A stretch of DNA of 64,000 bases from a virus (lineage: Duplodnaviria; Caudoviricetes): the IMG/VR virus record IMGVR_UViG_3300009129_001428, positions 1 through 64,000 of that record; one strand, given 5' to 3'. The notes below the pieces were generated by a model that was not told where the DNA came from, made no database searches, and saw nothing but the letters and a program-made list of their open reading frames with translations. The translations under genes and the position numbers were made by a program. Each line of letters opens with the position of its first letter. Positions within the stretch are counted from its first letter, which is position 1. Positions 1 to 64,000 of this stretch are shown piece by piece.

Positions 1-99
1 AATTGTCCATAAACCTTTGAGTGCGTGATTTTTCATTATTTGTTCTTATTTGTTGTTATTTGCTCGAAATGCGCCAAAAGTATTGAAAATTCTTTAAAA

Positions 100-483
100 T
101 TAGCGAGTCTTTCTTCTACCATTTGAACCGCCAAACTTATTATTATGCCAATCTCGCTTTATAAATTTTGTTTTATTATTATTTGGGGGCTTTTCTTCTA
201 GCTTTTCCTCTAAATCTTCTTTTATTTGCTCTTCCTGCTCTGTAAGATTTTCTTTATTATTAAGTTGCTCTAGTAATTGCGAGTAAGTTTCTAATTCTTT
301 ATTTGCTTTATTTATTTGTGTGTTCTGATAAATTAAGGCGCAAGCTAATGGCATAATTGATAATAGAATAGTTAATACTAAATTTCGAGCGCAGGGAGCG
401 GGAGAAGTGGAGGCGGTATCGCAACCGCCCCCACTTGATTCCTGACCAACCCTTTTATTGCGTCTGGATTTGGGATACCGCAT
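100..483 (-). CDS. Hypothetical protein (hydrophobic segment plus coiled coil); true start probably downstream of 483
   Basis: ORF with LVLTILLSIMPLACALIY followed by an E/K/Q-rich region; the 5' part overlaps the upstream gene and a hairpin. Confidence 0.45.
   Translation of the reverse strand: MRYPKSRRNKRVGQESSGGGCDTASTSPAPCARNLVLTILLSIMPLACALIYQNTQINKANKELETYSQLLEQLNNKENLTEQEEQIKEDLEEKLEEKPPNNNKTKFIKRDWHNNKFGGSNGRRKTR
405..436 (-). other. 13-bp GC-rich stem-loop
   Basis: Minus strand AAGTGGGGGCGGT-TGCGAT-ACCGCCTCCACTT (one G-U pair), just after the stop of 455..748; no U-tract. Confidence 0.6.
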
Positions 484-748
484 CCTTTATTTCGCCCCGC
501 AACTCAACAATTTTTTCCATCAAATTATTTGCGCCTTCTACTTCTTCATTTACTAATGAATGTGTTATTATTTTATTTAAAGCTAATTCGGGCTTGTCGC
601 AGTACCCGACAAAATGCCACTTTTTTTCGTGCGATTGTCTTTCGGCAATCTTTGGATTCTTGCTCAAAGCTGGAGTTCTTAAATTTTCAACGACTAAATT
701 TAAATCGTCTGCTCGTTTAATGCGATAGTTTCCAATTGTGATATTCAT
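455..748 (-). CDS. Hypothetical phage protein
   Basis: 97 aa ORF downstream of the promoter at 795-823. Confidence 0.7.
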   Translation of the reverse strand: MNITIGNYRIKRADDLNLVVENLRTPALSKNPKIAERQSHEKKWHFVGYCDKPELALNKIITHSLVNEEVEGANNLMEKIVELRGEIKDAVSQIQTQ

Positions 749-794
749 ATTATTATTGTTGTTGAGTTTGGCTTACTTGATTTTGTCTGATAAT

Positions 795-823
795 AGAATA
801 GAGGAATTAAACTGGAATGTCAA
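795..823 (-). promoter_or_regulatory. Sigma70-type promoter
   Basis: TTGACA-17-TATTCT with an upstream A-tract. Confidence 0.7.
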
Positions 824-1014
824 ATACTTTTTTAATTTATTTTCCTAATTGAAATAATGATTTTATTATACAAAAATATATATTTAATTAGGAGTGGTAG
901 TATTTTTCACCTAAATTTTCCAGCAATTTTTACTTTATATATTATTATATAATATATACTTCTTGTATTTGGCTATATATTCTTCCTTATATGGATATAA
1001 TACCAAATAGAAAA

Positions 1015-1230
1015 CTATTTCTTCTTCTTGGGCTTTTGGTAAACTACCTTCTCCTGACGAGGTTCCCCATCGCTAACAAGGGTCACTTTACCCTCTAATT
1101 GGTCACAAGCAATCTTCGCCCATCTCAATGCCAGAGCCTTGCCAAAGCCCAAGTTGTAGGAGGTTGCCCATCTGTCCTCTTTGTCGTAAACACTATATCT
1201 TTGATTCATAAAGTCTCCTGTTGGTAGCAT
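1015..1230 (-). CDS. Hypothetical protein
   Basis: Co-directional ORF with a basic C-terminus; no recognisable motif. Confidence 0.6.
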   Translation of the reverse strand: MLPTGDFMNQRYSVYDKEDRWATSYNLGFGKALALRWAKIACDQLEGKVTLVSDGEPRQEKVVYQKPKKKK

Positions 1231-1260
1231 ATTTTCTAATGTCTTTGTAATTGTTTGGAA

Positions 1261-1530
1261 CTATAATTGTTTATTGAAATGTTTTACTTTTGCAATTGCG
1301 GTATCATATTTACTCTTATAAAGAGAGTCGGGAGTATAATTTACTCTACCATTCTCTGCCATTTCTAAAACTAATTCCAATGCTTTATTTAAAGACATTG
1401 TGTTTTGCTCTTGTATTTGCTTAATAGTTGGATAGCCATTATTTTTTATATAATCATCTAACATCTTTTCCATGAAGTCGATTTTGGTTTCAATAATTTT
1501 ATAGTCCGATTGTGTTTCGCTATCACTCAT
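1261..1530 (-). CDS. Hypothetical protein
   Basis: Start overlaps the ligase stop. Confidence 0.65.
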   Translation of the reverse strand: MSDSETQSDYKIIETKIDFMEKMLDDYIKNNGYPTIKQIQEQNTMSLNKALELVLEMAENGRVNYTPDSLYKSKYDTAIAKVKHFNKQL

Positions 1531-2701
1531 AATCTCTAAATCCTATTGCGTAAGGAAATCTTGGTATTCCATCTGGAGTCTTTTCAAAGAATTTGATTGT
1601 TGCCATTTTGCCAATGTACTCATCTTTATTATTAAGAATTTCTGCCAAATATTCAAAATTACCTTTAATATTAGAATTGAATTGCTGATAAGATTTTGGG
1701 TCAATCAACACTAAATGTTTTGCCGTTCCTTGGCGATTCCCATTTCCTTCTTCAATATCGACCACTTTATACTCTGCATCCCTAAATTCCTTACGTTTTA
1801 ATAGAAACGTAGAGCGTTTCTGTTCGTACTGCATATCCTTCCTTACCATCTGACCTTCAAAGCCATCTCGTAAGTATTCGTTATAACATTCATCCAAGCC
1901 TTTTTGTCCAGTAATTTCTGTTGTCTGCACAAGTTTAATGCAATCCTTTTCTTGTAAGGAATTTAATAATGTCTCAAACCTTAAAAAGAATGGAACCTTC
2001 TCTTCTGCATGAGCTATTTTCGGGCAATCATAAATCCAGTATTGAATTGTTTCTGCTCCCTCTTCTAGCCTATCGGCAAATTCTTTTTCTTTCTTGGCAA
2101 ACGCCTTATCTGTCATCTTCGCTGATTTAACAGGTTTTTGTTTGCGAACAAGTGAAACAATCTTATTGAAATTATCTTTCAAGTCGTGATTGTATAATTC
2201 TCCATCTAAAATAGAATTTTGGTTTGCTAGGAAAAAACTTTTTAATGAATTAGTGATATGGGGAATTGCTTCTATTACTTTGCCATTCCTTGTTCTGGCT
2301 ACAACCTCTCCCTTTTCTAATCTTGTGATGCACCTAATTCCATCTAATTTTGGTTGCGAATAAACAGGAAACTTCACTTCGTCTGCTCTGTCTTTATAAT
2401 TATGTGCCAACATAGGCTCATAAAACTTTTTGTTATCTACATCATTTACGTTTGAGAAATAACCTGCCTTTAGCTTCTTCTCCCATTTTGCTTGAGCTTC
2501 AAGTTCTGCTTGCTCTTCTGGAGAAGTTTCATTTATGTGTCCCAAATTTTTTGAATGACAACTTGTTGGTTTGGCGACATTCATCTTCATTCCCCGAATG
2601 CCTCCTTCTGTCCAAAACTTGTTTCCTTGAACGTGAATTGTCCATTGGCGAATCTTGCCTTTGGTATCTCTCTTGTATAATGTATCGAATTTCTTAATCA
2701 T
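1523..2701 (-). CDS. lig: ATP-dependent DNA ligase with WGR-like N-terminal extension
   Basis: Motif I KLDGIRC, LDGELY, YWIYD, GFEGQMVRK, LLKRKEF, C-terminal OB fold with GIPRFP. Confidence 0.95.
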   Translation of the reverse strand: MIKKFDTLYKRDTKGKIRQWTIHVQGNKFWTEGGIRGMKMNVAKPTSCHSKNLGHINETSPEEQAELEAQAKWEKKLKAGYFSNVNDVDNKKFYEPMLAHNYKDRADEVKFPVYSQPKLDGIRCITRLEKGEVVARTRNGKVIEAIPHITNSLKSFFLANQNSILDGELYNHDLKDNFNKIVSLVRKQKPVKSAKMTDKAFAKKEKEFADRLEEGAETIQYWIYDCPKIAHAEEKVPFFLRFETLLNSLQEKDCIKLVQTTEITGQKGLDECYNEYLRDGFEGQMVRKDMQYEQKRSTFLLKRKEFRDAEYKVVDIEEGNGNRQGTAKHLVLIDPKSYQQFNSNIKGNFEYLAEILNNKDEYIGKMATIKFFEKTPDGIPRFPYAIGFRDYE

Positions 2702-2707
2702 GCCTCA

Positions 2708-2735
2708 ATTATGACAGGTTCATTGATAATGTCAA
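2708..2735 (-). promoter_or_regulatory. Sigma70-type promoter, leaderless ligase mRNA
   Basis: TTGACA-16-(TGT)CATAAT, then 6 nt to the ATG at 2701. Confidence 0.7.
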
Positions 2736-2755
2736 TGAAAAAACAACTTTCTGCT

Positions 2756-3097
2756 TCAGAAAGTTTCTTCCTCTTTCATTAAAAATCTTTTATAATTATC
2801 TGTTAGCATATTATGTAGCTTAAAAAATCTTACTTTGCGATTAACTCCCTCCGTATCCTTTACTTCAATTCTGTCATCGAATCGGCTCGCCTCAAATAAT
2901 TCTCCTTGAGTAAAAGAAACATCTTTAAAATCTTTTTCATATTTCTCATTGTATGGCAATGTAACAACAACTCCATCATCATCAGTAATAGCAAATAATT
3001 TAACAATAATTGGTGGAAGGTTATCTATCGCTACAAAATGAGCCTCTTGAAAGTAAGAGTAAAATAAATAACTTTTTATGCTATTAAGTTTGAACAT
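2756..3097 (-). CDS. Hypothetical protein
   Basis: 113 aa ORF between rIIB and ligase. Confidence 0.6.
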   Translation of the reverse strand: MFKLNSIKSYLFYSYFQEAHFVAIDNLPPIIVKLFAITDDDGVVVTLPYNEKYEKDFKDVSFTQGELFEASRFDDRIEVKDTEGVNRKVRFFKLHNMLTDNYKRFLMKEEETF

Positions 3098-3107
3098 CTG
3101 TAATAAA

Positions 3108-3133
3108 GGGAGGGAGGCATTAGCCCCCCTCCC
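3108..3133 (-). terminator. Rho-independent terminator after rIIB
   Basis: GGGAGGGGGGC-TAAT-GCCTCCCTCCC followed by TTTATT. Confidence 0.75.
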
Positions 3134-3144
3134 ATATTATAATA

Positions 3145-4203
3145 TTAATTCCTATAGTTAGCGTAAATTTCAGACCGACTTGTTTTCTTATCGTCAATCG
3201 ACTCTACCTTAAAAGTCCATCCATCAGAATTAAGCCCTTCAACAATCGCAATGATTTCTTTAGAAGATAACGAAATGCCTTTCATCCTTGACTGCACTTG
3301 TTTTATTGTTGGATTAATTCCCTCTGCATGACGATTTTCAATGTAATTCCGAATTGATAATTCATTTGCAGACAATTCATCATCCCATGATTCATCTTCA
3401 TCATCGTCATAATACTCTTCATCCCAATCAGAATCATAATCTTCATCCTCATCAAAATAGACAGGCTTATCCCATTCCTTGCGACCATCAGTAATTTCAT
3501 TAATCACTTCGTATTTACATACTCGCAACTTTTGATATGAAGAACAACTAGGAACACTTACTGCATCCTTGGGATCAAAACGGACAACCATGAGCTTGCC
3601 ATCTCCACCAGCCCAACCATCTGCATAATCAAATGATCCAACGTGAAACCCATAAGAGCATCCGTTATTAGGATCATCATCGACACTCCTACGCTTCATT
3701 TCAAGCGTTTCTCCAACGCTATTATCAAACTTTCCAGAATACTTGTCCTTATAATCATCACTAACACCCTTGTATCCAATAACATATCCATCTGGATCAA
3801 TAGGTAATTCTTTGTAATCAAGAAAGTTATAAAGTTGCTCTACTGAATTACGAGAGGGATTATCCAATAGCTTTTCAATAAAATTGAAGATCGGAGAAGG
3901 GTCTTTAATGCCTTCACGCATAAGAGACAACAACTTATCAATCACAACTCCATTGAGCTTTTCTTGCTCGCCAGAAGAATGATTGTAATAAACATCACCC
4001 TCCTTAATCTGGATATTGCCCAAAGAATAGTCTTCAACTGCACTCTTTGTGTCTACCAGTTTGATAACTTTATCGTAATTTCCGTCAAGTAAAGACTGAC
4101 GAACCTGCATGAAGTTCAAATTGTCCCTGCGAACTGAATGAACTTGACCATCCGCAAAGATGGTGATGGCGTTTTCTCCGAGATTATAAGCTAGTTTAGT
4201 CAT
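3145..4203 (-). CDS. rIIB: rIIB-like protein
   Basis: FLDYKELPIDPDGYVIGYKGV, GFHVGSFDYA, VRFDPKDAVSVP, KLRVCKYEV; directly downstream of rIIA. Confidence 0.88.
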   Translation of the reverse strand: MTKLAYNLGENAITIFADGQVHSVRRDNLNFMQVRQSLLDGNYDKVIKLVDTKSAVEDYSLGNIQIKEGDVYYNHSSGEQEKLNGVVIDKLLSLMREGIKDPSPIFNFIEKLLDNPSRNSVEQLYNFLDYKELPIDPDGYVIGYKGVSDDYKDKYSGKFDNSVGETLEMKRRSVDDDPNNGCSYGFHVGSFDYADGWAGGDGKLMVVRFDPKDAVSVPSCSSYQKLRVCKYEVINEITDGRKEWDKPVYFDEDEDYDSDWDEEYYDDDEDESWDDELSANELSIRNYIENRHAEGINPTIKQVQSRMKGISLSSKEIIAIVEGLNSDGWTFKVESIDDKKTSRSEIYANYRN

Positions 4204-4237
4204 ATTTTTTTCTCCTCTTTAATTTTTAACTACCATA

Positions 4238-4266
4238 AGTTTATGATAGATTCTTCTTTTTGTCAA
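4238..4266 (-). promoter_or_regulatory. Sigma70-type promoter for rIIB
   Basis: TTGACA-17-TAAACT; SD-like AGAGGAG before the ATG at 4203. Confidence 0.65.
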
Positions 4267-4292
4267 TGTTTTTCTTTAAAAATTTTGAGCAA

Positions 4293-4317
4293 CCAGAGGG
4301 AACGTAGTTCCCTCTGG
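4293..4317. terminator. Perfect 11-bp hairpin after rIIA, probable terminator
   Basis: CCAGAGGGAAC-GTA-GTTCCCTCTGG. Confidence 0.6.
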
Positions 4318-4340
4318 CTACTACTATGATTACACTTGTT

Positions 4341-6596
4341 TTACTGATTAAGATTCCCTTGCTGAAGTCGAGTTAGCTCATCCATTTGTTTTATGTAATT
4401 AACCAATTTGGTTGCTGAATCTTTGCCAAATCTCCAAGAGTACAATTCAACCATTTCAATCATCGGATATAACTTATAAGCCTTTTCTACATCCTCTTTG
4501 CTTAATTCAGCAGTATATTGCTTGATATTATTAGAGATGAAATCTCCATCGTAAGCAGTATCCATCGCTTTTAAAGCTACAAGCAGAGTCTTAACCCTTT
4601 GGAGAGAATGATAATGATATGATCCATCGTCATGCTTTGGAAGGAAGTTGATAGCTTTTTTAATGATATTAGAATCATCCAATTCTTCAGCTTTCTTTAC
4701 AAACTCTTGGCAAGACATAAAGTCAATTGAACTAATATTATTGTACGATAATTCATCAGCATATTCCTGCCACAACTTTGGAGTGATAATCGTATCAACA
4801 TTTTTCTTCAACCAAGATTTAAAATGCGTCCAGTTAGAATCGTCCAACTTTTCGGTATCCTTACAACGGACTCCATAAACCTCCACTTCTAATCCGCAAA
4901 TATCTTTTATGCTTTTAATAAAGGTTGCTAATTCTCTTGTGTCAAAAGATTCAGCATGACGTTTACCATTAACAATCTTGTATCGCAGGATTGGTACATA
5001 AACACCTTGAGTTGGCGCATCATCTGTTTCAACATCAAGCCAATTGTCTTGGTCATTGTGAGAGGAATCCAAACGCAACTTAAAAACCTTAACGTGTTGG
5101 CGAGAACCTGCTGATGATTTTCGAGTGCCTCCCTTTGAAACGTAACCGCTTGGAGCCTTATCTAGCTTTGAAAAATAATTTATATTATTATCGCTAATGT
5201 GTTCAAAGTCTCGTTCATCATAAAACTTTTTCTTTGTGGTATCATCCTTGAACCAAACCATAAAGATATTCTTTGCATCTGGATTTGCCTTAAATAATGT
5301 GCGAGCTTTTAATGCCATACCATGATTTGATGTACAATCATTATATCCAAGCAAATTATCTGCATGACAATCAATTGTCCTTACTAATCGACTTTTTACT
5401 TTATAGCCATCTGTATTATCGGAATCATCTTCCTTCCAGTAATTACGGATAGTCATTTCTGGGCTATAATGATCCACCCTAATTTGGTGAATGCGAGCAT
5501 CAGTAATTTTAATACCATTCCACTTGAAACTATTCTGCAATACCTGTTGAATAGAATATGGCAACGAATTAATAATAGACGCATAATTGCACTTCGCTTC
5601 ATAAAGATCAGAAGCATTACCTAATTTTTCTTGTGCAATATCTTCTAGATCATCTTTAACTAACTGAATTTTCTTTTTAATTGCCTCTTGAGTACGCTTG
5701 GTATATTCCAAGCCTTCACGACTTGGAGCAATATTTAATTCTCCAATGTCAAATTCAATTTCAAGATTATCTACGGACAATAAATCTTGTAGATTAGAAT
5801 CCATGTGCTGAATAGAATCACTCTGAATAGGATACCCGATATTCCCCATTATAGCAATCGTCTGATTTGACCTACTATAATCATACCTTGCCCGATAACC
5901 ATTATGGTTGGCAGTACCATCATCATATAGAGTCCAAAAGTCACCTTTTAATGAAACAACTTTTTCTTCAAGTTTATCTTCGCCTAGATTGTGAATCTTT
6001 GGCTTGATTTTAAAATAACGAAATAAGTTGAGCGATTCTTTTCTAAAAGTATCAACATCAGTATCAGCTACCGAAATAACAATTTCCATACCATTAGGTT
6101 CAGTAGTCGGAGATGAATCCATAAGAATTACTTTGCCTTTAGCCGACTCATCAATTTGAGCATTATAAGTATTCTTTGTGCCATTATTGTACGAAATGAT
6201 ACCGAAATTATCTCCATAAGCAAATCCAGCCTTGCACCCGATACCTAATTGACCAGTAAAAGCATTGGAATTACGTTTCGTTGACTTACAATAACGAGTA
6301 TAAAGATTGCGAATCTCTTCGTCAGTCAATCCAGTACCTAAATCACGAACCTTAAAGGTTGGCTCAAACTTCGTTGGCAATGTAACCTCAATAGGAGTAT
6401 CGCCAATCCCTACTTCAGCATGGGCATCTACGGCATTGGTAGAATATTCCCGAATAACTGCGAGAGGTTTATTAGAATAAATTTGATTCCTCAATAAATC
6501 AATAACAAAAGAAATGTCCTCTTGGTCGATGCCAAATTCGGATTCTTTAAAGTCATGTGAGCGAACCAATGTGTGTGTCTTGTTTGTAGTAATCAT
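4341..6596 (-). CDS. rIIA: rIIA-like protein (N-terminal GHKL/Hsp90-like ATPase domain)
   Basis: IYSNKPLAVIREYSTNAVDAH, VRDLGTGL, STKRNSNAFTGQLGIGCK, PSREGLEYT. Confidence 0.92.
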   Translation of the reverse strand: MITTNKTHTLVRSHDFKESEFGIDQEDISFVIDLLRNQIYSNKPLAVIREYSTNAVDAHAEVGIGDTPIEVTLPTKFEPTFKVRDLGTGLTDEEIRNLYTRYCKSTKRNSNAFTGQLGIGCKAGFAYGDNFGIISYNNGTKNTYNAQIDESAKGKVILMDSSPTTEPNGMEIVISVADTDVDTFRKESLNLFRYFKIKPKIHNLGEDKLEEKVVSLKGDFWTLYDDGTANHNGYRARYDYSRSNQTIAIMGNIGYPIQSDSIQHMDSNLQDLLSVDNLEIEFDIGELNIAPSREGLEYTKRTQEAIKKKIQLVKDDLEDIAQEKLGNASDLYEAKCNYASIINSLPYSIQQVLQNSFKWNGIKITDARIHQIRVDHYSPEMTIRNYWKEDDSDNTDGYKVKSRLVRTIDCHADNLLGYNDCTSNHGMALKARTLFKANPDAKNIFMVWFKDDTTKKKFYDERDFEHISDNNINYFSKLDKAPSGYVSKGGTRKSSAGSRQHVKVFKLRLDSSHNDQDNWLDVETDDAPTQGVYVPILRYKIVNGKRHAESFDTRELATFIKSIKDICGLEVEVYGVRCKDTEKLDDSNWTHFKSWLKKNVDTIITPKLWQEYADELSYNNISSIDFMSCQEFVKKAEELDDSNIIKKAINFLPKHDDGSYHYHSLQRVKTLLVALKAMDTAYDGDFISNNIKQYTAELSKEDVEKAYKLYPMIEMVELYSWRFGKDSATKLVNYIKQMDELTRLQQGNLNQ

Positions 6597-6636
6597 AATC
6601 AGTAATTAGTGTAGGTTTTTCTTAATCTTGTAAACC

Positions 6637-6664
6637 AGTCTGACAGGTTTTGGCGCAATGTCAA
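6637..6664 (-). promoter_or_regulatory. Sigma70-type promoter with TGACA-N13-TGTCA dyad
   Basis: A-tract-TTGACA-16-(TGT)CAGACT upstream of rIIA. Confidence 0.65.
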
Positions 6665-6673
6665 ATCTTTTTT

Positions 6674-7084
6674 TTAAAAAACGTCAGAAACTTGATGGTG
6701 CAAAGCCTGACAACTTGTTGAGCCTGTCCTTTTTAGCCTGTCAAGTGCAGGTTTGCTCAAACTATCCTCGTAGGCAGTTGTCGGGTCAATAAAGTTAGCT
6801 TCAATAGTTTTTTTATTTGGCTGATACTTGTCCTCCATCTGTAAATAATTGTAAAGTTGTTTTCCTTCTTTTTTCTTTTCGACTAGGATTCGTTGCTCCA
6901 AGCAAAATTGTATTAAATTAAGTATGTCCTCCTCTTTTATTTTAACTCTTCCAGATTGGATGACGTTTCCATCAGCCCCATTTGTTCCACCTTCAATAAT
7001 ATATTCTTCAAGAGTATAGGTTTTATTATAGTAATCAGTCTGATTTTGTTTTACTCTATATCTTGTAGTTTTAGTTAAGCTCAT
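6674..7084 (-). CDS. Hypothetical protein
   Basis: 136 aa ORF whose start is coupled to the upstream stop. Confidence 0.65.
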   Translation of the reverse strand: MSLTKTTRYRVKQNQTDYYNKTYTLEEYIIEGGTNGADGNVIQSGRVKIKEEDILNLIQFCLEQRILVEKKKEGKQLYNYLQMEDKYQPNKKTIEANFIDPTTAYEDSLSKPALDRLKRTGSTSCQALHHQVSDVF

Positions 7085-7518
7085 TAGACTTCCTCGTATA
7101 TTTCGCTAGGTTTAATATAGCCTTTCTTAATCATTTCACTAAAATAGTCGAATACTCTTTCGTATCTTAATGAATGAAGATTTTTAATTGATTGAAGTGT
7201 TTCTTTTATTTCGCTAGGTCTAGGCGAGTGCCTGTCAATTTTATCTATTAAAGCCTCAATGTCGCTTTCAACGTCTGCGCTAATAGTAATTAATTCTTCC
7301 AGTTCAAAATAGTCTGTTCCATGTTCTGATGAACTGCCATCCCATAAAACACCTCCTTTGATGCCGTTTAATTTAGCCACACAAATTTTAGCGTCTTGTA
7401 AGTTATTAAATGTTGGACAGATGATTTCATCTGTATCGTCCTTGATGGAGTGAGTGTCTATTACTTGGTAATACTCCTTGCCGAAAGCATCTACCTCGTT
7501 TGAAATTTTATAACGCAT
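7084..7518 (-). CDS. Hypothetical protein
   Basis: 144 aa co-directional ORF. Confidence 0.65.
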   Translation of the reverse strand: MRYKISNEVDAFGKEYYQVIDTHSIKDDTDEIICPTFNNLQDAKICVAKLNGIKGGVLWDGSSSEHGTDYFELEELITISADVESDIEALIDKIDRHSPRPSEIKETLQSIKNLHSLRYERVFDYFSEMIKKGYIKPSEIYEEV

Positions 7519-7759
7519 TTGAATTGTTAAGTTTTATTTAATAGTTGAAAGTCTTTCCGCTTTTATGTGATTACGGAAAAGGTGATGAAAAGTAACCAGT
7601 CTCTTATAACACCAATCGACCGCCACAATACCTCGTTTGAAATTTTATTAATTTAAATAGTTTAGAATCAAGTCGTACTTGTATTCTGCGACTGCGCCTA
7701 TTACGGCAAATGTTAAAGCCAAGATTGAAGCTATTAGTATTTCTTTCATTGTGAATATA

Positions 7760-7787
7760 AGTCTGACAGGTTTTTGGAGAATGTCAA
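7760..7787 (-). promoter_or_regulatory. Sigma70-type promoter with TGACA-N13-TGTCA dyad
   Basis: A-tract-TTGACA-16-(TGT)CAGACT. Confidence 0.65.
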
Positions 7788-7800
7788 ATGTTTTTTAAAT

Positions 7801-8100
7801 TTAATTCTGGCATCCACTCAACGCCCAATCACAAAAAGATTCTGCTCTGACGTTACCCCTATTGGGTACGATGCCGACACATAGCCCCTCATCCGAATCC
7901 CAATCGTACTCATGCCCTCTCTTCTTAAATATTTCCGTAGCTAATTCAAAGCAATTTTTCCTTAAACCAACCTCGTCTATGAAAGTCTTTTCTATTTTAA
8001 GTAAATTAAGGTAATCCCTTTTTTTGGAAAACCCATGATACTTCCTATCATCTTCCTTGTAAGAGTATAAGACTGCTTTGTATGTGAATTTTTTATTCAT
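7801..8100 (-). CDS. Hypothetical protein
   Basis: ATG lies 7 nt after the -10 element at 8108-8113. Confidence 0.7.
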   Translation of the reverse strand: MNKKFTYKAVLYSYKEDDRKYHGFSKKRDYLNLLKIEKTFIDEVGLRKNCFELATEIFKKRGHEYDWDSDEGLCVGIVPNRGNVRAESFCDWALSGCQN

Positions 8101-8107
8101 GTAATTA

Positions 8108-8135
8108 AGCCTGACAGATTTCTGGGGAATATCAA
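8108..8135 (-). promoter_or_regulatory. Sigma70-type promoter, leaderless
   Basis: TTGATA-16-(TGT)CAGGCT, then 7 nt to ATG. Confidence 0.6.
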
Positions 8136-8533
8136 ATGTTTTCTAAAAATTCTTTAACTGAACTGGATATTTTAAAAAGCGAATAAAATTCTGACTCGCT
8201 GATTTCTCCACCGCTTCCCCAACTGAAGGTATATTCCTTTGTGTCTTTATCAAAGTAAATATTTGTTACAGACTTGGGTCGATAAGTCCATGTATGTCCA
8301 TTTGGTCGCCATTGATTCGCTGGATAATGTTTAGTCTTGCTTTTGCCCCAAAAAGTTATTGAAGCATTTTTTCTTTGCGATTTAATCTGCGACATTTTAA
8401 TCACAAATGTTTTGTCGGGATAAGTATCAGTCTTGCGACTTGTCTTTATCTTTTTTAAATCCATGCTTTTTATAATGGAATTGTTTACCCAGAGAACCTC
8501 CTCTGGAATATTTGGCTGATTGTAATTATTCAT
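8132..8533 (-). CDS. Hypothetical protein
   Basis: 133 aa ORF overlapping the upstream stop. Confidence 0.65.
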   Translation of the reverse strand: MNNYNQPNIPEEVLWVNNSIIKSMDLKKIKTSRKTDTYPDKTFVIKMSQIKSQRKNASITFWGKSKTKHYPANQWRPNGHTWTYRPKSVTNIYFDKDTKEYTFSWGSGGEISESEFYSLFKISSSVKEFLENI

Positions 8534-8795
8534 TATTTGATATTGAATCTAATAGTTTTCTGTATGCGTTTGTTGTGTCATAAATCTTTTGCGCTTTCCG
8601 CTCGTCTTTATTGTCTAGGCTTAAATAAGCCTCCCCATGCTCAATCACTTTACGAATAGTATATTTATACGAATTAATAAGCTCTCTTACCTTTTCTGGA
8701 TGATATTCAGTCTCATGGTTTGCAAGCTCTGTTTTGATTTTTGCTAATTCTGTAATATAAAATTTAACTGATTCGTAATATGTATCTGCATCCAT
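8526..8795 (-). CDS. Hypothetical protein
   Basis: 89 aa ORF preceded by the AGTGTAA motif. Confidence 0.65.
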   Translation of the reverse strand: MDADTYYESVKFYITELAKIKTELANHETEYHPEKVRELINSYKYTIRKVIEHGEAYLSLDNKDERKAQKIYDTTNAYRKLLDSISNNE

Positions 8796-8814
8796 GCAGG
8801 AGATTACACTTTGA

Positions 8815-9114
8815 TTACATAGTATATTCTAATGTATCTTCGATAGAATTAATAAAGATGGGAGTGCTTTCTCCCATATAGGCTCCTGCTACGTTATAAT
8901 CATAAAACTCTACCGCATCTTCATAGCTCATGCCATCCCTTTCTTGGAAAATTTTTATAACTTGCCCTACGTCATAAACTAGCCGTATATTTCTATTGTG
9001 TCCATTCCAAGAATCAGTCCAGCCAATACACGCCTCGTCTAATCCAGTTGCTCGCAGAATCTTCTCATCATAATTCCTATCGGCAAAGTCATCTATAATT
9101 GTTTCTTTATTCAT
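8815..9114 (-). CDS. Conserved hypothetical phage protein
   Basis: Pattern GLDEACIG...LVYD...GMSYEDAVEFYDYNVAGAYMGESTPIF, which I recall from environmental phage proteins. Confidence 0.75.
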   Translation of the reverse strand: MNKETIIDDFADRNYDEKILRATGLDEACIGWTDSWNGHNRNIRLVYDVGQVIKIFQERDGMSYEDAVEFYDYNVAGAYMGESTPIFINSIEDTLEYTM

Positions 9115-9288
9115 TTTAAAAAGGAGTGTCTGCTTGTGTCTTTATTCTTAATTCATATTCTTCCATGAATATTTTATTAATAGTTTCGTGAACTTCTTTC
9201 TCTATTTCTTCTGCTAAATATTCTCTAGCATATTTGCTTGCCATATTAATGTCTTGATTGGCTTCAAGAATTACTTTTATAATATCTT

Positions 9289-9516
9289 TCATTTTTTTTC
9301 TACCGCTTCCAAGATTATTTTGATATGCTTGCCGTCACTTTCTCTTTCTATTTTTAATGTAATAGACTTGTTGATGCTTAAAGCCCTCCTTACTATCCAG
9401 TCTAGGTCAGACTCATGCAAGCCTCCTAGAACTCTAATGCGAGGTAATGCACTTCCTAGAGCATCCCAGATTCTCTGGCGAGCTTGAGCTTTTCTTTTGG
9501 AATCTTCTCTTGACAT
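9289..9516 (-). CDS. Hypothetical protein
   Basis: Start refined to MSREDSK (ATG 9516), 1 nt after the glycosylase stop. Confidence 0.6.
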   Translation of the reverse strand: MSREDSKRKAQARQRIWDALGSALPRIRVLGGLHESDLDWIVRRALSINKSITLKIERESDGKHIKIILEAVEKK

Positions 9517-9517
9517 T

Positions 9518-10273
9518 TTAATTCTCCAAGCAGTATGACCAGTAACGACTATTGCGCTTGCCTTGAACCTTATTCCAATACAATTCTCGTACAACTCCAT
9601 AGCCTAGACCATGTTCATCACATTTGTCAATCCATTTCTGCTCCATCTCTTCATACTTGACGAGAGAAGGACTTTCCTTCTTGTCCCAACCAAGAAAACG
9701 CAAGAGGTGAACATCTAGACAACATACGGATGCCTCAACTGGAAAGCTCAAATTAAGAACAAAAGAAGTCTTTGCTAATCCAATTCCATAAGTATCTTTA
9801 GCAAGTCTATTCCGACATTCCTGCCAAGTTTCATTGTTTTTCTTATAAAACTGCTTTGGGTTTGCCCGAAACTTACGAGTGAAATCCCAAAGTGCTTTAT
9901 AGCGCATACTGGTCAAGCCCAACGAGCTATCTTGAATCATCTCCAGCAAACGCTCCTTTGAAAGAGTCCAAGAAAGGTCTTGAGTTAAAATATTATATCC
10001 CTTGACGTTATTCTCCCAAGTCGTATGAATGCTACAAAAAGCAAACACCCAACGCTTAAAATAATCTACATCATTTTTTACTTTAATGCCTTCCCAATAA
10101 TCTGTACCTTCCTTAACCTTGCCGTAGGTCAAGTCATTGATAAAAGAATCAAGGGTCAGTTCCTTCTTTTTGCGAACAGGTCGAAACTCCTCAAAAGGAA
10201 CAACAAGTTGCTCCTGCAATTTCGGGTCAACGAACAGCGAATCCATAATTTTTGCGTAATTCATGCCAACCAT
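9518..10273 (-). CDS. HhH-GPD superfamily DNA glycosylase (Ogg2-like)
   Basis: CRNRLAKDTYGIGLAKTSFVL helix-hairpin-helix and VCCLDVHLLRFLG with the conserved Asp; start may be ATG 10264. Confidence 0.75.
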   Translation of the reverse strand: MVGMNYAKIMDSLFVDPKLQEQLVVPFEEFRPVRKKKELTLDSFINDLTYGKVKEGTDYWEGIKVKNDVDYFKRWVFAFCSIHTTWENNVKGYNILTQDLSWTLSKERLLEMIQDSSLGLTSMRYKALWDFTRKFRANPKQFYKKNNETWQECRNRLAKDTYGIGLAKTSFVLNLSFPVEASVCCLDVHLLRFLGWDKKESPSLVKYEEMEQKWIDKCDEHGLGYGVVRELYWNKVQGKRNSRYWSYCLEN

Positions 10274-10342
10274 TCAAGTGATTTCTGGCGAAAGGTCAAG
10301 AAAAAAAAGAAAAAAAGTCTCCAGACCGCTGATAGAGCCAAC

Positions 10343-10525
10343 TCACTCCTCCTCTAAATGTCGCAACCATTCGGGGATAGTATGCTCTTCAAGGTATTTT
10401 CGGTCAATTGTGGTGGAAAAATGGAGCTTGCCATCAACGTAAACGTCCCAACATTCTTTATTGTACGAGGATTTATCTGCGGTATTCCCGCATCTTGGAT
10501 AGGAAGGTTTTATTTCTATTTTCAT
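10343..10525 (-). CDS. Hypothetical protein
   Basis: 60 aa ORF (WDVYVDGKLHF). Confidence 0.55.
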   Translation of the reverse strand: MKIEIKPSYPRCGNTADKSSYNKECWDVYVDGKLHFSTTIDRKYLEEHTIPEWLRHLEEE

Positions 10526-10691
10526 TCTACAAAACTTTTTAGTATTTTAAGTTCGTTGAGTCCATTATCTTTAATGAACAGATTAATAAATTCAATTACT
10601 TGTGCTGGATGAAATTTTGCTACCTCTTCTCCAACTTCGATATATTTGCCATCTTTCCATGCTTCAATTAATTTTATGTAATTATAATTGC

Positions 10692-11039
10692 TCATCTTAC
10701 AAAATCAAAAGTTGTCGTAAGTCTTACCTCCCATTGAAACCAATTTTCCGTAAAACTATCCCATGCCGTAGGATATATTTGGGGATGAGTCCAAACCCAA
10801 CTATCAATCATTTCCCAATAAAACCAAATACCATTATTTGGGTCGAGAGAAGGATAAATCCACCCTTGCTTGTTGTGGTAAATCCATCCGCTCTCTGTCT
10901 CATAATACGCCCCAAGCCAATCTAAATACTTCCAGTTCGATTCAGTATTCTGCAATACGCTTGAAAGGTTGAGTGCATTTACATCCCATGTTCCACAAGC
11001 AATAAATGGCAAAAGTAATAACAATAGAATTTTTTTCAT
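10692..11039 (-). CDS. Putative lipoprotein made of a single Trp-rich domain resembling that of Opitutae secreted proteins
   Basis: Signal MKKILLLLLLPFIA-C; WKYLDWLG..GWIYH..GWIYP..GIWFY..WVWT..YP..W pattern. Confidence 0.7.
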   Translation of the reverse strand: MKKILLLLLLPFIACGTWDVNALNLSSVLQNTESNWKYLDWLGAYYETESGWIYHNKQGWIYPSLDPNNGIWFYWEMIDSWVWTHPQIYPTAWDSFTENWFQWEVRLTTTFDFVR

Positions 11040-11044
11040 AAAAC

Positions 11045-11119
11045 TGGTAGGGACAGAGGGAATCGAACCCCCATCTAAAGATTAGAAGTCTCTTGTTCTG
11101 TCCGTTGAACTATGCCCCC
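11045..11119 (-). tRNA. trnR: tRNA-Arg (anticodon UCU), CCA encoded
   Basis: GGGGGCA/TGTCCCT acceptor stem, D-arm AGTTCAACGGACAGAAC, anticodon loop CTTCTAA, T-loop GGTTCGATTCC, ends ACCA. Confidence 0.95.
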
Positions 11120-11120
11120 T

Positions 11121-11306
11121 TTAAAATAAAACTATTAAGAATATTAAAAAATTAATAAACAGGACTCCTGCCAAGAGTCCAAATAAAAGATTGGTTCCTG
11201 CATATTCAGCATTGGGGCATCTATATTTAAGGTTATTATTATATTTTTGTTTAGGTGACTCTGGTTCAACGTCAAAGCGGTCTTTTTTATAATTCCATTT
11301 TAACAT
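11121..11306 (-). CDS. Small membrane protein
   Basis: C-terminal hydrophobic helix; AGTGTAA motif 8 nt upstream of ATG. Confidence 0.6.
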   Translation of the reverse strand: MLKWNYKKDRFDVEPESPKQKYNNNLKYRCPNAEYAGTNLLFGLLAGVLFINFLIFLIVLF

Positions 11307-11324
11307 ATATATTATTACACTTGC

Positions 11325-11798
11325 CTAGCCTCCGCAAGCTACATAGTCAAATATTACTGGCTTGTCATCTATCCATCCTACGTTTTCTGGGTGAACATCA
11401 AATAGCTCACAATAATCTTTGCCTAGTCTTTCTTCTAAAAACTTATATGCTTTATTTTTCTTATTTCTCTTTGCTTTGGGCTGAATACAGATGCATTTAC
11501 ATTTGTAGTACGGCTTTACGCAATATTTGGTTAATTTAAATCTCTTGTCTTCTCTATCATCAATGGAACCAGTATGGTAAATCTTTACTACAAAGTCAAT
11601 ACTTTTCTTTGAGAATACTAATTTATACGCTCCCTCGCCAATACATTCAAAATTTTGTGCTTCTAACTTTTCTATAAATGTTTCCTTCGCTAATGTAAAA
11701 TCTATTCCATTGCTTACGTTGTTCAAGTCCCATGTAAGGGCATCGTCTTTGCATTGTCGCCATAGGTTAAGAATCTTCTCTGCTTTGTGATTGTTCAT
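11325..11798 (-). CDS. Minimal protein-kinase-like fold protein
   Basis: IGEGAYKLVF Gly loop, VVKI Lys, DVHPEN catalytic loop, VIFDY (DFG-equivalent). Confidence 0.7.
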   Translation of the reverse strand: MNNHKAEKILNLWRQCKDDALTWDLNNVSNGIDFTLAKETFIEKLEAQNFECIGEGAYKLVFSKKSIDFVVKIYHTGSIDDREDKRFKLTKYCVKPYYKCKCICIQPKAKRNKKNKAYKFLEERLGKDYCELFDVHPENVGWIDDKPVIFDYVACGG

Positions 11799-11964
11799 TA
11801 TTTGATTGATTAATTATTTGTTTCAAAATACCTTGGATTGTCGCCTCCTCAAGAGGAAGCGCATATAGGTCATGCTCCATTTCTTCTGCGAGTTGCTTGA
11901 CCATTTCGAGGTCAAACTCATCAAGAATAATCTTATACTGCTTGACTATAAGTTTGTCTCGCAT
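11767..11964 (-). CDS. Hypothetical protein
   Basis: 65 aa ORF overlapping both neighbours. Confidence 0.5.
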   Translation of the reverse strand: MRDKLIVKQYKIILDEFDLEMVKQLAEEMEHDLYALPLEEATIQGILKQIINQSNNEQSQSREDS

Positions 11965-12316
11965 TTTGTTTCCTTCGATTATATTCTAAAGCCTGTTCCA
12001 TCCAACGCTCAACAGGTTTCAACGCCTCAAGCATTTCGTGCCACTTATCTAAAGTAAATGCTCCAGAGCAACAGGTATTAAACCAATGTATTTGATCGCC
12101 ATTCCATGAATTTTCTAGCATTAAAGTTTGTGGATAATTATATGCTCCATATTCTTTAATCCAACACCTTATAGAAGGAAAGCCATTCTCTGTTACATAA
12201 AGAACCTTTACAATAATTCCTTCTGGAAACTCACTTGTTCTAGTGCTTGCCTTTAATATTTGAGAGTTGAGGGGTTGTCCTTCAATTCGTTTATTATTTA
12301 ATAGATATATATTCAT
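11933..12316 (-). CDS. Hypothetical protein
   Basis: 127 aa ORF coupled to the upstream stop. Confidence 0.6.
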   Translation of the reverse strand: MNIYLLNNKRIEGQPLNSQILKASTRTSEFPEGIIVKVLYVTENGFPSIRCWIKEYGAYNYPQTLMLENSWNGDQIHWFNTCCSGAFTLDKWHEMLEALKPVERWMEQALEYNRRKQNARQTYSQAV

Positions 12317-12516
12317 TATTCACAACTTTCTGGCGTTTCTGTTCTACCGATTTGTTCGATATAATTTATTTCTGCATTCTCTACCCATGCTGGAGAAACT
12401 TCAAAGTCTTCTTCAAGAGCTTTTAAAGCTATCTCATTTGCTTCATGCTCTGACTCTGCATCCACATAATATGTGCGAAAGGTTGATGAGGTAAATTCTA
12501 CTTCATAGGTTTTCAT
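12316..12516 (-). CDS. Small acidic phage protein (DpnD/PcfM-like pattern)
   Basis: KTYEVEF...YYVDAESEHEANEIA; similar to the adjacent 12518..12880 N-terminus (KYKVAW...VEIEAVSEAHAVQ). Confidence 0.55.
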   Translation of the reverse strand: MKTYEVEFTSSTFRTYYVDAESEHEANEIALKALEEDFEVSPAWVENAEINYIEQIGRTETPESCE

Positions 12517-12517
12517 G

Positions 12518-12880
12518 TTACATTAAGTCTTGTAGGTTATCGGTTGGATTATCTTTATTAAATTTATCTAGCCGTTCTTGCTCTTTATTTACGTGATGCG
12601 CTCCATCGAAATCTGTAGGGAATCTCTTATATCCCATTTTTTCAGCTTGAGCTAATAAATCTTCAGCCATTTCAGTAACAATGCTATTAACTTCTGCTCC
12701 CATGCCCACTTCTTCAACTACTTCTACATAGTCGTACTTGGGATCATATTGCATACTGCCTTCATAACCTCCCATTTCATCTTCGACCCTCTGAACTGCA
12801 TGAGCTTCCGATACCGCTTCTATTTCTACTTCACCAGAAACATGATAGGTTTTACTCCATGCTACTTTATATTTACTCAT
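12518..12880 (-). CDS. Hypothetical protein, N-terminus similar to 12316..12516
   Basis: KYKVAWSKTYHVSGEVEIEAVSEAHA. Confidence 0.6.
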   Translation of the reverse strand: MSKYKVAWSKTYHVSGEVEIEAVSEAHAVQRVEDEMGGYEGSMQYDPKYDYVEVVEEVGMGAEVNSIVTEMAEDLLAQAEKMGYKRFPTDFDGAHHVNKEQERLDKFNKDNPTDNLQDLM

Positions 12881-13079
12881 TATCTTCTTTGTGTAAAATT
12901 ACATTTACTTCAACATTTTCCTCGTCCTCCGCAGGAAATACCCATTCAAATGACTTGCCTTCAAATAACATTTCGTGCAGTTCATGCTCGTCAACAGGGA
13001 TTGTGATATTATAACTTTTACTCATATTTATATTTCTCTATTTTATCGACACGTTTTAAATATATGTTGATTGAATAAA

Positions 13080-13379
13080 CTAATTTTTATCCTCCCAATT
13101 GCGGTATTCGTTTATAGCTTCGGAAATTAATTCCATTGCTTCTTCAAGAATCTTTCTCTCGTTCTCAAGAGCGACCTCCCCAAACCCCTCGGTATGTGGA
13201 GATAGCGACCTCTGCAAATGCCTAATAAGAACTATTGATTTAGTAAAGCCTGACAGGAGTCCCTGTTCATATTCTTTACTTGGCGAATATGCAGATGACA
13301 AATCCAAGTAGTCATTAATATCGACTTCTCCATCATCAAAAATTTTGTCTAATTCTTTACTTGTCTTATTTCTCCCCAT
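13080..13379 (-). CDS. Protein with a BrnA/CopG-antitoxin-like N-terminal segment
   Basis: SKELDKIFDDGEVDINDYLDLSSAYSP resembles, from memory, the antitoxin pattern AKEFDKKFDEGEDITPYLDLSKARRP. Confidence 0.55.
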   Translation of the reverse strand: MGRNKTSKELDKIFDDGEVDINDYLDLSSAYSPSKEYEQGLLSGFTKSIVLIRHLQRSLSPHTEGFGEVALENERKILEEAMELISEAINEYRNWEDKN

Positions 13380-13591
13380 TATATGGCTCCTTCTTCTCTT
13401 TGTTTATTTAATGAAATTAATGTTTCCATGTTTTCTTCAAATTCTTCTCTCATTGTTTGCCTATCGTAGACTCGTTTGCCGTCCGTGTCAACAGAATAAT
13501 ACGCATGAACGTAAAATGCTTCCTCGTTGTGGAGCATCCAAAGAATTTCTTGATTTTCTTGTTCGATTAACTTTTCTACGGCTCTACTCAT
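13379..13591 (-). CDS. Hypothetical protein
   Basis: Coupled stop/start on both sides. Confidence 0.6.
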   Translation of the reverse strand: MSRAVEKLIEQENQEILWMLHNEEAFYVHAYYSVDTDGKRVYDRQTMREEFEENMETLISLNKQREEGAI

Positions 13592-13893
13592 TATTTATCC
13601 TCCTCTTTAAGAAAAGAGTCTAGGTCTTTTATTTCAATAAGCCCTTCGCTCTCATCATAGAATGGCGCAAACTTTATTTGATCTCCCTCAAGAACATCAT
13701 CTTTGCATCTATTTACATCGTTGGTCATCATTTCTAATGTCTCTTGTATTTCTTCTACTGAAGCACCGACAATAGTAGGGACTTCATCGTGACCGCAAAC
13801 TTCGCCTTCCTCATTGTAAAATGTCTCATACAAGCCATAATCATATTCATGGTTGTCCTCCATAGGAAATTTAATTATTCTATAGTTCCACAT
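13591..13893 (-). CDS. Conserved hypothetical phage protein
   Basis: MWNYRII...YETFYNEEG...GASVEEIQETLEMM pattern recalled from environmental phages. Confidence 0.7.
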   Translation of the reverse strand: MWNYRIIKFPMEDNHEYDYGLYETFYNEEGEVCGHDEVPTIVGASVEEIQETLEMMTNDVNRCKDDVLEGDQIKFAPFYDESEGLIEIKDLDSFLKEEDK

Positions 13894-13894
13894 T

Positions 13895-14155
13895 TTATTC
13901 TTCGTAATTAATTTTAATATTTTTATTTTCTATTAAACCTCCATAAAACCACTTCCACCATTCGACAACTTCTTCTTTGGCAATATCATCTTTAAAGAGA
14001 TGGAGGTAGGGCTTTATTTCAGCGTATATTTCACTATATTTTTTAATATTGAAGCCAGAAAGGCTGGTTAGATATTCAAGCTCTTCCTCCCACTTTTTTA
14101 AATTTTCTTCGCAGTAAACTTTGTGCCACTTTTCTTGCATTTCTTTGTTAGTCAT
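13895..14155 (-). CDS. Hypothetical protein
   Basis: 86 aa ORF abutting neighbours. Confidence 0.6.
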   Translation of the reverse strand: MTNKEMQEKWHKVYCEENLKKWEEELEYLTSLSGFNIKKYSEIYAEIKPYLHLFKDDIAKEEVVEWWKWFYGGLIENKNIKINYEE

Positions 14156-14399
14156 TCTCTTCTGCTGATAGCCTTTCGTCTTGTCCTAATAGAGCATCCC
14201 TTTCTCTTTCTTCTATATGGTCATAAGGGTCATGCTCTTTTAAAGCGAAATTAATTTCTTGTTGAGCTAAATCCCATGCGTGAGCTTCGCTTGTATCTTC
14301 ACACTCTTCGTTAAAAAATTCCCATATTTCAATCGCTCGACTACGAGGGAGCTTCTTCGCTTGAACTAATTGTTGGAGATATATTTTCATTTCAGTCAT
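14148..14399 (-). CDS. Hypothetical protein
   Basis: 83 aa ORF with SD-like AGAGGA upstream. Confidence 0.6.
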   Translation of the reverse strand: MTEMKIYLQQLVQAKKLPRSRAIEIWEFFNEECEDTSEAHAWDLAQQEINFALKEHDPYDHIEERERDALLGQDERLSAEEND

Positions 14400-14423
14400 A
14401 ATTTATATCCTCTATTAAATAGA

Positions 14424-15356
14424 TTACTCCACCAATGTCAAGACTTTTTTCCCGTGATGGGTGATTTTTCTCTTGCCGTCAATCTCCATGAAGTTTTTCT
14501 TGAGCAAGTAAAGCTCATGGTCACGCTGGAGAGCCGTCTTGCTCAAGCCTGTTGATGCCGAAAGCATGGCAAGGGTGGACGCTCCTCGCTCTGCAAGAAT
14601 CTCTAAAATTTGTTTTTCTGTGCAACTAATTCCATGAGGAAGGATGCCCAGAACTTCACAAAACTTTTTATACGATTCTCCGTCAAATACTGGGCTATTC
14701 TCTGCCTCGCAATATAACATGATTTCTTTTGCTCTCATTACTGCGCTTCTTGCATTGCCTCTCGTTGTCTTTGCTATGTGATACAACGCATCAGTAGTAA
14801 ATTGAACATCGGGAATCCTTCCATGTAATATTTCGCCTAACTCGCTATACTCATAAGGCTCAAAGTCGATTGTCGTAAGCCTGTCCTTGAGCGGAGGGAA
14901 TAATTTATCACTCTCTGTTGTTGCAAATAAAAATGTCTGCTTACTGAAATCAAAGTTAAATACTTGTTGTTCCCAAGTAAATTCTTTTAAATGGCTTTTC
15001 TCTGTATTAAAGATAGTAAGGAAAGCATTAGTCAGGTCTTTGGGTAAGGCGTGAGCCTCGTCAAACAATATAGTGACTTCGTTATTTGCAATAAGGGGCA
15101 AGAATATTTGCTCAAAAAATGCTTCATTATTTTTTATGGTCGAACAATTAAGCTCAAGAAATGGTCTTGGGCTTCCATCTATATTTGTAAGATTAGACGC
15201 AAAAGCCTTGGCAAATTCAGTCTTCCCTAACCCTTTGGCTCCTACAAAATTTAAAAAAGGACAAATACTTGTCTTATTAAACGCCTTTAAATAAAATTCT
15301 AGTTTGCGCTTAACATTGCTTTGCCCAACTAAACCTTCAAAAATATCATTACTCAT
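14424..15356 (-). CDS. ruvB: RuvB-like AAA+ Holliday junction branch migration ATPase
   Basis: Walker A GAKGLGKT, Walker B ILFDEAH, ATTESDKLFPPLKDRL, RGNARSA, C-terminal winged helix ending ELYLLKKNFMEIDGKRKIT. Confidence 0.85.
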   Translation of the reverse strand: MSNDIFEGLVGQSNVKRKLEFYLKAFNKTSICPFLNFVGAKGLGKTEFAKAFASNLTNIDGSPRPFLELNCSTIKNNEAFFEQIFLPLIANNEVTILFDEAHALPKDLTNAFLTIFNTEKSHLKEFTWEQQVFNFDFSKQTFLFATTESDKLFPPLKDRLTTIDFEPYEYSELGEILHGRIPDVQFTTDALYHIAKTTRGNARSAVMRAKEIMLYCEAENSPVFDGESYKKFCEVLGILPHGISCTEKQILEILAERGASTLAMLSASTGLSKTALQRDHELYLLKKNFMEIDGKRKITHHGKKVLTLVE

Positions 15357-15561
15357 TATTAAACTCCGTTAATTTATATTCTATTTGTGGAACTTCCTGC
15401 TCTTCTTCGCTTTCTGCTTGCGCTTCAGATACAAAAGTATAGCCTAGAGAATCTAGCCAACTTTTTTTAACAGGTACGATTCCCTTTGCGCCAATATACT
15501 GACCTAGCTCTTCGTAGGTAAGCACATGATAGACTGCTGGTCTGCCTTGTTTTTTTATCAT
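15349..15561 (-). CDS. Hypothetical protein
   Basis: ATG 6 nt after TTGACA-17-TTTAAT (15568-15596). Confidence 0.6.
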   Translation of the reverse strand: MIKKQGRPAVYHVLTYEELGQYIGAKGIVPVKKSWLDSLGYTFVSEAQAESEEEQEVPQIEYKLTEFNNE

Positions 15562-15604
15562 CCCACAATTAAATGGGATTTTTTAAAAAATGTCAAGCCC
15601 TAAA

Positions 15605-15742
15605 TTAAAAAAAGGCTAATCGGGAGACGGCAACACACAGCGCAACGGAGTAGGCGCAGAGAAGAAAGCCATACAAGAAAAAGAATACAATTACTCCTGC
15701 GGTGGAGGTTTCGGTTTTAATGTTTCGCTTGGTCTTTGCCAT
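15605..15742 (-). CDS. Small membrane protein (45 aa, MAKTKR...), not in the ORF track
   Basis: MAKTKRNIKTETSTAGVIVFFFLYGFLLCAYSVALCVAVSRLAFF; TAATG coupling with the upstream stop. Confidence 0.6.
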   Translation of the reverse strand: MAKTKRNIKTETSTAGVIVFFFLYGFLLCAYSVALCVAVSRLAFF

Positions 15743-15972
15743 TATTTGTATTTTTTTAAATCTATTTCAAGCTCATCACACACTTGTTGGAATAATTCTA
15801 TAAATTGAGGATTTGATGACATTGATGCGGTTGCAGTAAGTATATTTATAATTACTTGTATGTATTTAGCGTATCTACATGGTAGAGGGCATTGCCTTTC
15901 TGTCCAGCCAGTTTTGATATATTGCTTTAGGCAATCTATTAATTCATATTTAGAGATAAATTCTTCTGGCAT
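15742..15972 (-). CDS. Hypothetical protein
   Basis: Start refined to MPEEF (ATG 15972) to avoid overlapping kdsA. Confidence 0.55.
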   Translation of the reverse strand: MPEEFISKYELIDCLKQYIKTGWTERQCPLPCRYAKYIQVIINILTATASMSSNPQFIELFQQVCDELEIDLKKYK

Positions 15973-15983
15973 TATTTTATTTT

Positions 15984-16808
15984 TCAATCTGCCATTGGCT
16001 GAAGCACTAACCGACCCTTTGTAAATAGCCAAAGTCTAATACATTCTTCTATTAAACTAGAAAAGTTTTTAAGTGGTAACTGGCTATCTTTGTCGGAAAT
16101 TGCTTTTTGTGGGTTCGGATGAGTTTCTAAAAATAAACCATCTGCGCCTGCTGAAATTGCAGATTTAGCAATTATTGGTAAAAACTCTATTTGCCCAGAA
16201 CTTTGTTCTCCATTTGCAGATGGCAATTGTATTCCGTGAGAGGCATCTATTATGACTGGACAACCAGTTTTTTTCATAATAGGTATAGAACGCATATCAA
16301 CCACTAAATTACCATAACCAAATGTTGTGCCTCTTTCAGTTATCCAAGTTTCTACTTTTTTTTCAGACAAGACCTTATTAACTGCGTGTTGCATATCTGA
16401 AGGCGCAAGGAATTGACCTTTTTTAATATTTATTACCTTGTCCGTCTTCGCGCAAGCCAGTAAGATGTCTGTCTGACGGCATAAAAAAGCAGGGATCTGT
16501 AATACATCACAAACACTTGATGCTAGATTTGCTTGTTCAGCATTATGAATATCTGTAATAACTGGTAAACTAAAATTATTTTTAACTTCAGCAAGCCAAG
16601 CAAGTCCTTTAACAATTCCCGCTCCTCGTTGGCTATTTTTAGACGTTCTATTTGCTTTATCAAAAGAACCTTTAAAAACAGATATTAATGTATCTTTATA
16701 TTTATCTTGAGTCTCTGCAATTTTTTCAGCAGTTCGTAATGTAATATCTCTAGTTTCCAGAGAACAGGTTCCAGCAATTAATAAAAATTTGTTATTATCA
16801 AATAGCAT
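15984..16808 (-). CDS. kdsA: 3-deoxy-D-manno-octulosonate 8-phosphate (KDO8P) synthase, metal-dependent type
   Basis: IAGTCSLE, KGSFDKANRTS, QIPAFLCRQT, KKGQF, ERGTTFGYGNLVVD, DASH, ETHP..AISD. Confidence 0.96.
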   Translation of the reverse strand: MLFDNNKFLLIAGTCSLETRDITLRTAEKIAETQDKYKDTLISVFKGSFDKANRTSKNSQRGAGIVKGLAWLAEVKNNFSLPVITDIHNAEQANLASSVCDVLQIPAFLCRQTDILLACAKTDKVINIKKGQFLAPSDMQHAVNKVLSEKKVETWITERGTTFGYGNLVVDMRSIPIMKKTGCPVIIDASHGIQLPSANGEQSSGQIEFLPIIAKSAISAGADGLFLETHPNPQKAISDKDSQLPLKNFSSLIEECIRLWLFTKGRLVLQPMAD

Positions 16809-16834
16809 TTAATATTAATAAATAATGATCGCTC

Positions 16835-17008
16835 CTATCGTTGCCGAGGCTCCGTGGTCGTATTTGACTGGCTTCCGCTTGGTTTTTGCCATTTTATTTT
16901 ATTGTAATTTTTTTGAAATTGATTAAGGCTTGTTATACGGCTCTTATCTCCTTTGCCGTTTTGCCCGTTATTATTTGGGCTACATTTGTTAGAACCGCAG
17001 TTTTTCAT
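16835..17008 (-). CDS. Small conserved phage protein (GKGDKxR...NY..IKW), not in the ORF track
   Basis: 57 aa, NGKGDKSRITSLNQFQKNYNKIKW. Confidence 0.6.
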   Translation of the reverse strand: MKNCGSNKCSPNNNGQNGKGDKSRITSLNQFQKNYNKIKWQKPSGSQSNTTTEPRQR

Positions 17009-17302
17009 AATATTAATGCCCTAATCCTTTGTTCTTTTTGTCAAAAACATATAACGCCAAGCCTGACAATAAAAGAAAAATAAAAACAGGAATTAAAATA
17101 ATAAATAAAATCCCGCAACAAATTGATTCAACGATTTTTTCGAGAAGTTTAATTTTTTTCATCTTTGAACTCTATCTCTATAAGGTCTTCTTTGGAGGGG
17201 TAACTTAATGGTAAATTAATCATATAATTAATTATTAATAAGGATATTAATGATAGAAAAATCATTACTCCTATCTTTATCGCCTCTTTATCTATCATTG
17301 GA

Positions 17303-17506
17303 TTATTTGAGATCTTCGTCTTCATCTACATCCCAAAAATCAGATTCAAAATCAAGCCCTACATCTGCGACTTGGTTTTGTAGGAGTTGTAAGACCCATA
17401 ATACATCGGTTCTTTCTAAATCAAACTCTTCTCCGAACCGATAAATTATTTTCTCAAGCTCTATATAAAGAGCATCAATTTGTTCTTCCCTCCTCATTAA
17501 AACCAT
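17303..17506 (-). CDS. Hypothetical acidic protein
   Basis: 67 aa ORF. Confidence 0.55.
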   Translation of the reverse strand: MVLMRREEQIDALYIELEKIIYRFGEEFDLERTDVLWVLQLLQNQVADVGLDFESDFWDVDEDEDLK

Positions 17507-17814
17507 TCATATTTGAAGTGGGATTGCTCGTACTCTGGCCCTCTCACCCAGCAGTTAGCTCCATAATCCCACTCTCTTGTGTCTTGAATTTTACAAGAAA
17601 AATGCAACCATAGAAGTGAAAACTCAAAACCTAAACCTGCGTGGTCTTGTTTGCGAGTCCATTCAAGAGATAAATTAATCCATGAAAAAAACTCCTGTGA
17701 ATAAGAAACGTCTACTACTAAGCTTTTATTCTTTATTAAGAATAAATTGAAGCCCCCGCCTATAAAGTGTTTGGATGTATTCCACCACTTAACTAATCTA
17801 TTCTTCTTCTGCAT
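17497..17814 (-). CDS. Hypothetical protein
   Basis: 105 aa aromatic-rich ORF. Confidence 0.6.
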   Translation of the reverse strand: MQKKNRLVKWWNTSKHFIGGGFNLFLIKNKSLVVDVSYSQEFFSWINLSLEWTRKQDHAGLGFEFSLLWLHFSCKIQDTREWDYGANCWVRGPEYEQSHFKYEWF

Positions 17815-18037
17815 ACTGCCTTACCCTCTTTTCTATTTGTTCCTTTATTTCTTGCTCGTCCAACCTTCCCTCTGCGATTGTCCATACCCAATACAAAACA
17901 TCCGCTACTTCCTGTGTAATGCGCTTTTGTAATTTTTTGTTTGGATTGCAGACCTGATGTATTAATAGCGCAGAAAGTTCACTTAATTCTTCTGTACATT
18001 TAATAAAATTAAATATGTCTTGCTCACTTAATTTCAT
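17798..18037 (-). CDS. MazG-like nucleotide pyrophosphohydrolase
   Basis: KCTEELSEL...QEVADVLYW (ExxE...ExxD metal motif); start refined to MKLSEQ. Confidence 0.7.
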   Translation of the reverse strand: MKLSEQDIFNFIKCTEELSELSALLIHQVCNPNKKLQKRITQEVADVLYWVWTIAEGRLDEQEIKEQIEKRVRQYAEEE

Positions 18038-18199
18038 TGCGCTTGCTTTCTTTAAGGTAATCCATAATGAACTTATTTGCTTCGTCAAACGCTTCGGGGT
18101 GATATTTCCTGCACCATTCTAAAACCCATTTATCTGTCCATATATTTATCAGACTTTCCTTGTCTATGTCAATTGTATAGTCTAAGGGAGGAACCTGCT

Positions 18200-18427
18200 T
18201 CATCCTTTAAGAATTTTTAGCTTAAAATTTACTTCTTTTAAAAGGTGATTAAATTTGTTGAACGCATCTAAATTATTGTCGATCATGAGACTCTCTGAGG
18301 TCTGCGCCATTTCTTGTTGAACCCAAGCGAGTTCGCATTCAAGCATATATTTAGTCTCCTCTAAAGCACTTTTGCTCATATCTTGAACATTTAACTCATC
18401 AAATTTTTTTGTATTAATCGTCGCCAT
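18200..18427 (-). CDS. Hypothetical protein
   Basis: 75 aa ORF. Confidence 0.55.
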   Translation of the reverse strand: MATINTKKFDELNVQDMSKSALEETKYMLECELAWVQQEMAQTSESLMIDNNLDAFNKFNHLLKEVNFKLKILKG

Positions 18428-18432
18428 AATAA

Positions 18433-18690
18433 TTAAAAATTAAACTTTGTTTGTCGTGGGTCATCTTCTTCTAGTTCTAGACCTTCTTCTAGAGTATCAG
18501 ATACTTCTTTATTTGTCAAGGGGTTTTTAAGAAAGTTTTTTTGAGCGATCCTAATAACGAATCTCATTAGAGCAAAGGCGTAGGTCTTATCAAGCTCTAT
18601 GCGGTTTCCCAGCGGTTGCTCCACAATTAAAGACTTAGCCTTTTCATCCCAAGTAAACCTTGCGTATTTTAACTCTTTAATTGTTTTCAT
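18433..18690 (-). CDS. Hypothetical protein
   Basis: ATGA coupling to the kinase stop. Confidence 0.6.
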   Translation of the reverse strand: MKTIKELKYARFTWDEKAKSLIVEQPLGNRIELDKTYAFALMRFVIRIAQKNFLKNPLTNKEVSDTLEEGLELEEDDPRQTKFNF

Positions 18691-19283
18691 AAAACAGCTT
18701 CCGTTAATTGTAATAAACTATTTAATTCGTCCCCCACAATCCACTCTAGGGTATCCTCGTCATCAAGCGTGGCCCAATTTAAGTTGGAATCTGCAAGCTT
18801 CAGCAAGATAGGGTCATGCTCCGCCTCTTCTCTATTCGCTGGCTCAATATATGCGCCTTTATTTACTCGGCTAATATGCAGGCACTTGCCTTTTAAGGTT
18901 TTCTGCACCCACTTAAGTTCATTCGGATACCTAATGTCTGTAATGATAGATAAAACATTATTATTTATATTTTCTTTAATAAGAATTTCTGCTTTATTTA
19001 TCCAACAGCCCTCATCAATTTTACGCATTAGCTTTGTCCCATAAGCCACAAGAAAGTCTCTGATTAAAGTTTTCTCTTCAAGTTTAGTAGTGAACGCACT
19101 AATTCCAACCTTATCTATTAAAAAGTCGTCTACATCTGCTTTAAGGGCATCGGCAAAACTTACCCGCATACATTTTATGTTTTGATCAGCAAAGAGCTTT
19201 ATCGCGTGTTTACAAAACGTATCCTTACCGCTTTGTGCCACCCCACATAAGCCAATTACTTTTATATCAGTATCTTTAATCAT
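18687..19283 (-). CDS. Deoxynucleoside monophosphate kinase
   Basis: P-loop VIGLCGVAQSGKDT, SFADALK, R..LVAYGT, WIN, ITDIRYPNE. Confidence 0.88.
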   Translation of the reverse strand: MIKDTDIKVIGLCGVAQSGKDTFCKHAIKLFADQNIKCMRVSFADALKADVDDFLIDKVGISAFTTKLEEKTLIRDFLVAYGTKLMRKIDEGCWINKAEILIKENINNNVLSIITDIRYPNELKWVQKTLKGKCLHISRVNKGAYIEPANREEAEHDPILLKLADSNLNWATLDDEDTLEWIVGDELNSLLQLTEAVL

Positions 19284-19298
19284 TTATCTTATTTAATA

Positions 19299-19481
19299 TT
19301 AATTATTATATTTTTGGGAAACTGGAGTAAAGCAGGAAATGTAACATAAAAAAGATACAAAAAAATGAATAATAAAGGTCGTGCTTCCCTCCGTTGCCAT
19401 AAAAATTGCTATAAATAAATTTGTCCAAAAAAATGTATAATTTAACTTGCCCCAAAAGGTTAGTCTCGACCAACTAATCAT
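19299..19481 (-). CDS. Small membrane protein
   Basis: Two hydrophobic segments. Confidence 0.55.
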   Translation of the reverse strand: MISWSRLTFWGKLNYTFFWTNLFIAIFMATEGSTTFIIHFFVSFLCYISCFTPVSQKYNN

Positions 19482-19815
19482 TTAATATACTATCGAAAAT
19501 ATTTGCATCAATAATTGATTGGCCCTCTTCTAGAAAACAATTCTGTTGAAAAACCAGTTCTATCTCCCCATATTTGGAGATAATCTCTTTCGACTTCTCA
19601 AAATCGTCGGCTAAGTGCGCTCTTTTAAACGTGCCCCAAACCCTAGTCGTATCTTTTTCGTACATAGTGCGATAAGGATATACAGAGAATATTGACCTCC
19701 CTTTTTCTACAATATTAAATTGATTGGAATTTATGCTTGCTATGTGGATCTCAACCCACATGGCTCCTGTAAATTCTTCTTGGGAGCATTTAATTATTTT
19801 TAATCCTACGTTCAA
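19474..19815 (-). CDS. Hypothetical protein
   Basis: 113 aa ORF; start uncertain. Confidence 0.55.
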   Translation of the reverse strand: MNVGLKIIKCSQEEFTGAMWVEIHIASINSNQFNIVEKGRSIFSVYPYRTMYEKDTTRVWGTFKRAHLADDFEKSKEIISKYGEIELVFQQNCFLEEGQSIIDANIFDSILND

Positions 19816-19977
19816 CTTTATTTATGTTTGTTTTGTAGCCCCTGTAGGTAAATAATCTTACGGAGATAAGAAAACCAATAAATAGGAATTGATAAACTAA
19901 ACCCTACCGCCAATATCATTAGTATTGAGCCGAGCCAAGTCCAAAAACTACTAAATACTATTTCCAGCATCTCAACC

Positions 19978-20202
19978 CTATAGCTTGGTGATTGAGACTA
20001 CCCTGTCGTGCCGAAAGTTACGCACTTGTTCTCTGGCAAAACAAAAAGCCTTGAATCCAACATTGTTGCGATGTTCTGCTTTATTTGAGATAGAATCCTT
20101 TAGGGATGGCCGTGTAATTTCGTAGCTTTTAACCTTGCCGTCTTCCTTGCGGTAGACCAAAAGGTAGCGTGACTTGAATTTATTAAGTAATTTATTAATC
20201 AT
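19978..20202 (-). CDS. Stand-alone WYL-like (Sm-fold) domain protein
   Basis: VYRKEDG...ITRP...AFCFAREQVRNFRHDRVVSI; leaderless ATG at 20202. Confidence 0.65.
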   Translation of the reverse strand: MINKLLNKFKSRYLLVYRKEDGKVKSYEITRPSLKDSISNKAEHRNNVGFKAFCFAREQVRNFRHDRVVSITKL

Positions 20203-20208
20203 GCAATG

Positions 20209-20237
20209 ATGATACCAGAAAAACATTTATATGTCAA
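20209..20237 (-). promoter_or_regulatory. Sigma70-type extended -10 promoter, leaderless
   Basis: TTGACA-17-(TGG)TATCAT, then 6 nt to ATG. Confidence 0.75.
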
Positions 20238-20678
20238 TCAATTTCTCCAAACCCTACGAGGCATTTCATCGGTTGTGCTCCCAAAGCCTCCCTCGTCACG
20301 CTCCGACGCATCTAATTCAGCGACTTCCTCTATATCTACCGAAGGTAATTTTAAAATTACTAATTGCGCTACCTTATCTCCCACTTTATATGAATTATTT
20401 TTAGTCCAGCTAAACCTAGCCTTAATCTCTCCCCTATAGCCACTATCTATAATCCCCACGGAATTTACAAGCATATGCCCTGTGTTCGATATGCTAGAGC
20501 GAGGAAAAAGAAAGCCTGCGTAGCCTTCGGGTATCTCCACCGCCAAACTCGTCCCATATTCTACATAATGACCATTATTTTGTTTAGATGTCGCTACCAA
20601 ATCCAGCCCCGCGTCTCCATATTTGGCATAAAAAGGACAAACCGCATCCTCGCTGAGTTTTTTAATCTTTAATTTCAT
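20238..20678 (-). CDS. dut: Trimeric dUTPase
   Basis: GDAGLDL, PRSS, GIIDSGYRGEI, GDKVAQLV, RDEGGFGST. Confidence 0.96.
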   Translation of the reverse strand: MKLKIKKLSEDAVCPFYAKYGDAGLDLVATSKQNNGHYVEYGTSLAVEIPEGYAGFLFPRSSISNTGHMLVNSVGIIDSGYRGEIKARFSWTKNNSYKVGDKVAQLVILKLPSVDIEEVAELDASERDEGGFGSTTDEMPRRVWRN

Positions 20679-20717
20679 AATAAACTTAATCTTTTAGCCC
20701 CGCAAAGCTAGCGTTCT

Positions 20718-21761
20718 TTAATTTTCAAGCATCTCTTTTAGAATATCTTCTATTGTGTACATGTATTTCCACCGAGGAAAGTCGTTTTTGAATTTTGATA
20801 CATCACTTATGTACCAAATATGATCCCCTTTTCTTTTTTGATCGCTAATTGAGTAATTCACTTTAATATTTAAATAGTTTTCTATATATTTAATTGCCTC
20901 TAGCATTGAGATACAAGAGTGCCTTGATCCACCTATGTTATAAACTTCTCCTTGTTTCGGGTTTTGATGAAAGTGCCAAAATGCATTGACTAAATCAAAA
21001 GAGTGAATATTGTCTCTAACCTGCTTTCCTTTGTGTCCAAAGATTGTATAGGGAATGCTTTGCTTCGCGGCTTTAATTAAATACGAAAGAAATCCATGCA
21101 GTTCTGCCCCTGAATGTTGTTTTCCTGTTAGGCACCCACCTCTAAAGCAGGCAGTATTTAAATTAAAATATTTCCCATACTCTTGAACCAAGATGTCTGC
21201 AGCAAGCTTATTTGCGCCAAAAATACTATGCATACTGGCATCTATCGACATGGACTCATCTATACCCTCTTTAAATTGATGCCCCTCTTCTATTTCCCAT
21301 CTTAATTCTTTCTCTATAAGGGGAAGGCGATTTGGATTGTCTCCGTAAACTTTGTTGGTGCTTGTGAATATAAAAGTCGCTTCAGGACAATGTTCTCGCA
21401 TGCACTCCAACAAATAAAGGGTCGCAGTGCTATTGATGGAGTAGTCTGTAAACGGCTCTTTTGCCGCCCAATCATGGGAAGGTTGCGCGGCAGTATGAAT
21501 AATTAAGTCAAAAGTATGACGCTTAAAGATTTTTTTAAGTTTTTTAATATTCCTAATGTCTGCCGAATAATGCACATAGTCTATATGTTTATTGTTTCTT
21601 AAAGCATTACATGTTTTTTTTGTTGTTGCGCTTTTGCCAAAAAAATAAGAACGCATATCGTTGTCTATACCTATTATTTTATACCCCCGCTTTCCGAAAA
21701 ACGCACAGCTTTCCGATCCAATCAAGCCTCCCGAGCCCGTCACTAAAACCGTTGGGGTCAT
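20718..21761 (-). CDS. NAD-dependent NDP-sugar epimerase (CDP-paratose 2-epimerase-like)
   Basis: [47 protein letters not shown]. Confidence 0.9.
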
Positions 21762-21765
21762 AAGA

Positions 21766-21996
21766 TCAAGTCTCTATATCTCTACGATACGGGGGCAACT
21801 CATTAATAGACTTGAGTCTTAATTCTTCTAATTCAGTTTGTAGTCTGATTATTTGAAACAAAGAAACTTGACCACTTAATAGCTCGTTTATAGCCTTGTC
21901 TTGTTCATGCATTCTAATAAAAGTCATAACTTGAGATATTACTAAAGCTAACAAAACCAATATTACTGCTGAATTTTCTGTTAGTCTATTTGCCAT
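21766..21996 (-). CDS. Single-pass membrane protein
   Basis: [17 protein letters not shown]; start refined to MANRL. Confidence 0.55.
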
Positions 21997-22423
21997 TAAT
22001 TCTTTTGCATTTTTCCTCCCATTTAATGAAGGCATCATCGTCAATAGGGAGACACTGCTGTCGTTGCGAGTCGCCCGCTTTTATTCTTACTGAATCACTT
22101 TCTTCGTCAAAGGTGCTAATTTCTAAAATAGTAGAAGTTTCTAACCCCTTGAAGGAGTGAGCAAGAAAACGAGGCACATCAATAGACTCTCCTTTACTTA
22201 GAATCACCACCTTCTCTTCTAGGTCAAAAAATAACGTGAGCTCGACCCTCCCCTTTAAAATATAAAAGGTCTCCTGCTTATTAATGTGAAAATGGAGACT
22301 ACATTGACCTCCCTCCTTTAGTTCTAAAAGTTTTCCGCAATAATCTTGATCGTTGTGAATATGAACTTCACGGCCCCAGCCTTTTGGGCTTAACTTATGT
22401 GAATTTTTAATAGGAAACTTCAT
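21986..22423 (-). CDS. Cupin-domain protein (sugar isomerase-like)
   Basis: KGWGRE...YCGKLL...CSLHFH..KQETFYILKG...H. Confidence 0.85.
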   Translation of the reverse strand: MKFPIKNSHKLSPKGWGREVHIHNDQDYCGKLLELKEGGQCSLHFHINKQETFYILKGRVELTLFFDLEEKVVILSKGESIDVPRFLAHSFKGLETSTILEISTFDEESDSVRIKAGDSQRQQCLPIDDDAFIKWEEKCKRINGK

Positions 22424-22433
22424 GTAATATATC

Positions 22434-23000
22434 TTATGTATATTTCGACCAAATTTCTATGCCATTTACTTGCTTTACCATGTCTTCATATGAGACTTGC
22501 GTCAAAAGATCATCTCTCTCCCAGCGGGTATAATATTTGTACCTTGCATCTCTGGCATTTTTAGCTTTGCATTTTATAGTCATCTCTCCGCCGTTGCGCT
22601 CGGCAATAGCTTTTTTTGACCAATTAAAAAGATTTTCTCGTGGAACTACTACAAATTCATTGGCCCTTTCAAACGCTATGTGAGTAGACTCGCCAGTTAG
22701 CCATCCGTTTTTGCCTTGGACATTGCGGAACTCTAGCCAAATCCAGTCATCATTAAACTTCTTATCCTTTCTGCTGGTTCGCTTGCGAGCCTTAACGTCC
22801 ACCTTTAATGTTAGTTGATCGGGTTCTCCCTTAATGGGCTTTTTTAATATAAAATCAATGTGGGAGAACATATTTGCCTTGCGTGTGGCTGGGGTCACCT
22901 CAAAGGATTTTTCTTCTGCTAATTGCACAAAAGATTTTTCTGCGTTATGCCCCTCTACGGAACACTTACCGCCTCTATCATATTTATTTACGTATGCCAT
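22434..23000 (-). CDS. PD-(D/E)XK-fold nuclease-like protein
   Basis: GHNAE...HIDF...VDVKARK...WLEFRNVQGKNGWL. Confidence 0.65.
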   Translation of the reverse strand: MAYVNKYDRGGKCSVEGHNAEKSFVQLAEEKSFEVTPATRKANMFSHIDFILKKPIKGEPDQLTLKVDVKARKRTSRKDKKFNDDWIWLEFRNVQGKNGWLTGESTHIAFERANEFVVVPRENLFNWSKKAIAERNGGEMTIKCKAKNARDARYKYYTRWERDDLLTQVSYEDMVKQVNGIEIWSKYT

Positions 23001-23203
23001 AATTAATTTTTAAAAATTTTACAGATAATAACTATTTGTAGAACAACTGTCATTGCTCCAAATACAGTTCTAATGAACTCCATTTTATGATTATGCCTAT
23101 CGAACCAGCGTTCTAATTTCCACCACGTTGGCTGTTTCTTTTGTTCCATCCCTTTTCTTTATCGGTTATTCTTTTAGGCCCATACATCACGAGCTTCTTT
23201 AAT

Positions 23204-23437
23204 TTATTCTTCCATTTCTGGCTTTTTTTCATATGTTATATCCCCCATTTCTATTGCTTTTGAATAATATCCTAGTTTAAAATGATAGCGTTGTATAAAG
23301 AGTACGAAGGCCAGTATGGCGTAAGCTTCCCAACTTGTGAGCCCGAATTTGGTCCACAATATGAATCCTATAAGAGTGAGCGGGGCGAACTTATTGAGAA
23401 TATGGTCTACCGCCGCTTGAAAAAAAGTCATTTGCAT
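23204..23437 (-). CDS. Small membrane protein
   Basis: Two hydrophobic segments. Confidence 0.55.
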   Translation of the reverse strand: MQMTFFQAAVDHILNKFAPLTLIGFILWTKFGLTSWEAYAILAFVLFIQRYHFKLGYYSKAIEMGDITYEKKPEMEE

Positions 23438-23537
23438 TTCTTGTAATTTTTAATTTGCTTTAATACCTCTGGGAGTAGAGGCTTGAATTCTGTCTTTGGA
23501 AAGTTAAAAAGGGATTTGAATTTTTTGATCATGACTA

Positions 23538-23566
23538 ATGATACTACATATATTTGATTTAGTCAA
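23538..23566 (-). promoter_or_regulatory. Sigma70-type promoter, leaderless
   Basis: TTGACT-17-TATCAT, then 5 nt to the ATG at 23532 (small ORF MIKKIQ). Confidence 0.65.
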
Positions 23567-23569
23567 TAA

Positions 23570-23594
23570 AAAAGGGCCCAAAATGGGCCCTTTT
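23570..23594 (-). terminator. Rho-independent terminator after the beta-barrel gene
   Basis: AAAAGGGCCCA-TTT-TGGGCCCTTTT followed by a U-tract; symmetric. Confidence 0.85.
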
Positions 23595-23618
23595 ATTTAT
23601 TATAATAAGTATTTGAGA

Positions 23619-24299
23619 TTAAAACGTATGCCTTAGCCCTCCAAATACCGAAACTACTTCATCGACATTAGCAACGTCTTTAAGATCAGTTAAGTCTACG
23701 CCTACAAAAAGCAAGGTCTTATCATTAATTGCCTTAGTTAGTAATGCGTCTGCGCCGTAATACGTAACCCTTTCGTCTTGGTATTCAGTATTCCCTGCGC
23801 TTGCCGCCAAGCCCAAGCCGTAACCTTCCCAGACTTCTAATTGCTTGCTTAACGAAGCCTCTACAGTCGTAATTGACTCGTCAGGATTATAATAGACTCT
23901 AGCCGTGGCGTCTAAAATAATCTCCGCCCCAAGTTCAACGTAGAATTCTGTGTCATTTCCCAATACATGATTATCTGTATAGTTAACGACCCCTACGGAA
24001 GTCGTGACTCCATCAATAAGCTCCAGGCCCGTACTCGCCCCCAATTGGACCTCATCTGCGCCATCTTTTGTATTGACTGCTCCATCGACCCCCACTTGAA
24101 AACCTGCTAGTGAAAGCGTTGTCCCAAAGGAAGTTTGAATGCTTGGCTGATCTGCCGATACCCCCCGAAAGCCCAACTCTGAGTTGTAGGCTGCAGAGAA
24201 ATTTCCATGCAATTCAGCCGCGTTAATCTTGTTATATGCCAGAAACCCAACAAGGGCAACTGCAACTACGATTCCGATTTTTACGAATTTATTTTTCAT
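23619..24299 (-). CDS. Putative outer-membrane beta-barrel protein (TIGR02001/TorF-like)
   Basis: Signal peptide, SELGFRGVS..PSIQ motif, alternating amphipathic strands, terminal aromatic (GGLRHTF). Confidence 0.7.
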   Translation of the reverse strand: MKNKFVKIGIVVAVALVGFLAYNKINAAELHGNFSAAYNSELGFRGVSADQPSIQTSFGTTLSLAGFQVGVDGAVNTKDGADEVQLGASTGLELIDGVTTSVGVVNYTDNHVLGNDTEFYVELGAEIILDATARVYYNPDESITTVEASLSKQLEVWEGYGLGLAASAGNTEYQDERVTYYGADALLTKAINDKTLLFVGVDLTDLKDVANVDEVVSVFGGLRHTF

Positions 24300-24319
24300 A
24301 ATAATTATTTAAAGGCACA

Positions 24320-24347
24320 ATGATACACAAGTATCAAGAAATGTCAA
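24320..24347 (-). promoter_or_regulatory. Sigma70-type promoter for the beta-barrel gene
   Basis: TTGACA-16-TATCAT. Confidence 0.65.
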
Positions 24348-24529
24348 GATTTTTCTGAAGTCAGTTGCTCTTCAATGTCCTGAATCCTTTTTAATAAAAA
24401 GTCTAACCGAGACCTTACCTTTTTGTGGGTATCTCTAAGCTCACGAGTTAATACTACTACCTCTTCCTCGAGTTTAAGTAGCTTATCTTTACAATCCCCG
24501 CAGGATTTATCTTCGTCGCAACAGCTCAT
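24344..24529 (-). CDS. Small coiled-coil protein with Cys-rich start
   Basis: MSCCDEDKSCGDC; ATGA coupling. Confidence 0.55.
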   Translation of the reverse strand: MSCCDEDKSCGDCKDKLLKLEEEVVVLTRELRDTHKKVRSRLDFLLKRIQDIEEQLTSEKS

Positions 24530-25437
24530 TTGTTATTTAATTGTTTCTCTAACCTCTCAATCTTTTTTCTCAAAAGTAAAAGCTCGGTATTTATATAATA
24601 AGAAGTGCCAAATCCCTTTTCAATATTTTGCACCGCAGCTCTCTCTATGACCTTTTTCGGCGCAGGCGGCTCAAGACTTAGTTTGTTTTTAGATATGTCT
24701 TTAAAAACGATTTCATTTAATTCTCTTTGGGCATTGCCGTATTGCCTGTGATATGTGATGCATTGTAGAATATTAGATGGATCATGCTTGTATTTCTTAT
24801 AACTTTCTGGATAAAATAAATGTGGGTAGGACACTTGTGTGATCTTTAGTTGATTGCCTAGCCATCCGAGCTTTGTGTCTGCTCCTGCGGCAGTAGGATA
24901 ATCCTTCGCGTGCTTGGGGGGTATTTGGCGAGGCAGGCACAGCCATTCAAACCAATCCTCCTCTTTAGCCCTTTTTATCATTTTTTTTGCTACGTGCATT
25001 GGCATAAGTGTGCCTCCGCCTCCCGATAAGTATTTTATCTGTCCGCCATTATAGGGATAATTGCCTGTCATATCCTTGCCGTACATCTTATCATCCGTGA
25101 CCTCCAGCATTTTAGTAAAAGCAATTAAGTTGACCGTGTTGACAAATGTATCATCATCTCCAATAAAAAGCCAAGGACAGTCGTTAGCGTTTGCGACGAC
25201 ATGCTCAAGGCCCCTAAAGATCTTTGGCGGGCAACTATGGCAGTCACTATGATCTGTAGTGAATATAAAATCTCCCGTTACACCCACAGCGCGATTGAGG
25301 TCTTTGTCTAGCGGTGCGTCACAGCTGATAAAGTAATTGTTGAAATTGGCTAGCCACGTCTCTCTCACGGCTTTTATTCGAGAATCCCTAAACCTCGACC
25401 CGCCTAAAATTAATACACAAATATCATCTATTTTCAT
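24526..25437 (-). CDS. Glycosyltransferase, GT31/Fringe-like
   Basis: AVRETW, WLFIGDDDTFVN, YLSGGGG, D..LG, ITYH; start refined to MKIDD (25437). Confidence 0.8.
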   Translation of the reverse strand: MKIDDICVLILGGSRFRDSRIKAVRETWLANFNNYFISCDAPLDKDLNRAVGVTGDFIFTTDHSDCHSCPPKIFRGLEHVVANANDCPWLFIGDDDTFVNTVNLIAFTKMLEVTDDKMYGKDMTGNYPYNGGQIKYLSGGGGTLMPMHVAKKMIKRAKEEDWFEWLCLPRQIPPKHAKDYPTAAGADTKLGWLGNQLKITQVSYPHLFYPESYKKYKHDPSNILQCITYHRQYGNAQRELNEIVFKDISKNKLSLEPPAPKKVIERAAVQNIEKGFGTSYYINTELLLLRKKIERLEKQLNNK

Positions 25438-26305
25438 AAAGCATTTCTCGTCCATTTGATGCGCAGCCAAAAGAATATTCGTCGCATTGAAATGAGTCCC
25501 CGACTGATTCTCTGTCTTTATATTTGCCTCCTGCGAAGGCGAATTTACTAAAAAACTTTTCTGTATGCCAGCAATGTATTGTATAATAATCCCTGGCGTC
25601 ATTTTGAGAGGTGGAGTAATAATCAAATTTATCCGTCTTTTTTATGTTAAGCTGGCTAGAATTAATCGCAACATGACCCGCGTATAACAATATCACTCCA
25701 GCGTACCATTGCGGCCACTTCCCTTCGTGTTTTTCAAACTCATTCTGCAAAAAATAGCCAACATAATCTAGGGTTCTTGCCCCTTGCCGAATCATGTTCT
25801 CGGTAGTAGAAAACCAAGTGGAACCTATATTGGCTATGTTTTGGTCGGGAAGCCCGAGCTTATTTATAATTACGGGCAACTTCTTGCGGGCCGTTTCGCT
25901 GGCGTATGCTGCAGTTCCTGTAATAATATCTTTTTCTCCAACATTTGCATTTAAAATGCCATTACATAAAAAGGTGTCCACGTCCAGCCTTAGGCAATAT
26001 TTATAATTTAATAATATATCTATACATTCGCCGTCCACAAAAGGAGCAAATGAATCTGCGTAACCATAAGAATTGCCAGAATAAACGTATTTAAAGTGAG
26101 TTAACTGCGATATCTCTGGCAACTCCACAAAAATACAATGCTCTTTGGGGATGGACTTTTTAATAGACGAGGGGCCACAAACTAAAAAGTCAAACTTTTT
26201 ATAAAGCTCAGTTTTAAAGACTGCGCTATAGTACAGGCCGTAAAACTGCTCAAGGAAATTCCCTTTGTCGGGGATATAGACCACTATTACTGAATCTTTA
26301 CTCAC
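25424..26305 (-). CDS. Putative glycosyltransferase-like protein (DxD)
   Basis: CLRLDVDTFL, WPQWYAGVILLYAGHVAIN, HCWH; sits between two glycosyltransferases. Confidence 0.5.
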   Translation of the reverse strand: MSKDSVIVVYIPDKGNFLEQFYGLYYSAVFKTELYKKFDFLVCGPSSIKKSIPKEHCIFVELPEISQLTHFKYVYSGNSYGYADSFAPFVDGECIDILLNYKYCLRLDVDTFLCNGILNANVGEKDIITGTAAYASETARKKLPVIINKLGLPDQNIANIGSTWFSTTENMIRQGARTLDYVGYFLQNEFEKHEGKWPQWYAGVILLYAGHVAINSSQLNIKKTDKFDYYSTSQNDARDYYTIHCWHTEKFFSKFAFAGGKYKDRESVGDSFQCDEYSFGCASNGREMLYENR

Positions 26306-26341
26306 AACAGATATTCAGTTTAAAAAAGAGTTATTCTAGTA

Positions 26342-26557
26342 TTAATCTTGTATTTCTTCTGTGCCTAAAATTTCCACTTCTATGCCAGCCTTTTTCATAA
26401 TAAATTCAAACTGGGTCAAAGCCGATTCCTCGGTAGGCGCACTAATAAATCTCTGTCTTTCGACTCGATCTCCAAGCTTGCGATAAGAAACGTCAAACTC
26501 TTTCATGCCCCACGGGCCATTGGATTTGTTTTGTAGTCTTTTATTTCTGTTTAACAT
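26342..26557 (-). CDS. Hypothetical protein
   Basis: Start refined using the AGTGTAA motif 8 nt upstream. Confidence 0.55.
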   Translation of the reverse strand: MLNRNKRLQNKSNGPWGMKEFDVSYRKLGDRVERQRFISAPTEESALTQFEFIMKKAGIEVEILGTEEIQD

Positions 26558-26573
26558 ATTCATAATTACACTT

Positions 26574-27341
26574 TTATTCAAAATTTCTTGATTTGCCTTT
26601 ATGCCCAGAGCCAACTACGCCTAAATGGATAACTGGTATATTTAGCCCAACCATTAAGTTCTGTTCTATAAAAAAATGTCTAAATTGACTATCTGAACCG
26701 CCCGCTGTTGGAAAACAGGGGTGAATTTGCCCTTGGTATTTTATGATTTTAGGATACGCCTCGTCCTTGACGTAAGTATCTATTAAGGCTTTATAGGTTT
26801 TATTGTCTAAATAAATTTCTCTTCCTAAAACCCCCTCAATGACTTTGGATTTCATGTTAAAAAACTGAAAGAATCCTACGCCAACTTCTTTGTCGTCATC
26901 ATTTACAAGTGAATTTATATTTAATGTAGTCGGATTAAAGGCTATCGCTTTGATAAAATCCATATATTGGGCGCGCCCCTCAATAATAATCCTTCTGCAC
27001 CCATATAAATTTTCTTTATCAAGATCTTTGTTTCTAAAAAAGTCTTTATGCGCAGGGAGAAGTAAGACATCGCAATCCGAGAATAGAACCCAATCATTGT
27101 GAGCTAGCTTGCTTACCCCTTCGTTCATTGCCCTCCCTTTGTCGAAGGGCGCATTATAGCGATAAAAAAGATCTGTCTCCACGCATTCGACTTCCTCCTC
27201 TCGGCAGATTTTTTGCGTCTCGTAATCAGTAGGGGTAGTAACAACAACTACATTGTCTACTTTTAGTTTGTTATGAGGGAGCGTTTCTTTTAAAAAAGAG
27301 GCCCTCCCTACGCAGGTAGTGATTAGTTCTACTTTGGCCAT
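26574..27341 (-). CDS. Glycosyltransferase family 2-like
   Basis: ITTCVGRASFL, FDKGRAMNEG, WVLFSDCD, AGGSD, VIHLG. Confidence 0.8.
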   Translation of the reverse strand: MAKVELITTCVGRASFLKETLPHNKLKVDNVVVVTTPTDYETQKICREEEVECVETDLFYRYNAPFDKGRAMNEGVSKLAHNDWVLFSDCDVLLLPAHKDFFRNKDLDKENLYGCRRIIIEGRAQYMDFIKAIAFNPTTLNINSLVNDDDKEVGVGFFQFFNMKSKVIEGVLGREIYLDNKTYKALIDTYVKDEAYPKIIKYQGQIHPCFPTAGGSDSQFRHFFIEQNLMVGLNIPVIHLGVVGSGHKGKSRNFE

Positions 27342-27679
27342 TAGGCAATTAGCGCCCTTGCTAACTCTAGAAGAGAGACTTCTACAATTAATTCAGCCTC
27401 AAGCTTTTCGTACATCTCTTCTTCGGTAAATCCCTCTAGTTGTGCCCATCTTTTTACCTTCTGGTCTTGCATAAAAACCTTTAATGAATCATTTTTTCTA
27501 TCGATCCCTACGCTCGCATAAGCTCCGTTGTCTGAGCTACAAATTAAAACAATATTTCCAGCCTCCGTTTTTACAAACTTTCGGGTAAGAATTTTATTAT
27601 TTTGTTCGCAAAATCGTTTGAGATAAGAAAAGGCTACCTCAAGCCTAGAGTCTAGCTCAGGTTTCGTATTTTCTAACAT
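27341..27679 (-). CDS. Hypothetical protein
   Basis: 112 aa ORF coupled to the GT2 start. Confidence 0.6.
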   Translation of the reverse strand: MLENTKPELDSRLEVAFSYLKRFCEQNNKILTRKFVKTEAGNIVLICSSDNGAYASVGIDRKNDSLKVFMQDQKVKRWAQLEGFTEEEMYEKLEAELIVEVSLLELARALIA

Positions 27680-28028
27680 ATCCTTTTAATAATAAAAAAT
27701 CATTAATATTTAGCTTGCTGTTGTGTTCGACGACTATCAATGTGCCCAATACCCTTCCAAATTTTCCTGTTTTGTCCAGTTTGGTTTGTATGATGATGTC
27801 CTTGTTGTGCAATAACTCCGCTAGCTTATCTTTTGCCCGAAGGCCAAGTTCTTTCTCTGCCATACGCTTTGCTTCATCTTTGATTTTTCTTTGCAACCTT
27901 GTCTCGGGGGCATTGATCCCTAGAAGCCTAATTCGTTTTTTAACAGATATTCCAAAGCCAAGATCAATTAATCCATCAACGGTATCCCCGTCAACGACCC
28001 TATCTAATTTCAAGCCATATTCATACAT
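27657..28028 (-). CDS. Thermonuclease (SNase-like) family protein
   Basis: RVVDGDTVD..IDLGF...RIRLLGINAPE...GKFGRVLG. Confidence 0.9.
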   Translation of the reverse strand: MYEYGLKLDRVVDGDTVDGLIDLGFGISVKKRIRLLGINAPETRLQRKIKDEAKRMAEKELGLRAKDKLAELLHNKDIIIQTKLDKTGKFGRVLGTLIVVEHNSKLNINDFLLLKGYVRKYET

Positions 28029-28242
28029 CTTCTCTTTTCCTCTTGTTATTATATACTAGTTGCAGTATTTCTATAATTTTTTTGTCTCTTACTGGACGAT
28101 AATTTTCGCAATCGACACAGCCTTGCTCTGTGCAGAAGAACTTAGTTTTAATAATGAAACTAAAAAAACCTAGGAGCTTAACTGTTTTGGATAATTCAAT
28201 CTCGTAACCCAAGCCCCTTTTGACAATGTTAGATACATTCAT
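28021..28242 (-). CDS. Hypothetical protein
   Basis: 73 aa ORF coupled on both sides. Confidence 0.55.
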   Translation of the reverse strand: MNVSNIVKRGLGYEIELSKTVKLLGFFSFIIKTKFFCTEQGCVDCENYRPVRDKKIIEILQLVYNNKRKREDV

Positions 28243-28727
28243 TATTGACCGTAGAGGGCATTAAAAATAGACTTAGATTTACTCCTGAGTCTTTGCTTGC
28301 GCTCCGCAGTCTCTTCTTCTCTTTCGGCCCTAAGGCGCTCACGCTCTGCAGCTGCATCAATTAAGGCTTCGTTTTCAGAAGATAGCTGGGATAATTCTTG
28401 CAATAATTCCTCTCTTCTTCTTTCTCTATCTATCGCCTCTTGAGAGTAAGATTCCGTCTCTCTTTCTAAGTCTCTTAATTTACTATGCAGATCTGCTTCT
28501 TCCTTGGCTTGTTCTTCTTTGCGTAAACGATCCGCTTCTTCCTGTTCAGGGGTTCCCCTTGCGCAGATCAAGAATAAAACTTTCTGCGTATCATCTTCGT
28601 TTACAATATCAGCCGTGTAGTCAACCAAGTCTAACCACTGATCCTTATCAAGAGAGACATAGTTTACGCTACCTTTTACTTCTTCAGGTAGCGAACTATC
28701 TGTTACTAATGCATAATCAAGATTCAT
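28242..28727 (-). CDS. Coiled-coil protein
   Basis: Long E/R-rich heptad region. Confidence 0.6.
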   Translation of the reverse strand: MNLDYALVTDSSLPEEVKGSVNYVSLDKDQWLDLVDYTADIVNEDDTQKVLFLICARGTPEQEEADRLRKEEQAKEEADLHSKLRDLERETESYSQEAIDRERRREELLQELSQLSSENEALIDAAAERERLRAEREEETAERKQRLRSKSKSIFNALYGQ

Positions 28728-28743
28728 GATGAATCAAATACAC

Positions 28744-29046
28744 TTATCTAAGTAATTCTGGTACTTCGTCTGTCTCTTGGGCAGAACTATCAGCAGTGGG
28801 AGCTACTTCCTTGGCTGCTTCTGGGCTTGCTTGATCCCTGTCTTCAGACTGGTAAATCACGAAGTCTGGAGCCTTTGGGTTTTTAGCTTTATTTTTATTT
28901 GTAAAAATAACAAGCCTTACCTCTTGCTCAACGCCAAATTCTCCTACCTTAACAAAACCAGAAAGGTAGTTTTGGCTCTTACCCTGTCTCTTCCACAAAG
29001 CGCCCAGTTCACGTTTGCTCCAGTCGTTCTTTTTCTCTTCGCTCAT
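28744..29046 (-). CDS. Putative single-stranded DNA-binding protein (DUF736-like)
   Basis: GALWKR...YLSGFV...VIFTN...KAPDF, acidic flexible tail. Confidence 0.55.
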   Translation of the reverse strand: MSEEKKNDWSKRELGALWKRQGKSQNYLSGFVKVGEFGVEQEVRLVIFTNKNKAKNPKAPDFVIYQSEDRDQASPEAAKEVAPTADSSAQETDEVPELLR

Positions 29047-29065
29047 TTTTTTCCTTTGTTTTAAG

Positions 29066-29266
29066 TTAAACGCCTACTCCAGCGTCAAATAATTGCTTAA
29101 TATTGTTTAAAAATTTTTCTTTGTCGAGTTCATTTAAAGAAGAATACTCTTTCTTTATTGCTTTAAATTTACGCTTTACAATTGGGTCTCCGCCGTTGAA
29201 GCCCATAAGTTTACGGATATATTTTGCTTTACTATTACTCATGATTTCTTTATAAAAAGTGCCCAA
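29066..29266 (-). CDS. Hypothetical protein
   Basis: 66 aa ORF. Confidence 0.55.
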   Translation of the reverse strand: MGTFYKEIMSNSKAKYIRKLMGFNGGDPIVKRKFKAIKKEYSSLNELDKEKFLNNIKQLFDAGVGV

Positions 29267-29309
29267 TACGCTAAAACCGTGGTGGTTATATAAATTATAA
29301 CGTCTTCCA

Positions 29310-29846
29310 TTATCTAAACTCTTTCCTTAATAATCTCCAGCGGTCAGAATCAATCTCCTTACTGCCACTATCTATAGCATACAGCATTTCGATGATTTCG
29401 TCAAGCGAATTATAAATATATTTATGAGGGAACATTCCGAGCATCCATAACGGAGTCTTTTGCTTGCCGCCCTCCATGCTAACAAACACGGGTTTTTTCA
29501 TCCGCACCGCTGTTACGATTTCTTCAGCACTTCCCCAGCTTGCGACATCAGGAACCAAATGAGCTATAATGAAATCGGAGCGGTCTACTAAATTTAAATC
29601 ATATGACCTAATTGTCTTCATTCGCTCAGTAACCCTGTCGTATTGCTTAGTCTTCATCCAAACATCCATTTCTTGGCGAGTAGCCTCGTCCTCTTCTACA
29701 TCTTTAATAAAAGGCTTTTTATAAGGATCAAAACACGTAATGTTCAAAGTCCCAAGTTGCTCAGCAACAGAATCCCTCCAATTTCGCCCACTCAAGTATT
29801 GCATGTGGCCTACGAGGTAGGTCTTTGTTTTATTTAGTAAATTCAT
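29310..29846 (-). CDS. Nucleoside 2-deoxyribosyltransferase-like protein
   Basis: TYLVGHM, FDPY, YDLNLVDRSDFII, GSAEEI..A...KPV. Confidence 0.8.
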   Translation of the reverse strand: MNLLNKTKTYLVGHMQYLSGRNWRDSVAEQLGTLNITCFDPYKKPFIKDVEEDEATRQEMDVWMKTKQYDRVTERMKTIRSYDLNLVDRSDFIIAHLVPDVASWGSAEEIVTAVRMKKPVFVSMEGGKQKTPLWMLGMFPHKYIYNSLDEIIEMLYAIDSGSKEIDSDRWRLLRKEFR

Positions 29847-29855
29847 TATGCTAAT

Positions 29856-29884
29856 ACAGTAGCATAAATCTCGCCAAAGGTCAA
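29856..29884 (-). promoter_or_regulatory. Sigma70-type extended -10 promoter
   Basis: TTGACC-17-(TGC)TACTGT, then 9 nt to ATG. Confidence 0.55.
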
Positions 29885-29885
29885 G

Positions 29886-30248
29886 CTATTTTATTCTTAA
29901 GACCTCCCATTTTACCTTTTTCTCTTTAATTAGGTCTCGCACTTTGCGTTGAGTAGCTGTTAGTTGGGAATTCCCTGTTTTGACTTCCATAAATATTATT
30001 TCATCATCCTCGAAAATAACAAAGTCAATCGGGGTTGCTAAAAATCTGGCCTGTTTGTGGTTGTATTTAAAATCTTTTAATAAGGGAGTGAAGTGCTCGG
30101 CTATCTGTCCCGTTCTAATTTCAGAGCTTTTCTTTTGAGACTGTAGCTTTTTAAATTTCTTATTTAAAATCGACCGATCTCTTCTCCATAACAGCAGTAT
30201 GATACAACAAGCATGTAGGAGCAGTAATAAAATTATTATTTCTTCCAC
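29886..30248 (-). CDS. Holliday junction resolvase-like endonuclease (Endonuc_Holl family)
   Basis: N-terminal TM helix, GQIAEHFTP, RFLATPIDFVIF, FMEVKTGNSQLTATQRKVRD. Confidence 0.85.
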   Translation of the reverse strand: MEEIIILLLLLHACCIILLLWRRDRSILNKKFKKLQSQKKSSEIRTGQIAEHFTPLLKDFKYNHKQARFLATPIDFVIFEDDEIIFMEVKTGNSQLTATQRKVRDLIKEKKVKWEVLRIK

Positions 30249-30406
30249 TTGCAGTAATTCGGGTCTTCGGCTCGCTTTCTTCTCATGTACTCCCGTTTTT
30301 GTTTGCGCCTACGGTCTAAATCCGCATCGTCATATTTCTTTCGGGCGCGAGCCTGAGCCTCTTTGCCTTTTTTGCTAGTCAGATATTTTTTTTGCCTTTC
30401 GCTCAT
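30236..30406 (-). CDS. Small basic protein
   Basis: K/R-rich; start refined to MSERQKK. Confidence 0.5.
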
Positions 30407-32831
30407 TGGCCTTTTTTGCCACAATAATATTGTTTTTAACGTAAATCTCAAAATTTTTATCCTTTGACAATAAAAGAGGGGCTAGGGCCTTTTCTATTCT
30501 GTCTTCAATTAGCCTTTTGATGGGCCTTGCTCCATCTTTCTTTTCAAGAGCTTCCTGGCTTAGTAAAGAAAGCGCTTTGGGCATCACCTTTAATTTAATC
30601 TCTGATTCAAGCAAGCGAGCTTTAAGCTTCTCTATCTCAATCCCTAGAATCTGTTTAATATGTTTTTCTTCAAATGTATTAAAAACAATAATCTCATCGA
30701 GCCTGTTGATGAACTCTGGTTTAAAAAATGACTTTACTTCTTTCATTACTAAGTCTTTAGTGTCGGTACCTGCATCGAGGAAGCCCATGTTTTTCACTCC
30801 CTTTGCTGCGCTAGCTCCAATGTTACCAGTAAGAATAATGATGCAATTTGCAAAACTAGTTTCCCTCCCAAAATTATCAGTCAACTTTCCTTCTTCTAGA
30901 ATTTGTAGTAACATCTGACAGACGCTAGGGTCGGCCTTTTCTATTTCGTCGAATAAAATAACAGAATAAGGATTCTTCTTAACTTTTTCTGTGAGTTGGC
31001 CTCCCTCTTCATAGCCAATATACCCTGGGGAAGCTCCCACCATGCGAGTTGCAGAGATTTTTTCAGAATACTCTGACATGTCTAATTGAATTAGCTTACT
31101 GTCTCCCCCAAAGACTTCCCGCGCTAAGGTTTTAGCCAAAAAAGTCTTTCCTACCCCACTTGTCCCTAAGCAAAGAAACGCTCCAAAGGGTTTGTTTTTT
31201 TGTTTTAAGGGAGTGTGGCCTCTTAATAGGCAGTTATATACTTTATCTAATACTTCGTCCTGCCCGATAATAATCTTTCTTAGCCGCTTGTTCAGGCTAT
31301 GAAATCTCTCTTTGGACGCATTATATAAAGACTGCAGTGGCACTTTAGCCTTTTGTGAAACAGCTTCAAATACAGCATTCTCTTTAACTATTATTTTAGC
31401 CAGTTCTTTTTTGTTCGCCCATTCTATAAGTATCTCTTGATAACTTTCGAATAAATCCTGCTGTTTCTCCTTGATGGCCTCATTATTGGGATTTTCATCC
31501 TCCTCCATCATTAGCACCTCTATCTCCGCCTCAATATCTTTTGCGCTTTGGGGTCGTTGATAATGAAGAATCTTAGTCTTAGCTCCAGCTTGGTCCAGTA
31601 GGTCAATGGCCTTGTCGGGGAAGTTCTTGCCTCCCATGTACTTGTCCGACAGGTTAACGCAGAGTTCTAGCGCTCGGTCGCTATATTTAACCCCATGAAA
31701 ATCTTCGTAGTGTTGCTTGATCCCTTTTAATATTTCTAAAGCTTCTTTTTTTGATGGCTCCTCGATTTTAACTGCTTGGAAGCGCCTGTCCAAAGCCCCG
31801 TCTTTAGCTATTGTTTTTTTGTGTTCCTCATGCGTGGTCGCTCCAATACAAACAAGCTCTCCCCTCGCTAGGGCTGGCTTGAACATGTTTGCAGCATCCA
31901 TAGTGCCCTCTGCGCTTCCAGCGCCAACAATAGTATGAATTTCATCAATAAATAAAATGACATGGTCTACTTGCGAGACCTCTTTAATGATCTTTTTTAA
32001 GCGTTCCTCAAACTGGCCTCTGTATTTCGTACCCGCTATAAGCATCCCCAGATCTAGCCCATAAATAATTTTATTTAATAAATATTCTGGGGCCTCTCCT
32101 TGAACGATTTGTGCCGCTAAGCCCTCTACTATAGCGGTCTTGCCTACTCCTGGATCTCCAATTAGAATAGGATTGTTTTTCTTTTTCTGGCATAAAATCT
32201 CGCAAGTTTCTCTAATTTCCTCAGTCCTCCCTACAACTTTATCTATTTTTTTATTAACCACTAATTCATTAAAATTAACAGCAAATTTAGGTAGATACTC
32301 TACTCGTGCGCCAGGCTCAGGCAGGCTCTCTAGGGGATCTTCTCTTGCGCCCATATATGGCGACTCCATTGTTTCTGAATCTAAATCAGAAAAGTGCCTT
32401 TTCATTGCGGCGGCGATAAGCTTGGGGTCAATGCCTGTTTCGACGGCATACACATTGATTGGCGACTCAGTGTACTGGGAGAGCGCTAAAAATAAATGCT
32501 CTAGGCCTATGTACCCGTGCCCAAGCTTTTCTGCGCAGGCCGCAGCAATGGATAGAGATTGCTTGGCTGAATGAGAAAAAGCGAAAGTATCCGCCTCTTG
32601 TTGTGGAAAATTTTTATTCGCCTCAATTAAAGATAAGACATAAGTCTCTAGCGAACCCTCATCTATTTGAGATTTCTTCAGGATTCTTGCAATCGCTTCT
32701 GCTTTTATTGCGAGTACGCCATAGGCTAAATGATTAATGTCTATAACACTACTAGAGCTTTCTTTTGCTGTCTCTTTTGCTATTTCAATGGCTTCTTGCG
32801 CCCGAGGCGTAAAATTAGGTACTGTCTCCAT
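30375..32831 (-). CDS. clpC: ClpC/ClpA-type Hsp100 ATPase subunit of Clp protease
   Basis: N-domain NFTPRAQ/GLEHL, NBD1 GDPGVGKT + FIDEIH, short middle domain, NBD2 GTSGVGKT + FDEIEKA, ClpP-docking MGF loop, [15 protein letters not shown]; start refined to METVP. Confidence 0.93.
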
Positions 32832-32842
32832 ATTGTATGTAT

Positions 32843-32849
32843 TTACACT
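32843..32849 (-). promoter_or_regulatory. AGTGTAA motif upstream of clpC
   Basis: AGTGTAA, then 11 nt to ATG 32831. Confidence 0.55.
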
Positions 32850-35427
32850 ATTTAATATCTCCAAGTTTCATGTAGATTTGTTCGTCTATTACTGATATAT
32901 TATCTAAGAATAAAATGTCATCGCCCTTTCTCGCTGTAAAAACGACAATACTATCCTTTTTGGGGAGCTTATTCTTTTCTAAAAAGCGGTCTACCCTATT
33001 GTTTTGCTGCCATCTCCCATTAACCTGGCTTCTCCCATTTAAAAGCAGGCCATCGGTTGTTGCCGTTTCGTCTGAAACCGTAAACCTAATGTAGTCATTG
33101 CCATTGCGGCTCCTGCGTTTAATAACATCCTGCACTACTCCAATAAATTTTCCCCTATCTCTTTCTTCCATCTCTGTAGCATATAATAAATTATTTACAT
33201 CTGCATCTCTAAATACTTCTGTCAGTTTATATGTATAACTGTAACCTAAAAGCTTTCTCTCAAAATACCAATTAGCGAACTGTTCGTGGCTCTTATTTTG
33301 CAAATAAATCTTTTTATAAGCCCCATACTTCTTCTTGAATGTCCCAAATCTTTTTTCTGGCATTAATATTCTTCCGTCGTCTCCGAGCATCTTTGTCCTC
33401 TGTGTTTCTGCTATGCAATCAAGTAGTTGGTAGTTTTTCTTTTCTCCCATTTCTACAAAATTACGTTTCTCTCGGTCAGTTAAAATATTAAAAGCCTGCG
33501 CTTCTAATACCAGCAATGACCTGCTCCCGTTCGAACACGAAGACATCGCTCCTGCTTGAATTAAGGCAGACAAGGTTCCTATGTTTAAGCCCGCGCTCTT
33601 GGCTGTTAAAAATATATCATATTTATTTGACCTCTCAGAATCCCTAAAATCTTTTAAGTTTTGTAATGATTTTTCGCTAATACCTTTTATGCTATTCAGC
33701 CCATATCTTATATTTTTGCCTTCAATAGTAAAATCCATATCGGACTTGATTAAGTCTGGAGGTAAAAGTTTAATGTCAAAATAAGGCAGCTCTTGAGAGA
33801 TCTTGCATATCTCGTCATATGGAGAAGGCTCAAACTTGGTCATTTTTAATAATGACTGAAAAAATTGTAATGGATATTTGAACTTTAAATAGGTCGTCCA
33901 CGCCGCTAAAGTGGCATATGATATGGAGTGACTTTTATTAAAAGAGTAATTAGCGCTATCCTCTGCTACTTTCCATAGTACCTCTCCAGCCTCATGAGGG
34001 AAATTATTTTCTATAATCTTTTGTTCGATTTTGCTTTTCCATGTAGACATCTCTTCCACCTTTTTCTTCCCAACAATACGCCTAAGTTGTTCCGCTTCAT
34101 CGAGGCTGAAGCCAACTTTTACCGCCATTTTCATTAATTGCTCTTGATAAAGAGGAATCCCCCCTGTATACGAGAGAATGTCGTCAAAAAATGGATGCAC
34201 GCTTTGGGACTCTCCAGTAGAAGCGAATTTTACGAAGCTATCCATAAAGTCTAGTGCTCCTGGCCTTCCGATTGCTACTACTGCGCTCAGCATTTCTAGG
34301 TTGTTGGGCTTAACTTTCCGACAAACTTTAAAATTTGTATCTGCTTCTATCTGGAAAAGCCCATGCGGGCATCTTAGTCCATCCCTCAAGGGCTTAAAAA
34401 CCTCCTTCTTCTCAACAGAAATAGAGTCTACGTCTAAATCAAGAGTGTTACAGACATCATAGATCACGCTTAAAGTTCTTAAGCCTAATATATCAAATTT
34501 AACCATGAGTTCCGCAACCCAGTTCATGTCGTAGCCGCTAACTAGACCGCCGTCGTTCGTGCTTTGTAGCGGACAAATTTCTTCTAATTTTTGAAATGAA
34601 ATAGCAATGCCTGAGGGGTGTACTCCTGTATTCTTATTTAGCCCCTCAAGCTTCTTCGCTACTTTGAAGGTGGCGGGATTATCTGTTACCCAATCCTGAA
34701 ACTTCTCGCTCTCTTCGTTTGCTTCGTCGAGGGGCGCAACTTTACCAAATTTTTTAGGAATATAATCGCTCACAATGTTTACGTCTTGTTCCGAGTAGTT
34801 CCCCACGATCTTGCCGCACTCTTTAATGCAAAGTTTGCTGCTTAACGTATTTAGGGTTAAAATATTACAAGTCCTTGCTGGATACCTGCGCTCAATAAAA
34901 GAAACTACCTCCTGCCTGCGCTCATAAGAAATGTCATTGTCGATATCTGCTAGAAGCGACCCGTCAAGATAGGTTACTCCGTCTCCTTCTATTTTTCTTG
35001 CCCTGCTTTTGCTTACGAATCTTTCGAAATATAAATCATATTTTACTGGATCAATATTAGTGACTTCAATTAAATATAATACCAAAGATCCTGCGGCCGA
35101 GCCTCTCCCTGGCCCCGTAGGGATGTCGTTTTCCCCGCAAAAATTATGTACATCCCAGTTTAATAGTATGTAGTCTACAAAACCGAGGTCATCTAGGATG
35201 TCTAGCTCTTGCTTTGCTCTCTCGTAATAAGACTCTTTGTTTTTAAAATTATTAATACCCCGCTTCTTTATTCCTTCCCAGCAAAGCCTTTTCAAGAAAT
35301 CAAAGTTAGAAATCGTAGATTCCACGCCGAGCCTTTCGTAAAACCTGTCTTCTATTTTGATCTCTGGAAGCCTAACGCCAGGAGGGCAAGCGCCTTCATA
35401 ATGAGTAAAGCCTTCAAAGAAACTCAT
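32848..35427 (-). CDS. dnaE: DNA polymerase III alpha (DnaE) catalytic core lacking the PHP domain
   Basis: [48 protein letters not shown]-terminal OB fold; ATGA-coupled start 35427. Confidence 0.95.
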
Positions 35428-36062
35428 ATCTCTACCTCCCATATCTGCCTACGAAATATTTGATAGTTCATTTTTACATCGTAAATCGCATCGTGCAATT
35501 TCCTTTGGTCAAATTTAAGATCGTAAGATTTACATAAAGCGGTAATGCTGGCCTTCATTCCTCTTTGTCTAAATGAAGTTAGCTTGTACTGCCAAGACAA
35601 AAGCTTATCCTTGGGCGGTTTAATGTCTTTGTGAATAGCCTTCGCTATGCATAAGGTATCAATCAGATTGTTTAGGTATGAATAATCTGGCTTCTTGCCT
35701 AAGGCTCTACGAAAAATAGAATGAATATAGACATCAAAGCCTAGCAGATTGTGCCCGAGCTTAATATAGGCTGGGTCATAAAGGTATCTTTCCATGAATT
35801 CCAGTACTTTTTCTGGCTCAACCGCCTCCTTGTCGTATTTTTTTCTATTAAATCCTGTAATTTTCGCCGCATCTGCCGAGACCTCTAGGTTGTCCCACTT
35901 AATTAAAAAATCATATTCTTTTTTTACTTTGTCTCCTTCGCATAAAATAAACCCCAATTGCCAAGGCTTGTTGTTCTTTCTACATAGATTGAGGCTGCAG
36001 GTCTCAAAATCAAATACCATATATTTTTGTTTATTATTAAATCTAAGCAATTGTTCTTTCAT
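35424..36062 (-). CDS. DEDDh 3'-5' exonuclease (Pol III epsilon-like)
   Basis: VFDFET, GHNLLGFD, IDTL, HDAIYDV; leaderless start at 36062. Confidence 0.9.
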   Translation of the reverse strand: MKEQLLRFNNKQKYMVFDFETCSLNLCRKNNKPWQLGFILCEGDKVKKEYDFLIKWDNLEVSADAAKITGFNRKKYDKEAVEPEKVLEFMERYLYDPAYIKLGHNLLGFDVYIHSIFRRALGKKPDYSYLNNLIDTLCIAKAIHKDIKPPKDKLLSWQYKLTSFRQRGMKASITALCKSYDLKFDQRKLHDAIYDVKMNYQIFRRQIWEVEI

Positions 36063-36069
36063 CTTTGGT

Positions 36070-36098
36070 ATTTTACTATATTCTCTCTTGGCAGTCAA
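36070..36098 (-). promoter_or_regulatory. Sigma70-type promoter for exonuclease-dnaE, leaderless
   Basis: TTGACT-17-TAAAAT, then 7 nt to ATG. Confidence 0.75.
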
Positions 36099-36121
36099 TA
36101 AAATTGTGTAAATATCTATAT

Positions 36122-36562
36122 ATGAACGAAATTAGTATCATTACCGCCGTAGCAATCTGTATTTGTGGGGCTTTCGTTACTGGCTCTGTGGCATTCGTTA
36201 TTAAATCCTTAATGAATGATATTAAACAGGCAGAAGTCACAGCTGAAAAGGGAATGGAGTTTGTCAGGTCTGAAATATTTGGATTAAGAAAGTCTCTAGA
36301 CGCTTTTAAGTCCGAAGAGAGGCATAAGGATGATGAGCTAAAGGTGGCAATAGATCAAACCAAAAAAGAATTAAGAGAGGAATCTCGAGCAGATAGATTA
36401 TATGTCGATAGCACAAAAAAAGAACTAAAAGAAGAAATGCATTATTATTGGAGCAAGGCAGAAAATGTTTTAGAGGCTCGGAGGCAAGACGTATATATGA
36501 TACATAAAAAAATCGACACCATAAAAGACGAAACCCTAAAAAAGCTGGACGACCTTAAGTAA
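36122..36562 (+). CDS. Opposite-strand protein with N-terminal TM helix and long coiled coil
   Basis: MNEISIITAVAICICGAFVTGSVAFVI then heptads; GTGTAA at 36106-36111, 10 nt upstream. Confidence 0.7.
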   Translation: MNEISIITAVAICICGAFVTGSVAFVIKSLMNDIKQAEVTAEKGMEFVRSEIFGLRKSLDAFKSEERHKDDELKVAIDQTKKELREESRADRLYVDSTKKELKEEMHYYWSKAENVLEARRQDVYMIHKKIDTIKDETLKKLDDLK

Positions 36563-37286
36563 CCACCTCTTTTCTCCAGCTTTCAAAAGAAAATTGATCG
36601 CTGCCTTGATGGTCGAAATTAGGGCAATCTAAAGTTCTGGACTTAAACCCGCGATTGCAGATGCATTTGTAGGACTGGTATGCCGAAAAGTCCTTTTCTG
36701 TCGGGTAGTAAATGCTTTTTGCTTGTTGAGTGGTATATTTATTTTTAGAGCAATAAGATTCAATCTCCTCTTTTACTAATCGGTCAAATGGCAAGTTATT
36801 GTCCTCAATCAAAAACACAGGAGATGTAAATGAGAAATCGGGAGTACAAGTAGAAAAGTGCATCGTGTTATTAAAAATAAAAGAATCATAAAAGGGGATT
36901 GCTAGCTTCAAGTCATCGTCCGACCAAACCTCTCTAAGAAAATTCTCATCCAAAACGCCGCCCGTTTCTACAAATGCATTAGAGTATATTAGGTTTAGCT
37001 TTTGACAGCCCATCGAGTTTTTTGCAAAGACAATAATCTTATGCTTGCAATCTTCTGATTGGGTTGGATTGTTGGAAATCTCCACCCTTAAACCAAACCT
37101 AAGTTTTCTCCCCTCTTCATCAAAAGCTTTCCTGGCTTCTAAAAAACCAATTAAAGAATCTTCAACTAAAACAACCTCTTCTAGCTCGGCGTCTCGAGCT
37201 AGGGAAAGAATACTCCGATCCGTGTCTTGTTCAAGCGTAAGAATACTGCGACCGATTGAATAATGGGATTTAAATAAAGGAATCAT
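36555..37286 (-). CDS. Stand-alone PHP domain of DnaE
   Basis: PLFKSHYSIGRSIL, GLRVEI, IIVFAKNSMGCQKLNLIYS; matches the DnaE N-terminal PHP pattern with degenerate metal ligands. Confidence 0.8.
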   Translation of the reverse strand: MIPLFKSHYSIGRSILTLEQDTDRSILSLARDAELEEVVLVEDSLIGFLEARKAFDEEGRKLRFGLRVEISNNPTQSEDCKHKIIVFAKNSMGCQKLNLIYSNAFVETGGVLDENFLREVWSDDDLKLAIPFYDSFIFNNTMHFSTCTPDFSFTSPVFLIEDNNLPFDRLVKEEIESYCSKNKYTTQQAKSIYYPTEKDFSAYQSYKCICNRGFKSRTLDCPNFDHQGSDQFSFESWRKEVVT

Positions 37287-37292
37287 TTTTAT

Positions 37293-37321
37293 AGAATACC
37301 AAACTTTTGCTTGTTAGTCAA
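37293..37321 (-). promoter_or_regulatory. Sigma70-type extended -10 promoter, leaderless
   Basis: TTGACT-17-(TGG)TATTCT, then 6 nt to ATG. Confidence 0.75.
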
Positions 37322-37694
37322 TAAGTTTTTTTATGTCGGAAAGTAGGTTGGCGTCTATGGGTTTGAGCTTTATTAATTCAGGCTTGGTAAAATAGGCATA
37401 TCCTACGTGCTCTATGTCTAGCACTGGATAGTACATAAGGGGTGATTTGTAGTAATATAGTCCAAAATTATTAATATTAGAGATAAGTTTTAATTGTTGA
37501 GTGCTTAAATCTATACGGGTCTCTTCGTATAATTCCCGAAGCGCAGCTAGCTGGGGGGATTCTCCTTTTTCTATATGGCCTGCGGGAACTGACCAAAAAT
37601 TAGGATAAACTGCAGCGTTTGGCGCTCTTTTACATAATAAAAACGCTCCGCTGCATTCAATGAGTACCCCGACTGATTTAAAGGTCAAACTCAT
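37314..37694 (-). CDS. NUDIX hydrolase
   Basis: Nudix box WSVPAGHIEKGESPQLAALRELYEETRI; start refined to MSLTF. Confidence 0.9.
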   Translation of the reverse strand: MSLTFKSVGVLIECSGAFLLCKRAPNAAVYPNFWSVPAGHIEKGESPQLAALRELYEETRIDLSTQQLKLISNINNFGLYYYKSPLMYYPVLDIEHVGYAYFTKPELIKLKPIDANLLSDIKKLID

Positions 37695-38754
37695 CCTTTT
37701 TATTCCAATGAGGGCACCCCCCATAGTCTCTTACCTCTATCGTATCTCCATCCTCTTTCATGCTCTCTAGGGATTTGGAGTTGTCTAAAAAAGCGCCTTT
37801 TTTAACCTCCCCGTCCTGATTTAGTAAAACATAATAAGACATTGGCCTTCTAAATGGGCAGATAAAAGCTGGCACCTTGTCTCCATTCTCGTCCAGAAGG
37901 GGCTCTCCTCTATATTTTTTAAATCCCTCTCTTCCGCAAGAGAGCGGCCCTCCAAAAGACCCATCTGAGGGGTAGGGTTTTGTCGCTGCAAAATTAGACC
38001 TAGCTTTTTCTTCTGAAAAGTCATTTAAATATTTAGAAAGCTCTGTGAGGTGATACTCAAACCCTTCCAGCTCTTCATCTGAAATCGTCTCCATCCTCAG
38101 AAAACCTTTTTGAGGCTTTCCTAGGAGGTCCTCTCCAAGTGGAAATCTTAAAAACAAAAACTCAGAATTGCGAGTCTTGCAGTGTGGATACATCTTTTTC
38201 ACGGCTAAAGAATACATCAAGTCTTGTAGGTTGTCTGTCGCATCCTTACCTTTAAAAACCTGCTTACTGGTTTTAAAATCTCTAATAGTCGCACTATCCT
38301 TATAAAGAAATAACTTATCTATAAAACCTTTAATTCTATATCTCTTATCTCCCTCATCAACAACAAGATCAAAATCCTGCTCCGAGATTGCTTCTTTAGG
38401 TTTCTCTTTTCTGTCTCCAAAAAAATCAAACTCGAGACCCTTAAGCATCATTTCATCCATGTCCACTAGAGCTCCCTCGTAATTCACCCCAAGTTTATCT
38501 GCATGGATTTCTACTAGACGTTTAAGGCTGTCAGACGTGTAAACAGAGCCGCTTTTTAAAGCTTTTTTAAGATGCTTCTTGTGTCGGTCGTCCCCAAGTA
38601 GTTCAAAAACCAAATGACAAATCCAGCCTTTAGACGCCCCTTCATTGGTCGACTCTGGGAGTTTTAATACATATTTACAAAAATATGTCCAACTACAATT
38701 CTGTGCCGTCTTAATTCTGCTAGCAGAAAGCGGAGTTAGTTTATCATCAATCAT
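37678..38754 (-). CDS. PD-(D/E)XK (RecB/Cas4-like) exonuclease
   Basis: LSASRIK..NC, GFIDKL, IRDFKTSK, QDLMY, C-terminal Cys cluster (CGR, CPF, CPH). Confidence 0.85.
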   Translation of the reverse strand: MIDDKLTPLSASRIKTAQNCSWTYFCKYVLKLPESTNEGASKGWICHLVFELLGDDRHKKHLKKALKSGSVYTSDSLKRLVEIHADKLGVNYEGALVDMDEMMLKGLEFDFFGDRKEKPKEAISEQDFDLVVDEGDKRYRIKGFIDKLFLYKDSATIRDFKTSKQVFKGKDATDNLQDLMYSLAVKKMYPHCKTRNSEFLFLRFPLGEDLLGKPQKGFLRMETISDEELEGFEYHLTELSKYLNDFSEEKARSNFAATKPYPSDGSFGGPLSCGREGFKKYRGEPLLDENGDKVPAFICPFRRPMSYYVLLNQDGEVKKGAFLDNSKSLESMKEDGDTIEVRDYGGCPHWNKKDEFDL

Positions 38755-39793
38755 TGATATAATTAAGGTTTTTCATAATATTTTTAGATAGCTTCCCTTT
38801 TTTAAATAAAAGTTTCGCCTGAGAAATAATGTGAAATTTTTGAGCAAGCTGATCTAGGTCATTAAGCTTCCTCTTCCAGATAGCAAAGTCATCAGCGTCC
38901 ATATCTCCAAAATCGTTTTTAGTAGGCAAGCAAATCTTTAAGACATGCTGGTCGAAGTGCCCTAATAATTTAAGATAATTTTTTACTGAAGCATTTAAGC
39001 CGCGATTATCTTCCTTATTGCTATCATTATTAAACGACAAAACAATTTCATTTAACTCAATCGCAGAAAGAAAACAAATTAAAGCAGGGGAGACGTCCAG
39101 GCCAAACGTAACTAATACATTTCTTATGCCATCTTCATGTAGCGCAAGCAAATCTCCTACGCTTTCTACTAAAATAACGGACTGGGCCTCTCTAATTAAA
39201 TCAGCGATACTCTCTCCATCGCCGTCCTGAAGGTAGGCGGGGTAAATCCAGTTAGACTTCCTACCGATATGTTTCCATTTTGGCCTATTATCGGAACTTA
39301 TCATATCTCGGCCCGCAAACCCATGTATTTGCTGGTGAATGTTAAATATAGGAAAAACAAACCGCTTATTCATTTGGCCATAGGTCGCAAAGCCTCCCTT
39401 GAAAAATTTCAAAATAGAATTGGATATGCCTCTATCATTATAAAATTTATAGTGAGGCAGCAGTCTGTCTAGAATTTCTTGATCAAATATTTCTTCCATC
39501 TCTAATTTTTTGCTAGGTTGTCTTCTGTTTTCTAGAGAATCAAAATCCCCTTCTTTTAAATATTTTTTAAGAACTGATTTGTTGTTCGTCCCTAAGGTTT
39601 TGGTCACCAAAGCCTCGAACTTCATAAATTTCGTATCTTGTACATGATCTTTCCATACTCCAGTATCTTTATATATTTGGAGCGCGGTTTTATTGTCTCC
39701 ATCTCTGAACATGGCATTAGTCTGCCAGTATTGACCTCTGTCGCTAAGTTTATAGCCTAATGACTCTAATACCTCTTTTACGTCAACGCTCAT
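38747..39793 (-). CDS. dnaG: DnaG-type DNA primase (TOPRIM)
   Basis: RFVFPI, GFAGR, ILVESVGDLL, SFNND, NDFGD. Confidence 0.85.
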   Translation of the reverse strand: MSVDVKEVLESLGYKLSDRGQYWQTNAMFRDGDNKTALQIYKDTGVWKDHVQDTKFMKFEALVTKTLGTNNKSVLKKYLKEGDFDSLENRRQPSKKLEMEEIFDQEILDRLLPHYKFYNDRGISNSILKFFKGGFATYGQMNKRFVFPIFNIHQQIHGFAGRDMISSDNRPKWKHIGRKSNWIYPAYLQDGDGESIADLIREAQSVILVESVGDLLALHEDGIRNVLVTFGLDVSPALICFLSAIELNEIVLSFNNDSNKEDNRGLNASVKNYLKLLGHFDQHVLKICLPTKNDFGDMDADDFAIWKRKLNDLDQLAQKFHIISQAKLLFKKGKLSKNIMKNLNYIND

Positions 39794-41304
39794 AGCTCAT
39801 CGGGGAAATTATCCAAATCTGTCTGAGCGGGGCGCACATTGCCTAGGTTTATGCTGTCTACTAGGTCTTGAAGATCGCCGCATTCTTCTATACCAAAATT
39901 TTCCATATTTAAATTAATAAAATTGTTCCGCTTAGACCCGTCTGGCATTTCAACAGGGGTAATTGCTCGATGGAAATCAGAACCTAAATGCCTAGACTTT
40001 AAACATGACAGCTGGTGCGTCCCGAAGCCCTCTGGCTCTTCTTGAATCTGATCTAGTGTTTTTCTGCGCAAATGAAACATATGAGAACAATATTGAATGA
40101 TTCTATCTGACAGGGATACCACGCTCTCATCGTCAACTGTATTCTCAGCCCTGCGATTAGTGGTAATCCCATAGCGATTGCTCTGGACACTAGTAATCAT
40201 AGAGATCACGGGGCCATCATCACCCAATATTTCTTTTTGAATTAAGTTTTTAAACTGGGTAATCATATCTCCTACAACTTGCCATTCACTTTGGTTTTTG
40301 CTCTGAGTTTGATCCGTTGTTTTAATGTAGTCAAAGCTAAAAATCATAGGATTCCCTCTTCCTACTGAAGAGTAATAAAAACGGCGAATAACATTCGTCA
40401 TTTCATCCACCGTTAAGCCAGCAACATTATAATAATAAAATTTAAAATCCTTAATCTGCTTCCATACCTGCCTTATTTTAGCTACGAAACTTGCGTTCTT
40501 TCTCCAAAGGCCCGTTTCTAAATAATGAATTGGAACTTTCGCTAAAGTGGCGCACTGTCTCATAGTGAGCTCTTCTTGTGACATTTCGCCGTTATCAAAG
40601 TGGAGCACTGGGACATTATCGTATTTTTTGGAAACCTTACTGGCGAAATCCAAACAAAAAGTCGTTTTCCCTACTCCAGATCTTGCAACTACTACAGAAA
40701 TATTTCCTGGCCGCAATAACGAGCCATACTGTTCATTCAGTCTCTCGTGGGGTCCCATAAAACCAAATTCAGTTTTAGGGTTGTCTCCACGATCCTCAAT
40801 AATCCCCTCCATTGATTGATAGAGGTTCTGAGGGCAATCATTTGCGTGGTAAAGGTCTACCTGCCTATTATAAATAGTGTCTGCGTGCTGAATGATTTCC
40901 TCAAAAGAATGATTAGCCCCTAAGGTCTTCATTTTTTGCGCGACCTTCACTGCTGCATCATAAATAGAACGCCTAACGCTTACCTTTTTCAGTTCTTTAG
41001 CGGCGTTTATGGTGCCTTCTGGTGAAATTTTCCTTAAACCTAAGGAGGCTATGTATTGGCCAACGTCTATATTGTCTTCGAAGGAAATATTAAAGTCTTT
41101 TACTTTTTGAGCTATTACTACCTCATCTATACTCTCTCCCTTGTCGATGCAATTTTTTAATATCTTGAAGATAGTTGCGTGTACTTGGGTGCTTTGAGTT
41201 GAAAAATCTTCCGCGTTTACAAACGGTGCGATCTGCCCATATGTAGATGGGTGTTTTATAAGGCCAGCAAGTAAATGCCGCTCAAGCTCTTTAGATTCGA
41301 TCAT
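39790..41304 (-). CDS. dnaB: DnaB-like replicative helicase
   Basis: ARSGVGKT, GEMS, FDYI, QSNR, SDRI, LKSRH. Confidence 0.92.
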   Translation of the reverse strand: MIESKELERHLLAGLIKHPSTYGQIAPFVNAEDFSTQSTQVHATIFKILKNCIDKGESIDEVVIAQKVKDFNISFEDNIDVGQYIASLGLRKISPEGTINAAKELKKVSVRRSIYDAAVKVAQKMKTLGANHSFEEIIQHADTIYNRQVDLYHANDCPQNLYQSMEGIIEDRGDNPKTEFGFMGPHERLNEQYGSLLRPGNISVVVARSGVGKTTFCLDFASKVSKKYDNVPVLHFDNGEMSQEELTMRQCATLAKVPIHYLETGLWRKNASFVAKIRQVWKQIKDFKFYYYNVAGLTVDEMTNVIRRFYYSSVGRGNPMIFSFDYIKTTDQTQSKNQSEWQVVGDMITQFKNLIQKEILGDDGPVISMITSVQSNRYGITTNRRAENTVDDESVVSLSDRIIQYCSHMFHLRRKTLDQIQEEPEGFGTHQLSCLKSRHLGSDFHRAITPVEMPDGSKRNNFINLNMENFGIEECGDLQDLVDSINLGNVRPAQTDLDNFPDEL

Positions 41305-41309
41305 GCCTA

Positions 41310-41338
41310 ATGATACTACATCAACAGCATCCTGTCAA
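41310..41338 (-). promoter_or_regulatory. Sigma70-type promoter for dnaB, leaderless
   Basis: TTGACA-17-TATCAT, then 5 nt to ATG. Confidence 0.75.
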
Positions 41339-41347
41339 GGAGAATAC

Positions 41348-41647
41348 TTATCCCTGCAAGCCTTCGTCTTCGTCGTCCCTGTCAATAATGTCGTCTTGCT
41401 CTATAAAGCCTAAACCCCCAAGGCCTTGCGCCTCGGCCTCTTCGAGGTAACACTCCGTAGCTTTCCTGAGCCCCATCTCGATAATCTTGCCGCTAGCCTT
41501 CATAAATATCACAGGGTTACCTTCTTGCGTTAAATATGCTACTAGCACCCCTTTTCCTACATCGTGGTTACCCGAAAGATCAAAGATTTTCTCCAACAAA
41601 TTCGTTGGCATTTTAAATTCGGGTAAGTTTTCTGGATCGAACTTCAT
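41348..41647 (-). CDS. Hypothetical protein
   Basis: AGTGTAA motif 9 nt upstream; acidic tail. Confidence 0.65.
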   Translation of the reverse strand: MKFDPENLPEFKMPTNLLEKIFDLSGNHDVGKGVLVAYLTQEGNPVIFMKASGKIIEMGLRKATECYLEEAEAQGLGGLGFIEQDDIIDRDDEDEGLQG

Positions 41648-41665
41648 ATATTTATATTACACTGT

Positions 41666-42076
41666 TTATAGTAAAACTCCTATTTTTTTGAAATAATCTT
41701 TAGTCAACTCGTCAATAGAATATATCTCTATCAAGCGAATGTCATTCAAGTCGCAAAAGGACTGTTTATCTTGGTCTCTGCGCAGTTGGTTTATGTAGTT
41801 ATATTTATTGTTCCCGTGAAAAAAGGGAGTATATTCTGTGTGCTGCCTGCCTTGGACCTCTATTGCGATTTTCTTGTTTGCATTATAGAAATCTAAAGAC
41901 ATTTTTGTGCCTGCGACTGGGAACTCTTCAAAAACTACGTGTTTTTGCCAAAAGTCTTTTAAAAAATCTTTCGTAGCTTTTTGTATCTTGCTTCTGCTCT
42001 TTGCCTCCCAGTTGATGAGGTATTTCTTCGCCCTTGGGACACTGCGGGTTGCCCCCATCAGGGTTATGAACTTCAT
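41666..42076 (-). CDS. DUF559/Vsr-like endonuclease
   Basis: EEFP...LDFY...IAIEVQGRQH...D..K...C..N.I.LIEI. Confidence 0.8.
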   Translation of the reverse strand: MKFITLMGATRSVPRAKKYLINWEAKSRSKIQKATKDFLKDFWQKHVVFEEFPVAGTKMSLDFYNANKKIAIEVQGRQHTEYTPFFHGNNKYNYINQLRRDQDKQSFCDLNDIRLIEIYSIDELTKDYFKKIGVLL

Positions 42077-43167
42077 TTGATTGTTTTAACCTCTTCTTTA
42101 ATTAACTCGAGAAGAAACTGACAAAAATCTGTATTATTTTCTAAAAAATCTATGAGCTTCTGCTCTCCTTGAATCTTCTCAAAGAACTCGACCTTGGCTT
42201 TTTTGCATCTCTGCACAATTTCTTTATCTAGGGAAATCCATGCGCCCTTTTTTTCCAGAAAGCCCCATATGTAGCACATGTCTATTACTTCCTTTTCTAG
42301 CCAGACTGATTTACCGTTTGTCCTCCCGTACCGAATCGGGTATCTTACCGACGCTCCTGTCTTCTCGTTTACGCTTTTCCTAAAAACAATCTTACAGATA
42401 TGCCCAATTGGGCTCCCCTTGTCTTCTAGCTTTGCCGCAGTTGGGTTCTCAAATAAAATGTCACTATTATAACGATCTTGAAACTCAAGAATAAAATTCG
42501 CATAGTGTTTAATCGCATTGCCCCCTGCTTGTTTGGTCTTTGGCCCTCCTCTAGCCGCATATGGATTCGTTGCTACTTCTACTCTCACTTGAGAGGTTAG
42601 GATCATCATGTGGTTTAATTTAATAATAGGCAAGACCATCTTCTTTAAAAAGACAGATGTTATTAAGGCTCCTCCTGCGACTTGTTCGCTGTCTTCAAAA
42701 GGCTTTTCGTAGTCATTTTGTCTACATAGTGCATCAACGCTGTCTACGATAAACATATACTTCTTGTCGTCCTCATTTTCTTTAACCAACATTCTAATAA
42801 GTTCAAAAACTTTTTCAAAAACATTACAATCAAACTTGAAGAATCTTTCTTCGCTCGAGTCCACTCCCGAGCGAGCTACCATTTCATTACTGAGCCGACC
42901 CTCGCTCTTGATGTATACAACCATAGCTTTCTCGCCAAAGTGATCCTGAAAGTTCTTCGCTACGGCAAGAGCGCAAGACGTCTTTCCTCCTTCGTTTACT
43001 CCTGTAAAACGATGTACTCCCGCTGGAAATCCCCCTCCTAGGGACAAATCTAAATTAAGGCTGCCCGTTGGGATTTTATAGTCTAGCTCCTTATAGTCAT
43101 TATAATGGAAGTTCTTGTTATTCTTGTCGCTAAGAAACGCTTTTATTTGCTCTAATGTTCCACTCAT
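42073..43167 (-). CDS. recA: RecA/UvsX-like recombinase
   Basis: TGSLNLDLSLGGG, GVNEGGKT, IVDSVDAL, TSQVR, AGGNAIKHYA, GAW; start refined to MSGTL. Confidence 0.9.
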   Translation of the reverse strand: MSGTLEQIKAFLSDKNNKNFHYNDYKELDYKIPTGSLNLDLSLGGGFPAGVHRFTGVNEGGKTSCALAVAKNFQDHFGEKAMVVYIKSEGRLSNEMVARSGVDSSEERFFKFDCNVFEKVFELIRMLVKENEDDKKYMFIVDSVDALCRQNDYEKPFEDSEQVAGGALITSVFLKKMVLPIIKLNHMMILTSQVRVEVATNPYAARGGPKTKQAGGNAIKHYANFILEFQDRYNSDILFENPTAAKLEDKGSPIGHICKIVFRKSVNEKTGASVRYPIRYGRTNGKSVWLEKEVIDMCYIWGFLEKKGAWISLDKEIVQRCKKAKVEFFEKIQGEQKLIDFLENNTDFCQFLLELIKEEVKTIK

Positions 43168-43168
43168 T

Positions 43169-43510
43169 TTATTCTGATAAGAAATCGCTGATTGTTCTCT
43201 CTGTTTTTTTAATATTTGCATCTTGTCCTATTTTTTGTTCTTCTAGTTGTGGCGCGGAATACTTTGGCACCACATAGTTATAATCTAAATACTTTTTCTT
43301 TACAAACTTTTTCCAGTTGGGGCTAGCTAATATAGCTAGGCTATCAAACTTTTGATAAAAATCTACAACGCTCCAAAAGCATTGGTCTGGAAATTCCTTG
43401 AGGAATCTATTCAGAAGCGTCATTTCTTTTTTCCAGAAAGCCCTCTTATTGGCTTTTGGTTCATTAATATGCCTCTGTATTATTTGTCTTTTATTTAAGC
43501 ACTTCTTCAT
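43169..43510 (-). CDS. Hypothetical protein
   Basis: Start refined to MKKCL because the longer track ORF runs into the tmRNA; promoter TTGACT-17-TATCCT at 43554-43582. Confidence 0.6.
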   Translation of the reverse strand: MKKCLNKRQIIQRHINEPKANKRAFWKKEMTLLNRFLKEFPDQCFWSVVDFYQKFDSLAILASPNWKKFVKKKYLDYNYVVPKYSAPQLEEQKIGQDANIKKTERTISDFLSE

Positions 43511-43590
43511 GTATGTCGTCCACTGTCCTCTCGCTTCGTTTTTTATTTTTTTTAGGATATACGATATTCCCGAAAAAGTCAAGAAGGAAA

Positions 43591-44024
43591 TGGTGGAGAT
43601 GGCGGGAGTCGAACCCGCGTCCTTGTATAGATCCATAATCTATCTCGTTACAAGTTTGTCCTGCTTTTTTATGTTGTTGCAAACTCAACATTCAATTTCA
43701 TTTATTTGCCTCCGAATACTCAGCGGACTACAGTTTGTGAATATGAATAACTTTTTCTGTTTTCTGCAGATGTCGTCCTCGCATTCCTTTATCTGCGTCC
43801 CAGATGCAAGGGGTAGCTTATGCTACAGCAGCCAGCTGACGCGCAACACTCTTACGAGCAGCAACCTTGCGGGTTGCAACCTTCTTAGAAGGATTGAAGC
43901 GGTCAAGCAGACCATTTACAAGTTTAGATTTGGCACTTATATAAGCCTTGGGCTTTTTAAGGAGCCAGCCCACTCCTACTTGCAATAAAAAATTTAGCTA
44001 ACAAGTCGAATCCTTGTCATCCCC
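43591..44024 (-). ncRNA. ssrA: tmRNA, one-piece, 434 nt
   Basis: 5' GGGGATGACAAGGATTCGAC; 3' GCGGGTTCGACTCCCGCCATCTCCACCA; acceptor stem with G3-U70; pseudoknot 1 at 43949-43977; resume context TAAGT-GCC; tag frame 43934-43818. Confidence 0.96.
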
Positions 44025-44046
44025 ATATCAAATAACTAAAGTTAGT

Positions 44047-44053
44047 TTACACT
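44047..44053 (-). promoter_or_regulatory. AGTGTAA motif upstream of tmRNA
   Basis: 22 nt upstream of the mature 5' G. Confidence 0.55.
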
Positions 44054-44055
44054 AA

Positions 44056-44979
44056 TCACTTAGCTTTGTCAAGCTTGCGTTCTGTTTTAATTAGAAAAGG
44101 ATACTTGCTCACTTCTGTGCCCCCGCCCTCTCCCGCGTCGCTGATCCCGCTTTTAATTCCACTATCTTCTACCGCAATCTTTTTAAGGTTCTTTAGGGAG
44201 GGCGCTTCAATATTAGGGTCAATAGCCCATAGTACATCGTTTTCTTTCGCCCAGCGCTTCATCCGCCGAATTGGAACTGTTAAATTAAAACCTTCTCCTG
44301 CTCCGCGCACAAGCATACCCACATAGCGGCCGTCTGTAAGAAAAACCCCGCCTCCTGAGGAGCCTGGGAATGCGGTCACTGTAGTTTGGTCGTACTCTTG
44401 CTTGCCATGAATCCTGCCGACTTGCGACACAATGCCCGTGGTCATAGAGTTCGCTCCCATCTGGCCCAATAAAGACCCTACATGGAAAAGGCTTGTGCCA
44501 ATAGGGACAATAGCATCGTCTGCATTAAGATAAAATCGCGCGCTTTCCTTAGAGTAGTCCTTGGCTCGTACCATAAGCAATGCAAGATCATGGCCGTCAT
44601 CAGCATTAGAATATTTAATAACCATTGCATCCATTTTGATTTCGCCCACACGCCTTCCTTCAGAGACAAGTTCCTTTACTATCTGTGCGTCCTGAAACTC
44701 TACTACTTTACGAGGGCGCCCGCTCTCGTCAATTACATCTCGTACAGTTCGAAGGTTATCGACTACATGGGCCGCCGTCCACACAAAAGTGACCTCGCTC
44801 CCCTCGATTTCTCTAACGATCAACACCCCTGACCCCTCGGACTTGCTCCACTTCCCTTCGGATTTAATAGTAACCGAAATGTCCTGAAGAAAATTGGCAA
44901 CACGCTTTCTGTTCTTCAAGTCTTCTGAAAAGGTGGGGGTTGCAACTAAAAATGCCAAGAATAATGTAATGTACTTCAT
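44056..44979 (-). CDS. Secreted trypsin-like (S1) serine protease
   Basis: Signal peptide; GSGVLI, WTAAHVV (His), HDLALL (Asp), PGSSGGGVF (Ser). Confidence 0.88.
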   Translation of the reverse strand: MKYITLFLAFLVATPTFSEDLKNRKRVANFLQDISVTIKSEGKWSKSEGSGVLIVREIEGSEVTFVWTAAHVVDNLRTVRDVIDESGRPRKVVEFQDAQIVKELVSEGRRVGEIKMDAMVIKYSNADDGHDLALLMVRAKDYSKESARFYLNADDAIVPIGTSLFHVGSLLGQMGANSMTTGIVSQVGRIHGKQEYDQTTVTAFPGSSGGGVFLTDGRYVGMLVRGAGEGFNLTVPIRRMKRWAKENDVLWAIDPNIEAPSLKNLKKIAVEDSGIKSGISDAGEGGGTEVSKYPFLIKTERKLDKAK

Positions 44980-45009
44980 GCTTTATGATATGTGAGGGTT
45001 TCGCTATTT

Positions 45010-46545
45010 TCAAAACTTTTCTATTTTTGTTTTTATACTAGAAACAATTCTTTTAAAAGTGGAGGCTCCTGCGGCTTTATTTTCTTGAGACAACTTTCTG
45101 TTTGCTGAAATTTTTCTATAATTATCTCTGATCAAACCTCTGGTTTTTCTTAATCCCGACTTAGCTTGATATAAAAAACTATTTAGCTTTTGGTTTTGGC
45201 GATATAACTCAGTAGGCTCCTGATTATTTATTTTTTTTTTATCGTTTTCGTAAAAGTCTATAATGCCTTTGATCTCGTCTTTAGTGGGAAAGTCTTCGAT
45301 GTTAGGCGCTCCTTCGCTTAATTCGTTAAGCTGTGAATGGACCGTCTCCAGTTCTTCGATTGGCGCAAAGTCTTTACGGTTCTGGAGCTCCGTAATTTTT
45401 GACTCTAGGTCATCTACTTTTTTAAAAAAAGAATCTATATCAAAATCTTTAACTTTTTCATATAGTCGTGTTTGTGTTTTTTTATTAAGAACCGCACGCA
45501 ATCCTGAAACCCCCGCAAGAACTAATAGTACTGCTAAGGGATCGAAGACAAAAATCAATACAATTATTATAATTCTTACCGCTTTATCTAAAGCTATCTC
45601 GCTTGCTCCTAGGTCTTCAAATAATTTAGCAATGTACTTAACTGGCCCGACTTCTGCCTCTAGCGTACGAACCTTCTCGTCAAAAGTAATTTTGCTAACT
45701 TCAAGTTGATTAATCTTATCTGTTGCACCATTAATTAGTTCATTGTATTTTTCTATCTCTTCTTTGGCCTCTGAGTGGCCTCCTCCTCTTGCCTGCTGAA
45801 ACTCTGCTATTTTTGTGCGGGATTCTTTAGTCTCTATGTCTGCCTTTTCTCTGTGAGCGCTAATCTTGCCCTCTCCTTCTTTAATGCTAGACTGAATGGA
45901 CACACGCTCTTCTGCTTGCAATTCTTTAAGTGCTTGTAGTTTTTGTTTTTTATTAGAAAATAAACCACCTGATTCCGATTCTAGAGTGGCAACTGCTGTA
46001 TCGAGTTCTCTGCGTCTCTCGGCTAGCTGATCAATTCGATCTTGTTCAAATTGAACGTCTTTATTTAATTGAGAATTTATTTGCTCGATTCTTTTCTCTT
46101 CTCTCTGTATATCAATTAAATTTATATCCTTAGAGGATGTTAATCTTTTTTCTTCTTCAACAATATAAGATTCTTGTCTTGTAATAAATTGTTTCTCGCG
46201 CAAAATTTTCTCGTCTATTTGTTCTACCGCTGCCATTTCTTTTTCTGTCAAATAGCTATGTTCAATATGGGCTTTAGATAGGAACCCGAAAATACCCATA
46301 CTGGTTATAAGCATCAGGACAACCACTGCGGCAGTAAGATAGTACTTCATCAGTCTATTCGCTTCTCTCCAGTTTTGATGAAGCCAAACCGCCGAAACAA
46401 TTTTCCCTACTTCTAATACTGAGCCCATGATAATGACAGACCATGCAGCGCCTGGAAACATGGTAGCTAGCCCTAAAATACTAAAATAAGCACCTGTACC
46501 TGAGATACTTAACGCTGATAATAAAACTATGAAATAAAAAATCAT
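45010..46545 (-). CDS. Multi-pass membrane protein with long coiled coil (conserved in large phages)
   Basis: SISGTGAYFSILGL, SVLEVGKIV, EAEVGPVKYIA, IIIIVLIFVFDPLAVLL; start refined to MIFYF. Confidence 0.75.
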   Translation of the reverse strand: MIFYFIVLLSALSISGTGAYFSILGLATMFPGAAWSVIIMGSVLEVGKIVSAVWLHQNWREANRLMKYYLTAAVVVLMLITSMGIFGFLSKAHIEHSYLTEKEMAAVEQIDEKILREKQFITRQESYIVEEEKRLTSSKDINLIDIQREEKRIEQINSQLNKDVQFEQDRIDQLAERRRELDTAVATLESESGGLFSNKKQKLQALKELQAEERVSIQSSIKEGEGKISAHREKADIETKESRTKIAEFQQARGGGHSEAKEEIEKYNELINGATDKINQLEVSKITFDEKVRTLEAEVGPVKYIAKLFEDLGASEIALDKAVRIIIIVLIFVFDPLAVLLVLAGVSGLRAVLNKKTQTRLYEKVKDFDIDSFFKKVDDLESKITELQNRKDFAPIEELETVHSQLNELSEGAPNIEDFPTKDEIKGIIDFYENDKKKINNQEPTELYRQNQKLNSFLYQAKSGLRKTRGLIRDNYRKISANRKLSQENKAAGASTFKRIVSSIKTKIEKF

Positions 46546-46546
46546 T

Positions 46547-47233
46547 TTATGACAACTTAACAATACACTTTCTGGAGGCGCCCCAATACCAAATCTCCAG
46601 TGGATTGTAAGAAGCGGAGAGAGTAGACCCAGGAACGACACCATTATAAGTGAGGTCAGTACCTGTATTATTTCGCAAATAAAAAGCTCTTTGGTGAGAG
46701 CCTGCTAGATAGTAATAGCTATTGGTCGCTTTAGAAAGATTGCCAGGAACCGCTGCTTTAATGTTGGCCCCATCAAGGTTGCCGCATGGTTCCGTGCAGG
46801 GAGGGCCCCATAGATTAGAAACCAAATCCTCATCGAAATAATCTCCGTCTAGAAAGTCCTCAATCGTAGCAAGGCGCGCAATATTAATTCCCACTCCCGC
46901 ATAATCAGCTATCATTTGGGCTTCAACTGCCGCAGGATCTACGGTTCCCGCCGCATTACCGAACTCATAGCTTGCGCTCGTCACAGCTAAATCTCCATAT
47001 TTTATCGATAAAGCATAAGGAGAGATGGGGCCGTCAGCAAAAAAAGCTACTCCCGAAACGGGACCAACGAAATTCGAGCACTGAATGGGAGAATAAAGCT
47101 CTGTGGGGCCAACGTCGTCAACTTGTACTCCATCTATACTAACCTTTCCCTCTTTGAGTATAGCGGTAATAGATAAAGGTTGGGAGCTCCCAATCCCGCG
47201 AGTCTCATTCAGAGTTGACAAATAGGGCTTCAT
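46547..47233 (-). CDS. Paralog family member 1 (extended, 228 aa)
   Basis: LSITAILKEGKVSIDG..GP.ELYSPIQC shared with the two adjacent genes. Confidence 0.7.
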   Translation of the reverse strand: MKPYLSTLNETRGIGSSQPLSITAILKEGKVSIDGVQVDDVGPTELYSPIQCSNFVGPVSGVAFFADGPISPYALSIKYGDLAVTSASYEFGNAAGTVDPAAVEAQMIADYAGVGINIARLATIEDFLDGDYFDEDLVSNLWGPPCTEPCGNLDGANIKAAVPGNLSKATNSYYYLAGSHQRAFYLRNNTGTDLTYNGVVPGSTLSASYNPLEIWYWGASRKCIVKLS

Positions 47234-47482
47234 TTATAAAAGCGCCGCACCTATGGGCCCCGTTTGAAAGTAAGCAATATGGCCTGCTGAATTTGGGCTA
47301 AAGGAATCACAAATAATCGGAGAGTACAATTCCAGGGGCCCAGGAGAGCCTATGGAAGTCCCATCTATAGAAAGTGATTCTGCTTTTAAGATAGAGGTGA
47401 TGTATAACCTATTGTCGGCACTAGGAGTAACTTCACTATTATCTGCATTGATTTCACTAGGAAAACTATTTGGTTCTGCCAT
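47234..47482 (-). CDS. Paralog family member 2 (82 aa)
   Basis: LYITSILKAESLSIDG..GPLELYSPIICDSF. Confidence 0.7.
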   Translation of the reverse strand: MAEPNSFPSEINADNSEVTPSADNRLYITSILKAESLSIDGTSIGSPGPLELYSPIICDSFSPNSAGHIAYFQTGPIGAALL

Positions 47483-47709
47483 TACTGCTCAAAATAAGCA
47501 ACCTGACCCGTTGAGTCAGGCGTAAAAGTATCACAAATTACAGGAGAAGGAAAGGCGCAGGGCCCTACCGAAGAAGCCGTGACTCCATCTATTATAACAG
47601 TACCAGATTTTAAAAGGGCTGTAATATAGAGTTTCTTGCTGCCCGAACTGGGACTTATTGCCGACGTTCCTGAACTAATTTTACTTGGAATTGTTTTGGG
47701 ACTTGCCAT
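47482..47709 (-). CDS. Paralog family member 3 (75 aa)
   Basis: LYITALLKSGTVIIDG..GP..FPSPVICDTF. Confidence 0.7.
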   Translation of the reverse strand: MASPKTIPSKISSGTSAISPSSGSKKLYITALLKSGTVIIDGVTASSVGPCAFPSPVICDTFTPDSTGQVAYFEQ

Positions 47710-47857
47710 GTTTTTTGCCTTTCTGTTTCCATTGACTCAAGCAGACCGCTATTCTCTGCTTGATATCAGTAAATTCTTTTTTAGATACCTCATCGCCCAA
47801 ACAACGATCCATAAACCGTTCTTTACTTTCGTTTTCCTGTTTGCTGGGTAAGGGCAT
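47681..47857 (-). CDS. Small conserved phage protein (MPLP..E..F..RC...EF.D..QR.AVC..QW), not in the ORF track
   Basis: 58 aa; AGTGTAA motif 13 nt upstream. Confidence 0.65.
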   Translation of the reverse strand: MPLPSKQENESKERFMDRCLGDEVSKKEFTDIKQRIAVCLSQWKQKGKKHGKSQNNSK

Positions 47858-47885
47858 AACTATATTAGTGTTACACTTATTTATC

Positions 47886-48809
47886 TTATAAATACTTCGA
47901 TATTGAACTCGGTAATACGTTTTGTGCTCTAATTCTTACCTTCTCTGCTAAATAGGGGTCTCTCTTGGAGCCGCCTACTAGGTGGGTATATTTTATGTTA
48001 TTGGAACCTCTGTAAACGAAGGCTCCCTCTTTTTTAAAGTCTAATTCATTACATATCCTATAGCCTGGGGGCGGTTCGAGAAGTGGTACAAATATTTTGT
48101 TCTTTTTAAAAGCTAGATGAGAAAATAACCACTGTTCATAAATTGCATTAAAGCTGTCTCCCATATCGTGGTTGCGAATATATTTCATATTGGATTCGTC
48201 TTGCAAAATGTCGAAAACTTTAGAGCAATAATATTGTATAAAATTTAAGTCTGTACCTCCAAATATACCAAAATTGGGAGTAAGGACAGGGTTATTTGTT
48301 TTATCCCTGTCAAAGCCTATGAGCCACATTATCTTTTTAAAAAAAGAAAAGTATGGCGAGAAGCTGTATCGAAGGGGGGAGTTTAATATCTTGCGAAAGC
48401 AAAAATTGTAAAGCGGCATCTTGTATTCTACGCTTTGGCAAATCAAACCCTGACTTAAAAACTCTAGAGGTGGCCGCTCCCATAGGAATACATCGTTGTC
48501 TACATGTAAAAACGAATCTTCCTGCAGGGAATAGGTTTTTATTTTGGGATAAGCCCACAGGCTGGGCGGTATATTAAGTTCGTGTAGTTGTTGCAGGCTT
48601 GAATCAACTTCGTCAAACAAAGGCAAAAAGCGTTTTAGGTCTTGCAGCCCCTGCCTGTCCGTATATAAAAATACTTTTTTAAACCAATGACGAGCACAAA
48701 AAGCTGATAAAGCAAAAGAGGATTCAAAATCTTTTTGATTATTGAATCCACAATACCTATTAAGGTAATTCGGTATAGACCAATGGGTAAAAACTGCCGT
48801 ATGAATCAT
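47886..48809 (-). CDS. DUF6734-like putative glycosyltransferase
   Basis: HWS, V.LYTD..G, LWAYPKI..Y, FLHVDNDVFLW, YTHL.G. Confidence 0.6.
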   Translation of the reverse strand: MIHTAVFTHWSIPNYLNRYCGFNNQKDFESSFALSAFCARHWFKKVFLYTDRQGLQDLKRFLPLFDEVDSSLQQLHELNIPPSLWAYPKIKTYSLQEDSFLHVDNDVFLWERPPLEFLSQGLICQSVEYKMPLYNFCFRKILNSPLRYSFSPYFSFFKKIMWLIGFDRDKTNNPVLTPNFGIFGGTDLNFIQYYCSKVFDILQDESNMKYIRNHDMGDSFNAIYEQWLFSHLAFKKNKIFVPLLEPPPGYRICNELDFKKEGAFVYRGSNNIKYTHLVGGSKRDPYLAEKVRIRAQNVLPSSISKYL

Positions 48810-49825
48810 TAAAAATCATCCTCTAGCGCCCCGCTTTGCTGGTATTCCCTCACCCTTCTTTCAAAAAAGTTAGTCATTGCTTGGGTGTCTACTACTTCCG
48901 AAAGCCATGGAAATGGATTTTGATCAGAAGGAAAACGATAACTAAGACCAATAGCCTCCATCCTGCGGTTGCCAATGTAATGCATATAGTCTACAAACAT
49001 GTCTGAATTTAAGCCAAGTATACCTGTCGGCAAAACATCTTTAGCGTAGTTAACTTCTAGTTCTACTGTTTTCTTCATGTGTTCAGTGAACTCTTCCTGA
49101 ATAGCTTTTGTCCATATTTTTGGGTTTTGATCTATTAGGGTATTAATAAGGTAAGTGCCGAACTCGATGTGTAAACTCTCGTCTCTAAGAGTATATTTGA
49201 TCTGGTCAGAAACCCCCTGTAATTTATTTTGCCTTCCGAGGGCGAGGAGCATCGCAAAGCCCGAAAAGAAAAACGTTCCTTCGCAAATTATGTAGTAGGT
49301 GAATAGGTTTTTAAGCAATTCTTTTTTGCCTGTCAATGTTGTGCTAGTGAAGTCAGGGCGATTTAGATCACTAGTAATCTCCATTAAAAATTCATCCTTA
49401 GCTTTAATAGAGGGGACAGTTTCGTAAGCCCTGTATACTTCGTCAATATCTAAGTCAAGGCTGTCGCAGATGTATACGATAGTAAGGTTGTGTAGGCTCT
49501 CTTCAAATGCCTGTCGTAAAATGTACTGCCTGCATTCAGCATCAGTAATATATTTAAATGCAGACATCAATAAATTGTTCCCCACCAACGACTCGCTTCC
49601 CGCAAAAAATCCTAAACAACGCTTTACCAAAAGCTTTTCATCGTCAGATATTTCTCCGCCCTTCCATTGCTTAATATCGTCTTGCATTGAAATTTCAGTT
49701 GGCATCCAGTTGTTGGCGCAACCTTTTAGGAAAAGATCCCACGCAAACTTATGTTTATGAGGAAGGATACGATTTACTGAAGCGATATCTTCAGTGATTA
49801 AATCAGATGTTTTTTCGTCTTGCAT
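48809..49825 (-). CDS. nrdB: Ribonucleotide reductase beta subunit with class Ic (R2c)-type signature
   Basis: NWMPTEI, FFAGSESLVGNN, EESLH, CEGTFFFSGF, RDESLH, NFFERRV. Confidence 0.95.
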   Translation of the reverse strand: MQDEKTSDLITEDIASVNRILPHKHKFAWDLFLKGCANNWMPTEISMQDDIKQWKGGEISDDEKLLVKRCLGFFAGSESLVGNNLLMSAFKYITDAECRQYILRQAFEESLHNLTIVYICDSLDLDIDEVYRAYETVPSIKAKDEFLMEITSDLNRPDFTSTTLTGKKELLKNLFTYYIICEGTFFFSGFAMLLALGRQNKLQGVSDQIKYTLRDESLHIEFGTYLINTLIDQNPKIWTKAIQEEFTEHMKKTVELEVNYAKDVLPTGILGLNSDMFVDYMHYIGNRRMEAIGLSYRFPSDQNPFPWLSEVVDTQAMTNFFERRVREYQQSGALEDDF

Positions 49826-49831
49826 CGCTTT

Positions 49832-49860
49832 ATAATATTATAATTAACAGTTAATGTCAA
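49832..49860 (-). promoter_or_regulatory. Sigma70-type promoter for nrdB, leaderless
   Basis: TTGACA-17-TATTAT, then 6 nt to ATG. Confidence 0.75.
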
Positions 49861-49870
49861 GACAAACGAC

Positions 49871-50380
49871 CTATTCTGGGGGATAGATCATCCAGAATAT
49901 TGATTTCTCCCCAAATGAGGAGGTGTATTTATATTTATCTTTGTTCTCGTAGCTTTCAAAAAACATTTGGTACTGACGTCCGAAACTATTTATAGATTTT
50001 TTTATTGTATCCATCTCTCCAATGAATTGAGCTCTCCTGGTATTAAAAAGATATAAATGTGTGCGCATCATCTTATTATTGACTACTCCAAAAATTTCCT
50101 GCACCCTGCCGACAGAAAGTTTTGGGTTAGGCTCTAGGGGATTCAAGTTAATTAAAAAACAATGGGGCAGCTCGGCTTCGTCAATTATTTCCATTACTTC
50201 TTCTATGACGTCGTCGCCGTTGCAAACTTTTACTGTTGCGCCAGTCTCTTCTAGAACAGCCTTAGTATTCTCGCACTCATTTCCAGCAATAACAAAAACT
50301 CCAGCCTTCAGTTTATCATAGCCAAAATTAATTAATAACCGCTTGTATTTATTTATAGTTGTATCTAGGAAGGAGATCAT
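49871..50380 (-). CDS. Hypothetical protein
   Basis: 169 aa ORF whose first 13 codons are duplicated upstream. Confidence 0.7.
   Translation of the reverse strand: MISFLDTTINKYKRLLINFGYDKLKAGVFVIAGNECENTKAVLEETGATVKVCNGDDVIEEVMEIIDEAELPHCFLINLNPLEPNPKLSVGRVQEIFGVVNNKMMRTHLYLFNTRRAQFIGEMDTIKKSINSFGRQYQMFFESYENKDKYKYTSSFGEKSIFWMIYPPE
50341..50380. repeat. Direct repeat copy A (37/40 identical to 51122-51161)
   Basis: gcttgtatttatttatagttgtatctaggaaggagatcat. Confidence 0.95.
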
Positions 50381-50389
50381 AGTTCGATT

Positions 50390-51118
50390 CTAATTATACT
50401 TGCTGTAGTATGGGCCTCTTTCATTTGCTGCCGAATTCCATCTGCCTCTGTGGCCTCCATGAATGCCAAAAAATGAATCGGAATATTTAAACTCTTTATC
50501 CTTGATTCTTTCGTATAATTTATTCATGTCGTCAATTCTTTTGTACATATCTTTTTTTGCCTCTAATTCATTTTTAGTAAAAAATTTTTGAGGAAGAAAG
50601 TCCTTGCATGCCAGGTAGAAATAATTGACTATATCTTTTAAATTATAATCTTTCGTCTCTAGTATTTTTTCATAGGGAATAATAAGGATATTTGACCTGT
50701 CGTTTGAAGAAACTTCTTGAGGGATTATAGCCTTTAGGTCTGCAAGCTCCTTTGGGTCCCGAAATTCATCCGTTATCAACTCAATAGGAGCGCGCTGCCT
50801 TTTGGCTCTGTCTGTCGTCAAAAAATAGAGTCTATGTATCGACCCGAACGCGCGCTCCCACTTATCGTAATCTATGCAATGAGATTTAGAGATAAATTTA
50901 TTAATGCTAGGACCTATGTCTATTAATGAATAAGATTGAACAGCTTGATTAGCCCCTTGTGAAGTACGGTTGTGACTAAGTGGCCCCATATAGACTGGGG
51001 AAGTCGGGCATAATAATCCGTGCAATAAATTTTGGACAACCGTGCTTCCTGTCCCTGGTAGAGACGCCTGAATAATTCTTGTGTCACAACTGGGAGTATT
51101 TGTATAATCAAATTTCAT
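50390..51118 (-). CDS. Sulfotransferase-like P-loop protein
   Basis: ASLPGTGSTVVQNLL, KSH, IIPYE; C-terminal GIHGGH. Confidence 0.5.
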   Translation of the reverse strand: MKFDYTNTPSCDTRIIQASLPGTGSTVVQNLLHGLLCPTSPVYMGPLSHNRTSQGANQAVQSYSLIDIGPSINKFISKSHCIDYDKWERAFGSIHRLYFLTTDRAKRQRAPIELITDEFRDPKELADLKAIIPQEVSSNDRSNILIIPYEKILETKDYNLKDIVNYFYLACKDFLPQKFFTKNELEAKKDMYKRIDDMNKLYERIKDKEFKYSDSFFGIHGGHRGRWNSAANERGPYYSKYN

Positions 51119-51121
51119 AAT

Positions 51122-51161
51122 GCTTGTATTTATTTATAGTTGTATCTAAAAAGGAGGTCAT
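51122..51161. repeat. Direct repeat copy B (truncated gene start MTSFLDTTINKYK)
   Basis: gcttgtatttatttatagttgtatctaaaaaggaggtcat. Confidence 0.95.
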
Positions 51162-51173
51162 CTTAAGTTTTTT

Positions 51174-51902
51174 TCATGTAGTAGACCAATAGTCATAGGA
51201 TTTCATCCTATCGATTTTACAGCCTTTCCCTATTACACAATTAAAGTGAATCATTTTACAGGTTTTATCTATTCTTTCTGAGTGTTTATAATACCACGCT
51301 CCATTTGGGTATAGATCTTTATCTAGAAGCGTGGATTTAACTTTGTTTTGGGCTATTAGTGGTCGCAGAAAGTCTTGATCATGAACCTTTGGCTTATCTT
51401 GTGTTAAAAATAGATTTATGATATCTTTATCGAAGCTGGGGGATAGGCTAAAGAAGCCAGCACATGGCAAGTCCTCGTGGTTGGACTGTATTAATAAATG
51501 ATCCTGATCCTTGTTGAGTTGATTTAATATATCTTCCTGGAAGTTATTTTTTACGACGATATCTATATCTAGGTAAGTTAGTGTTCTGCCGCTTTCTAGA
51601 ATCGGTTTGGCTATGTGGTACTTAGCAAAACAGATCCAGTTGAATTCTGGAGTGTTGAATTTTAAAAAATTGGCATGAGCCCCATATCCTAGGCGAGACG
51701 CATCTACGACATCACAAAGTCCGCTCATTTTGTTTAGGGATTCTTTATCTACCGCAAAAAAAACAATTGGGAAATCTTGAAGCCTGCAGCTTTTCACTAA
51801 GTTGCTCGCAAGTTCTATTCCTCCAATATTACAATAAGCATAATTAACGTGGTTGTCTTTATACTCGCTAATAAATTCATTTATGCTGTTAAAGTTTTTC
51901 AT
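51174..51902 (-). CDS. Nucleotide-diphospho-sugar transferase (GT77-like)
   Basis: YLDIDIV, CAGFF, DQD, LYPNG, IHFNC..G..KI. Confidence 0.8.
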   Translation of the reverse strand: MKNFNSINEFISEYKDNHVNYAYCNIGGIELASNLVKSCRLQDFPIVFFAVDKESLNKMSGLCDVVDASRLGYGAHANFLKFNTPEFNWICFAKYHIAKPILESGRTLTYLDIDIVVKNNFQEDILNQLNKDQDHLLIQSNHEDLPCAGFFSLSPSFDKDIINLFLTQDKPKVHDQDFLRPLIAQNKVKSTLLDKDLYPNGAWYYKHSERIDKTCKMIHFNCVIGKGCKIDRMKSYDYWSTT

Positions 51903-51939
51903 TTTTTTATGGGTTTTATCCTGGGTTTGTGATGCATAA

Positions 51940-52971
51940 TTACATATTAATTAAACCGCTTATTGTTTCAATATCAGCAAATAGATTAGCTGACCGACTA
52001 ATCTTACAAAGACGGGGGAGGCACATATGGCCTAGGCGGCCCACAGGAGGAGCTCCGTTAAAGGAAGGCTCGAATTTACAGGGTATATTATAAAAATCAT
52101 TATTTAATTCATGAGTTAAATAATATTCACAACTCCATTTTGCGTGAGGTAAAATGTTTCCTTGTTTATCTCTCGGTGCTTTCCACCAGCTTTCGTTAAG
52201 ATCAGGATGTTGAAGCAAAAATATCTTGCTTCCTGGTTTTGATAGGAATAAAGTAGACATCCAGGCTCCATATGCACCTATAAATATATCAGACTCTAAA
52301 AAAGGGCGCACCCTTTCCGCGGGACTAAGGTTTTCCCAGAAATCGAGTGTTGCTGTAATCGTTTTAATGTTTTTCTTGCGAAAAAAATCTACAAGATCTT
52401 TTTCATTGAGTATGTGTCTGCCTGGGTGAGAGTTTTTACCTGCAAAGGTTTTAGGGTGCTGAAAAATAAAGGCTTGTTTGTTCTGCGCCTTAATAGATTT
52501 ATCTCTATCTATGTTTTCATAAAAGTTATTTCTCCAATAGGTTACTAGGCTATGCCCCTTTATTTTAAAAGAAAATTCTCTATCAACACATGGGACAAAC
52601 GCATTCTCAACTTTATATAATACATCTTTATCTAAAACTGTAACCCGATTTTTAACTTCCGAAGGAAGAAGATTTAATGCCAGATATAAATGGCTATCTA
52701 AATAGCCTGCGGGAATTAAAATGTTATCAAAATCTAAATTAAAAAAATCCGAGCCCCAACAAGCCAAGCCAAAAAAACTATAGTAATGATCATTTAAAAA
52801 ATGACCTAAATTTCCTTTTACGTGCTTGAGGATTAACGACTTTCCCTTGATTAGTTTCTTTTCTTCCCCTGTTTCCAGTATGATATCATGGGATAGATCT
52901 TCTGTGGCGCGATCAAACTCATGGTTTTTTAAAAAAAAGTTTCGAACATGTTGAAAATATGGTTGCTTCAT
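51940..52971 (-). CDS. Glycosyltransferase GT61 (DUF563)-like
   Basis: NLGHFLND, RHILNEKDL, DIFIGAYGAWMSTLFL. Confidence 0.7.
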   Translation of the reverse strand: MKQPYFQHVRNFFLKNHEFDRATEDLSHDIILETGEEKKLIKGKSLILKHVKGNLGHFLNDHYYSFFGLACWGSDFFNLDFDNILIPAGYLDSHLYLALNLLPSEVKNRVTVLDKDVLYKVENAFVPCVDREFSFKIKGHSLVTYWRNNFYENIDRDKSIKAQNKQAFIFQHPKTFAGKNSHPGRHILNEKDLVDFFRKKNIKTITATLDFWENLSPAERVRPFLESDIFIGAYGAWMSTLFLSKPGSKIFLLQHPDLNESWWKAPRDKQGNILPHAKWSCEYYLTHELNNDFYNIPCKFEPSFNGAPPVGRLGHMCLPRLCKISRSANLFADIETISGLINM

Positions 52972-53048
52972 TATTAATTAATCTATGGCTGATCCGTAAA
53001 ACATGATAAAATTTCATCGGCAATAGCTGGCTTTGTGCTCTCGATGCA

Positions 53049-53705
53049 TTAGAGGGTGGAAAGAAAATTGTCGACCATCTGTTTTTTGCTTAGGTGGAAC
53101 TCTCTTTTCCATGGCGGTGTATTCTGTATGGCCATTTGCGGGGTTACACAGAATGAGTTTAAGTTTGCAGGGAGCCATATATCATTAGTGGGGCACCTTT
53201 CTGGGTCAAATTCATTTATAATTTTATCAAAAATGCTAGAATGGTAAGCGCTGGCAGCTTGGTTGCAGAGTGGGTGATTAAGCTCCTTTTTAAATTCGAC
53301 AAGGCTCGGGTGTCGCCTACACACGAGCCCTAGCTCCCGTCCTTCCTCTAGGTGTTGTAGGCTGCCGTGATAAGTATAACTCATTCTCAGGAAATCCCAC
53401 TGATTATTGGTTAAATAAGGAATAATGGAATTTAATGCAGATGTATCAAAATCAATAAACTCCACGTCATCTTCAAATACAAATACCGAATCTAGCCCTC
53501 TTTTTTTTGCTTCTTTGACTATGTTTAAGTGGGAGAAGCCGCAACCCTTAGGTCCCTTGGCGTGAGATACGGCTGGGAATCTAGTTACATTTAAAATACC
53601 ATAAGCATTCATCGTCTCATAGAAAGATTGAAGACGGTTTTCTTGGCTATCTACATTGATAACAAATCTATCACCAAAAAATGAAAAAAATGTATTATTG
53701 CTCAT
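53049..53705 (-). CDS. Glycosyltransferase GT25-like
   Basis: INVDSQENR, RFPAV, GCGFSH, VFEDDV, D.W. Confidence 0.8.
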   Translation of the reverse strand: MSNNTFFSFFGDRFVINVDSQENRLQSFYETMNAYGILNVTRFPAVSHAKGPKGCGFSHLNIVKEAKKRGLDSVFVFEDDVEFIDFDTSALNSIIPYLTNNQWDFLRMSYTYHGSLQHLEEGRELGLVCRRHPSLVEFKKELNHPLCNQAASAYHSSIFDKIINEFDPERCPTNDIWLPANLNSFCVTPQMAIQNTPPWKREFHLSKKQMVDNFLSTL

Positions 53706-53714
53706 TTAAAAACA

Positions 53715-54320
53715 TTATATTTTATAATACCTATTTATGATTTGTGACAGCTGCTTATTTTCTTTCAGCTTATTGATTTGACCGCTATCCAAAAAGTTTT
53801 TGTAATCTGTCTCTCCCAGGTTTTTAGATACACTCCAGGTGTGCCAGTGTTGCGCTTCTGGCCCTGTCTTTTTTAGCTGCTTACACGCTTCCTTGACTCG
53901 CTTTATGTTAAATTGTTTATTAAGCTCCTTTTGCTTGTCGGTTGAGATGGGGGAGCCCGAAGCTTTTTCGATAGCTTGATATATTAATTCAAAATTGCCC
54001 ACAAAATTTTCATAAAATAGTAGCTCTGAATCTCTTGGGGGGAAATTATCTTTACTAATGACAGAGCCTCCGTGATTGAGATATTCTGTAACATGTTCTT
54101 CTAGAGCTTCATCTGTAATGCTCGCCTCAGAATATCTCAGAATTGAAGAAACAATTGAATTGTAAGGGTGACGAATGGTAACTATATAAAAGGCTTTAGG
54201 ATCAGCCTTTGTGAGATGATGATGTTTATGCACGGGCAAATCAACTGTATTGCTTAATAGGTTATATACTAAGGTCGACCCGCTTCTGATTGGGCTAAAC
54301 TGAATGATGTATTCTTTCAT
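53715..54320 (-). CDS. Sulfotransferase-like protein
   Basis: 5'-PSB-like PIRSGSTLVYN, 3'-PB-like IRHPYNSIVS, LFYE. Confidence 0.7.
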   Translation of the reverse strand: MKEYIIQFSPIRSGSTLVYNLLSNTVDLPVHKHHHLTKADPKAFYIVTIRHPYNSIVSSILRYSEASITDEALEEHVTEYLNHGGSVISKDNFPPRDSELLFYENFVGNFELIYQAIEKASGSPISTDKQKELNKQFNIKRVKEACKQLKKTGPEAQHWHTWSVSKNLGETDYKNFLDSGQINKLKENKQLSQIINRYYKI

Positions 54321-54322
54321 TT

Positions 54323-55345
54323 TTAAATTAAATTATTTAATTTATCTATTGGAATACTTATATTAAGAGCGCTATCGCATGGTAGTTCTACCGATGTATA
54401 GTCAAGCCCCATAATATCCTTCATGCTTTTATAGCAAGTGTTAACGTAGTCTTCTGCAAAAAATTCTATGATTTTTGTCCCCTTTTTGCAAAAAAGAAAG
54501 TTTTTTATCATCGCTCCGTGCGCCCCTACTATAATGCTTGCGTTACTAAAATGCTGTATATGACTTTTTAAGCCTTCGTTCCCAAATAAAATTTTAAAGC
54601 CTTGATTTTTTAAATTTGCTATAACCTGCTCTTCGTTTATTACAGTCCTTTGGGCTGTCTTGCGGGCAAGATATAATTTTACCTCAGGCGTCTCCGAGGT
54701 TTTTAGTTTAAAATATTTTTTTCTTAAATAATCAACCCCTCGTGCGGACATTAAAGAAGGGTAGGCGGTGCAAGATGGATAATATAAAACTGGTACATGG
54801 TATGCGTGGTTGGAAAATTTTCTATGCAAATCTAATTGCTCTATATCTTTCTGCTCAAATCCAAAAAGCTTAAAATGCAATTCTATATCTTTTACTGGTC
54901 CATGCAGCGGAGGAGTAATTAGCTTTTTAGACGCTAAATTTAAAGATTCTATTTTCTCCAGGTCTTGAAAGGTATCCCATAGGTGACCATAAACATAATG
55001 ATTAAAATATTGATGGCCATAAATGTAATTTATGCCTTCTTTTAGTTTGGTTATTTTTGTGGCAGAAAGTTTTTGTTTATGTATATCATTCCGCACTTGC
55101 ATGGGATGGTCTGGTCTTTTAAGGTCGTCTGAAAGGTTTTTCCAAAAAATATAATTAAAATTTGCTTCTAAAATAATATTCTTATCCGAATCAAAAATTG
55201 CTCCTTCTGGGCCAAGATATACATTCTCAAGCTTCAAAATATATTGCGGCCAATTTTTTTTATAAGATTCAGGGGTCGCGCCTCCAAAACAGTCTCCGTC
55301 TTTGGGTTTAATAATAAACCGCTCTGATATGCTTATAGAAGCCAT
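54323..55345 (-). CDS. Glycosyltransferase GT61 (DUF563)-like
   Basis: YGHLWD, LYLARK...R.VINEEQV, IIVGAHGAMIKNFLFC. Confidence 0.8.
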   Translation of the reverse strand: MASISISERFIIKPKDGDCFGGATPESYKKNWPQYILKLENVYLGPEGAIFDSDKNIILEANFNYIFWKNLSDDLKRPDHPMQVRNDIHKQKLSATKITKLKEGINYIYGHQYFNHYVYGHLWDTFQDLEKIESLNLASKKLITPPLHGPVKDIELHFKLFGFEQKDIEQLDLHRKFSNHAYHVPVLYYPSCTAYPSLMSARGVDYLRKKYFKLKTSETPEVKLYLARKTAQRTVINEEQVIANLKNQGFKILFGNEGLKSHIQHFSNASIIVGAHGAMIKNFLFCKKGTKIIEFFAEDYVNTCYKSMKDIMGLDYTSVELPCDSALNISIPIDKLNNLI

Positions 55346-55357
55346 AAGTTTAGATTT

Positions 55358-56047
55358 TTAAAAAATATATTTAAATTCGCATATATCTTCTTCATAAAAT
55401 TGTTCTATACGGCTTTTGTCTTTTTTGTTGTACATTTCTTTATAAGGAATTCTTTTTTCGCTGTGATGTTTGTGATGAGGCAAGGTAAGTGTTGATAAAT
55501 TTAGCTCTTGTTGTATTTTATTAAAATCTTCCTGTAAGTTTTCAAATCTTCCCACAAATATATTGGGGTATAATGTTCCATCGACATTACTTTCTAAGTA
55601 TTTTTTATTTAGGTGGGGTATATATTCTACCTGCTTAAATCTAAGGTGAAATGTATCAAACCCTGTTATGTTTGGATGAGAAAAATTATGATTCTCACGG
55701 TTTTTATAGCATTCTTCTGCTAGCAAAGTGTAATCTGAAAAAGACACAATTTTCAAACCCTCCCTTTTTCGTATAGCTAGCGAGTGCAAGTATAAAGAGA
55801 CAAACCTATCCCAAGGATTTCGCACAAACGCAATTAATTTAAAGTGTGGATTCGCCTCAATCGTACGAGCTAGTTGGGAGCCTCGAATAGGAAAAAATAC
55901 ATCCTTAATTTTTTTAGCTTCTTCGGCGTGAGTGTCATGAAAATTCCATGCGTATCCTCCTTCTAGCCTTGAGAAACTATCTTCCATACTCTCTCCTGCC
56001 GTTTTAGGTATATGAATAAAAATAAACCTATGTTTCTTTGAAATCAT
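55358..56047 (-). CDS. Sulfotransferase family 2 protein
   Basis: FIHIPKTAGES, FVRNPWDRFVSLY, FVGRFENLQEDF. Confidence 0.9.
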   Translation of the reverse strand: MISKKHRFIFIHIPKTAGESMEDSFSRLEGGYAWNFHDTHAEEAKKIKDVFFPIRGSQLARTIEANPHFKLIAFVRNPWDRFVSLYLHSLAIRKREGLKIVSFSDYTLLAEECYKNRENHNFSHPNITGFDTFHLRFKQVEYIPHLNKKYLESNVDGTLYPNIFVGRFENLQEDFNKIQQELNLSTLTLPHHKHHSEKRIPYKEMYNKKDKSRIEQFYEEDICEFKYIF

Positions 56048-56048
56048 A

Positions 56049-56882
56049 TTAAGTGTCCGTTTTATATTTAATAATATTTGATTCTGGACAAAAAAACTTT
56101 GCCCTCCCTTCTGGAATTACAGTTTTCCCTTTTGTTTTGTAAAGAGTTATTGCTTCGGAAAACCCTGATACCGATGCAATAAAAAAATCGCTCTCTATAC
56201 ATGTTTGAAACTGCAGAAGAGTGCTCGTGGCGGATTTTTCACTAGGAATATATTTTATAATGCCATTTTTGTAATTAAAAAATTTATATACATCTACAGC
56301 TTCACATTTTTCATTTACATACTGACCTGTCCAGTCTGCGTCAGAATATATGTAAAGTAAGAAGTTTTGAATATTATAAGTCTCTAGTAAATAGTCTAAA
56401 GCATTTTTAAAATATATGTCTGGCAATAATCTATCTTCCATGGGATGTTCACTACCTTCCCATTTTCTATTACATGCAATATCTCCCCTCCTGATAGACA
56501 TAGAAATTGTTGTTACGTCTTTAGAGCATTCTTGCTGTACCCGCAAGACTCTGTTTTTATAACAAGACAAAAGATAAGGTCTCGTTAAGGAAAAGTCTTC
56601 ACACACGTTGTCGCAGCTATCCTGAGGGTGATATTTAACTCTTTCTATCTGTTTGGGAAATGACTTTTCTAATTCTCCGCGCATCTCCGAGCAGTTTGGT
56701 AAGCCTAATGCAGCCTCTAATAAGCCTCGCTGCCCTAATCCATGCCCTAATTGCATTAAAGAAGGAATAAAGCACTGATTATCGCTGATCGCTTGATTTA
56801 AGCCACTGTTATAGCTAAAGAGCGTGTGGCCTATGCCCGCCCCTCGCACTATATTATCATAAAATAAATATTTTGTTTTCAT
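56049..56882 (-). CDS. Fucosyltransferase-like GT-B protein (GT11/GT23-like)
   Basis: GAGIGH, SIRRGDI, IYSD, SDFFIASVSGFS; start refined to MKTKYL. Confidence 0.6.
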   Translation of the reverse strand: MKTKYLFYDNIVRGAGIGHTLFSYNSGLNQAISDNQCFIPSLMQLGHGLGQRGLLEAALGLPNCSEMRGELEKSFPKQIERVKYHPQDSCDNVCEDFSLTRPYLLSCYKNRVLRVQQECSKDVTTISMSIRRGDIACNRKWEGSEHPMEDRLLPDIYFKNALDYLLETYNIQNFLLYIYSDADWTGQYVNEKCEAVDVYKFFNYKNGIIKYIPSEKSATSTLLQFQTCIESDFFIASVSGFSEAITLYKTKGKTVIPEGRAKFFCPESNIIKYKTDT

Positions 56883-56886
56883 AATA

Positions 56887-57864
56887 CTACGCAGACATGT
56901 CTCTAAAGCCTTTTCGCCCTTCAGAATCCCAAAAGAAATAAGGGATACCAAAATATTGGGCTGCACTTTCTGTGAAAGATGTCCCGCTGCAATATATAAA
57001 ATTAGATTTTCCAATAATTAACCAGTCTTTAATTGGTAAAAGAGGATAGGTACTAGACATTTTTTTTACTGCCTCCGACGAGGAATGAAGGAACCCTCTA
57101 TTTTCGCAGCATTCGCACTTAGGGTTATTCATCGTCTTAATATCTAAATGTGGGCAAAGTTTTTGAATGGAATGACAAATATACTGCGTTATTCCTGGAT
57201 CATCGCTTGTTACGAAAACGTTTTTGTTTTTGGAATATTTATCATACGTTTCGGGAAAATTAAAAATAAATTCATCTAAATAATGAATTCCTTCCCAGCC
57301 TGCATCAGAAAATGCGCGAAATTGAACTACTGAATATTCTGATTTTAAATCAACTGGACAAAATAAAGGTAAGCTCTTCCAGTTTTCAGACAGAGAGGGG
57401 AAAAGTTCATGAAATAATTTTTGGGAAAGTTTTTGTGATTGAAGTTCTGCAAAGCAATCAAAGTCTTGCTGTAATTCTTTTTTATAAATCGGATTTTGAA
57501 ATATCTCATAAAGCATAGGCTTGCCTCCACCACATTCAATTGCTTCGTCAGTAATTGAATTAAAATCTGTTTGTTGAAAATCAATATCAATACTTAACAT
57601 ATTCGGTTCTCTACACGATTCTTTAAAAAAAGATCTTTCCTCATCAGGGGTGTTTATATCGTTTAATGCGCTCGTAGGCTGGGGTAGATTAGGGAAATTT
57701 TTAACATTAAATGGGGAGTTAAATGCGAAATTTATAAGCGTGTTGTTTAATATGAATTGCCTATTCAATATTTTACTTAATCGATACCAGCCTATCAATG
57801 CACGAAGCTGATTTCCAAAACCATACCGAACCTTGTCGCCAAAGACTAAATATTTTTGTTTCAT
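56887..57864 (-). CDS. Fucosyltransferase-like GT-B protein (GT23/O-FucT-like)
   Basis: YGFGNQL, VQFR, VFVTSDD, DWLII......SGTSF. Confidence 0.65.
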   Translation of the reverse strand: MKQKYLVFGDKVRYGFGNQLRALIGWYRLSKILNRQFILNNTLINFAFNSPFNVKNFPNLPQPTSALNDINTPDEERSFFKESCREPNMLSIDIDFQQTDFNSITDEAIECGGGKPMLYEIFQNPIYKKELQQDFDCFAELQSQKLSQKLFHELFPSLSENWKSLPLFCPVDLKSEYSVVQFRAFSDAGWEGIHYLDEFIFNFPETYDKYSKNKNVFVTSDDPGITQYICHSIQKLCPHLDIKTMNNPKCECCENRGFLHSSSEAVKKMSSTYPLLPIKDWLIIGKSNFIYCSGTSFTESAAQYFGIPYFFWDSEGRKGFRDMSA

Positions 57865-57939
57865 ATATTATTCAAAATAATTTTTAACATCATTAATATG
57901 AGGACACCATTGAGAGGCTTCGTTACAATACCATTGCTT

Positions 57940-58974
57940 TTATTTTTCAAAATATTGCTCGAGCCTATTCTCGTGAATTGTAAAATCGTGCTGCTCCCAA
58001 TGTTTTAAGTAATTATTTTCGCAAAGAACTTGTTCTGCTGATAAGTTCTGGCAACCTATTTTATTTAGAGACTCTTCTATTATCTCTTTAAATTTATTCC
58101 TGTACTTAATTGCTTGCTCGATATGCATTAATCTAATTTTTTCTCTATCCCATTTCCTTGAGCACGCTTCCTCCACAGCGTCTTTAACCGCATCTTCAGA
58201 GTCTTCGCAAATAATGGAGTTCTCCGAATTATACCAAACATCTCTTCCTCCCGAAGATTTAGTTGAGACTACAGGTGTGCCGCTCATTAGGTATTCCGAA
58301 GAAGCTCTGCAGGCCCCTTCTTCGGGAGATAAAATTAACCCACAGTTAGAACTTCCACATAGGATGGAAATTTCTTCTTTGTTTAAAAATTCATGCGGGT
58401 TATTTAAGCACTTGGGCAACTCCACTACATTTTCTGTCCAGGTTTTATCTCCAGCGGCCAGCGCTAGTCTTTTAATTTTTGCAGCCAAATAGTGCCGCTT
58501 GAATTCAACCGCTCGAGCTAGATAAAATGCGTCATATTTTTTAGGCAATTCCTGTATGGAAAAATCATTCTCCTCTAGCCAACAATTGTTGTTTATAACT
58601 TCTCCACGGAAACCAAAGCGAGCTCCGTTAGCTAATTCTTCTGGGCTATTATAAAGCACAAAGAACTGGCTTCTGTTTAACTCTAGAGCATCAAACATCG
58701 CATCCGCTTGTCGGGCTATGTATTTTGAAAAATTCCAGCCGCACGAAACAAAAAAGAGATCTGATTCCCTGAAGCTTTTGGCATAATCCTTCAGCCACCT
58801 GTAGTTATGCGTTAGGTTTGAGATGAAAAATATCCTTGCTTCTTTTGATTTTGACAGGCATAGAAATGGGAAGTCTGGATTTGGCCATGTGTAAATTGGG
58901 TGCGGGCCAAGCCAAACCCAGTGGTCTTCTTCGCGACACTTTTGGTCGCTATTTTTTTCAATATAGCGGGTCAT
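57940..58974 (-). CDS. Glycosyltransferase GT4-like (GT-B)
   Basis: YLARAVEFKRH, EEGACRASSEYLMSGTPVVST. Confidence 0.75.
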   Translation of the reverse strand: MTRYIEKNSDQKCREEDHWVWLGPHPIYTWPNPDFPFLCLSKSKEARIFFISNLTHNYRWLKDYAKSFRESDLFFVSCGWNFSKYIARQADAMFDALELNRSQFFVLYNSPEELANGARFGFRGEVINNNCWLEENDFSIQELPKKYDAFYLARAVEFKRHYLAAKIKRLALAAGDKTWTENVVELPKCLNNPHEFLNKEEISILCGSSNCGLILSPEEGACRASSEYLMSGTPVVSTKSSGGRDVWYNSENSIICEDSEDAVKDAVEEACSRKWDREKIRLMHIEQAIKYRNKFKEIIEESLNKIGCQNLSAEQVLCENNYLKHWEQHDFTIHENRLEQYFEK

Positions 58975-59935
58975 AATACTCCCTTATGTTTTGCACAAAA
59001 TTTTCTCCTGAACATTTCTTGTATGCTTCTAATCCTTTTTGTCTTAGTTCGTGTTCTTGGCTTTCGCTAATCGAAGATAAAGTCTTTCGTAGCTTATTGT
59101 AATCTTTCTCGGGAACTTTTATAATGCAGTCGTCCCAGTTAGTGCCATTGATTTCGGGGAACATCATGTTGTCCGCAAGTATTACAGGGATCGCGCCGCT
59201 AGCTAAGCTCTCTAGGAAACGAATTGAATTCGGACCAGAACCGCTTGGGCATAAAGAAAAACGTGAACGAGTTAAGGCCTCTCTATAAAACTTAGACTTC
59301 TCTTTGTTTAAGTATTCTTGAACTCGAGAGGCTTTTTGTTTTTTAACCTGTTTCTGATATACATCCAAGTCAAATTGCCACCCTTTTCTTTCTATTACTA
59401 TTGCGTTACGCGGATGCTTGTCTTGAAATATTTTTCTCCTAATGTCTGAGACATAAATTTTTTCATTGTAGGAACCCACAAAAGAATACCATAAGTCTTT
59501 TTCTTTCTTGGGCTCTCCAATATTTACTGGCCATAGAAATATTGGTTCTATTTTTATTCCTTCAATCTCTTGACTATCTGAATCGTGAAAATAATCTTTG
59601 GTCGTTAGGCCGCGCCCTTTAACCATGTGGGGTGCGAATATAGTTTTTATACCAATCTTTTTTGCAATGGGAATAATTTGATAAAACTTGTCGTGCTGGC
59701 ATACTGTAAATGCATTTTTAAAAGCATAATCATTAGCGAACGCTTCAACCTTATTTCTGATATAGCCATAGTCTTGCGCGGTTCCAAAGCAAGCTTTATC
59801 AATAAAAGTTGACCAAGCAAAAGAAAAAAAAGTAATGTCTTTGTCTAAGGGATTTAGCTCTAGAAGTTCATGAGCCTTCTGTTCTGTTAGTACAGGTCTC
59901 TGCCAGTCGATAAAGTCCTCATGAATCAGCTTCAC
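58958..59935 (-). CDS. Exostosin (GT47) family glycosyltransferase
   Basis: YSFVGS, RRKIF, SRFSLCPSGSGPNSIRFLESLASGAIPVILAD. Confidence 0.9.
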   Translation of the reverse strand: MKLIHEDFIDWQRPVLTEQKAHELLELNPLDKDITFFSFAWSTFIDKACFGTAQDYGYIRNKVEAFANDYAFKNAFTVCQHDKFYQIIPIAKKIGIKTIFAPHMVKGRGLTTKDYFHDSDSQEIEGIKIEPIFLWPVNIGEPKKEKDLWYSFVGSYNEKIYVSDIRRKIFQDKHPRNAIVIERKGWQFDLDVYQKQVKKQKASRVQEYLNKEKSKFYREALTRSRFSLCPSGSGPNSIRFLESLASGAIPVILADNMMFPEINGTNWDDCIIKVPEKDYNKLRKTLSSISESQEHELRQKGLEAYKKCSGENFVQNIREYYDPLY

Positions 59936-60432
59936 TAAACAAGATATAAATTTGATACATAAAAATGAGGTTTATTTACTCCAATCAGTTTAATTAATCT
60001 AGCTTTCGTCTCGTCAAATTCAGTATTATAAAAAGCCTTTAAAGGGATAGCTACCTCGCATTCTTCTCCTGATGTAATTCCACTAAGCTGAGAAATTTCC
60101 ACTTCCTCCGAAGTCCTTTCTTTTTCATCTATAAAAGCCACCCTTAAGCCTACACCATCTTCCTGGTAGAAAGTAAACTTTACCTCGGAATACTGCCTAA
60201 TGTCCTGAGAGGCCCACTGGGCTTTATCTAGGGCTAAGACCCCGCAAAACCAATCGTCTTCCGACTCTGTATACTTGAGTGCGAGTCGAGGTACTCCAGC
60301 TATGTTCTCCACGGGGACCTTTTCTGGCTCACTTGTCTCTAAATTACAAGACCAGCTTGCATCTACTACTTTCTTTAGGAACACCCTAGGAGAAAAGATG
60401 TTTAACATTTTAGTTTTATTTGAAATTAACAT
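59935..60432 (-). CDS. Carbohydrate-binding (CBM11/galactose-binding-like) domain protein
   Basis: Beta-rich; DIRQYSEVKFTF, LRVAFID, EVAIPLKAF, FYVSNLYLV. Confidence 0.6.
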   Translation of the reverse strand: MLISNKTKMLNIFSPRVFLKKVVDASWSCNLETSEPEKVPVENIAGVPRLALKYTESEDDWFCGVLALDKAQWASQDIRQYSEVKFTFYQEDGVGLRVAFIDEKERTSEEVEISQLSGITSGEECEVAIPLKAFYNTEFDETKARLIKLIGVNKPHFYVSNLYLV

Positions 60433-61841
60433 AGCTCTAATAATCCGTCGTCATTTATGTACGATATTTTTGTAATATTTTTATGTTTATGTTTGTTCGT
60501 TGAGAAATAATCAAAAGGCTCAAGTCCTTCCGACCGATACGTTTCTCCTTTATAATCGTTCTTGTTTAGGCTTTTTAAAGAAATAAATTTAATTTTTTCA
60601 AAGCCATTTAGAAGATGCATGCCAATGTTTTTTAACGTCAACTCTTGGTCTAGTCTTTGGGTTTTATTTCCTTTATGCATTATTGGATAATAATTACAAT
60701 CAAATAAATCCTCTCTGATCTGCTTGTTGCTTTTTACTAAATCTATAATTGCAATATCACAATCCATGTGCCTATCTATAAAATGAGCAAGCTTTTTTAT
60801 ATTAAATTTAGATCCTGTGTCATTGTAAATAATTACTCCAGTTTTCTTTTCTACAGATAGTAGGTTTATATCGGTTAGGCCGTTAGCTTTAGCCTCCGAA
60901 AATAAACTTTGGTTATACTGGCCTCCTATTGTTAAGCTATTTATATCCCACTCCTTCGGGTGATCAATATGATAAACATCCTTTATGTTTTCGGTAGTCG
61001 TATGCAGTTTCTGGCAAATGCCTGAAAGAGCTGTGTCCCAATGGGGCTCACCTATAATAAAATCAGGAATATATTCTCTAATGCTCAGGTATGTTTTCTT
61101 TTTAAACGCAAATGCATCTCTGCCTGTGGTATAAGGCCATGACTCCCCCTTAAATAAATCCTCTAATGATTTGGCAGAGGGACAATCTCTCCTGATGTAC
61201 TCTACTATGTCTGAGTTGTCTTCTAGTAGGTTGTTATAAAAATCATTAGTTATGGGGCAATCTAGATTAGAATATACAATATAATCACTGTCTGAGGCGA
61301 GCTCTGCTGCGGCGTCCAACATGTCCTTGAGAAATAAAAAGTCTTTAGTATGCTGGATTGTATTGGCCGCATTCCGAATTAGTATTCTAGTCTTCCATCC
61401 AGGCTTTTTAAGGGCTACGCTTGAACATCCCAAAAGCTGCACGCAACTGGATGACTTGGCCGCCTGCTCTATGGACTCAAGCGTTAAAGAGGTCCTGTGG
61501 TATAGTGACTGGTTTTTTTGGGCTGGAATAAATAAATTAACTACATGAATAATTTTAGAAGCCTTTTTAGAAGAAGAATCTATCTTGAGGCTGGGCGGAG
61601 CGACGTCATCACGAGGGATTTCTAGTTTGTGGCTGCGTTTTGCAGTAGCGCTCACCTCATCTTCAGAATAATTCAATTTCTTGCCAGTGGATATGGCAAC
61701 CCCTTGAATTTTCGAGCGAAGAACTTTGTCTCTATTGATGATGGTCTCATCAATAATGTTATTTATATTAAAAAGGAAGCTATGCCACCAGTAAGCCGCC
61801 GCATTTAAAATGCGCGATACGAACCTCCTCGCTGCCCGCAT
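60426..61841 (-). CDS. Putative glycosyltransferase-like protein
   Basis: DYIVYSNLDC, GRDAFAF, IGEPHWD, YHIDH; lies in the glycan cluster. Confidence 0.45.
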   Translation of the reverse strand: MRAARRFVSRILNAAAYWWHSFLFNINNIIDETIINRDKVLRSKIQGVAISTGKKLNYSEDEVSATAKRSHKLEIPRDDVAPPSLKIDSSSKKASKIIHVVNLFIPAQKNQSLYHRTSLTLESIEQAAKSSSCVQLLGCSSVALKKPGWKTRILIRNAANTIQHTKDFLFLKDMLDAAAELASDSDYIVYSNLDCPITNDFYNNLLEDNSDIVEYIRRDCPSAKSLEDLFKGESWPYTTGRDAFAFKKKTYLSIREYIPDFIIGEPHWDTALSGICQKLHTTTENIKDVYHIDHPKEWDINSLTIGGQYNQSLFSEAKANGLTDINLLSVEKKTGVIIYNDTGSKFNIKKLAHFIDRHMDCDIAIIDLVKSNKQIREDLFDCNYYPIMHKGNKTQRLDQELTLKNIGMHLLNGFEKIKFISLKSLNKNDYKGETYRSEGLEPFDYFSTNKHKHKNITKISYINDDGLLELC

Positions 61842-61843
61842 TA

Positions 61844-62542
61844 TTATAGCTCCCCTCTGATTTCATCAATCAGGCCAAGGTTGAGCGCCTCATCCGAAGA
61901 AATCCACCAATCTTTTCTATCCCAATTTCTTTTTATCTTAAGCCTGGTTAGGTTAGATCTTTTTTCAAAAATATCTAGAATGCGAGCTTCTATCCTCTTT
62001 ATCCACGCAGTATGATCCTCAATTTCAAATGTCTTACCCATGATCCCAAAGGCAGCTCTATGGATCATCATCCATGCTTGATGACCCATCCATCGGCGGT
62101 CGCCTGCCTGCAGGAGTATCCCTGCCATAGAAGCCGCCATTCCTAGTGAACCCGTAGTTACTTTATGCCCTCGGGCCCGCAGCTCCTGTATAAAATCAAA
62201 CAAAACAAACCCATCAACAATGGAGCCTCCGCCTGACGAAAAAATAATTTCTATCTCGCAATTTGGGTGCCTCCTTGACCACTGTGTAAGTTTTTGCATG
62301 CAATCATTAACATAGGTTTTGTCTACTACAGTATTAAACCTATAAATCATATTCTCTTTGTCGTCAGCCTTTTCCCTCCTCCATTCCTGGTCCTTTTTCT
62401 CTGCTTCAAGATTTTTTAATTTGGCAGAGCTCTCGGCGCTAAGTGTTTCTGCCTCTAGCTTTCGGATCTCCGCTTCGATTTTACGAGTTTCTGCTTCGAT
62501 TTTACGAAGTTCTTCTTTGCTTTTTTTCTTTTCTTCGCCCAT
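61844..62542 (-). CDS. clpP: ClpP-family (S14) protease with N-terminal coiled coil
   Basis: IFSSGGGSIVDG, GMAASMA (Ser), MIHRA (His), KDWWISSDEALNLGLIDEI (Asp). Confidence 0.9.
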   Translation of the reverse strand: MGEEKKKSKEELRKIEAETRKIEAEIRKLEAETLSAESSAKLKNLEAEKKDQEWRREKADDKENMIYRFNTVVDKTYVNDCMQKLTQWSRRHPNCEIEIIFSSGGGSIVDGFVLFDFIQELRARGHKVTTGSLGMAASMAGILLQAGDRRWMGHQAWMMIHRAAFGIMGKTFEIEDHTAWIKRIEARILDIFEKRSNLTRLKIKRNWDRKDWWISSDEALNLGLIDEIRGEL

Positions 62543-62581
62543 GCAATATATTATACATTAATATTTGTTTTTAAATAGAAA

Positions 62582-62588
62582 AGTGTAA
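62582..62588 (+). promoter_or_regulatory. AGTGTAA motif upstream of the plus-strand gene 62598
   Basis: AGTGTAA, then 9 nt to ATG. Confidence 0.55.
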
Positions 62589-62597
62589 TAATCTATC

Positions 62598-62909
62598 ATG
62601 GTTATTGCAATTAGTGCTAGACTCACAGAGCCTCCAAGCTACGTGACGTGTTTTAGGGACGTAACTTTATATTCAAAGTGCTTTTTGGATAGTGAAATCT
62701 TACTAGAATGTTCTCCTGAGAAGCAGGATATATACTGGAGGTGGCTAAAAAAACATGGAGCCTGGGATTTTGTTGATGACATCGTAGAGAGAAAGTCTGA
62801 GCCAGCCTTTTCCATTCGCCGAAAAGGAGGGTCTTTGAGTGTAGATTATATATCTTACTCTAATCTAAATTCTATTTTGGGAGCTCTACAACGATATTGT
62901 CTCTCTTGA
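62598..62909 (+). CDS. Hypothetical protein, divergent from clpP
   Basis: 103 aa ORF with the motif at the usual distance. Confidence 0.65.
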   Translation: MVIAISARLTEPPSYVTCFRDVTLYSKCFLDSEILLECSPEKQDIYWRWLKKHGAWDFVDDIVERKSEPAFSIRRKGGSLSVDYISYSNLNSILGALQRYCLS

Positions 62910-63816
62910 TTAGCTCGCTTACGTCAAATTTCGGGAGGACGGGCACGTCTTCAGGGTTACTTAAGCCATTCGATAGTTCTAGTTTATTCCTAAACGCATC
63001 AGGGTCATTAATAATCTCCTTTATGTCTACATCAGGAGATTCCTTTGTAAAATGTTTAATTAAAGGGGCTAAATCTAGGCCAACCTCTTGGAATCCTACA
63101 ACATAATTATGAATCCTGTGTTCTAGTTTTAATGGGTAGGGCACTCCCCTTGGCCTGCCAAAACGATGTAGCCATCTATAGAAAGGCAAGCACCAGCAAT
63201 TCCTGCCCTCCTTGCGATACTTTTCATGAATATAGCCTTCCTCTCCCCCAAACCCTATAAATTTTTCATTAAAGCCTAGCCACTCACTAGTTTTACAACT
63301 GAAACTGCCGAGCCCTTGCATTGGTATAACAAAGGGCGGTAAGTTGGCGCTAATCCCCCGTTTATCTATAGCCCATGTACCCCACATATGACCCCTCCAA
63401 ATAGGATCCATATGAGTCATTGGGTCGTGGCCACGAATGCAATCCATAAGCATTGGGCCTTGGTACAAATCCTTTGTGTCGCTATTCGCTTCGTAAAAAG
63501 CTAAAAGATATTTAATAGTCGATGGCTCAAACATTACATGTGGATCCATACATAAAGTATATGGCGCCTGAGCATTTTCAAAGACCTTATTTCTTAAGGA
63601 CGTAGACTTGCGACTCGTCTCAGGAATATATCTTATGAAAGCCTTATCGCAAAAGTCTTTGGTGGCTCGGCCTTCAGCACTATCAGGGTTGTTATCAATA
63701 ATAATTAAATCTAACTCATCAAGTATATCTAGATTATTAAGCCTTAAGGATTGATAGGAAAAAAACACCCCATCAAAATCATCATAGGTCGTAGACCCAA
63801 TAGTCAATTTTTTCAT
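62872..63816 (-). CDS. Glycosyltransferase family 2
   Basis: IIIDNNPDS, LCMDPHV, GFGGEEGYI, WLHRF. Confidence 0.85.
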   Translation of the reverse strand: MKKLTIGSTTYDDFDGVFFSYQSLRLNNLDILDELDLIIIDNNPDSAEGRATKDFCDKAFIRYIPETSRKSTSLRNKVFENAQAPYTLCMDPHVMFEPSTIKYLLAFYEANSDTKDLYQGPMLMDCIRGHDPMTHMDPIWRGHMWGTWAIDKRGISANLPPFVIPMQGLGSFSCKTSEWLGFNEKFIGFGGEEGYIHEKYRKEGRNCWCLPFYRWLHRFGRPRGVPYPLKLEHRIHNYVVGFQEVGLDLAPLIKHFTKESPDVDIKEIINDPDAFRNKLELSNGLSNPEDVPVLPKFDVSELIKRDNIVVELPK

Positions 63817-63822
63817 TAAACG

Positions 63823-63851
63823 ATTATCTCATTATTAGAGACAAAAGTCAA
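63823..63851 (-). promoter_or_regulatory. Sigma70-type extended -10 promoter, leaderless
   Basis: TTGACT-17-(TGA)GATAAT, then 6 nt to ATG. Confidence 0.65.
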
Positions 63852-63998
63852 TTAAAATATATATCTAATTATCGGGTTAGTATATTTTTCTAGCTCTGTA
63901 TATTGTCCATTCTGTGGTTCGACCACATACCAGCCAGCACTTGTGTAGATTATATTGAGGGCGTGTAGGCCATTGCCTCCTATACCGTGGAAAGGCTT
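63852..63998 (-). CDS. 3' end of a gene running off the window (HALN...GW..VEPQ, transglutaminase-like protease tail?)
   Basis: Open frame KPFHGIGGNGLHALNIIYTSAGWYVVEPQNG...YIF-stop. Confidence 0.4.
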   Translation of the reverse strand, partial: KPFHGIGGNGLHALNIIYTSAGWYVVEPQNGQYTELEKYTNPIIRYIF

Positions 63999-64000
63999 CT

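Follow-up and report, generated by a model that had tools for sequence, protein, structure and literature searches.

A tmRNA, a ClpC-type unfoldase and a ClpP-like protease as probable separate modules of a large uncultured siphovirus-like phage

The tmRNA, the ClpC-type unfoldase and the ClpP-like serine protease encoded in a 64-kb stretch of phage DNA (the window; positions 1 to 64,000 of IMG/VR record IMGVR_UViG_3300009129_001428) are, on a modest preference, best explained as three separate modules and not as one self-contained machine; the phage itself is large, uncultured and siphovirus-like. The original prediction had joined them into a phage-owned circuit for ribosome rescue and degradation. 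Such a single tag-and-degrade machine is unlikely, because the three genes are inherited separately and the ClpP-like protein appears to have no surface on which ClpC could dock.

The presence of a tmRNA, claimed from the beginning, is confirmed by both ARAGORN and Rfam, which agree on a full-length, one-piece molecule at 43591-44024 on the minus strand (RF00023, 116.7 bits, the gathering score being 47; model positions 1-374 covered). An acceptor stem with G3:U70 and an encoded CCA end can be read directly from the sequence. The resume codon GCC (43934-43932) opens a tag reading frame (43934-43821), followed by the stop codon TAA (43820-43818), which specifies a basic tag of 38 residues, AKSKLVNGLLDRFNPSKKVATRKVAARKSVARQLAAVA, with the C-terminal end LAAVA. 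The tag printed by ARAGORN (ECEDD...) was rejected, both its frame and its place being wrong. The tag frame is preserved, with amino-acid changes, in four relatives (L068, L070, G009 and G010). A promoter scan placed a sigma-70-like promoter (44044-44072, minus strand; TTGACA, 17 nt, TAAACT; 10/12 matches) with its end 20 nt ahead of the mature 5' end.

Immediately upstream of the tmRNA in the window lies the gene of a secreted trypsin/HtrA-like serine protease (44056-44979, minus strand; Pfam Trypsin_2, weak NCBIfam match to DegP/HtrA), whose signal peptide was read from the sequence. L070 shows this order too, as does G001, where one small ORF separates the two genes, and this protease gene adjoins the ClpP-like gene in about 17 loci. 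Downstream is a RecA-like recombinase (42073-43221, minus strand; Pfam RecA), whose gene also adjoins the tmRNA in three other loci (L107, L118 and L122), which places the tmRNA at the edge of the replication/recombination module. As had been cautioned earlier, no SmpB was found among the ORFs of the window, and none in four related genomes; the ClpS, MecA and SspB families gave zero matches in the window. In the three-module reading, the tmRNA would be a trait of the lineage, with a sigma-70-type promoter of its own, charged by the host alanyl-tRNA synthetase and, because the phage encodes no SmpB, delivered by the SmpB of the host, and it would free stalled ribosomes during infection.

The clpC ORF extends over 30375-32864 on the minus strand, with the real start at the ATG at 32831, yielding a protein of 818 aa (30375-32831). 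Its assignment to the class I Hsp100 unfoldases of the ClpC type is based on Pfam domains (AAA_2, AAA_lid_9, AAA and ClpB_D2-small), on PHROG 4871 (1e-226) and on an end-to-end alignment with B. subtilis ClpC (3j3s, 596 bits), which upholds the earlier view of a two-ring ClpC with an MGF loop and not a ClpB; cellular ClpC proteins share only 37-46% identity with it. With ClpC of B. subtilis and S. aureus (MecA-ClpC-ClpP; PDB 3j3s, 9gi1) it shares the domain order from end to end (N domain, D1 ring, short M domain, D2 ring), Walker A/B motifs and pore loops in both rings, and a hydrophobic-Gly-Phe loop for ClpP docking, here MGF at residues 682-684, aligned with the VGF loop of B. subtilis ClpC. 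It differs from that system in that no MecA or McsB adaptor is visible and in that the gene is coupled to PolIII alpha (DnaE-like; 32848-35442, minus strand; Pfam DNA_pol3_alpha). ClpC is part of the replication module, partnered with PolIII alpha: clpC lies 0-101 nt after the polymerase gene in 23 related loci, with ClpC identity down to 33%. The clpC gene sits inside a cluster that encodes DnaB, RecA, an exonuclease and a PD-(D/E)XK nuclease. Both the persistence of this pair at such low identity and the surrounding cluster would also fit a replication-linked remodelling motor that works without any ClpP, stripping or unfolding host or phage proteins at the replisome, its MGF loop being inherited and of little use. 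Clp unfoldases do act in the replication of Mu, lambda and P1, where ClpX remodels MuA and ClpA activates P1 RepA. We nevertheless hold a ClpP-independent motor to be rather unlikely, since [MVLI]GF is kept in 55 of the 65 phage homologues while the flanking residues vary freely, which argues for selection on ClpP docking, and loss of the loop is confined to the most distant, ClpB-like homologues. The loop is also kept in ClpC lineages in which no phage ClpP was found.

The third gene (61844-62542, minus strand) encodes a ClpP-like serine protease of 232 aa (Pfam CLP_protease, 99 bits). The Ser/His/Asp triad attributed to it is present, S138, H161 and D211 aligning with S97, H122 and D171 of E. 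coli ClpP, and its AF2 model (pLDDT 85.9) has the ClpP fold (TM about 0.85), with a single charged helix of 50 residues (9-58) in place of the N-terminal gating loops. The pocket of E. coli ClpP that receives the IGF/LGF loop of the Clp ATPase comprises A52, L48, F49, F82, L23, Y60, Y62, I90, M92, F112, L114 and L189 (bioRxiv 10.1101/820209). At these positions, in the same order and as judged by a sequence alignment at about 28% identity combined with the E. coli contacts, the phage protein has R, T, Q, E, I, E, I, G, L, W, G and R, i.e., 8 of the 12 residues are polar, charged or Gly. This non-hydrophobic pattern recurs in 64-65 of 65 members of the ClpP-like family, in which the triad is invariant; a huge-phage ClpP taken as a control (G008) keeps L23, L48, F49, I90 and L114, and its N-terminus is canonical. 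Alignment and model together predict that the ClpP-like protein is devoid of the hydrophobic pocket and the gating loops used by ClpA, ClpX and ClpC, although ClpC may contact it via a non-canonical interface, e.g., the N-terminal helix. In the three-module reading, ClpC would be a complete unfoldase in the replication operon, its MGF loop built for a canonical ClpP pocket, and because this pocket is apparently lost in the phage's own ClpP-like protein, we infer that ClpC most likely docks on host ClpP and thereby redirects host proteolysis; protein remodelling at the replisome would be an alternative role. The ClpP-like protease, catalytically intact by its triad, would act without an AAA+ partner.

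The ClpP-like gene belongs to the core set of the wider phage family, occurring in no fewer than 76 related contigs at 52-78% identity, and this high conservation is among the arguments for a prohead maturation protease unrelated to tmRNA and ClpC, which would themselves function as in the three-module reading. We consider such a head protease a serious possibility, if one that falls somewhat short of probable. Its best PHROG is phrog_94 'head maturation protease' (9e-52), and the NCBIfam scores, all sub-cut-off, are equal for the ClpP-related head maturation protease (86.4) and the ClpP subfamily (86.7). The gene stands two genes after the portal in 11 loci (TerL, portal, a 394-436 aa protein, ClpP-like and later a 509-aa protein) and about five genes before TerL in about 24, and among the 39 ORFs in the structural region of the complete genome G001, where tail and cement genes are lambda-like, nothing else could be recognised as a prohead protease. 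With the ClpP-type prohead proteases (NF045542), such as the proven head protease of Streptococcus phage Sfi21 (orf221), it has in common the S14 fold, the intact nucleophile and His, the absence of a docking pocket and, in some relatives, a position just after the portal. However, identity to orf221 is only 27%, over a core of 133 aa, the acidic triad residue is Asp instead of Glu, the NF045542 score lies under the family cut-off (86 vs 120 bits), and in the window the gene stands apart from any head module; there and across its clade, its neighbours are RNR, glycosyltransferase and replication genes. Moreover, the closest cultured homologues, mycobacteriophage Gaia gp118 and Lumos gp87 (full-length matches at 35-39% identity, N-terminal helix included), are situated in early or replication regions, actinophage homologues sitting among replication or RNA-repair genes, and the head modules of the same phages use a scaffold and have no protease. 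Gaia gp118 in particular matches the phage protein in its 232 aa, 38% identity over the full length, N-terminal extension, intact triad, non-hydrophobic pocket positions and location among replication and nucleotide-metabolism genes. The phages of this 'ClpP-like protease' group (Gaia, Lumos and other cluster L/X phages) differ in being 70-90 kb actinophages without ClpC or a known tmRNA, and the protease function is putative there too. As one of three modules, the ClpP-like protein would belong to a phage-specific clade common to Gaia gp118 and Lumos gp87 and would either cleave cytoplasmic proteins alone or mature the head.

A small divergent ORF, c22 (103 aa; 62598-62909, plus strand), recognised by its conservation in relatives, is kept upstream of the ClpP-like gene in L066-L070 (54-65% identity); it is also found beside the trypsin-like gene in L104, L123, L129 and L144, as well as in G001, and accompanies one or the other protease gene across relatives.

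The distribution of the three genes bears on the circuit proposed originally, in which stalled products tagged by the tmRNA would be recognised through this private tag by a hexamer of phage ClpC and fed into the phage ClpP-like ring for destruction. All three components are intact, the clade preserves the long tag, and every long-enough contig of the ClpC-bearing clade carries the three genes (G004, L002/L069, L003/L070 and L005/L068). In the closest relatives, L069 and L070, the trypsin-like protease, tmRNA, c22 and the ClpP-like gene lie within 2.5 kb, with a gap of 384 nt between tmRNA and the ClpP-like gene in L070; given this order and the co-occurrence across the clade, a clade-level functional link among the three genes may exist. 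The same three functions, with a bona fide ClpP, occur together in G008, an unrelated huge-phage fragment. Yet ClpC is clade-specific and the ClpP-like gene family-wide: five relatives (79-100% complete) carry the latter without ClpC, tmRNA being present in three of them (G001, which is 100% complete, G002 and G003, all without SmpB) and lacking in G011 and G012, with the reservation that the absence of a gene from a fragmentary contig is not proof of true absence. ClpC is tied to PolIII alpha and not to tmRNA or ClpP, neither SmpB nor an adaptor is encoded, and tmRNA lies within 10 kb of the ClpP-like gene in 13 of the 76 loci, a share near the roughly 12% that random placement in a 170-kb genome would give.

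The upstream motif AGTGTAA does precede clpC (32849-32843, 11 nt ahead of the ATG, overlapped by the PolIII alpha stop codon) and the tmRNA (44053-44047, overlapped by the -10 element of its promoter), and ATGTAT stands 10 nt ahead of the clpP ATG, as had been noted; the clpP gene, however, has no AGTGTAA. The motif is not over-represented overall in the window (10 copies vs 7.0 +/- 2.9 expected), but all 8 copies on the coding strand lie between genes, in spacers amounting to 12% of the sequence, so that it is a real but general motif and no mark of the trio. Considering also the missing docking pocket and gating loops, we regard a closed phage circuit as very improbable. By the refutation tests that the original prediction set for itself, two results count against it: the independent distribution of the genes and the predicted loss of the ClpC docking site on the ClpP-like protein.

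Compared with bacterial trans-translation and Clp proteolysis, the phage has a similar one-piece tmRNA with alanine acceptor identity and a resume codon, a tag with an ALAA-like hydrophobic C-terminus, and a class I Hsp100 with a ClpP-docking loop. The bacterial system works through tmRNA-SmpB, and its ssrA tag is broken down by ClpXP or ClpAP and, in Gram-positives, by ClpCP. Tags of model bacteria have 10-14 residues, whereas the phage tag is far longer and strongly basic; furthermore, the phage has no SmpB, its ClpP homologue is without pocket and gating loops, and the genes are phage-borne and inherited separately. The long, clade-conserved tag may, through its ALAA-like end, route products to Clp-type proteases with canonical ClpP.

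The combination of a phage tmRNA with Clp components has precedent in other large phages: besides its tmRNA, Bacillus phage G encodes ClpP next to ClpX as well as a separate protease for head maturation (PMC12484599), SmpB accompanies the tmRNA in some huge phages (PMC7162821), and mycobacteriophages of the Bxz1 group carry tmRNAs (PMC4131195). The phage described here differs from them in that its ATPase is ClpC instead of ClpX and is encoded in the replication operon, apart from the ClpP homologue, which is non-canonical, and in that SmpB is absent. A weaker form of the circuit is possibly realised in this phage, in which tagged products would be degraded by the Clp proteases of the host, perhaps with phage ClpC docked on host ClpP among them.

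All long ORFs of the window lie on the minus strand (GC content 34-41%) and include genes for replication and recombination (DNA ligase, RuvB-like ATPase, PolIII alpha, DnaQ-like exonuclease, PD-(D/E)XK nuclease, DnaB and RecA), KDO-8-P synthase-like, sugar epimerase and RNR beta genes, and a glycosyltransferase/sulfotransferase island of 12-16 kb. No close relative was found among the GenBank phages (megablast with 14.6 kb gave no match), and tblastn with ClpC against the same phages retrieved mostly contigs of bacteria filed under the names of phages (about 40% identity). IMG/VR contains many viral contigs related to the window, among them three genomes of 158-178 kb that are 91-100% complete (G001-G003); the complete one, G001, encodes TerL, a portal-sized gene, and lambda-like tail and cement proteins identified by Pfam. 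Gene content and relatives together show that the window comes from a large uncultured tailed phage and covers its replication and auxiliary region. The island (47886-61841, between RNR and the gene of the ClpP-like protease) comprises DUF6734, GT47/exostosin-like, GT1, GT2 and nucleotide-diphospho-sugar transferase genes and is missing or different in the closest relatives.

The original prediction joined a tmRNA, a ClpC and a ClpP homologue of the window into a circuit owned by the phage. The parts were correctly observed; the interpretation is only partly supported, and we read the trio as three modules. The ClpC-type ATPase (30375-32831, minus strand), described as having two rings and an MGF loop, aligns end to end with ClpC of B. 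subtilis (596 bits); its gene starts at the ATG at 32831, inside the longest ORF, which itself opens with TTG. Residues 17-800 form one continuous alignment with residues 5-783 of the B. subtilis protein, whereas matches to ClpB break at the M domain, which is short (half-length), as expected of the ClpC class. Walker A and B motifs and pore loops are present in both rings (KYRG in D1, GYIGY in D2), and the N domain has the double repeat, with a weak Pfam match to Clp_N (31.8 bits). The hydrophobic-Gly-Phe/Leu loop that docks on ClpP is absent from ClpB/Hsp104; the MGF of the phage protein aligns with VGF in the D2 docking loop of B. subtilis ClpC, and 55 of 65 phage ClpC homologues retain [MVLI]GF. 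Since this loop is largely constant while its flanks vary, it is under selection, and, judged from the sequence, the target of the phage ClpC would most likely be the canonical ClpP of the host. The best cellular matches are 37-46% identical and scattered over so many phyla that neither a donor nor a host can be named.

ClpC is tied to PolIII alpha (DnaE-like; 32848-35442, minus strand). In 23 loci (L001-L027; 32831-35442 in the window) clpC directly follows the polymerase gene with a gap of 0-101 nt, and the pair persists where identity has fallen to 33% for ClpC and to 47-60% for PolIII alpha. None of the three genes has another association that comes near this one in strength, and such deep conservation suggests a replication-linked role for the unfoldase. 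In one fragment of the window's clade (G010, IMGVR_UViG_3300006802_000177, 26848-29267) two overlapping ORFs, 224 and 604 aa long, together make up ClpC, owing either to a frameshift or to faulty assembly.

A check on the co-occurrence of the trio among related genomes revealed no co-inheritance. At least 80 loci encode the ClpP-like protease, with identities of 40-78%, and all five near-complete relatives encode it without ClpC, three of them with a tmRNA (G001, G002 and G003, all lacking SmpB) and two without (G011 and G012, 79-83% complete). Close ClpC homologues (58-73% identity) are confined to the window's own small clade, in which four sets of fragments (G004, L002/L069, L003/L070 and L005/L068) carry all three genes, and two short fragments (G009 and G010) carry the tmRNA and ClpC with no ClpP-like gene seen. 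The tmRNA and ClpC without a visible ClpP-like gene also characterize G005 (68% complete), and ClpC with neither of the other two seen characterizes G006 and G007 (53-55% complete). An unrelated huge-phage fragment used as a control (G008) has a tmRNA, ClpC and a canonical ClpP (175 bits). Because the ClpP-like protease occurs without ClpC, and close ClpC only in the window's clade, the former does not depend on the latter, which is a clade-level addition.

Physical linkage of the tmRNA and the ClpP-like gene was likewise assessed. They lie within 10 kb of each other in 13 of 76 loci, which is near chance for a genome of about 170 kb. A compact order is seen in L070, a locus of the window's clade (544-aa protein, trypsin-like protease, tmRNA, the small ORF c22, ClpP-like protease, RNR, RecA), the counterparts of which are separated in the window by rearrangement and by the glycan island. 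In the sublineage in which trypsin-like and ClpP-like genes are adjacent, a search with Rfam for a tmRNA hidden between them yielded arrays of tRNAs and manA RNA motifs and nothing else. All seven contigs scanned (L071, L073, L076, L126, L105, L106 and L119) have tRNA genes a few kb from this gene pair, in most of them as arrays of 5-10, and the manA motif (RF01745) is present in four (L071, L073, L076 and L126).

The ClpP homologue (61844-62542, minus strand, 232 aa) has the predicted Ser/His/Asp triad (S138, H161, D211), which is constant in 65 of 65 relatives, but it is not a canonical ClpP. It matches the Pfam CLP_protease model from model position 21 onward, with no match to positions 1-20, and it scores far below the cut-offs of the TIGR00493 equivalog (72.1 bits against 308.6) and of the best ClpP subfamily model of NCBIfam (86.7 against 228). 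An AF2 model (pLDDT 85.9) has a core with the ClpP fold (TM about 0.85 to ClpP structures in Foldseek; the structure search added nothing further) in which one charged helix of 50 residues (9-58) replaces the axial gating loops. The pocket that receives the IGF/LGF loop in E. coli ClpAP comprises 12 positions, L23, L48, F49, A52, Y60, Y62, F82, I90, M92, F112, L114 and L189 (bioRxiv 10.1101/820209). We aligned the window protein and 64 relatives with E. coli ClpP and the bona fide ClpP of the control fragment, the alignment being anchored locally by strong motifs (SSGGG versus NSPGG, GMAASM, MIH). The ClpP-like protease has I, T, Q, R, E, I, E, G, L, W, G and R at these positions, so that eight of the 12 (T, Q, R, E, E, G, G, R) are not hydrophobic docking residues, and the replacements are kept in 64-65 of the 65 family members. 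The control ClpP retains most pocket residues and the canonical N-terminus. We regard a closed circuit of tmRNA, phage ClpC and ClpP-like protease, as originally proposed, as very unlikely.

Whether the ClpP-like protein serves in head maturation or as an early protease of the cytoplasm was considered from profile matches and genomic position. It scores far below the cut-off of the head maturation model NF045542 (86.4 bits against 120), level with its score in the ClpP subfamily model, and its match to phrog_94 (9e-52) covers just positions 14-249 of a 622-position profile. In about 24 loci the gene follows PhoH and precedes TerL by about five genes; in 11 it is placed two genes downstream of the portal; in about 17 it adjoins the trypsin-like protease and a tRNA array; and, in the window's clade, it is beside RNR and not in the interval between portal and major capsid protein. 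The homologue in mycobacteriophage Gaia (gp118, also 232 aa), 38% identical over the whole length including the helix, is flanked by a RepA-like helicase and a DnaQ-like exonuclease, and no protease was seen in the Gaia head module. The homologue in mycobacteriophage Lumos (gp87) adjoins an RNA ligase and a polynucleotide kinase, and the Lumos head module contains a MuF-like protein and a scaffold, and no protease. In G001, Pfam found the tail and cement proteins and no second prohead protease, a suggestive but not decisive result; the head genes of this genome had no match in PHROGs. On this evidence a role in head maturation is a serious possibility, though we would stop short of calling it probable. 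A search of the literature for phage 'ClpP-like protease' yielded nothing useful.

Neighbouring genes were also inspected for head proteins. A 471-aa gene (60426-61841, minus strand), the start of which overlaps the stop codon of the ClpP-like gene, has no match in Pfam, PHROG, NCBIfam or by tblastn against GenBank phages, and thus cannot be called a capsid or scaffold protein; its sole homologue is in L066, a related locus. The 677-aa and 446-aa genes upstream of the ClpP-like gene in G004 are not portal homologues. The divergently oriented c22 (62598-62909, plus strand, 103 aa) has no family match, overlaps the 3' end of a GT2 gene by 38 nt, and is conserved beside ClpP-like or trypsin-like genes in at least nine related loci and in G001.

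The third member of the trio, the tmRNA (43591-44024, minus strand), was recovered by ARAGORN and Rfam as predicted, with 116.7 bits against RF00023 (gathering score 47) over the full length of the model (positions 1-374). The tRNA-like domain pairs 5' GGGGAUG with CAUCUCC, followed by ACCA, and has the G3:U70 alanine identity pair; the T-arm is GGGTTCGACTCCC. A promoter scan found TTGACA-17-TAAACT, with 20 nt between its end and the mature 5' end downstream. The Rfam alignment places the resume codon GCC at 43934, at the resume position of the model, and the frame from there was preferred to the tag printed by ARAGORN (ECEDD...), which was dismissed. The tag has 38 codons followed by TAA, AKSKLVNGLLDRFNPSKKVATRKVAARKSVARQLAAVA, and ends in LAAVA, a hydrophobic, ALAA-like C-terminus; its frame is intact in five relatives. 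This basic tag of 38 residues is common to the window's clade, where its changes are conservative and its frame is intact. In the wider family (L081, L107, L112, L118, L120, L122 and G001-G003) the tag is acidic, conserved and 31-35 residues long, A[ND]xx[IV]DMAPSLAEADAILAKFGWxEExxxAA, and likewise has an ALAA-like C-terminus. Such long conserved tag peptides are unusual and clearly under selection. An LLx[KR]F-like core is seen inside both (GLLDRFNP in the basic and AILAKFGW in the acidic tag), and the two cores may be related. Basic tags occur in the ClpC-bearing clade and in G005, acidic ones in ClpC-less relatives; we set this correlation aside, as only one or two evolutionary events lie behind it.

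The caveat in the original prediction that no SmpB was visible is borne out for the window, none of whose ORFs matches it, and PF01668 was not found in G001-G004 either. The tmRNA borders the replication/recombination block and adjoins RecA in several lineages. Directly upstream of it in the window is a trypsin/HtrA-like secreted protease (44056-44979, minus strand) with a signal peptide (MKYITLFLAFLVATPTFS) and without a PDZ domain; the same order is seen in L070 and, with one small ORF in between, in G001, and the trypsin-like protease adjoins the ClpP-like gene in about 17 other loci.

The heptamer AGTGTAA had been noted upstream of the tmRNA and clpC, with a degenerate ATGTAT before clpP. 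Its positions were correct; it is, however, a general intergenic motif that stands before six or more unrelated genes and is missing from clpP, so it says nothing specific about the trio. AGTGTAA is not enriched in the window overall, but all eight coding-strand copies (minus strand, starting at 4336, 8810, 11321, 26572, 32849, 41663, 44053 and 47877) are intergenic; a stop codon precedes them by 1-8 nt and the next ATG mostly follows after 9-12 nt, and no Shine-Dalgarno sequence was found at these sites. Since the copy before the tmRNA overlaps the -10 element of its promoter, AGTGTAA may serve as a -10 element for mRNAs that have no leader or almost none.

In the three-module reading, the tmRNA would work with SmpB supplied by the host, ClpC would be part of a replication operon, and the ClpP-like protein would be a protease acting without an AAA+ partner. 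Phage tmRNAs and phage Clp components are already known. Bacillus phage G has a tmRNA, an adjoining ClpP-ClpX pair and, separately, a head protease (PMC12484599); both tmRNA and SmpB are encoded by huge phages (PMC7162821), and Bxz1-group mycobacteriophages encode a tmRNA (PMC4131195). It is conceivable, if unlikely when both are taken jointly, that the private long tag is an address for the phage ClpC on host ClpP and, separately, that the PolIII alpha-ClpC pair reflects an unrecognised replisome role of a Clp unfoldase. If the tag were read in this way, a route controlled by the phage would clear the products left by ribosomes that host anti-phage nucleases had stalled.

The case sets merely co-resident genes apart from linked ones. 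Partnership of a phage ClpP homologue with a phage Clp ATPase is not to be assumed; the docking pocket can be read from the sequence and here is gone. The firm linkage, that of PolIII alpha and ClpC, directs attention to replication or to the removal of host proteins, not to the tmRNA. Most worth following are the pair of PolIII alpha and ClpC, the ClpP-like clade without a docking pocket, and the long conserved tags, the last of which offer a handle on whether phage tmRNAs do more than recycle ribosomes.

Follow-up and report, generated by a model that had tools for sequence, protein, structure and literature searches.

A phage-encoded tmRNA from marine metagenomes with a conserved, 38-residue basic tag and a possible role as a phage-specific degradation signal

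The 64,000-nt stretch of DNA analysed here (hereafter the window) is phage DNA encoding RIIB, a homing endonuclease, a split PolIII alpha, DnaB, a primase, a RecA-like protein and RNR, together with a large glycosyltransferase and sulfotransferase island, and it has many relatives in IMG/VR. The sequencing runs in which this stretch recurs are marine metagenomes, those covering a small share of it being given no habitat more specific than marine, and the phage genome is probably ~200 kb in size, because a neighbouring protein recurs at 96% identity on a contig of 195,933 bp. The minus strand of the window carries a one-piece tmRNA gene of 434 nt (43591-44024; referred to as type B), a gene for a ClpC-like AAA+ ATPase (30375-32864) and a gene for a ClpP-like serine peptidase (61844-62542). 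ARAGORN and the Rfam family RF00023 give identical boundaries for the tmRNA; the RF00023 match spans the whole model (positions 1-374 of 374) with 116.7 bits against a gathering score of 47 (E = 6.5e-45), and seven relatives score 105-127 bits.

The acceptor stem, read directly from the sequence, consists of 7 bp with a G3.U428 pair (the equivalent of G3.U70), a discriminator A and CCA; G3.U is present in 9/9 aligned sequences. Acceptor pairs 5 and 6 change in a compensatory manner from A-U/U-A to G-C/C-G, and further compensatory changes occur in the T arm, in P2 and in the stop-codon hairpin, which argues that the tmRNA structure is more than a chance resemblance. This hairpin, a helix-5-like GUAGC-AUAA-GCUAC with the stop codon in its loop (43813-43826, minus strand), is altered from GUAGC/GCUAC to GCAGC/GCUGC in three of the nine sequences (pair 201-212). 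Pseudoknot 1 (PK1; 43949-43977, minus strand), of the H type, was also read directly (AGGAG/CUCCU plus UGGGCU/AGCCCA) and lies 14 nt 5' of the resume codon. Both of its stems are complementary and, in relatives, either invariant or altered to G.U alone, a near-invariance that leaves covariation unable to prove this pseudoknot; RNAalifold, in which pseudoknots are not possible, mispaired PK1 with the end of the tag frame, and its nested helices alone were used. The PK1 18-mer of type B matches exactly the 11 IMG/VR contigs with the basic tag described below, so that scaffold and tag travel together. The complete tmRNA that a preliminary description had proposed here is thus borne out by ARAGORN, by the full-length RF00023 match and by every listed element being visible in the sequence. 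ARAGORN missed the tmRNA in most relatives, and these genes were consequently located with nhmmer and Rfam.

Upstream of the gene, a putative sigma-70-like promoter (TTGACA-17-TAAACT; 44044-44072, minus strand), recognized by its consensus match alone (10/12), stops 19 nt short of the mature 5' end. Three metatranscriptome runs from three studies contain contigs that cover 43664-44016 at 98-99% identity; all three end at 44016, where an Illumina adapter follows in one run. This is a weak hint that the tmRNA is expressed. The flanking genes are without cover in the three RNA runs, which has no weight either way, and the deep RNA cover at 43591-43622 corresponds to the universal tmRNA 3' end from many organisms. 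No SmpB gene (PF01668) was found among the window ORFs of at least 110 aa or in five related records (two near-complete, most of them fragments), and host SmpB is therefore presumed to be used.

The tag frame (43818-43934, minus strand) starts at a GCC resume codon (43934-43932) and comprises 38 sense codons to 43821, followed by TAA at 43820-43818. In the window it encodes the peptide AKSKLVNGLLDRFNPSKKVATRKVAARKSVARQLAAVA, with six Lys, four Arg and one Asp and a net charge of +9. The position of the resume codon given in the preliminary description agrees with the Rfam alignment, and the codon falls opposite that of a sister tmRNA (type A, see below), which was called independently. ARAGORN reported another frame, located further downstream in the gene (33 residues, gene positions 239-340), which we rejected since it shrinks to 19 residues in close relatives; in L005 and L006 the program itself selects the 38-codon frame. 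Both alternative frames of the tag region contain stops.

Type-B homologues were collected from 11 IMG/VR and 14 metagenome contigs, found via the neighbouring proteins and the tag itself. They yield 13 distinct tag sequences, every one of 38 codons and free of indels, whereas the rest of the RNA has several, and the resume context AUAAGU-GCC is kept in all 21 loci. Among the 13 variants, variable columns number 15, 12 and 24 at codon positions 1, 2 and 3, respectively, and the peptide core GLLDRFNP is invariant while its third positions vary. The median pN/pS is ~0.33 (73 pairs, synonymous divergence up to ~0.48), a moderate value over 114 nt in which RNA-structure constraints may act on the same codons. 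Net charge ranges from +5 to +9, and the tails are always of a non-polar Ala/Val type (AAVA, AVAA, TAVA, VAVA or AVAV). By these comparative measures, the 38-codon basic tag is shown to be under selection at the peptide level. The basic composition had been described correctly, and the earlier question of whether related tmRNAs conserve frame and resume codon is answered in the affirmative. That 43591-44024 is a genuine phage-encoded one-piece tmRNA and that its tag frame is the one first read can, taken jointly, be held with very high confidence.

Few degrons have been studied as thoroughly as tmRNA tags, which are commonly viewed as short, ALAA-type signals of almost universal occurrence. 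The present tmRNA resembles the E. coli type of SsrA in its tRNA-like domain with G3.U70, in PK1, in an Ala resume codon preceded by UA at -5/-4, in the stop codon within helix 5, in the further pseudoknots and in the hydrophobic, Ala-rich tail of the tag. In contrast to the 10-residue E. coli tag ending in ALAA, the type-B tag is ~4 times longer and has a net charge of +9 as opposed to neutral or acidic. Type B also differs from canonical bacterial tmRNAs in being phage-encoded, in its length of 434 nt, in ending with AVA or VAA instead of LAA and in being accompanied by no SmpB gene. For a broader comparison, we assembled 63 bacterial tags, comprising 33 from Verrucomicrobiota, 27 from a second PVC-type phylum and three from other phyla. 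Verrucomicrobiota were sampled in view of the best bacterial matches of the ClpC-like protein, which are mostly MAGs of Verrucomicrobiota and Planctomycetota; a PVC host suggested by these matches is only a lead, which two search patterns may bias. The Verrucomicrobiota tags have 8-18 aa and net charges of -2 to 0, those of the second PVC-type phylum 8-32 aa (20-32 aa being common) and -5 to +2, and the three remaining tags 9 aa. All 63 have at most three Lys/Arg each and stem from genes of 345-414 nt. The known range of tmRNA tags is 8-35 aa according to a review (PMC11431127), and none of 185,579 bacterial species genomes yielded a copy when searched for the tag motifs. The tag is thus unusually long and basic, as first noted, with respect to both our set and the published range. 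The accompanying statement that bacterial tags have about 10 aa was too narrow, given the 20-32-aa tags of one PVC-type phylum and the extended tag of Mycoplasma, which co-evolves with Lon according to the title of a paper (Ge and Karzai 2009) cited in PMC3985003. For the same reason length alone is not unique, and in these comparisons the outlier is the combination of 38 residues with a strong positive charge.

The type-B scaffold has a sister in tmRNAs of related marine phages. Type A, with genes of 358-363 nt, encodes acidic tags of 19-20 residues that end in ELALAA. It is represented by G004 (L070; IMG/VR 3300020442_000008), whose tmRNA of 358 nt occupies a different genomic position and encodes the tag AKNINSVEPFVSEELALAA, and by the 205-kb complete record G175 (L239; IMG/VR 3300017763_000002), which has a close variant of the G004 tmRNA. 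The backbone of G004 is related to that of the window phage (RecA 70% identical), and the type-A ClpC-like proteins are 46-47% identical to the one in the window. A type-B profile scores 132 bits on the G004 tmRNA, covering all but the tag region, versus at most 41 bits on the 63 bacterial tmRNAs, where the tRNA-like ends alone are matched. In the alignment of the two types, the PK2-PK4 body is common, the resume context is the same and the last six codons are homologous (ELALAA versus QLAAVA), whereas type B carries ~55 extra nucleotides within the frame and has a basic rather than an acidic tag body. Since the type-B scaffold is thus a sister of type A, the basic tag is a remodelling, inside a phage tmRNA lineage, of an ordinary short acidic tag. 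A more distant group of marine phages (type C; L261, L287, L300, L302 and L326-L331) has one-piece tmRNAs of 405-459 nt, whose conserved tags are long (30-35 residues), unlike those of hosts, and negatively charged (net -4 to -10). These tags have the opposite charge to those of type B, and the scaffolds are ~50% identical. A likeness between LLDRFN in type B and ILAKFG in type C was dropped, as the RNA alignment gives it no support.

The ClpC-like protein (30375-32864, minus strand), a candidate reader of the tag, is a double-ring AAA+ ATPase of 813 aa when started at the ATG at 32816; the predicted protein P0122 gives this 813-aa start. Its Pfam architecture is Clp_N, AAA, AAA_lid_9, AAA_2 and ClpB_D2-small, and it aligns collinearly with residues 5-783 of B. 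subtilis ClpC (E ~1e-177), with MGF at the position of the ClpP-docking VGF. It thus has the N-domain, the two AAA+ modules, the short middle domain and the hydrophobic-Gly-Phe loop of its family. The ClpP-like protein (61844-62542, minus strand; 232 aa), a candidate proteolytic partner, matches solved ClpP structures (E = 1e-17) with its Ser, His and Asp motif positions aligned. The PHROGs name of its family is 'head maturation protease'. Its gene neighbours are non-structural and lineage-dependent, with an RNR subunit among them in one case and PhoH, an epimerase and a sulfotransferase in a second, and some near-complete relatives are without the gene; for these reasons we consider it, with reservations, to be an accessory ClpP-type peptidase.

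The distribution of the two genes differs between the three tmRNA types. Both are present with type B, a status that rests on the window and G001 as the sole basic-tag records large enough. The two near-complete type-A genomes (G004, 95% complete; G175, 100% complete) have the ClpC-like gene, and a search for the ClpP-like gene in them found none. Conversely, three type-C genomes (G178, G182 and G184; 91-100% complete), all of which have the tmRNA, lack the ClpC-like gene and have the ClpP-like one; type-C genomes carry the same ClpP-like family (57-66% identical), often with the tmRNA 3-16 kb away. Neither gene alone therefore tracks the basic tag, and the contrast between two type-A and two type-B genomes is one of few and phylogenetically non-independent genomes. 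Four further basic-tag contigs carry the ClpP-like gene, and the five best viral matches to the ClpP-like protein of the window (74-78% identical) are all on type-B contigs. In two of these contigs, both of one sublineage, tmRNA and ClpP-like gene share a strand, with the tmRNA upstream and 384 nt between them; the distance is 4.2 kb in two more contigs, and ~18 kb separate the two genes in the window as well as in its nearest relative. In another type-B lineage (L064), a distance of 2.8 kb separates the tmRNA and the ClpC-like gene. An S1-C (Trypsin_2) protease encoded next to the tmRNA (44056-44979) was considered as a tail-specific protease acting on the tag and was rejected as a specific partner: it belongs to a huge family (3069 matches), it is present without a tmRNA in L043 and L044, L005 has no copy of it between TM544 and the tmRNA, and a DegQ-like protease core is all that can be detected in it.

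AlphaFold2, run with the 13-sequence alignment, predicts for the tag a helix at residues 2-12, a break at Asn14-Pro15 and a helix at 15-37, with modest confidence (pLDDT 69.5). Residues 3-14 are moderately amphipathic (moment ~0.6). The basic stretch consists of Arg/Lys pairs with a period of five residues and has a helical moment of nearly zero (~0.1), and is therefore not a membrane-type amphipathic helix. An origin of this stretch by tandem triplication of a 15-nt unit (KVATR/KVAAR/KSVAR) was considered and abandoned, as TRF finds nothing at score 30; the amino-acid periodicity of five is the sole residue of this idea. The richness in Lys and Arg is not explained by AT drift, since the G+C content of the tag (0.49) exceeds that of the genome (0.375).

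We propose the following scheme. The tmRNA would probably be transcribed from its own sigma-70-like promoter, its leader needing RNase P processing. Charging with alanine would fall to host AlaRS (G3.U70, discriminator A), and delivery to stalled ribosomes to host SmpB and EF-Tu; translation would then resume at GCC and add the 38-residue tag to unfinished proteins. This tag may be viewed as three parts: an N-terminal helix that is conserved, moderately amphipathic and contains the invariant GLLDRFNP; a basic stretch in which Arg/Lys pairs recur at five-residue intervals; and a short Ala/Val tail of the kind read by AAA+ proteases on ordinary ssrA tags. The tail would engage a Clp-type unfoldase and the extended body would give specificity; the most plausible machinery would be the phage ClpC-like ATPase docked on the phage ClpP-like peptidase. 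Rescue products would then be cleared and recycled under phage control, bypassing a host route of the SspB/ClpXP type. The tag itself arose, within a phage tmRNA lineage, by expansion of an ordinary 19-20-residue tag ending in ELALAA.

That the tag works as a degron is somewhat more likely than not. A phage-specific (private) degradation tag, as the preliminary description had suggested, is the best overall explanation, at about even chances. Its support is circumstantial: the Ala/Val tail, the presence of both Clp-type genes in the window and in G001, the 384-nt linkage and the type-A genomes without the ClpP-like gene speak for it, and tails ending in AVA, VAA or VAV, which differ from the canonical LAA, speak against it. 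The C-terminal ALAA of ssrA tags is a known recognition signal for AAA+ proteases, and in Mycoplasma the tag ends in AFA instead, alongside the loss of ClpXP, ClpAP and Tsp (PMC3985003). Mycoplasma thus provides a precedent for the degron reading, because the tail differs there in step with the proteases present. It is a cellular host system using Lon, whereas type B is phage-borne and strongly basic and has Clp-type candidate readers. The narrower claim that the tag is read specifically by the phage ClpC-like/ClpP-like candidate pair is plausible and, on balance, somewhat doubtful.

The main rival to the degron reading is that ribosome rescue is the selected function, for instance after cleavage of host or phage mRNA, and that any reading of the tag falls to ClpXP, Lon or FtsH of the host. 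The length and charge of the tag would then be tolerated by-products of an insertion or would merely tune host recognition. ClpX also takes basic C-terminal signals of the MuA type, which counts for this rival, as do the lack of SmpB in the window and five related records (host factors being required in any case) and the sister type-A phages, which manage with an ordinary ELALAA tag. The Ala/Val tail, being of the general ssrA kind (PMC3985003), fits it as well. Nevertheless, tolerated by-products are difficult to reconcile with a length fixed at 38 codons in 13 variants despite synonymous divergence of up to ~0.48, and the invariant GLLDRFNP and the charge kept at +5 to +9 indicate that the tag body is selected; moreover, the repeated linkage to a ClpP-like gene is left without explanation. 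We thus regard reading by host proteases as a serious but clearly less probable account than the phage-specific degron.

More unlikely is a tag that is not a degron at all, whose basic body would bind nucleic acid, ribosomes or polyphosphate, or would jam or titrate host proteases, so that unfinished proteins are sequestered or redirected, or phage proteins are shielded from the host ssrA pathway. A charge of +9 over 38 residues, basic pairs every five residues that are spread around the predicted helix (moment ~0.1) as in arginine-rich nucleic-acid-binding peptides, and a tag G+C (0.49) above that of the genome (0.375), with no AT drift, are all consistent with such a role. Nucleic-acid binding and relocalisation, which the preliminary description had also considered, are however suggested by composition alone, the hydrophobic Ala/Val tail and the helix-5 stop are kept exactly as in degradation tags, and related phages have strongly acidic long tags on the same kind of RNA, so that charge is not a shared feature. 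It is very improbable that the 38-codon frame is untranslated, the resume point being elsewhere (as in the frame of ARAGORN) or the RNA being a decoy for SmpB or AlaRS. The frame called by ARAGORN in the window and the tmRNA fragments of DS6A-type phages, with their possible SmpB titration (PMC4131195), would favour this view, but the ARAGORN frame is truncated in close relatives, the frame first read shows conservation of the coding type, its resume context fits both the Rfam consensus and the sister tmRNA, and ARAGORN itself takes the 38-codon frame in L005 and L006.

Phage tmRNAs are known from Bxz1-type mycobacteriophages and Bacillus phage G (PMC4131195) and from huge phages (PMC7162821), and ~2.3% of sequenced phages carry one; two-piece ssrA genes occur in the Methylophilales phage Melnitz and in pelagimyophages (PMC9004378). 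These genes have been suggested to sustain translation or to mark proteins for recycling. Those of the Melnitz type are two-piece, unlike the one-piece type B. In the literature, including PMC4131195, PMC7162821 and PMC9004378, we found no description of long basic phage tags or of tag remodelling within a lineage. What is new is that types A and B are sisters and that Clp gene content follows a three-way pattern across the tag types. A phage lineage has rebuilt an ordinary tag into a 38-residue, +9 peptide that is conserved worldwide, alongside ClpC-like and ClpP-like genes. One practical consequence is that standard annotation with ARAGORN mis-calls or misses such tmRNA genes.

Even if host proteases read the tag, these findings widen the known sequence space of functional tmRNA tags. 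A broader generalization, which we offer tentatively and consider rather less likely than not to hold in full, is that large marine phages operate tag-and-degrade pathways of their own, rewriting the tags of their tmRNAs (as short acidic, long acidic or long basic forms) to match the Clp components they encode, the basic tag being the degron of the ClpC-like/ClpP-like pair. All products of ribosome rescue, which during takeover would stem mostly from the host, would then be recycled by the phage and escape host quality control. If the private degron is real, the tag and its protease pair would form a compact orthogonal system for synthetic biology, and phages would reprogram the fate of rescued proteins, beyond ribosome availability.

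The window carries its tmRNA alone (43591-44024, minus strand) at the spot where two related loci of a type-B sublineage, that of the IMG/VR 3300009706_000034-type contigs, have a four-gene block. This block (9184-10723 in L250, and likewise in L249) consists of the tmRNA, a ClpP-like gene, a 162-aa ORF and the gene for the RNR small subunit, and lies between the S1-C protease gene and the RecA-like gene. The interval between the TM544 gene and orf140 looks like an insertion hot spot. As listed, the 155-aa ORF (43169-43636, minus strand) overlaps the 3' end of the window tmRNA by 46 nt; since its similarity to relatives spans only about 110 residues, its true start probably lies downstream of the tmRNA. 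Neither Pfam nor PHROG gives a match for the encoded protein, which is also found upstream of the RecA-like gene in relatives without a tmRNA. An HNH homing-endonuclease-like gene (41666-42076, minus strand) has the RecA-like gene on one side and the orf99/DnaB genes on the other, and keeps this position in all relatives examined.

ARAGORN called the tag of the window tmRNA wrongly and reported no tmRNA in most of the relatives that score 105-127 bits with Rfam (comparison covering the window and L003, L004, L038-L041, L049, L050, L053, L060, L064, L065, L067 and L068). Type-B tmRNAs, one-piece molecules with a long basic tag, are therefore under-counted and mis-read by automated phage annotation. 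In one of these relatives, L049 (IMG/VR 3300036716_002035), the tmRNA ends in CTCCAACA instead of CTCCACCA (3198-3206), which changes the encoded CCA end; L050, which is almost identical to L049, ends normally. The change may reflect a sequencing error, or L049 may have a variant that requires the CCA-adding enzyme. The sole tRNA within the 64-kb window is a tRNA-Arg(TCT) (11045-11119, minus strand; Rfam, 67 bits).

An extended series of glycan-modifying genes occupies 47886-60432 on the minus strand and encodes DUF6734, GT61-like, GT25, GT77-like, GT4 and exostosin GT47 proteins, several sulfotransferases and a CBM-like protein. Genes for a KDO-8-phosphate synthase (15984-16808) and a sugar epimerase/dehydratase (20718-21761) lie elsewhere in the window, as does one for a Fringe-like protein. 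In the loci L064 and L258, the tmRNA or the ClpP-like gene is likewise flanked by sulfotransferase genes. The phage also has several chaperone- or remodeller-type ATPases, including a protein of 751 aa that contains an HSP90/MORC-type ATPase domain (4341-6596), a RuvB-like AAA+ protein (14424-15356) and the ClpC-like protein (30375-32864), all on the minus strand. Its replicative polymerase (32848-37286, minus strand) is split: a PolIII alpha core lacking PHP (32848-35442) is accompanied by a separate RNase T-type exonuclease (35424-36098) and by a weak PHP-domain ORF (36555-37286), with an opposite-strand ORF situated between the pieces.

Among the 33 Verrucomicrobiota tags compared, two are 18 residues long (L153 in genome G006 and L187 in genome G042). 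With their Asn/Val-rich start and Ala-Ala end, they resemble in style the tag of the type-A tmRNA from related marine phages, a likeness that gives a faint hint of the origin of the phage tmRNA lineage.
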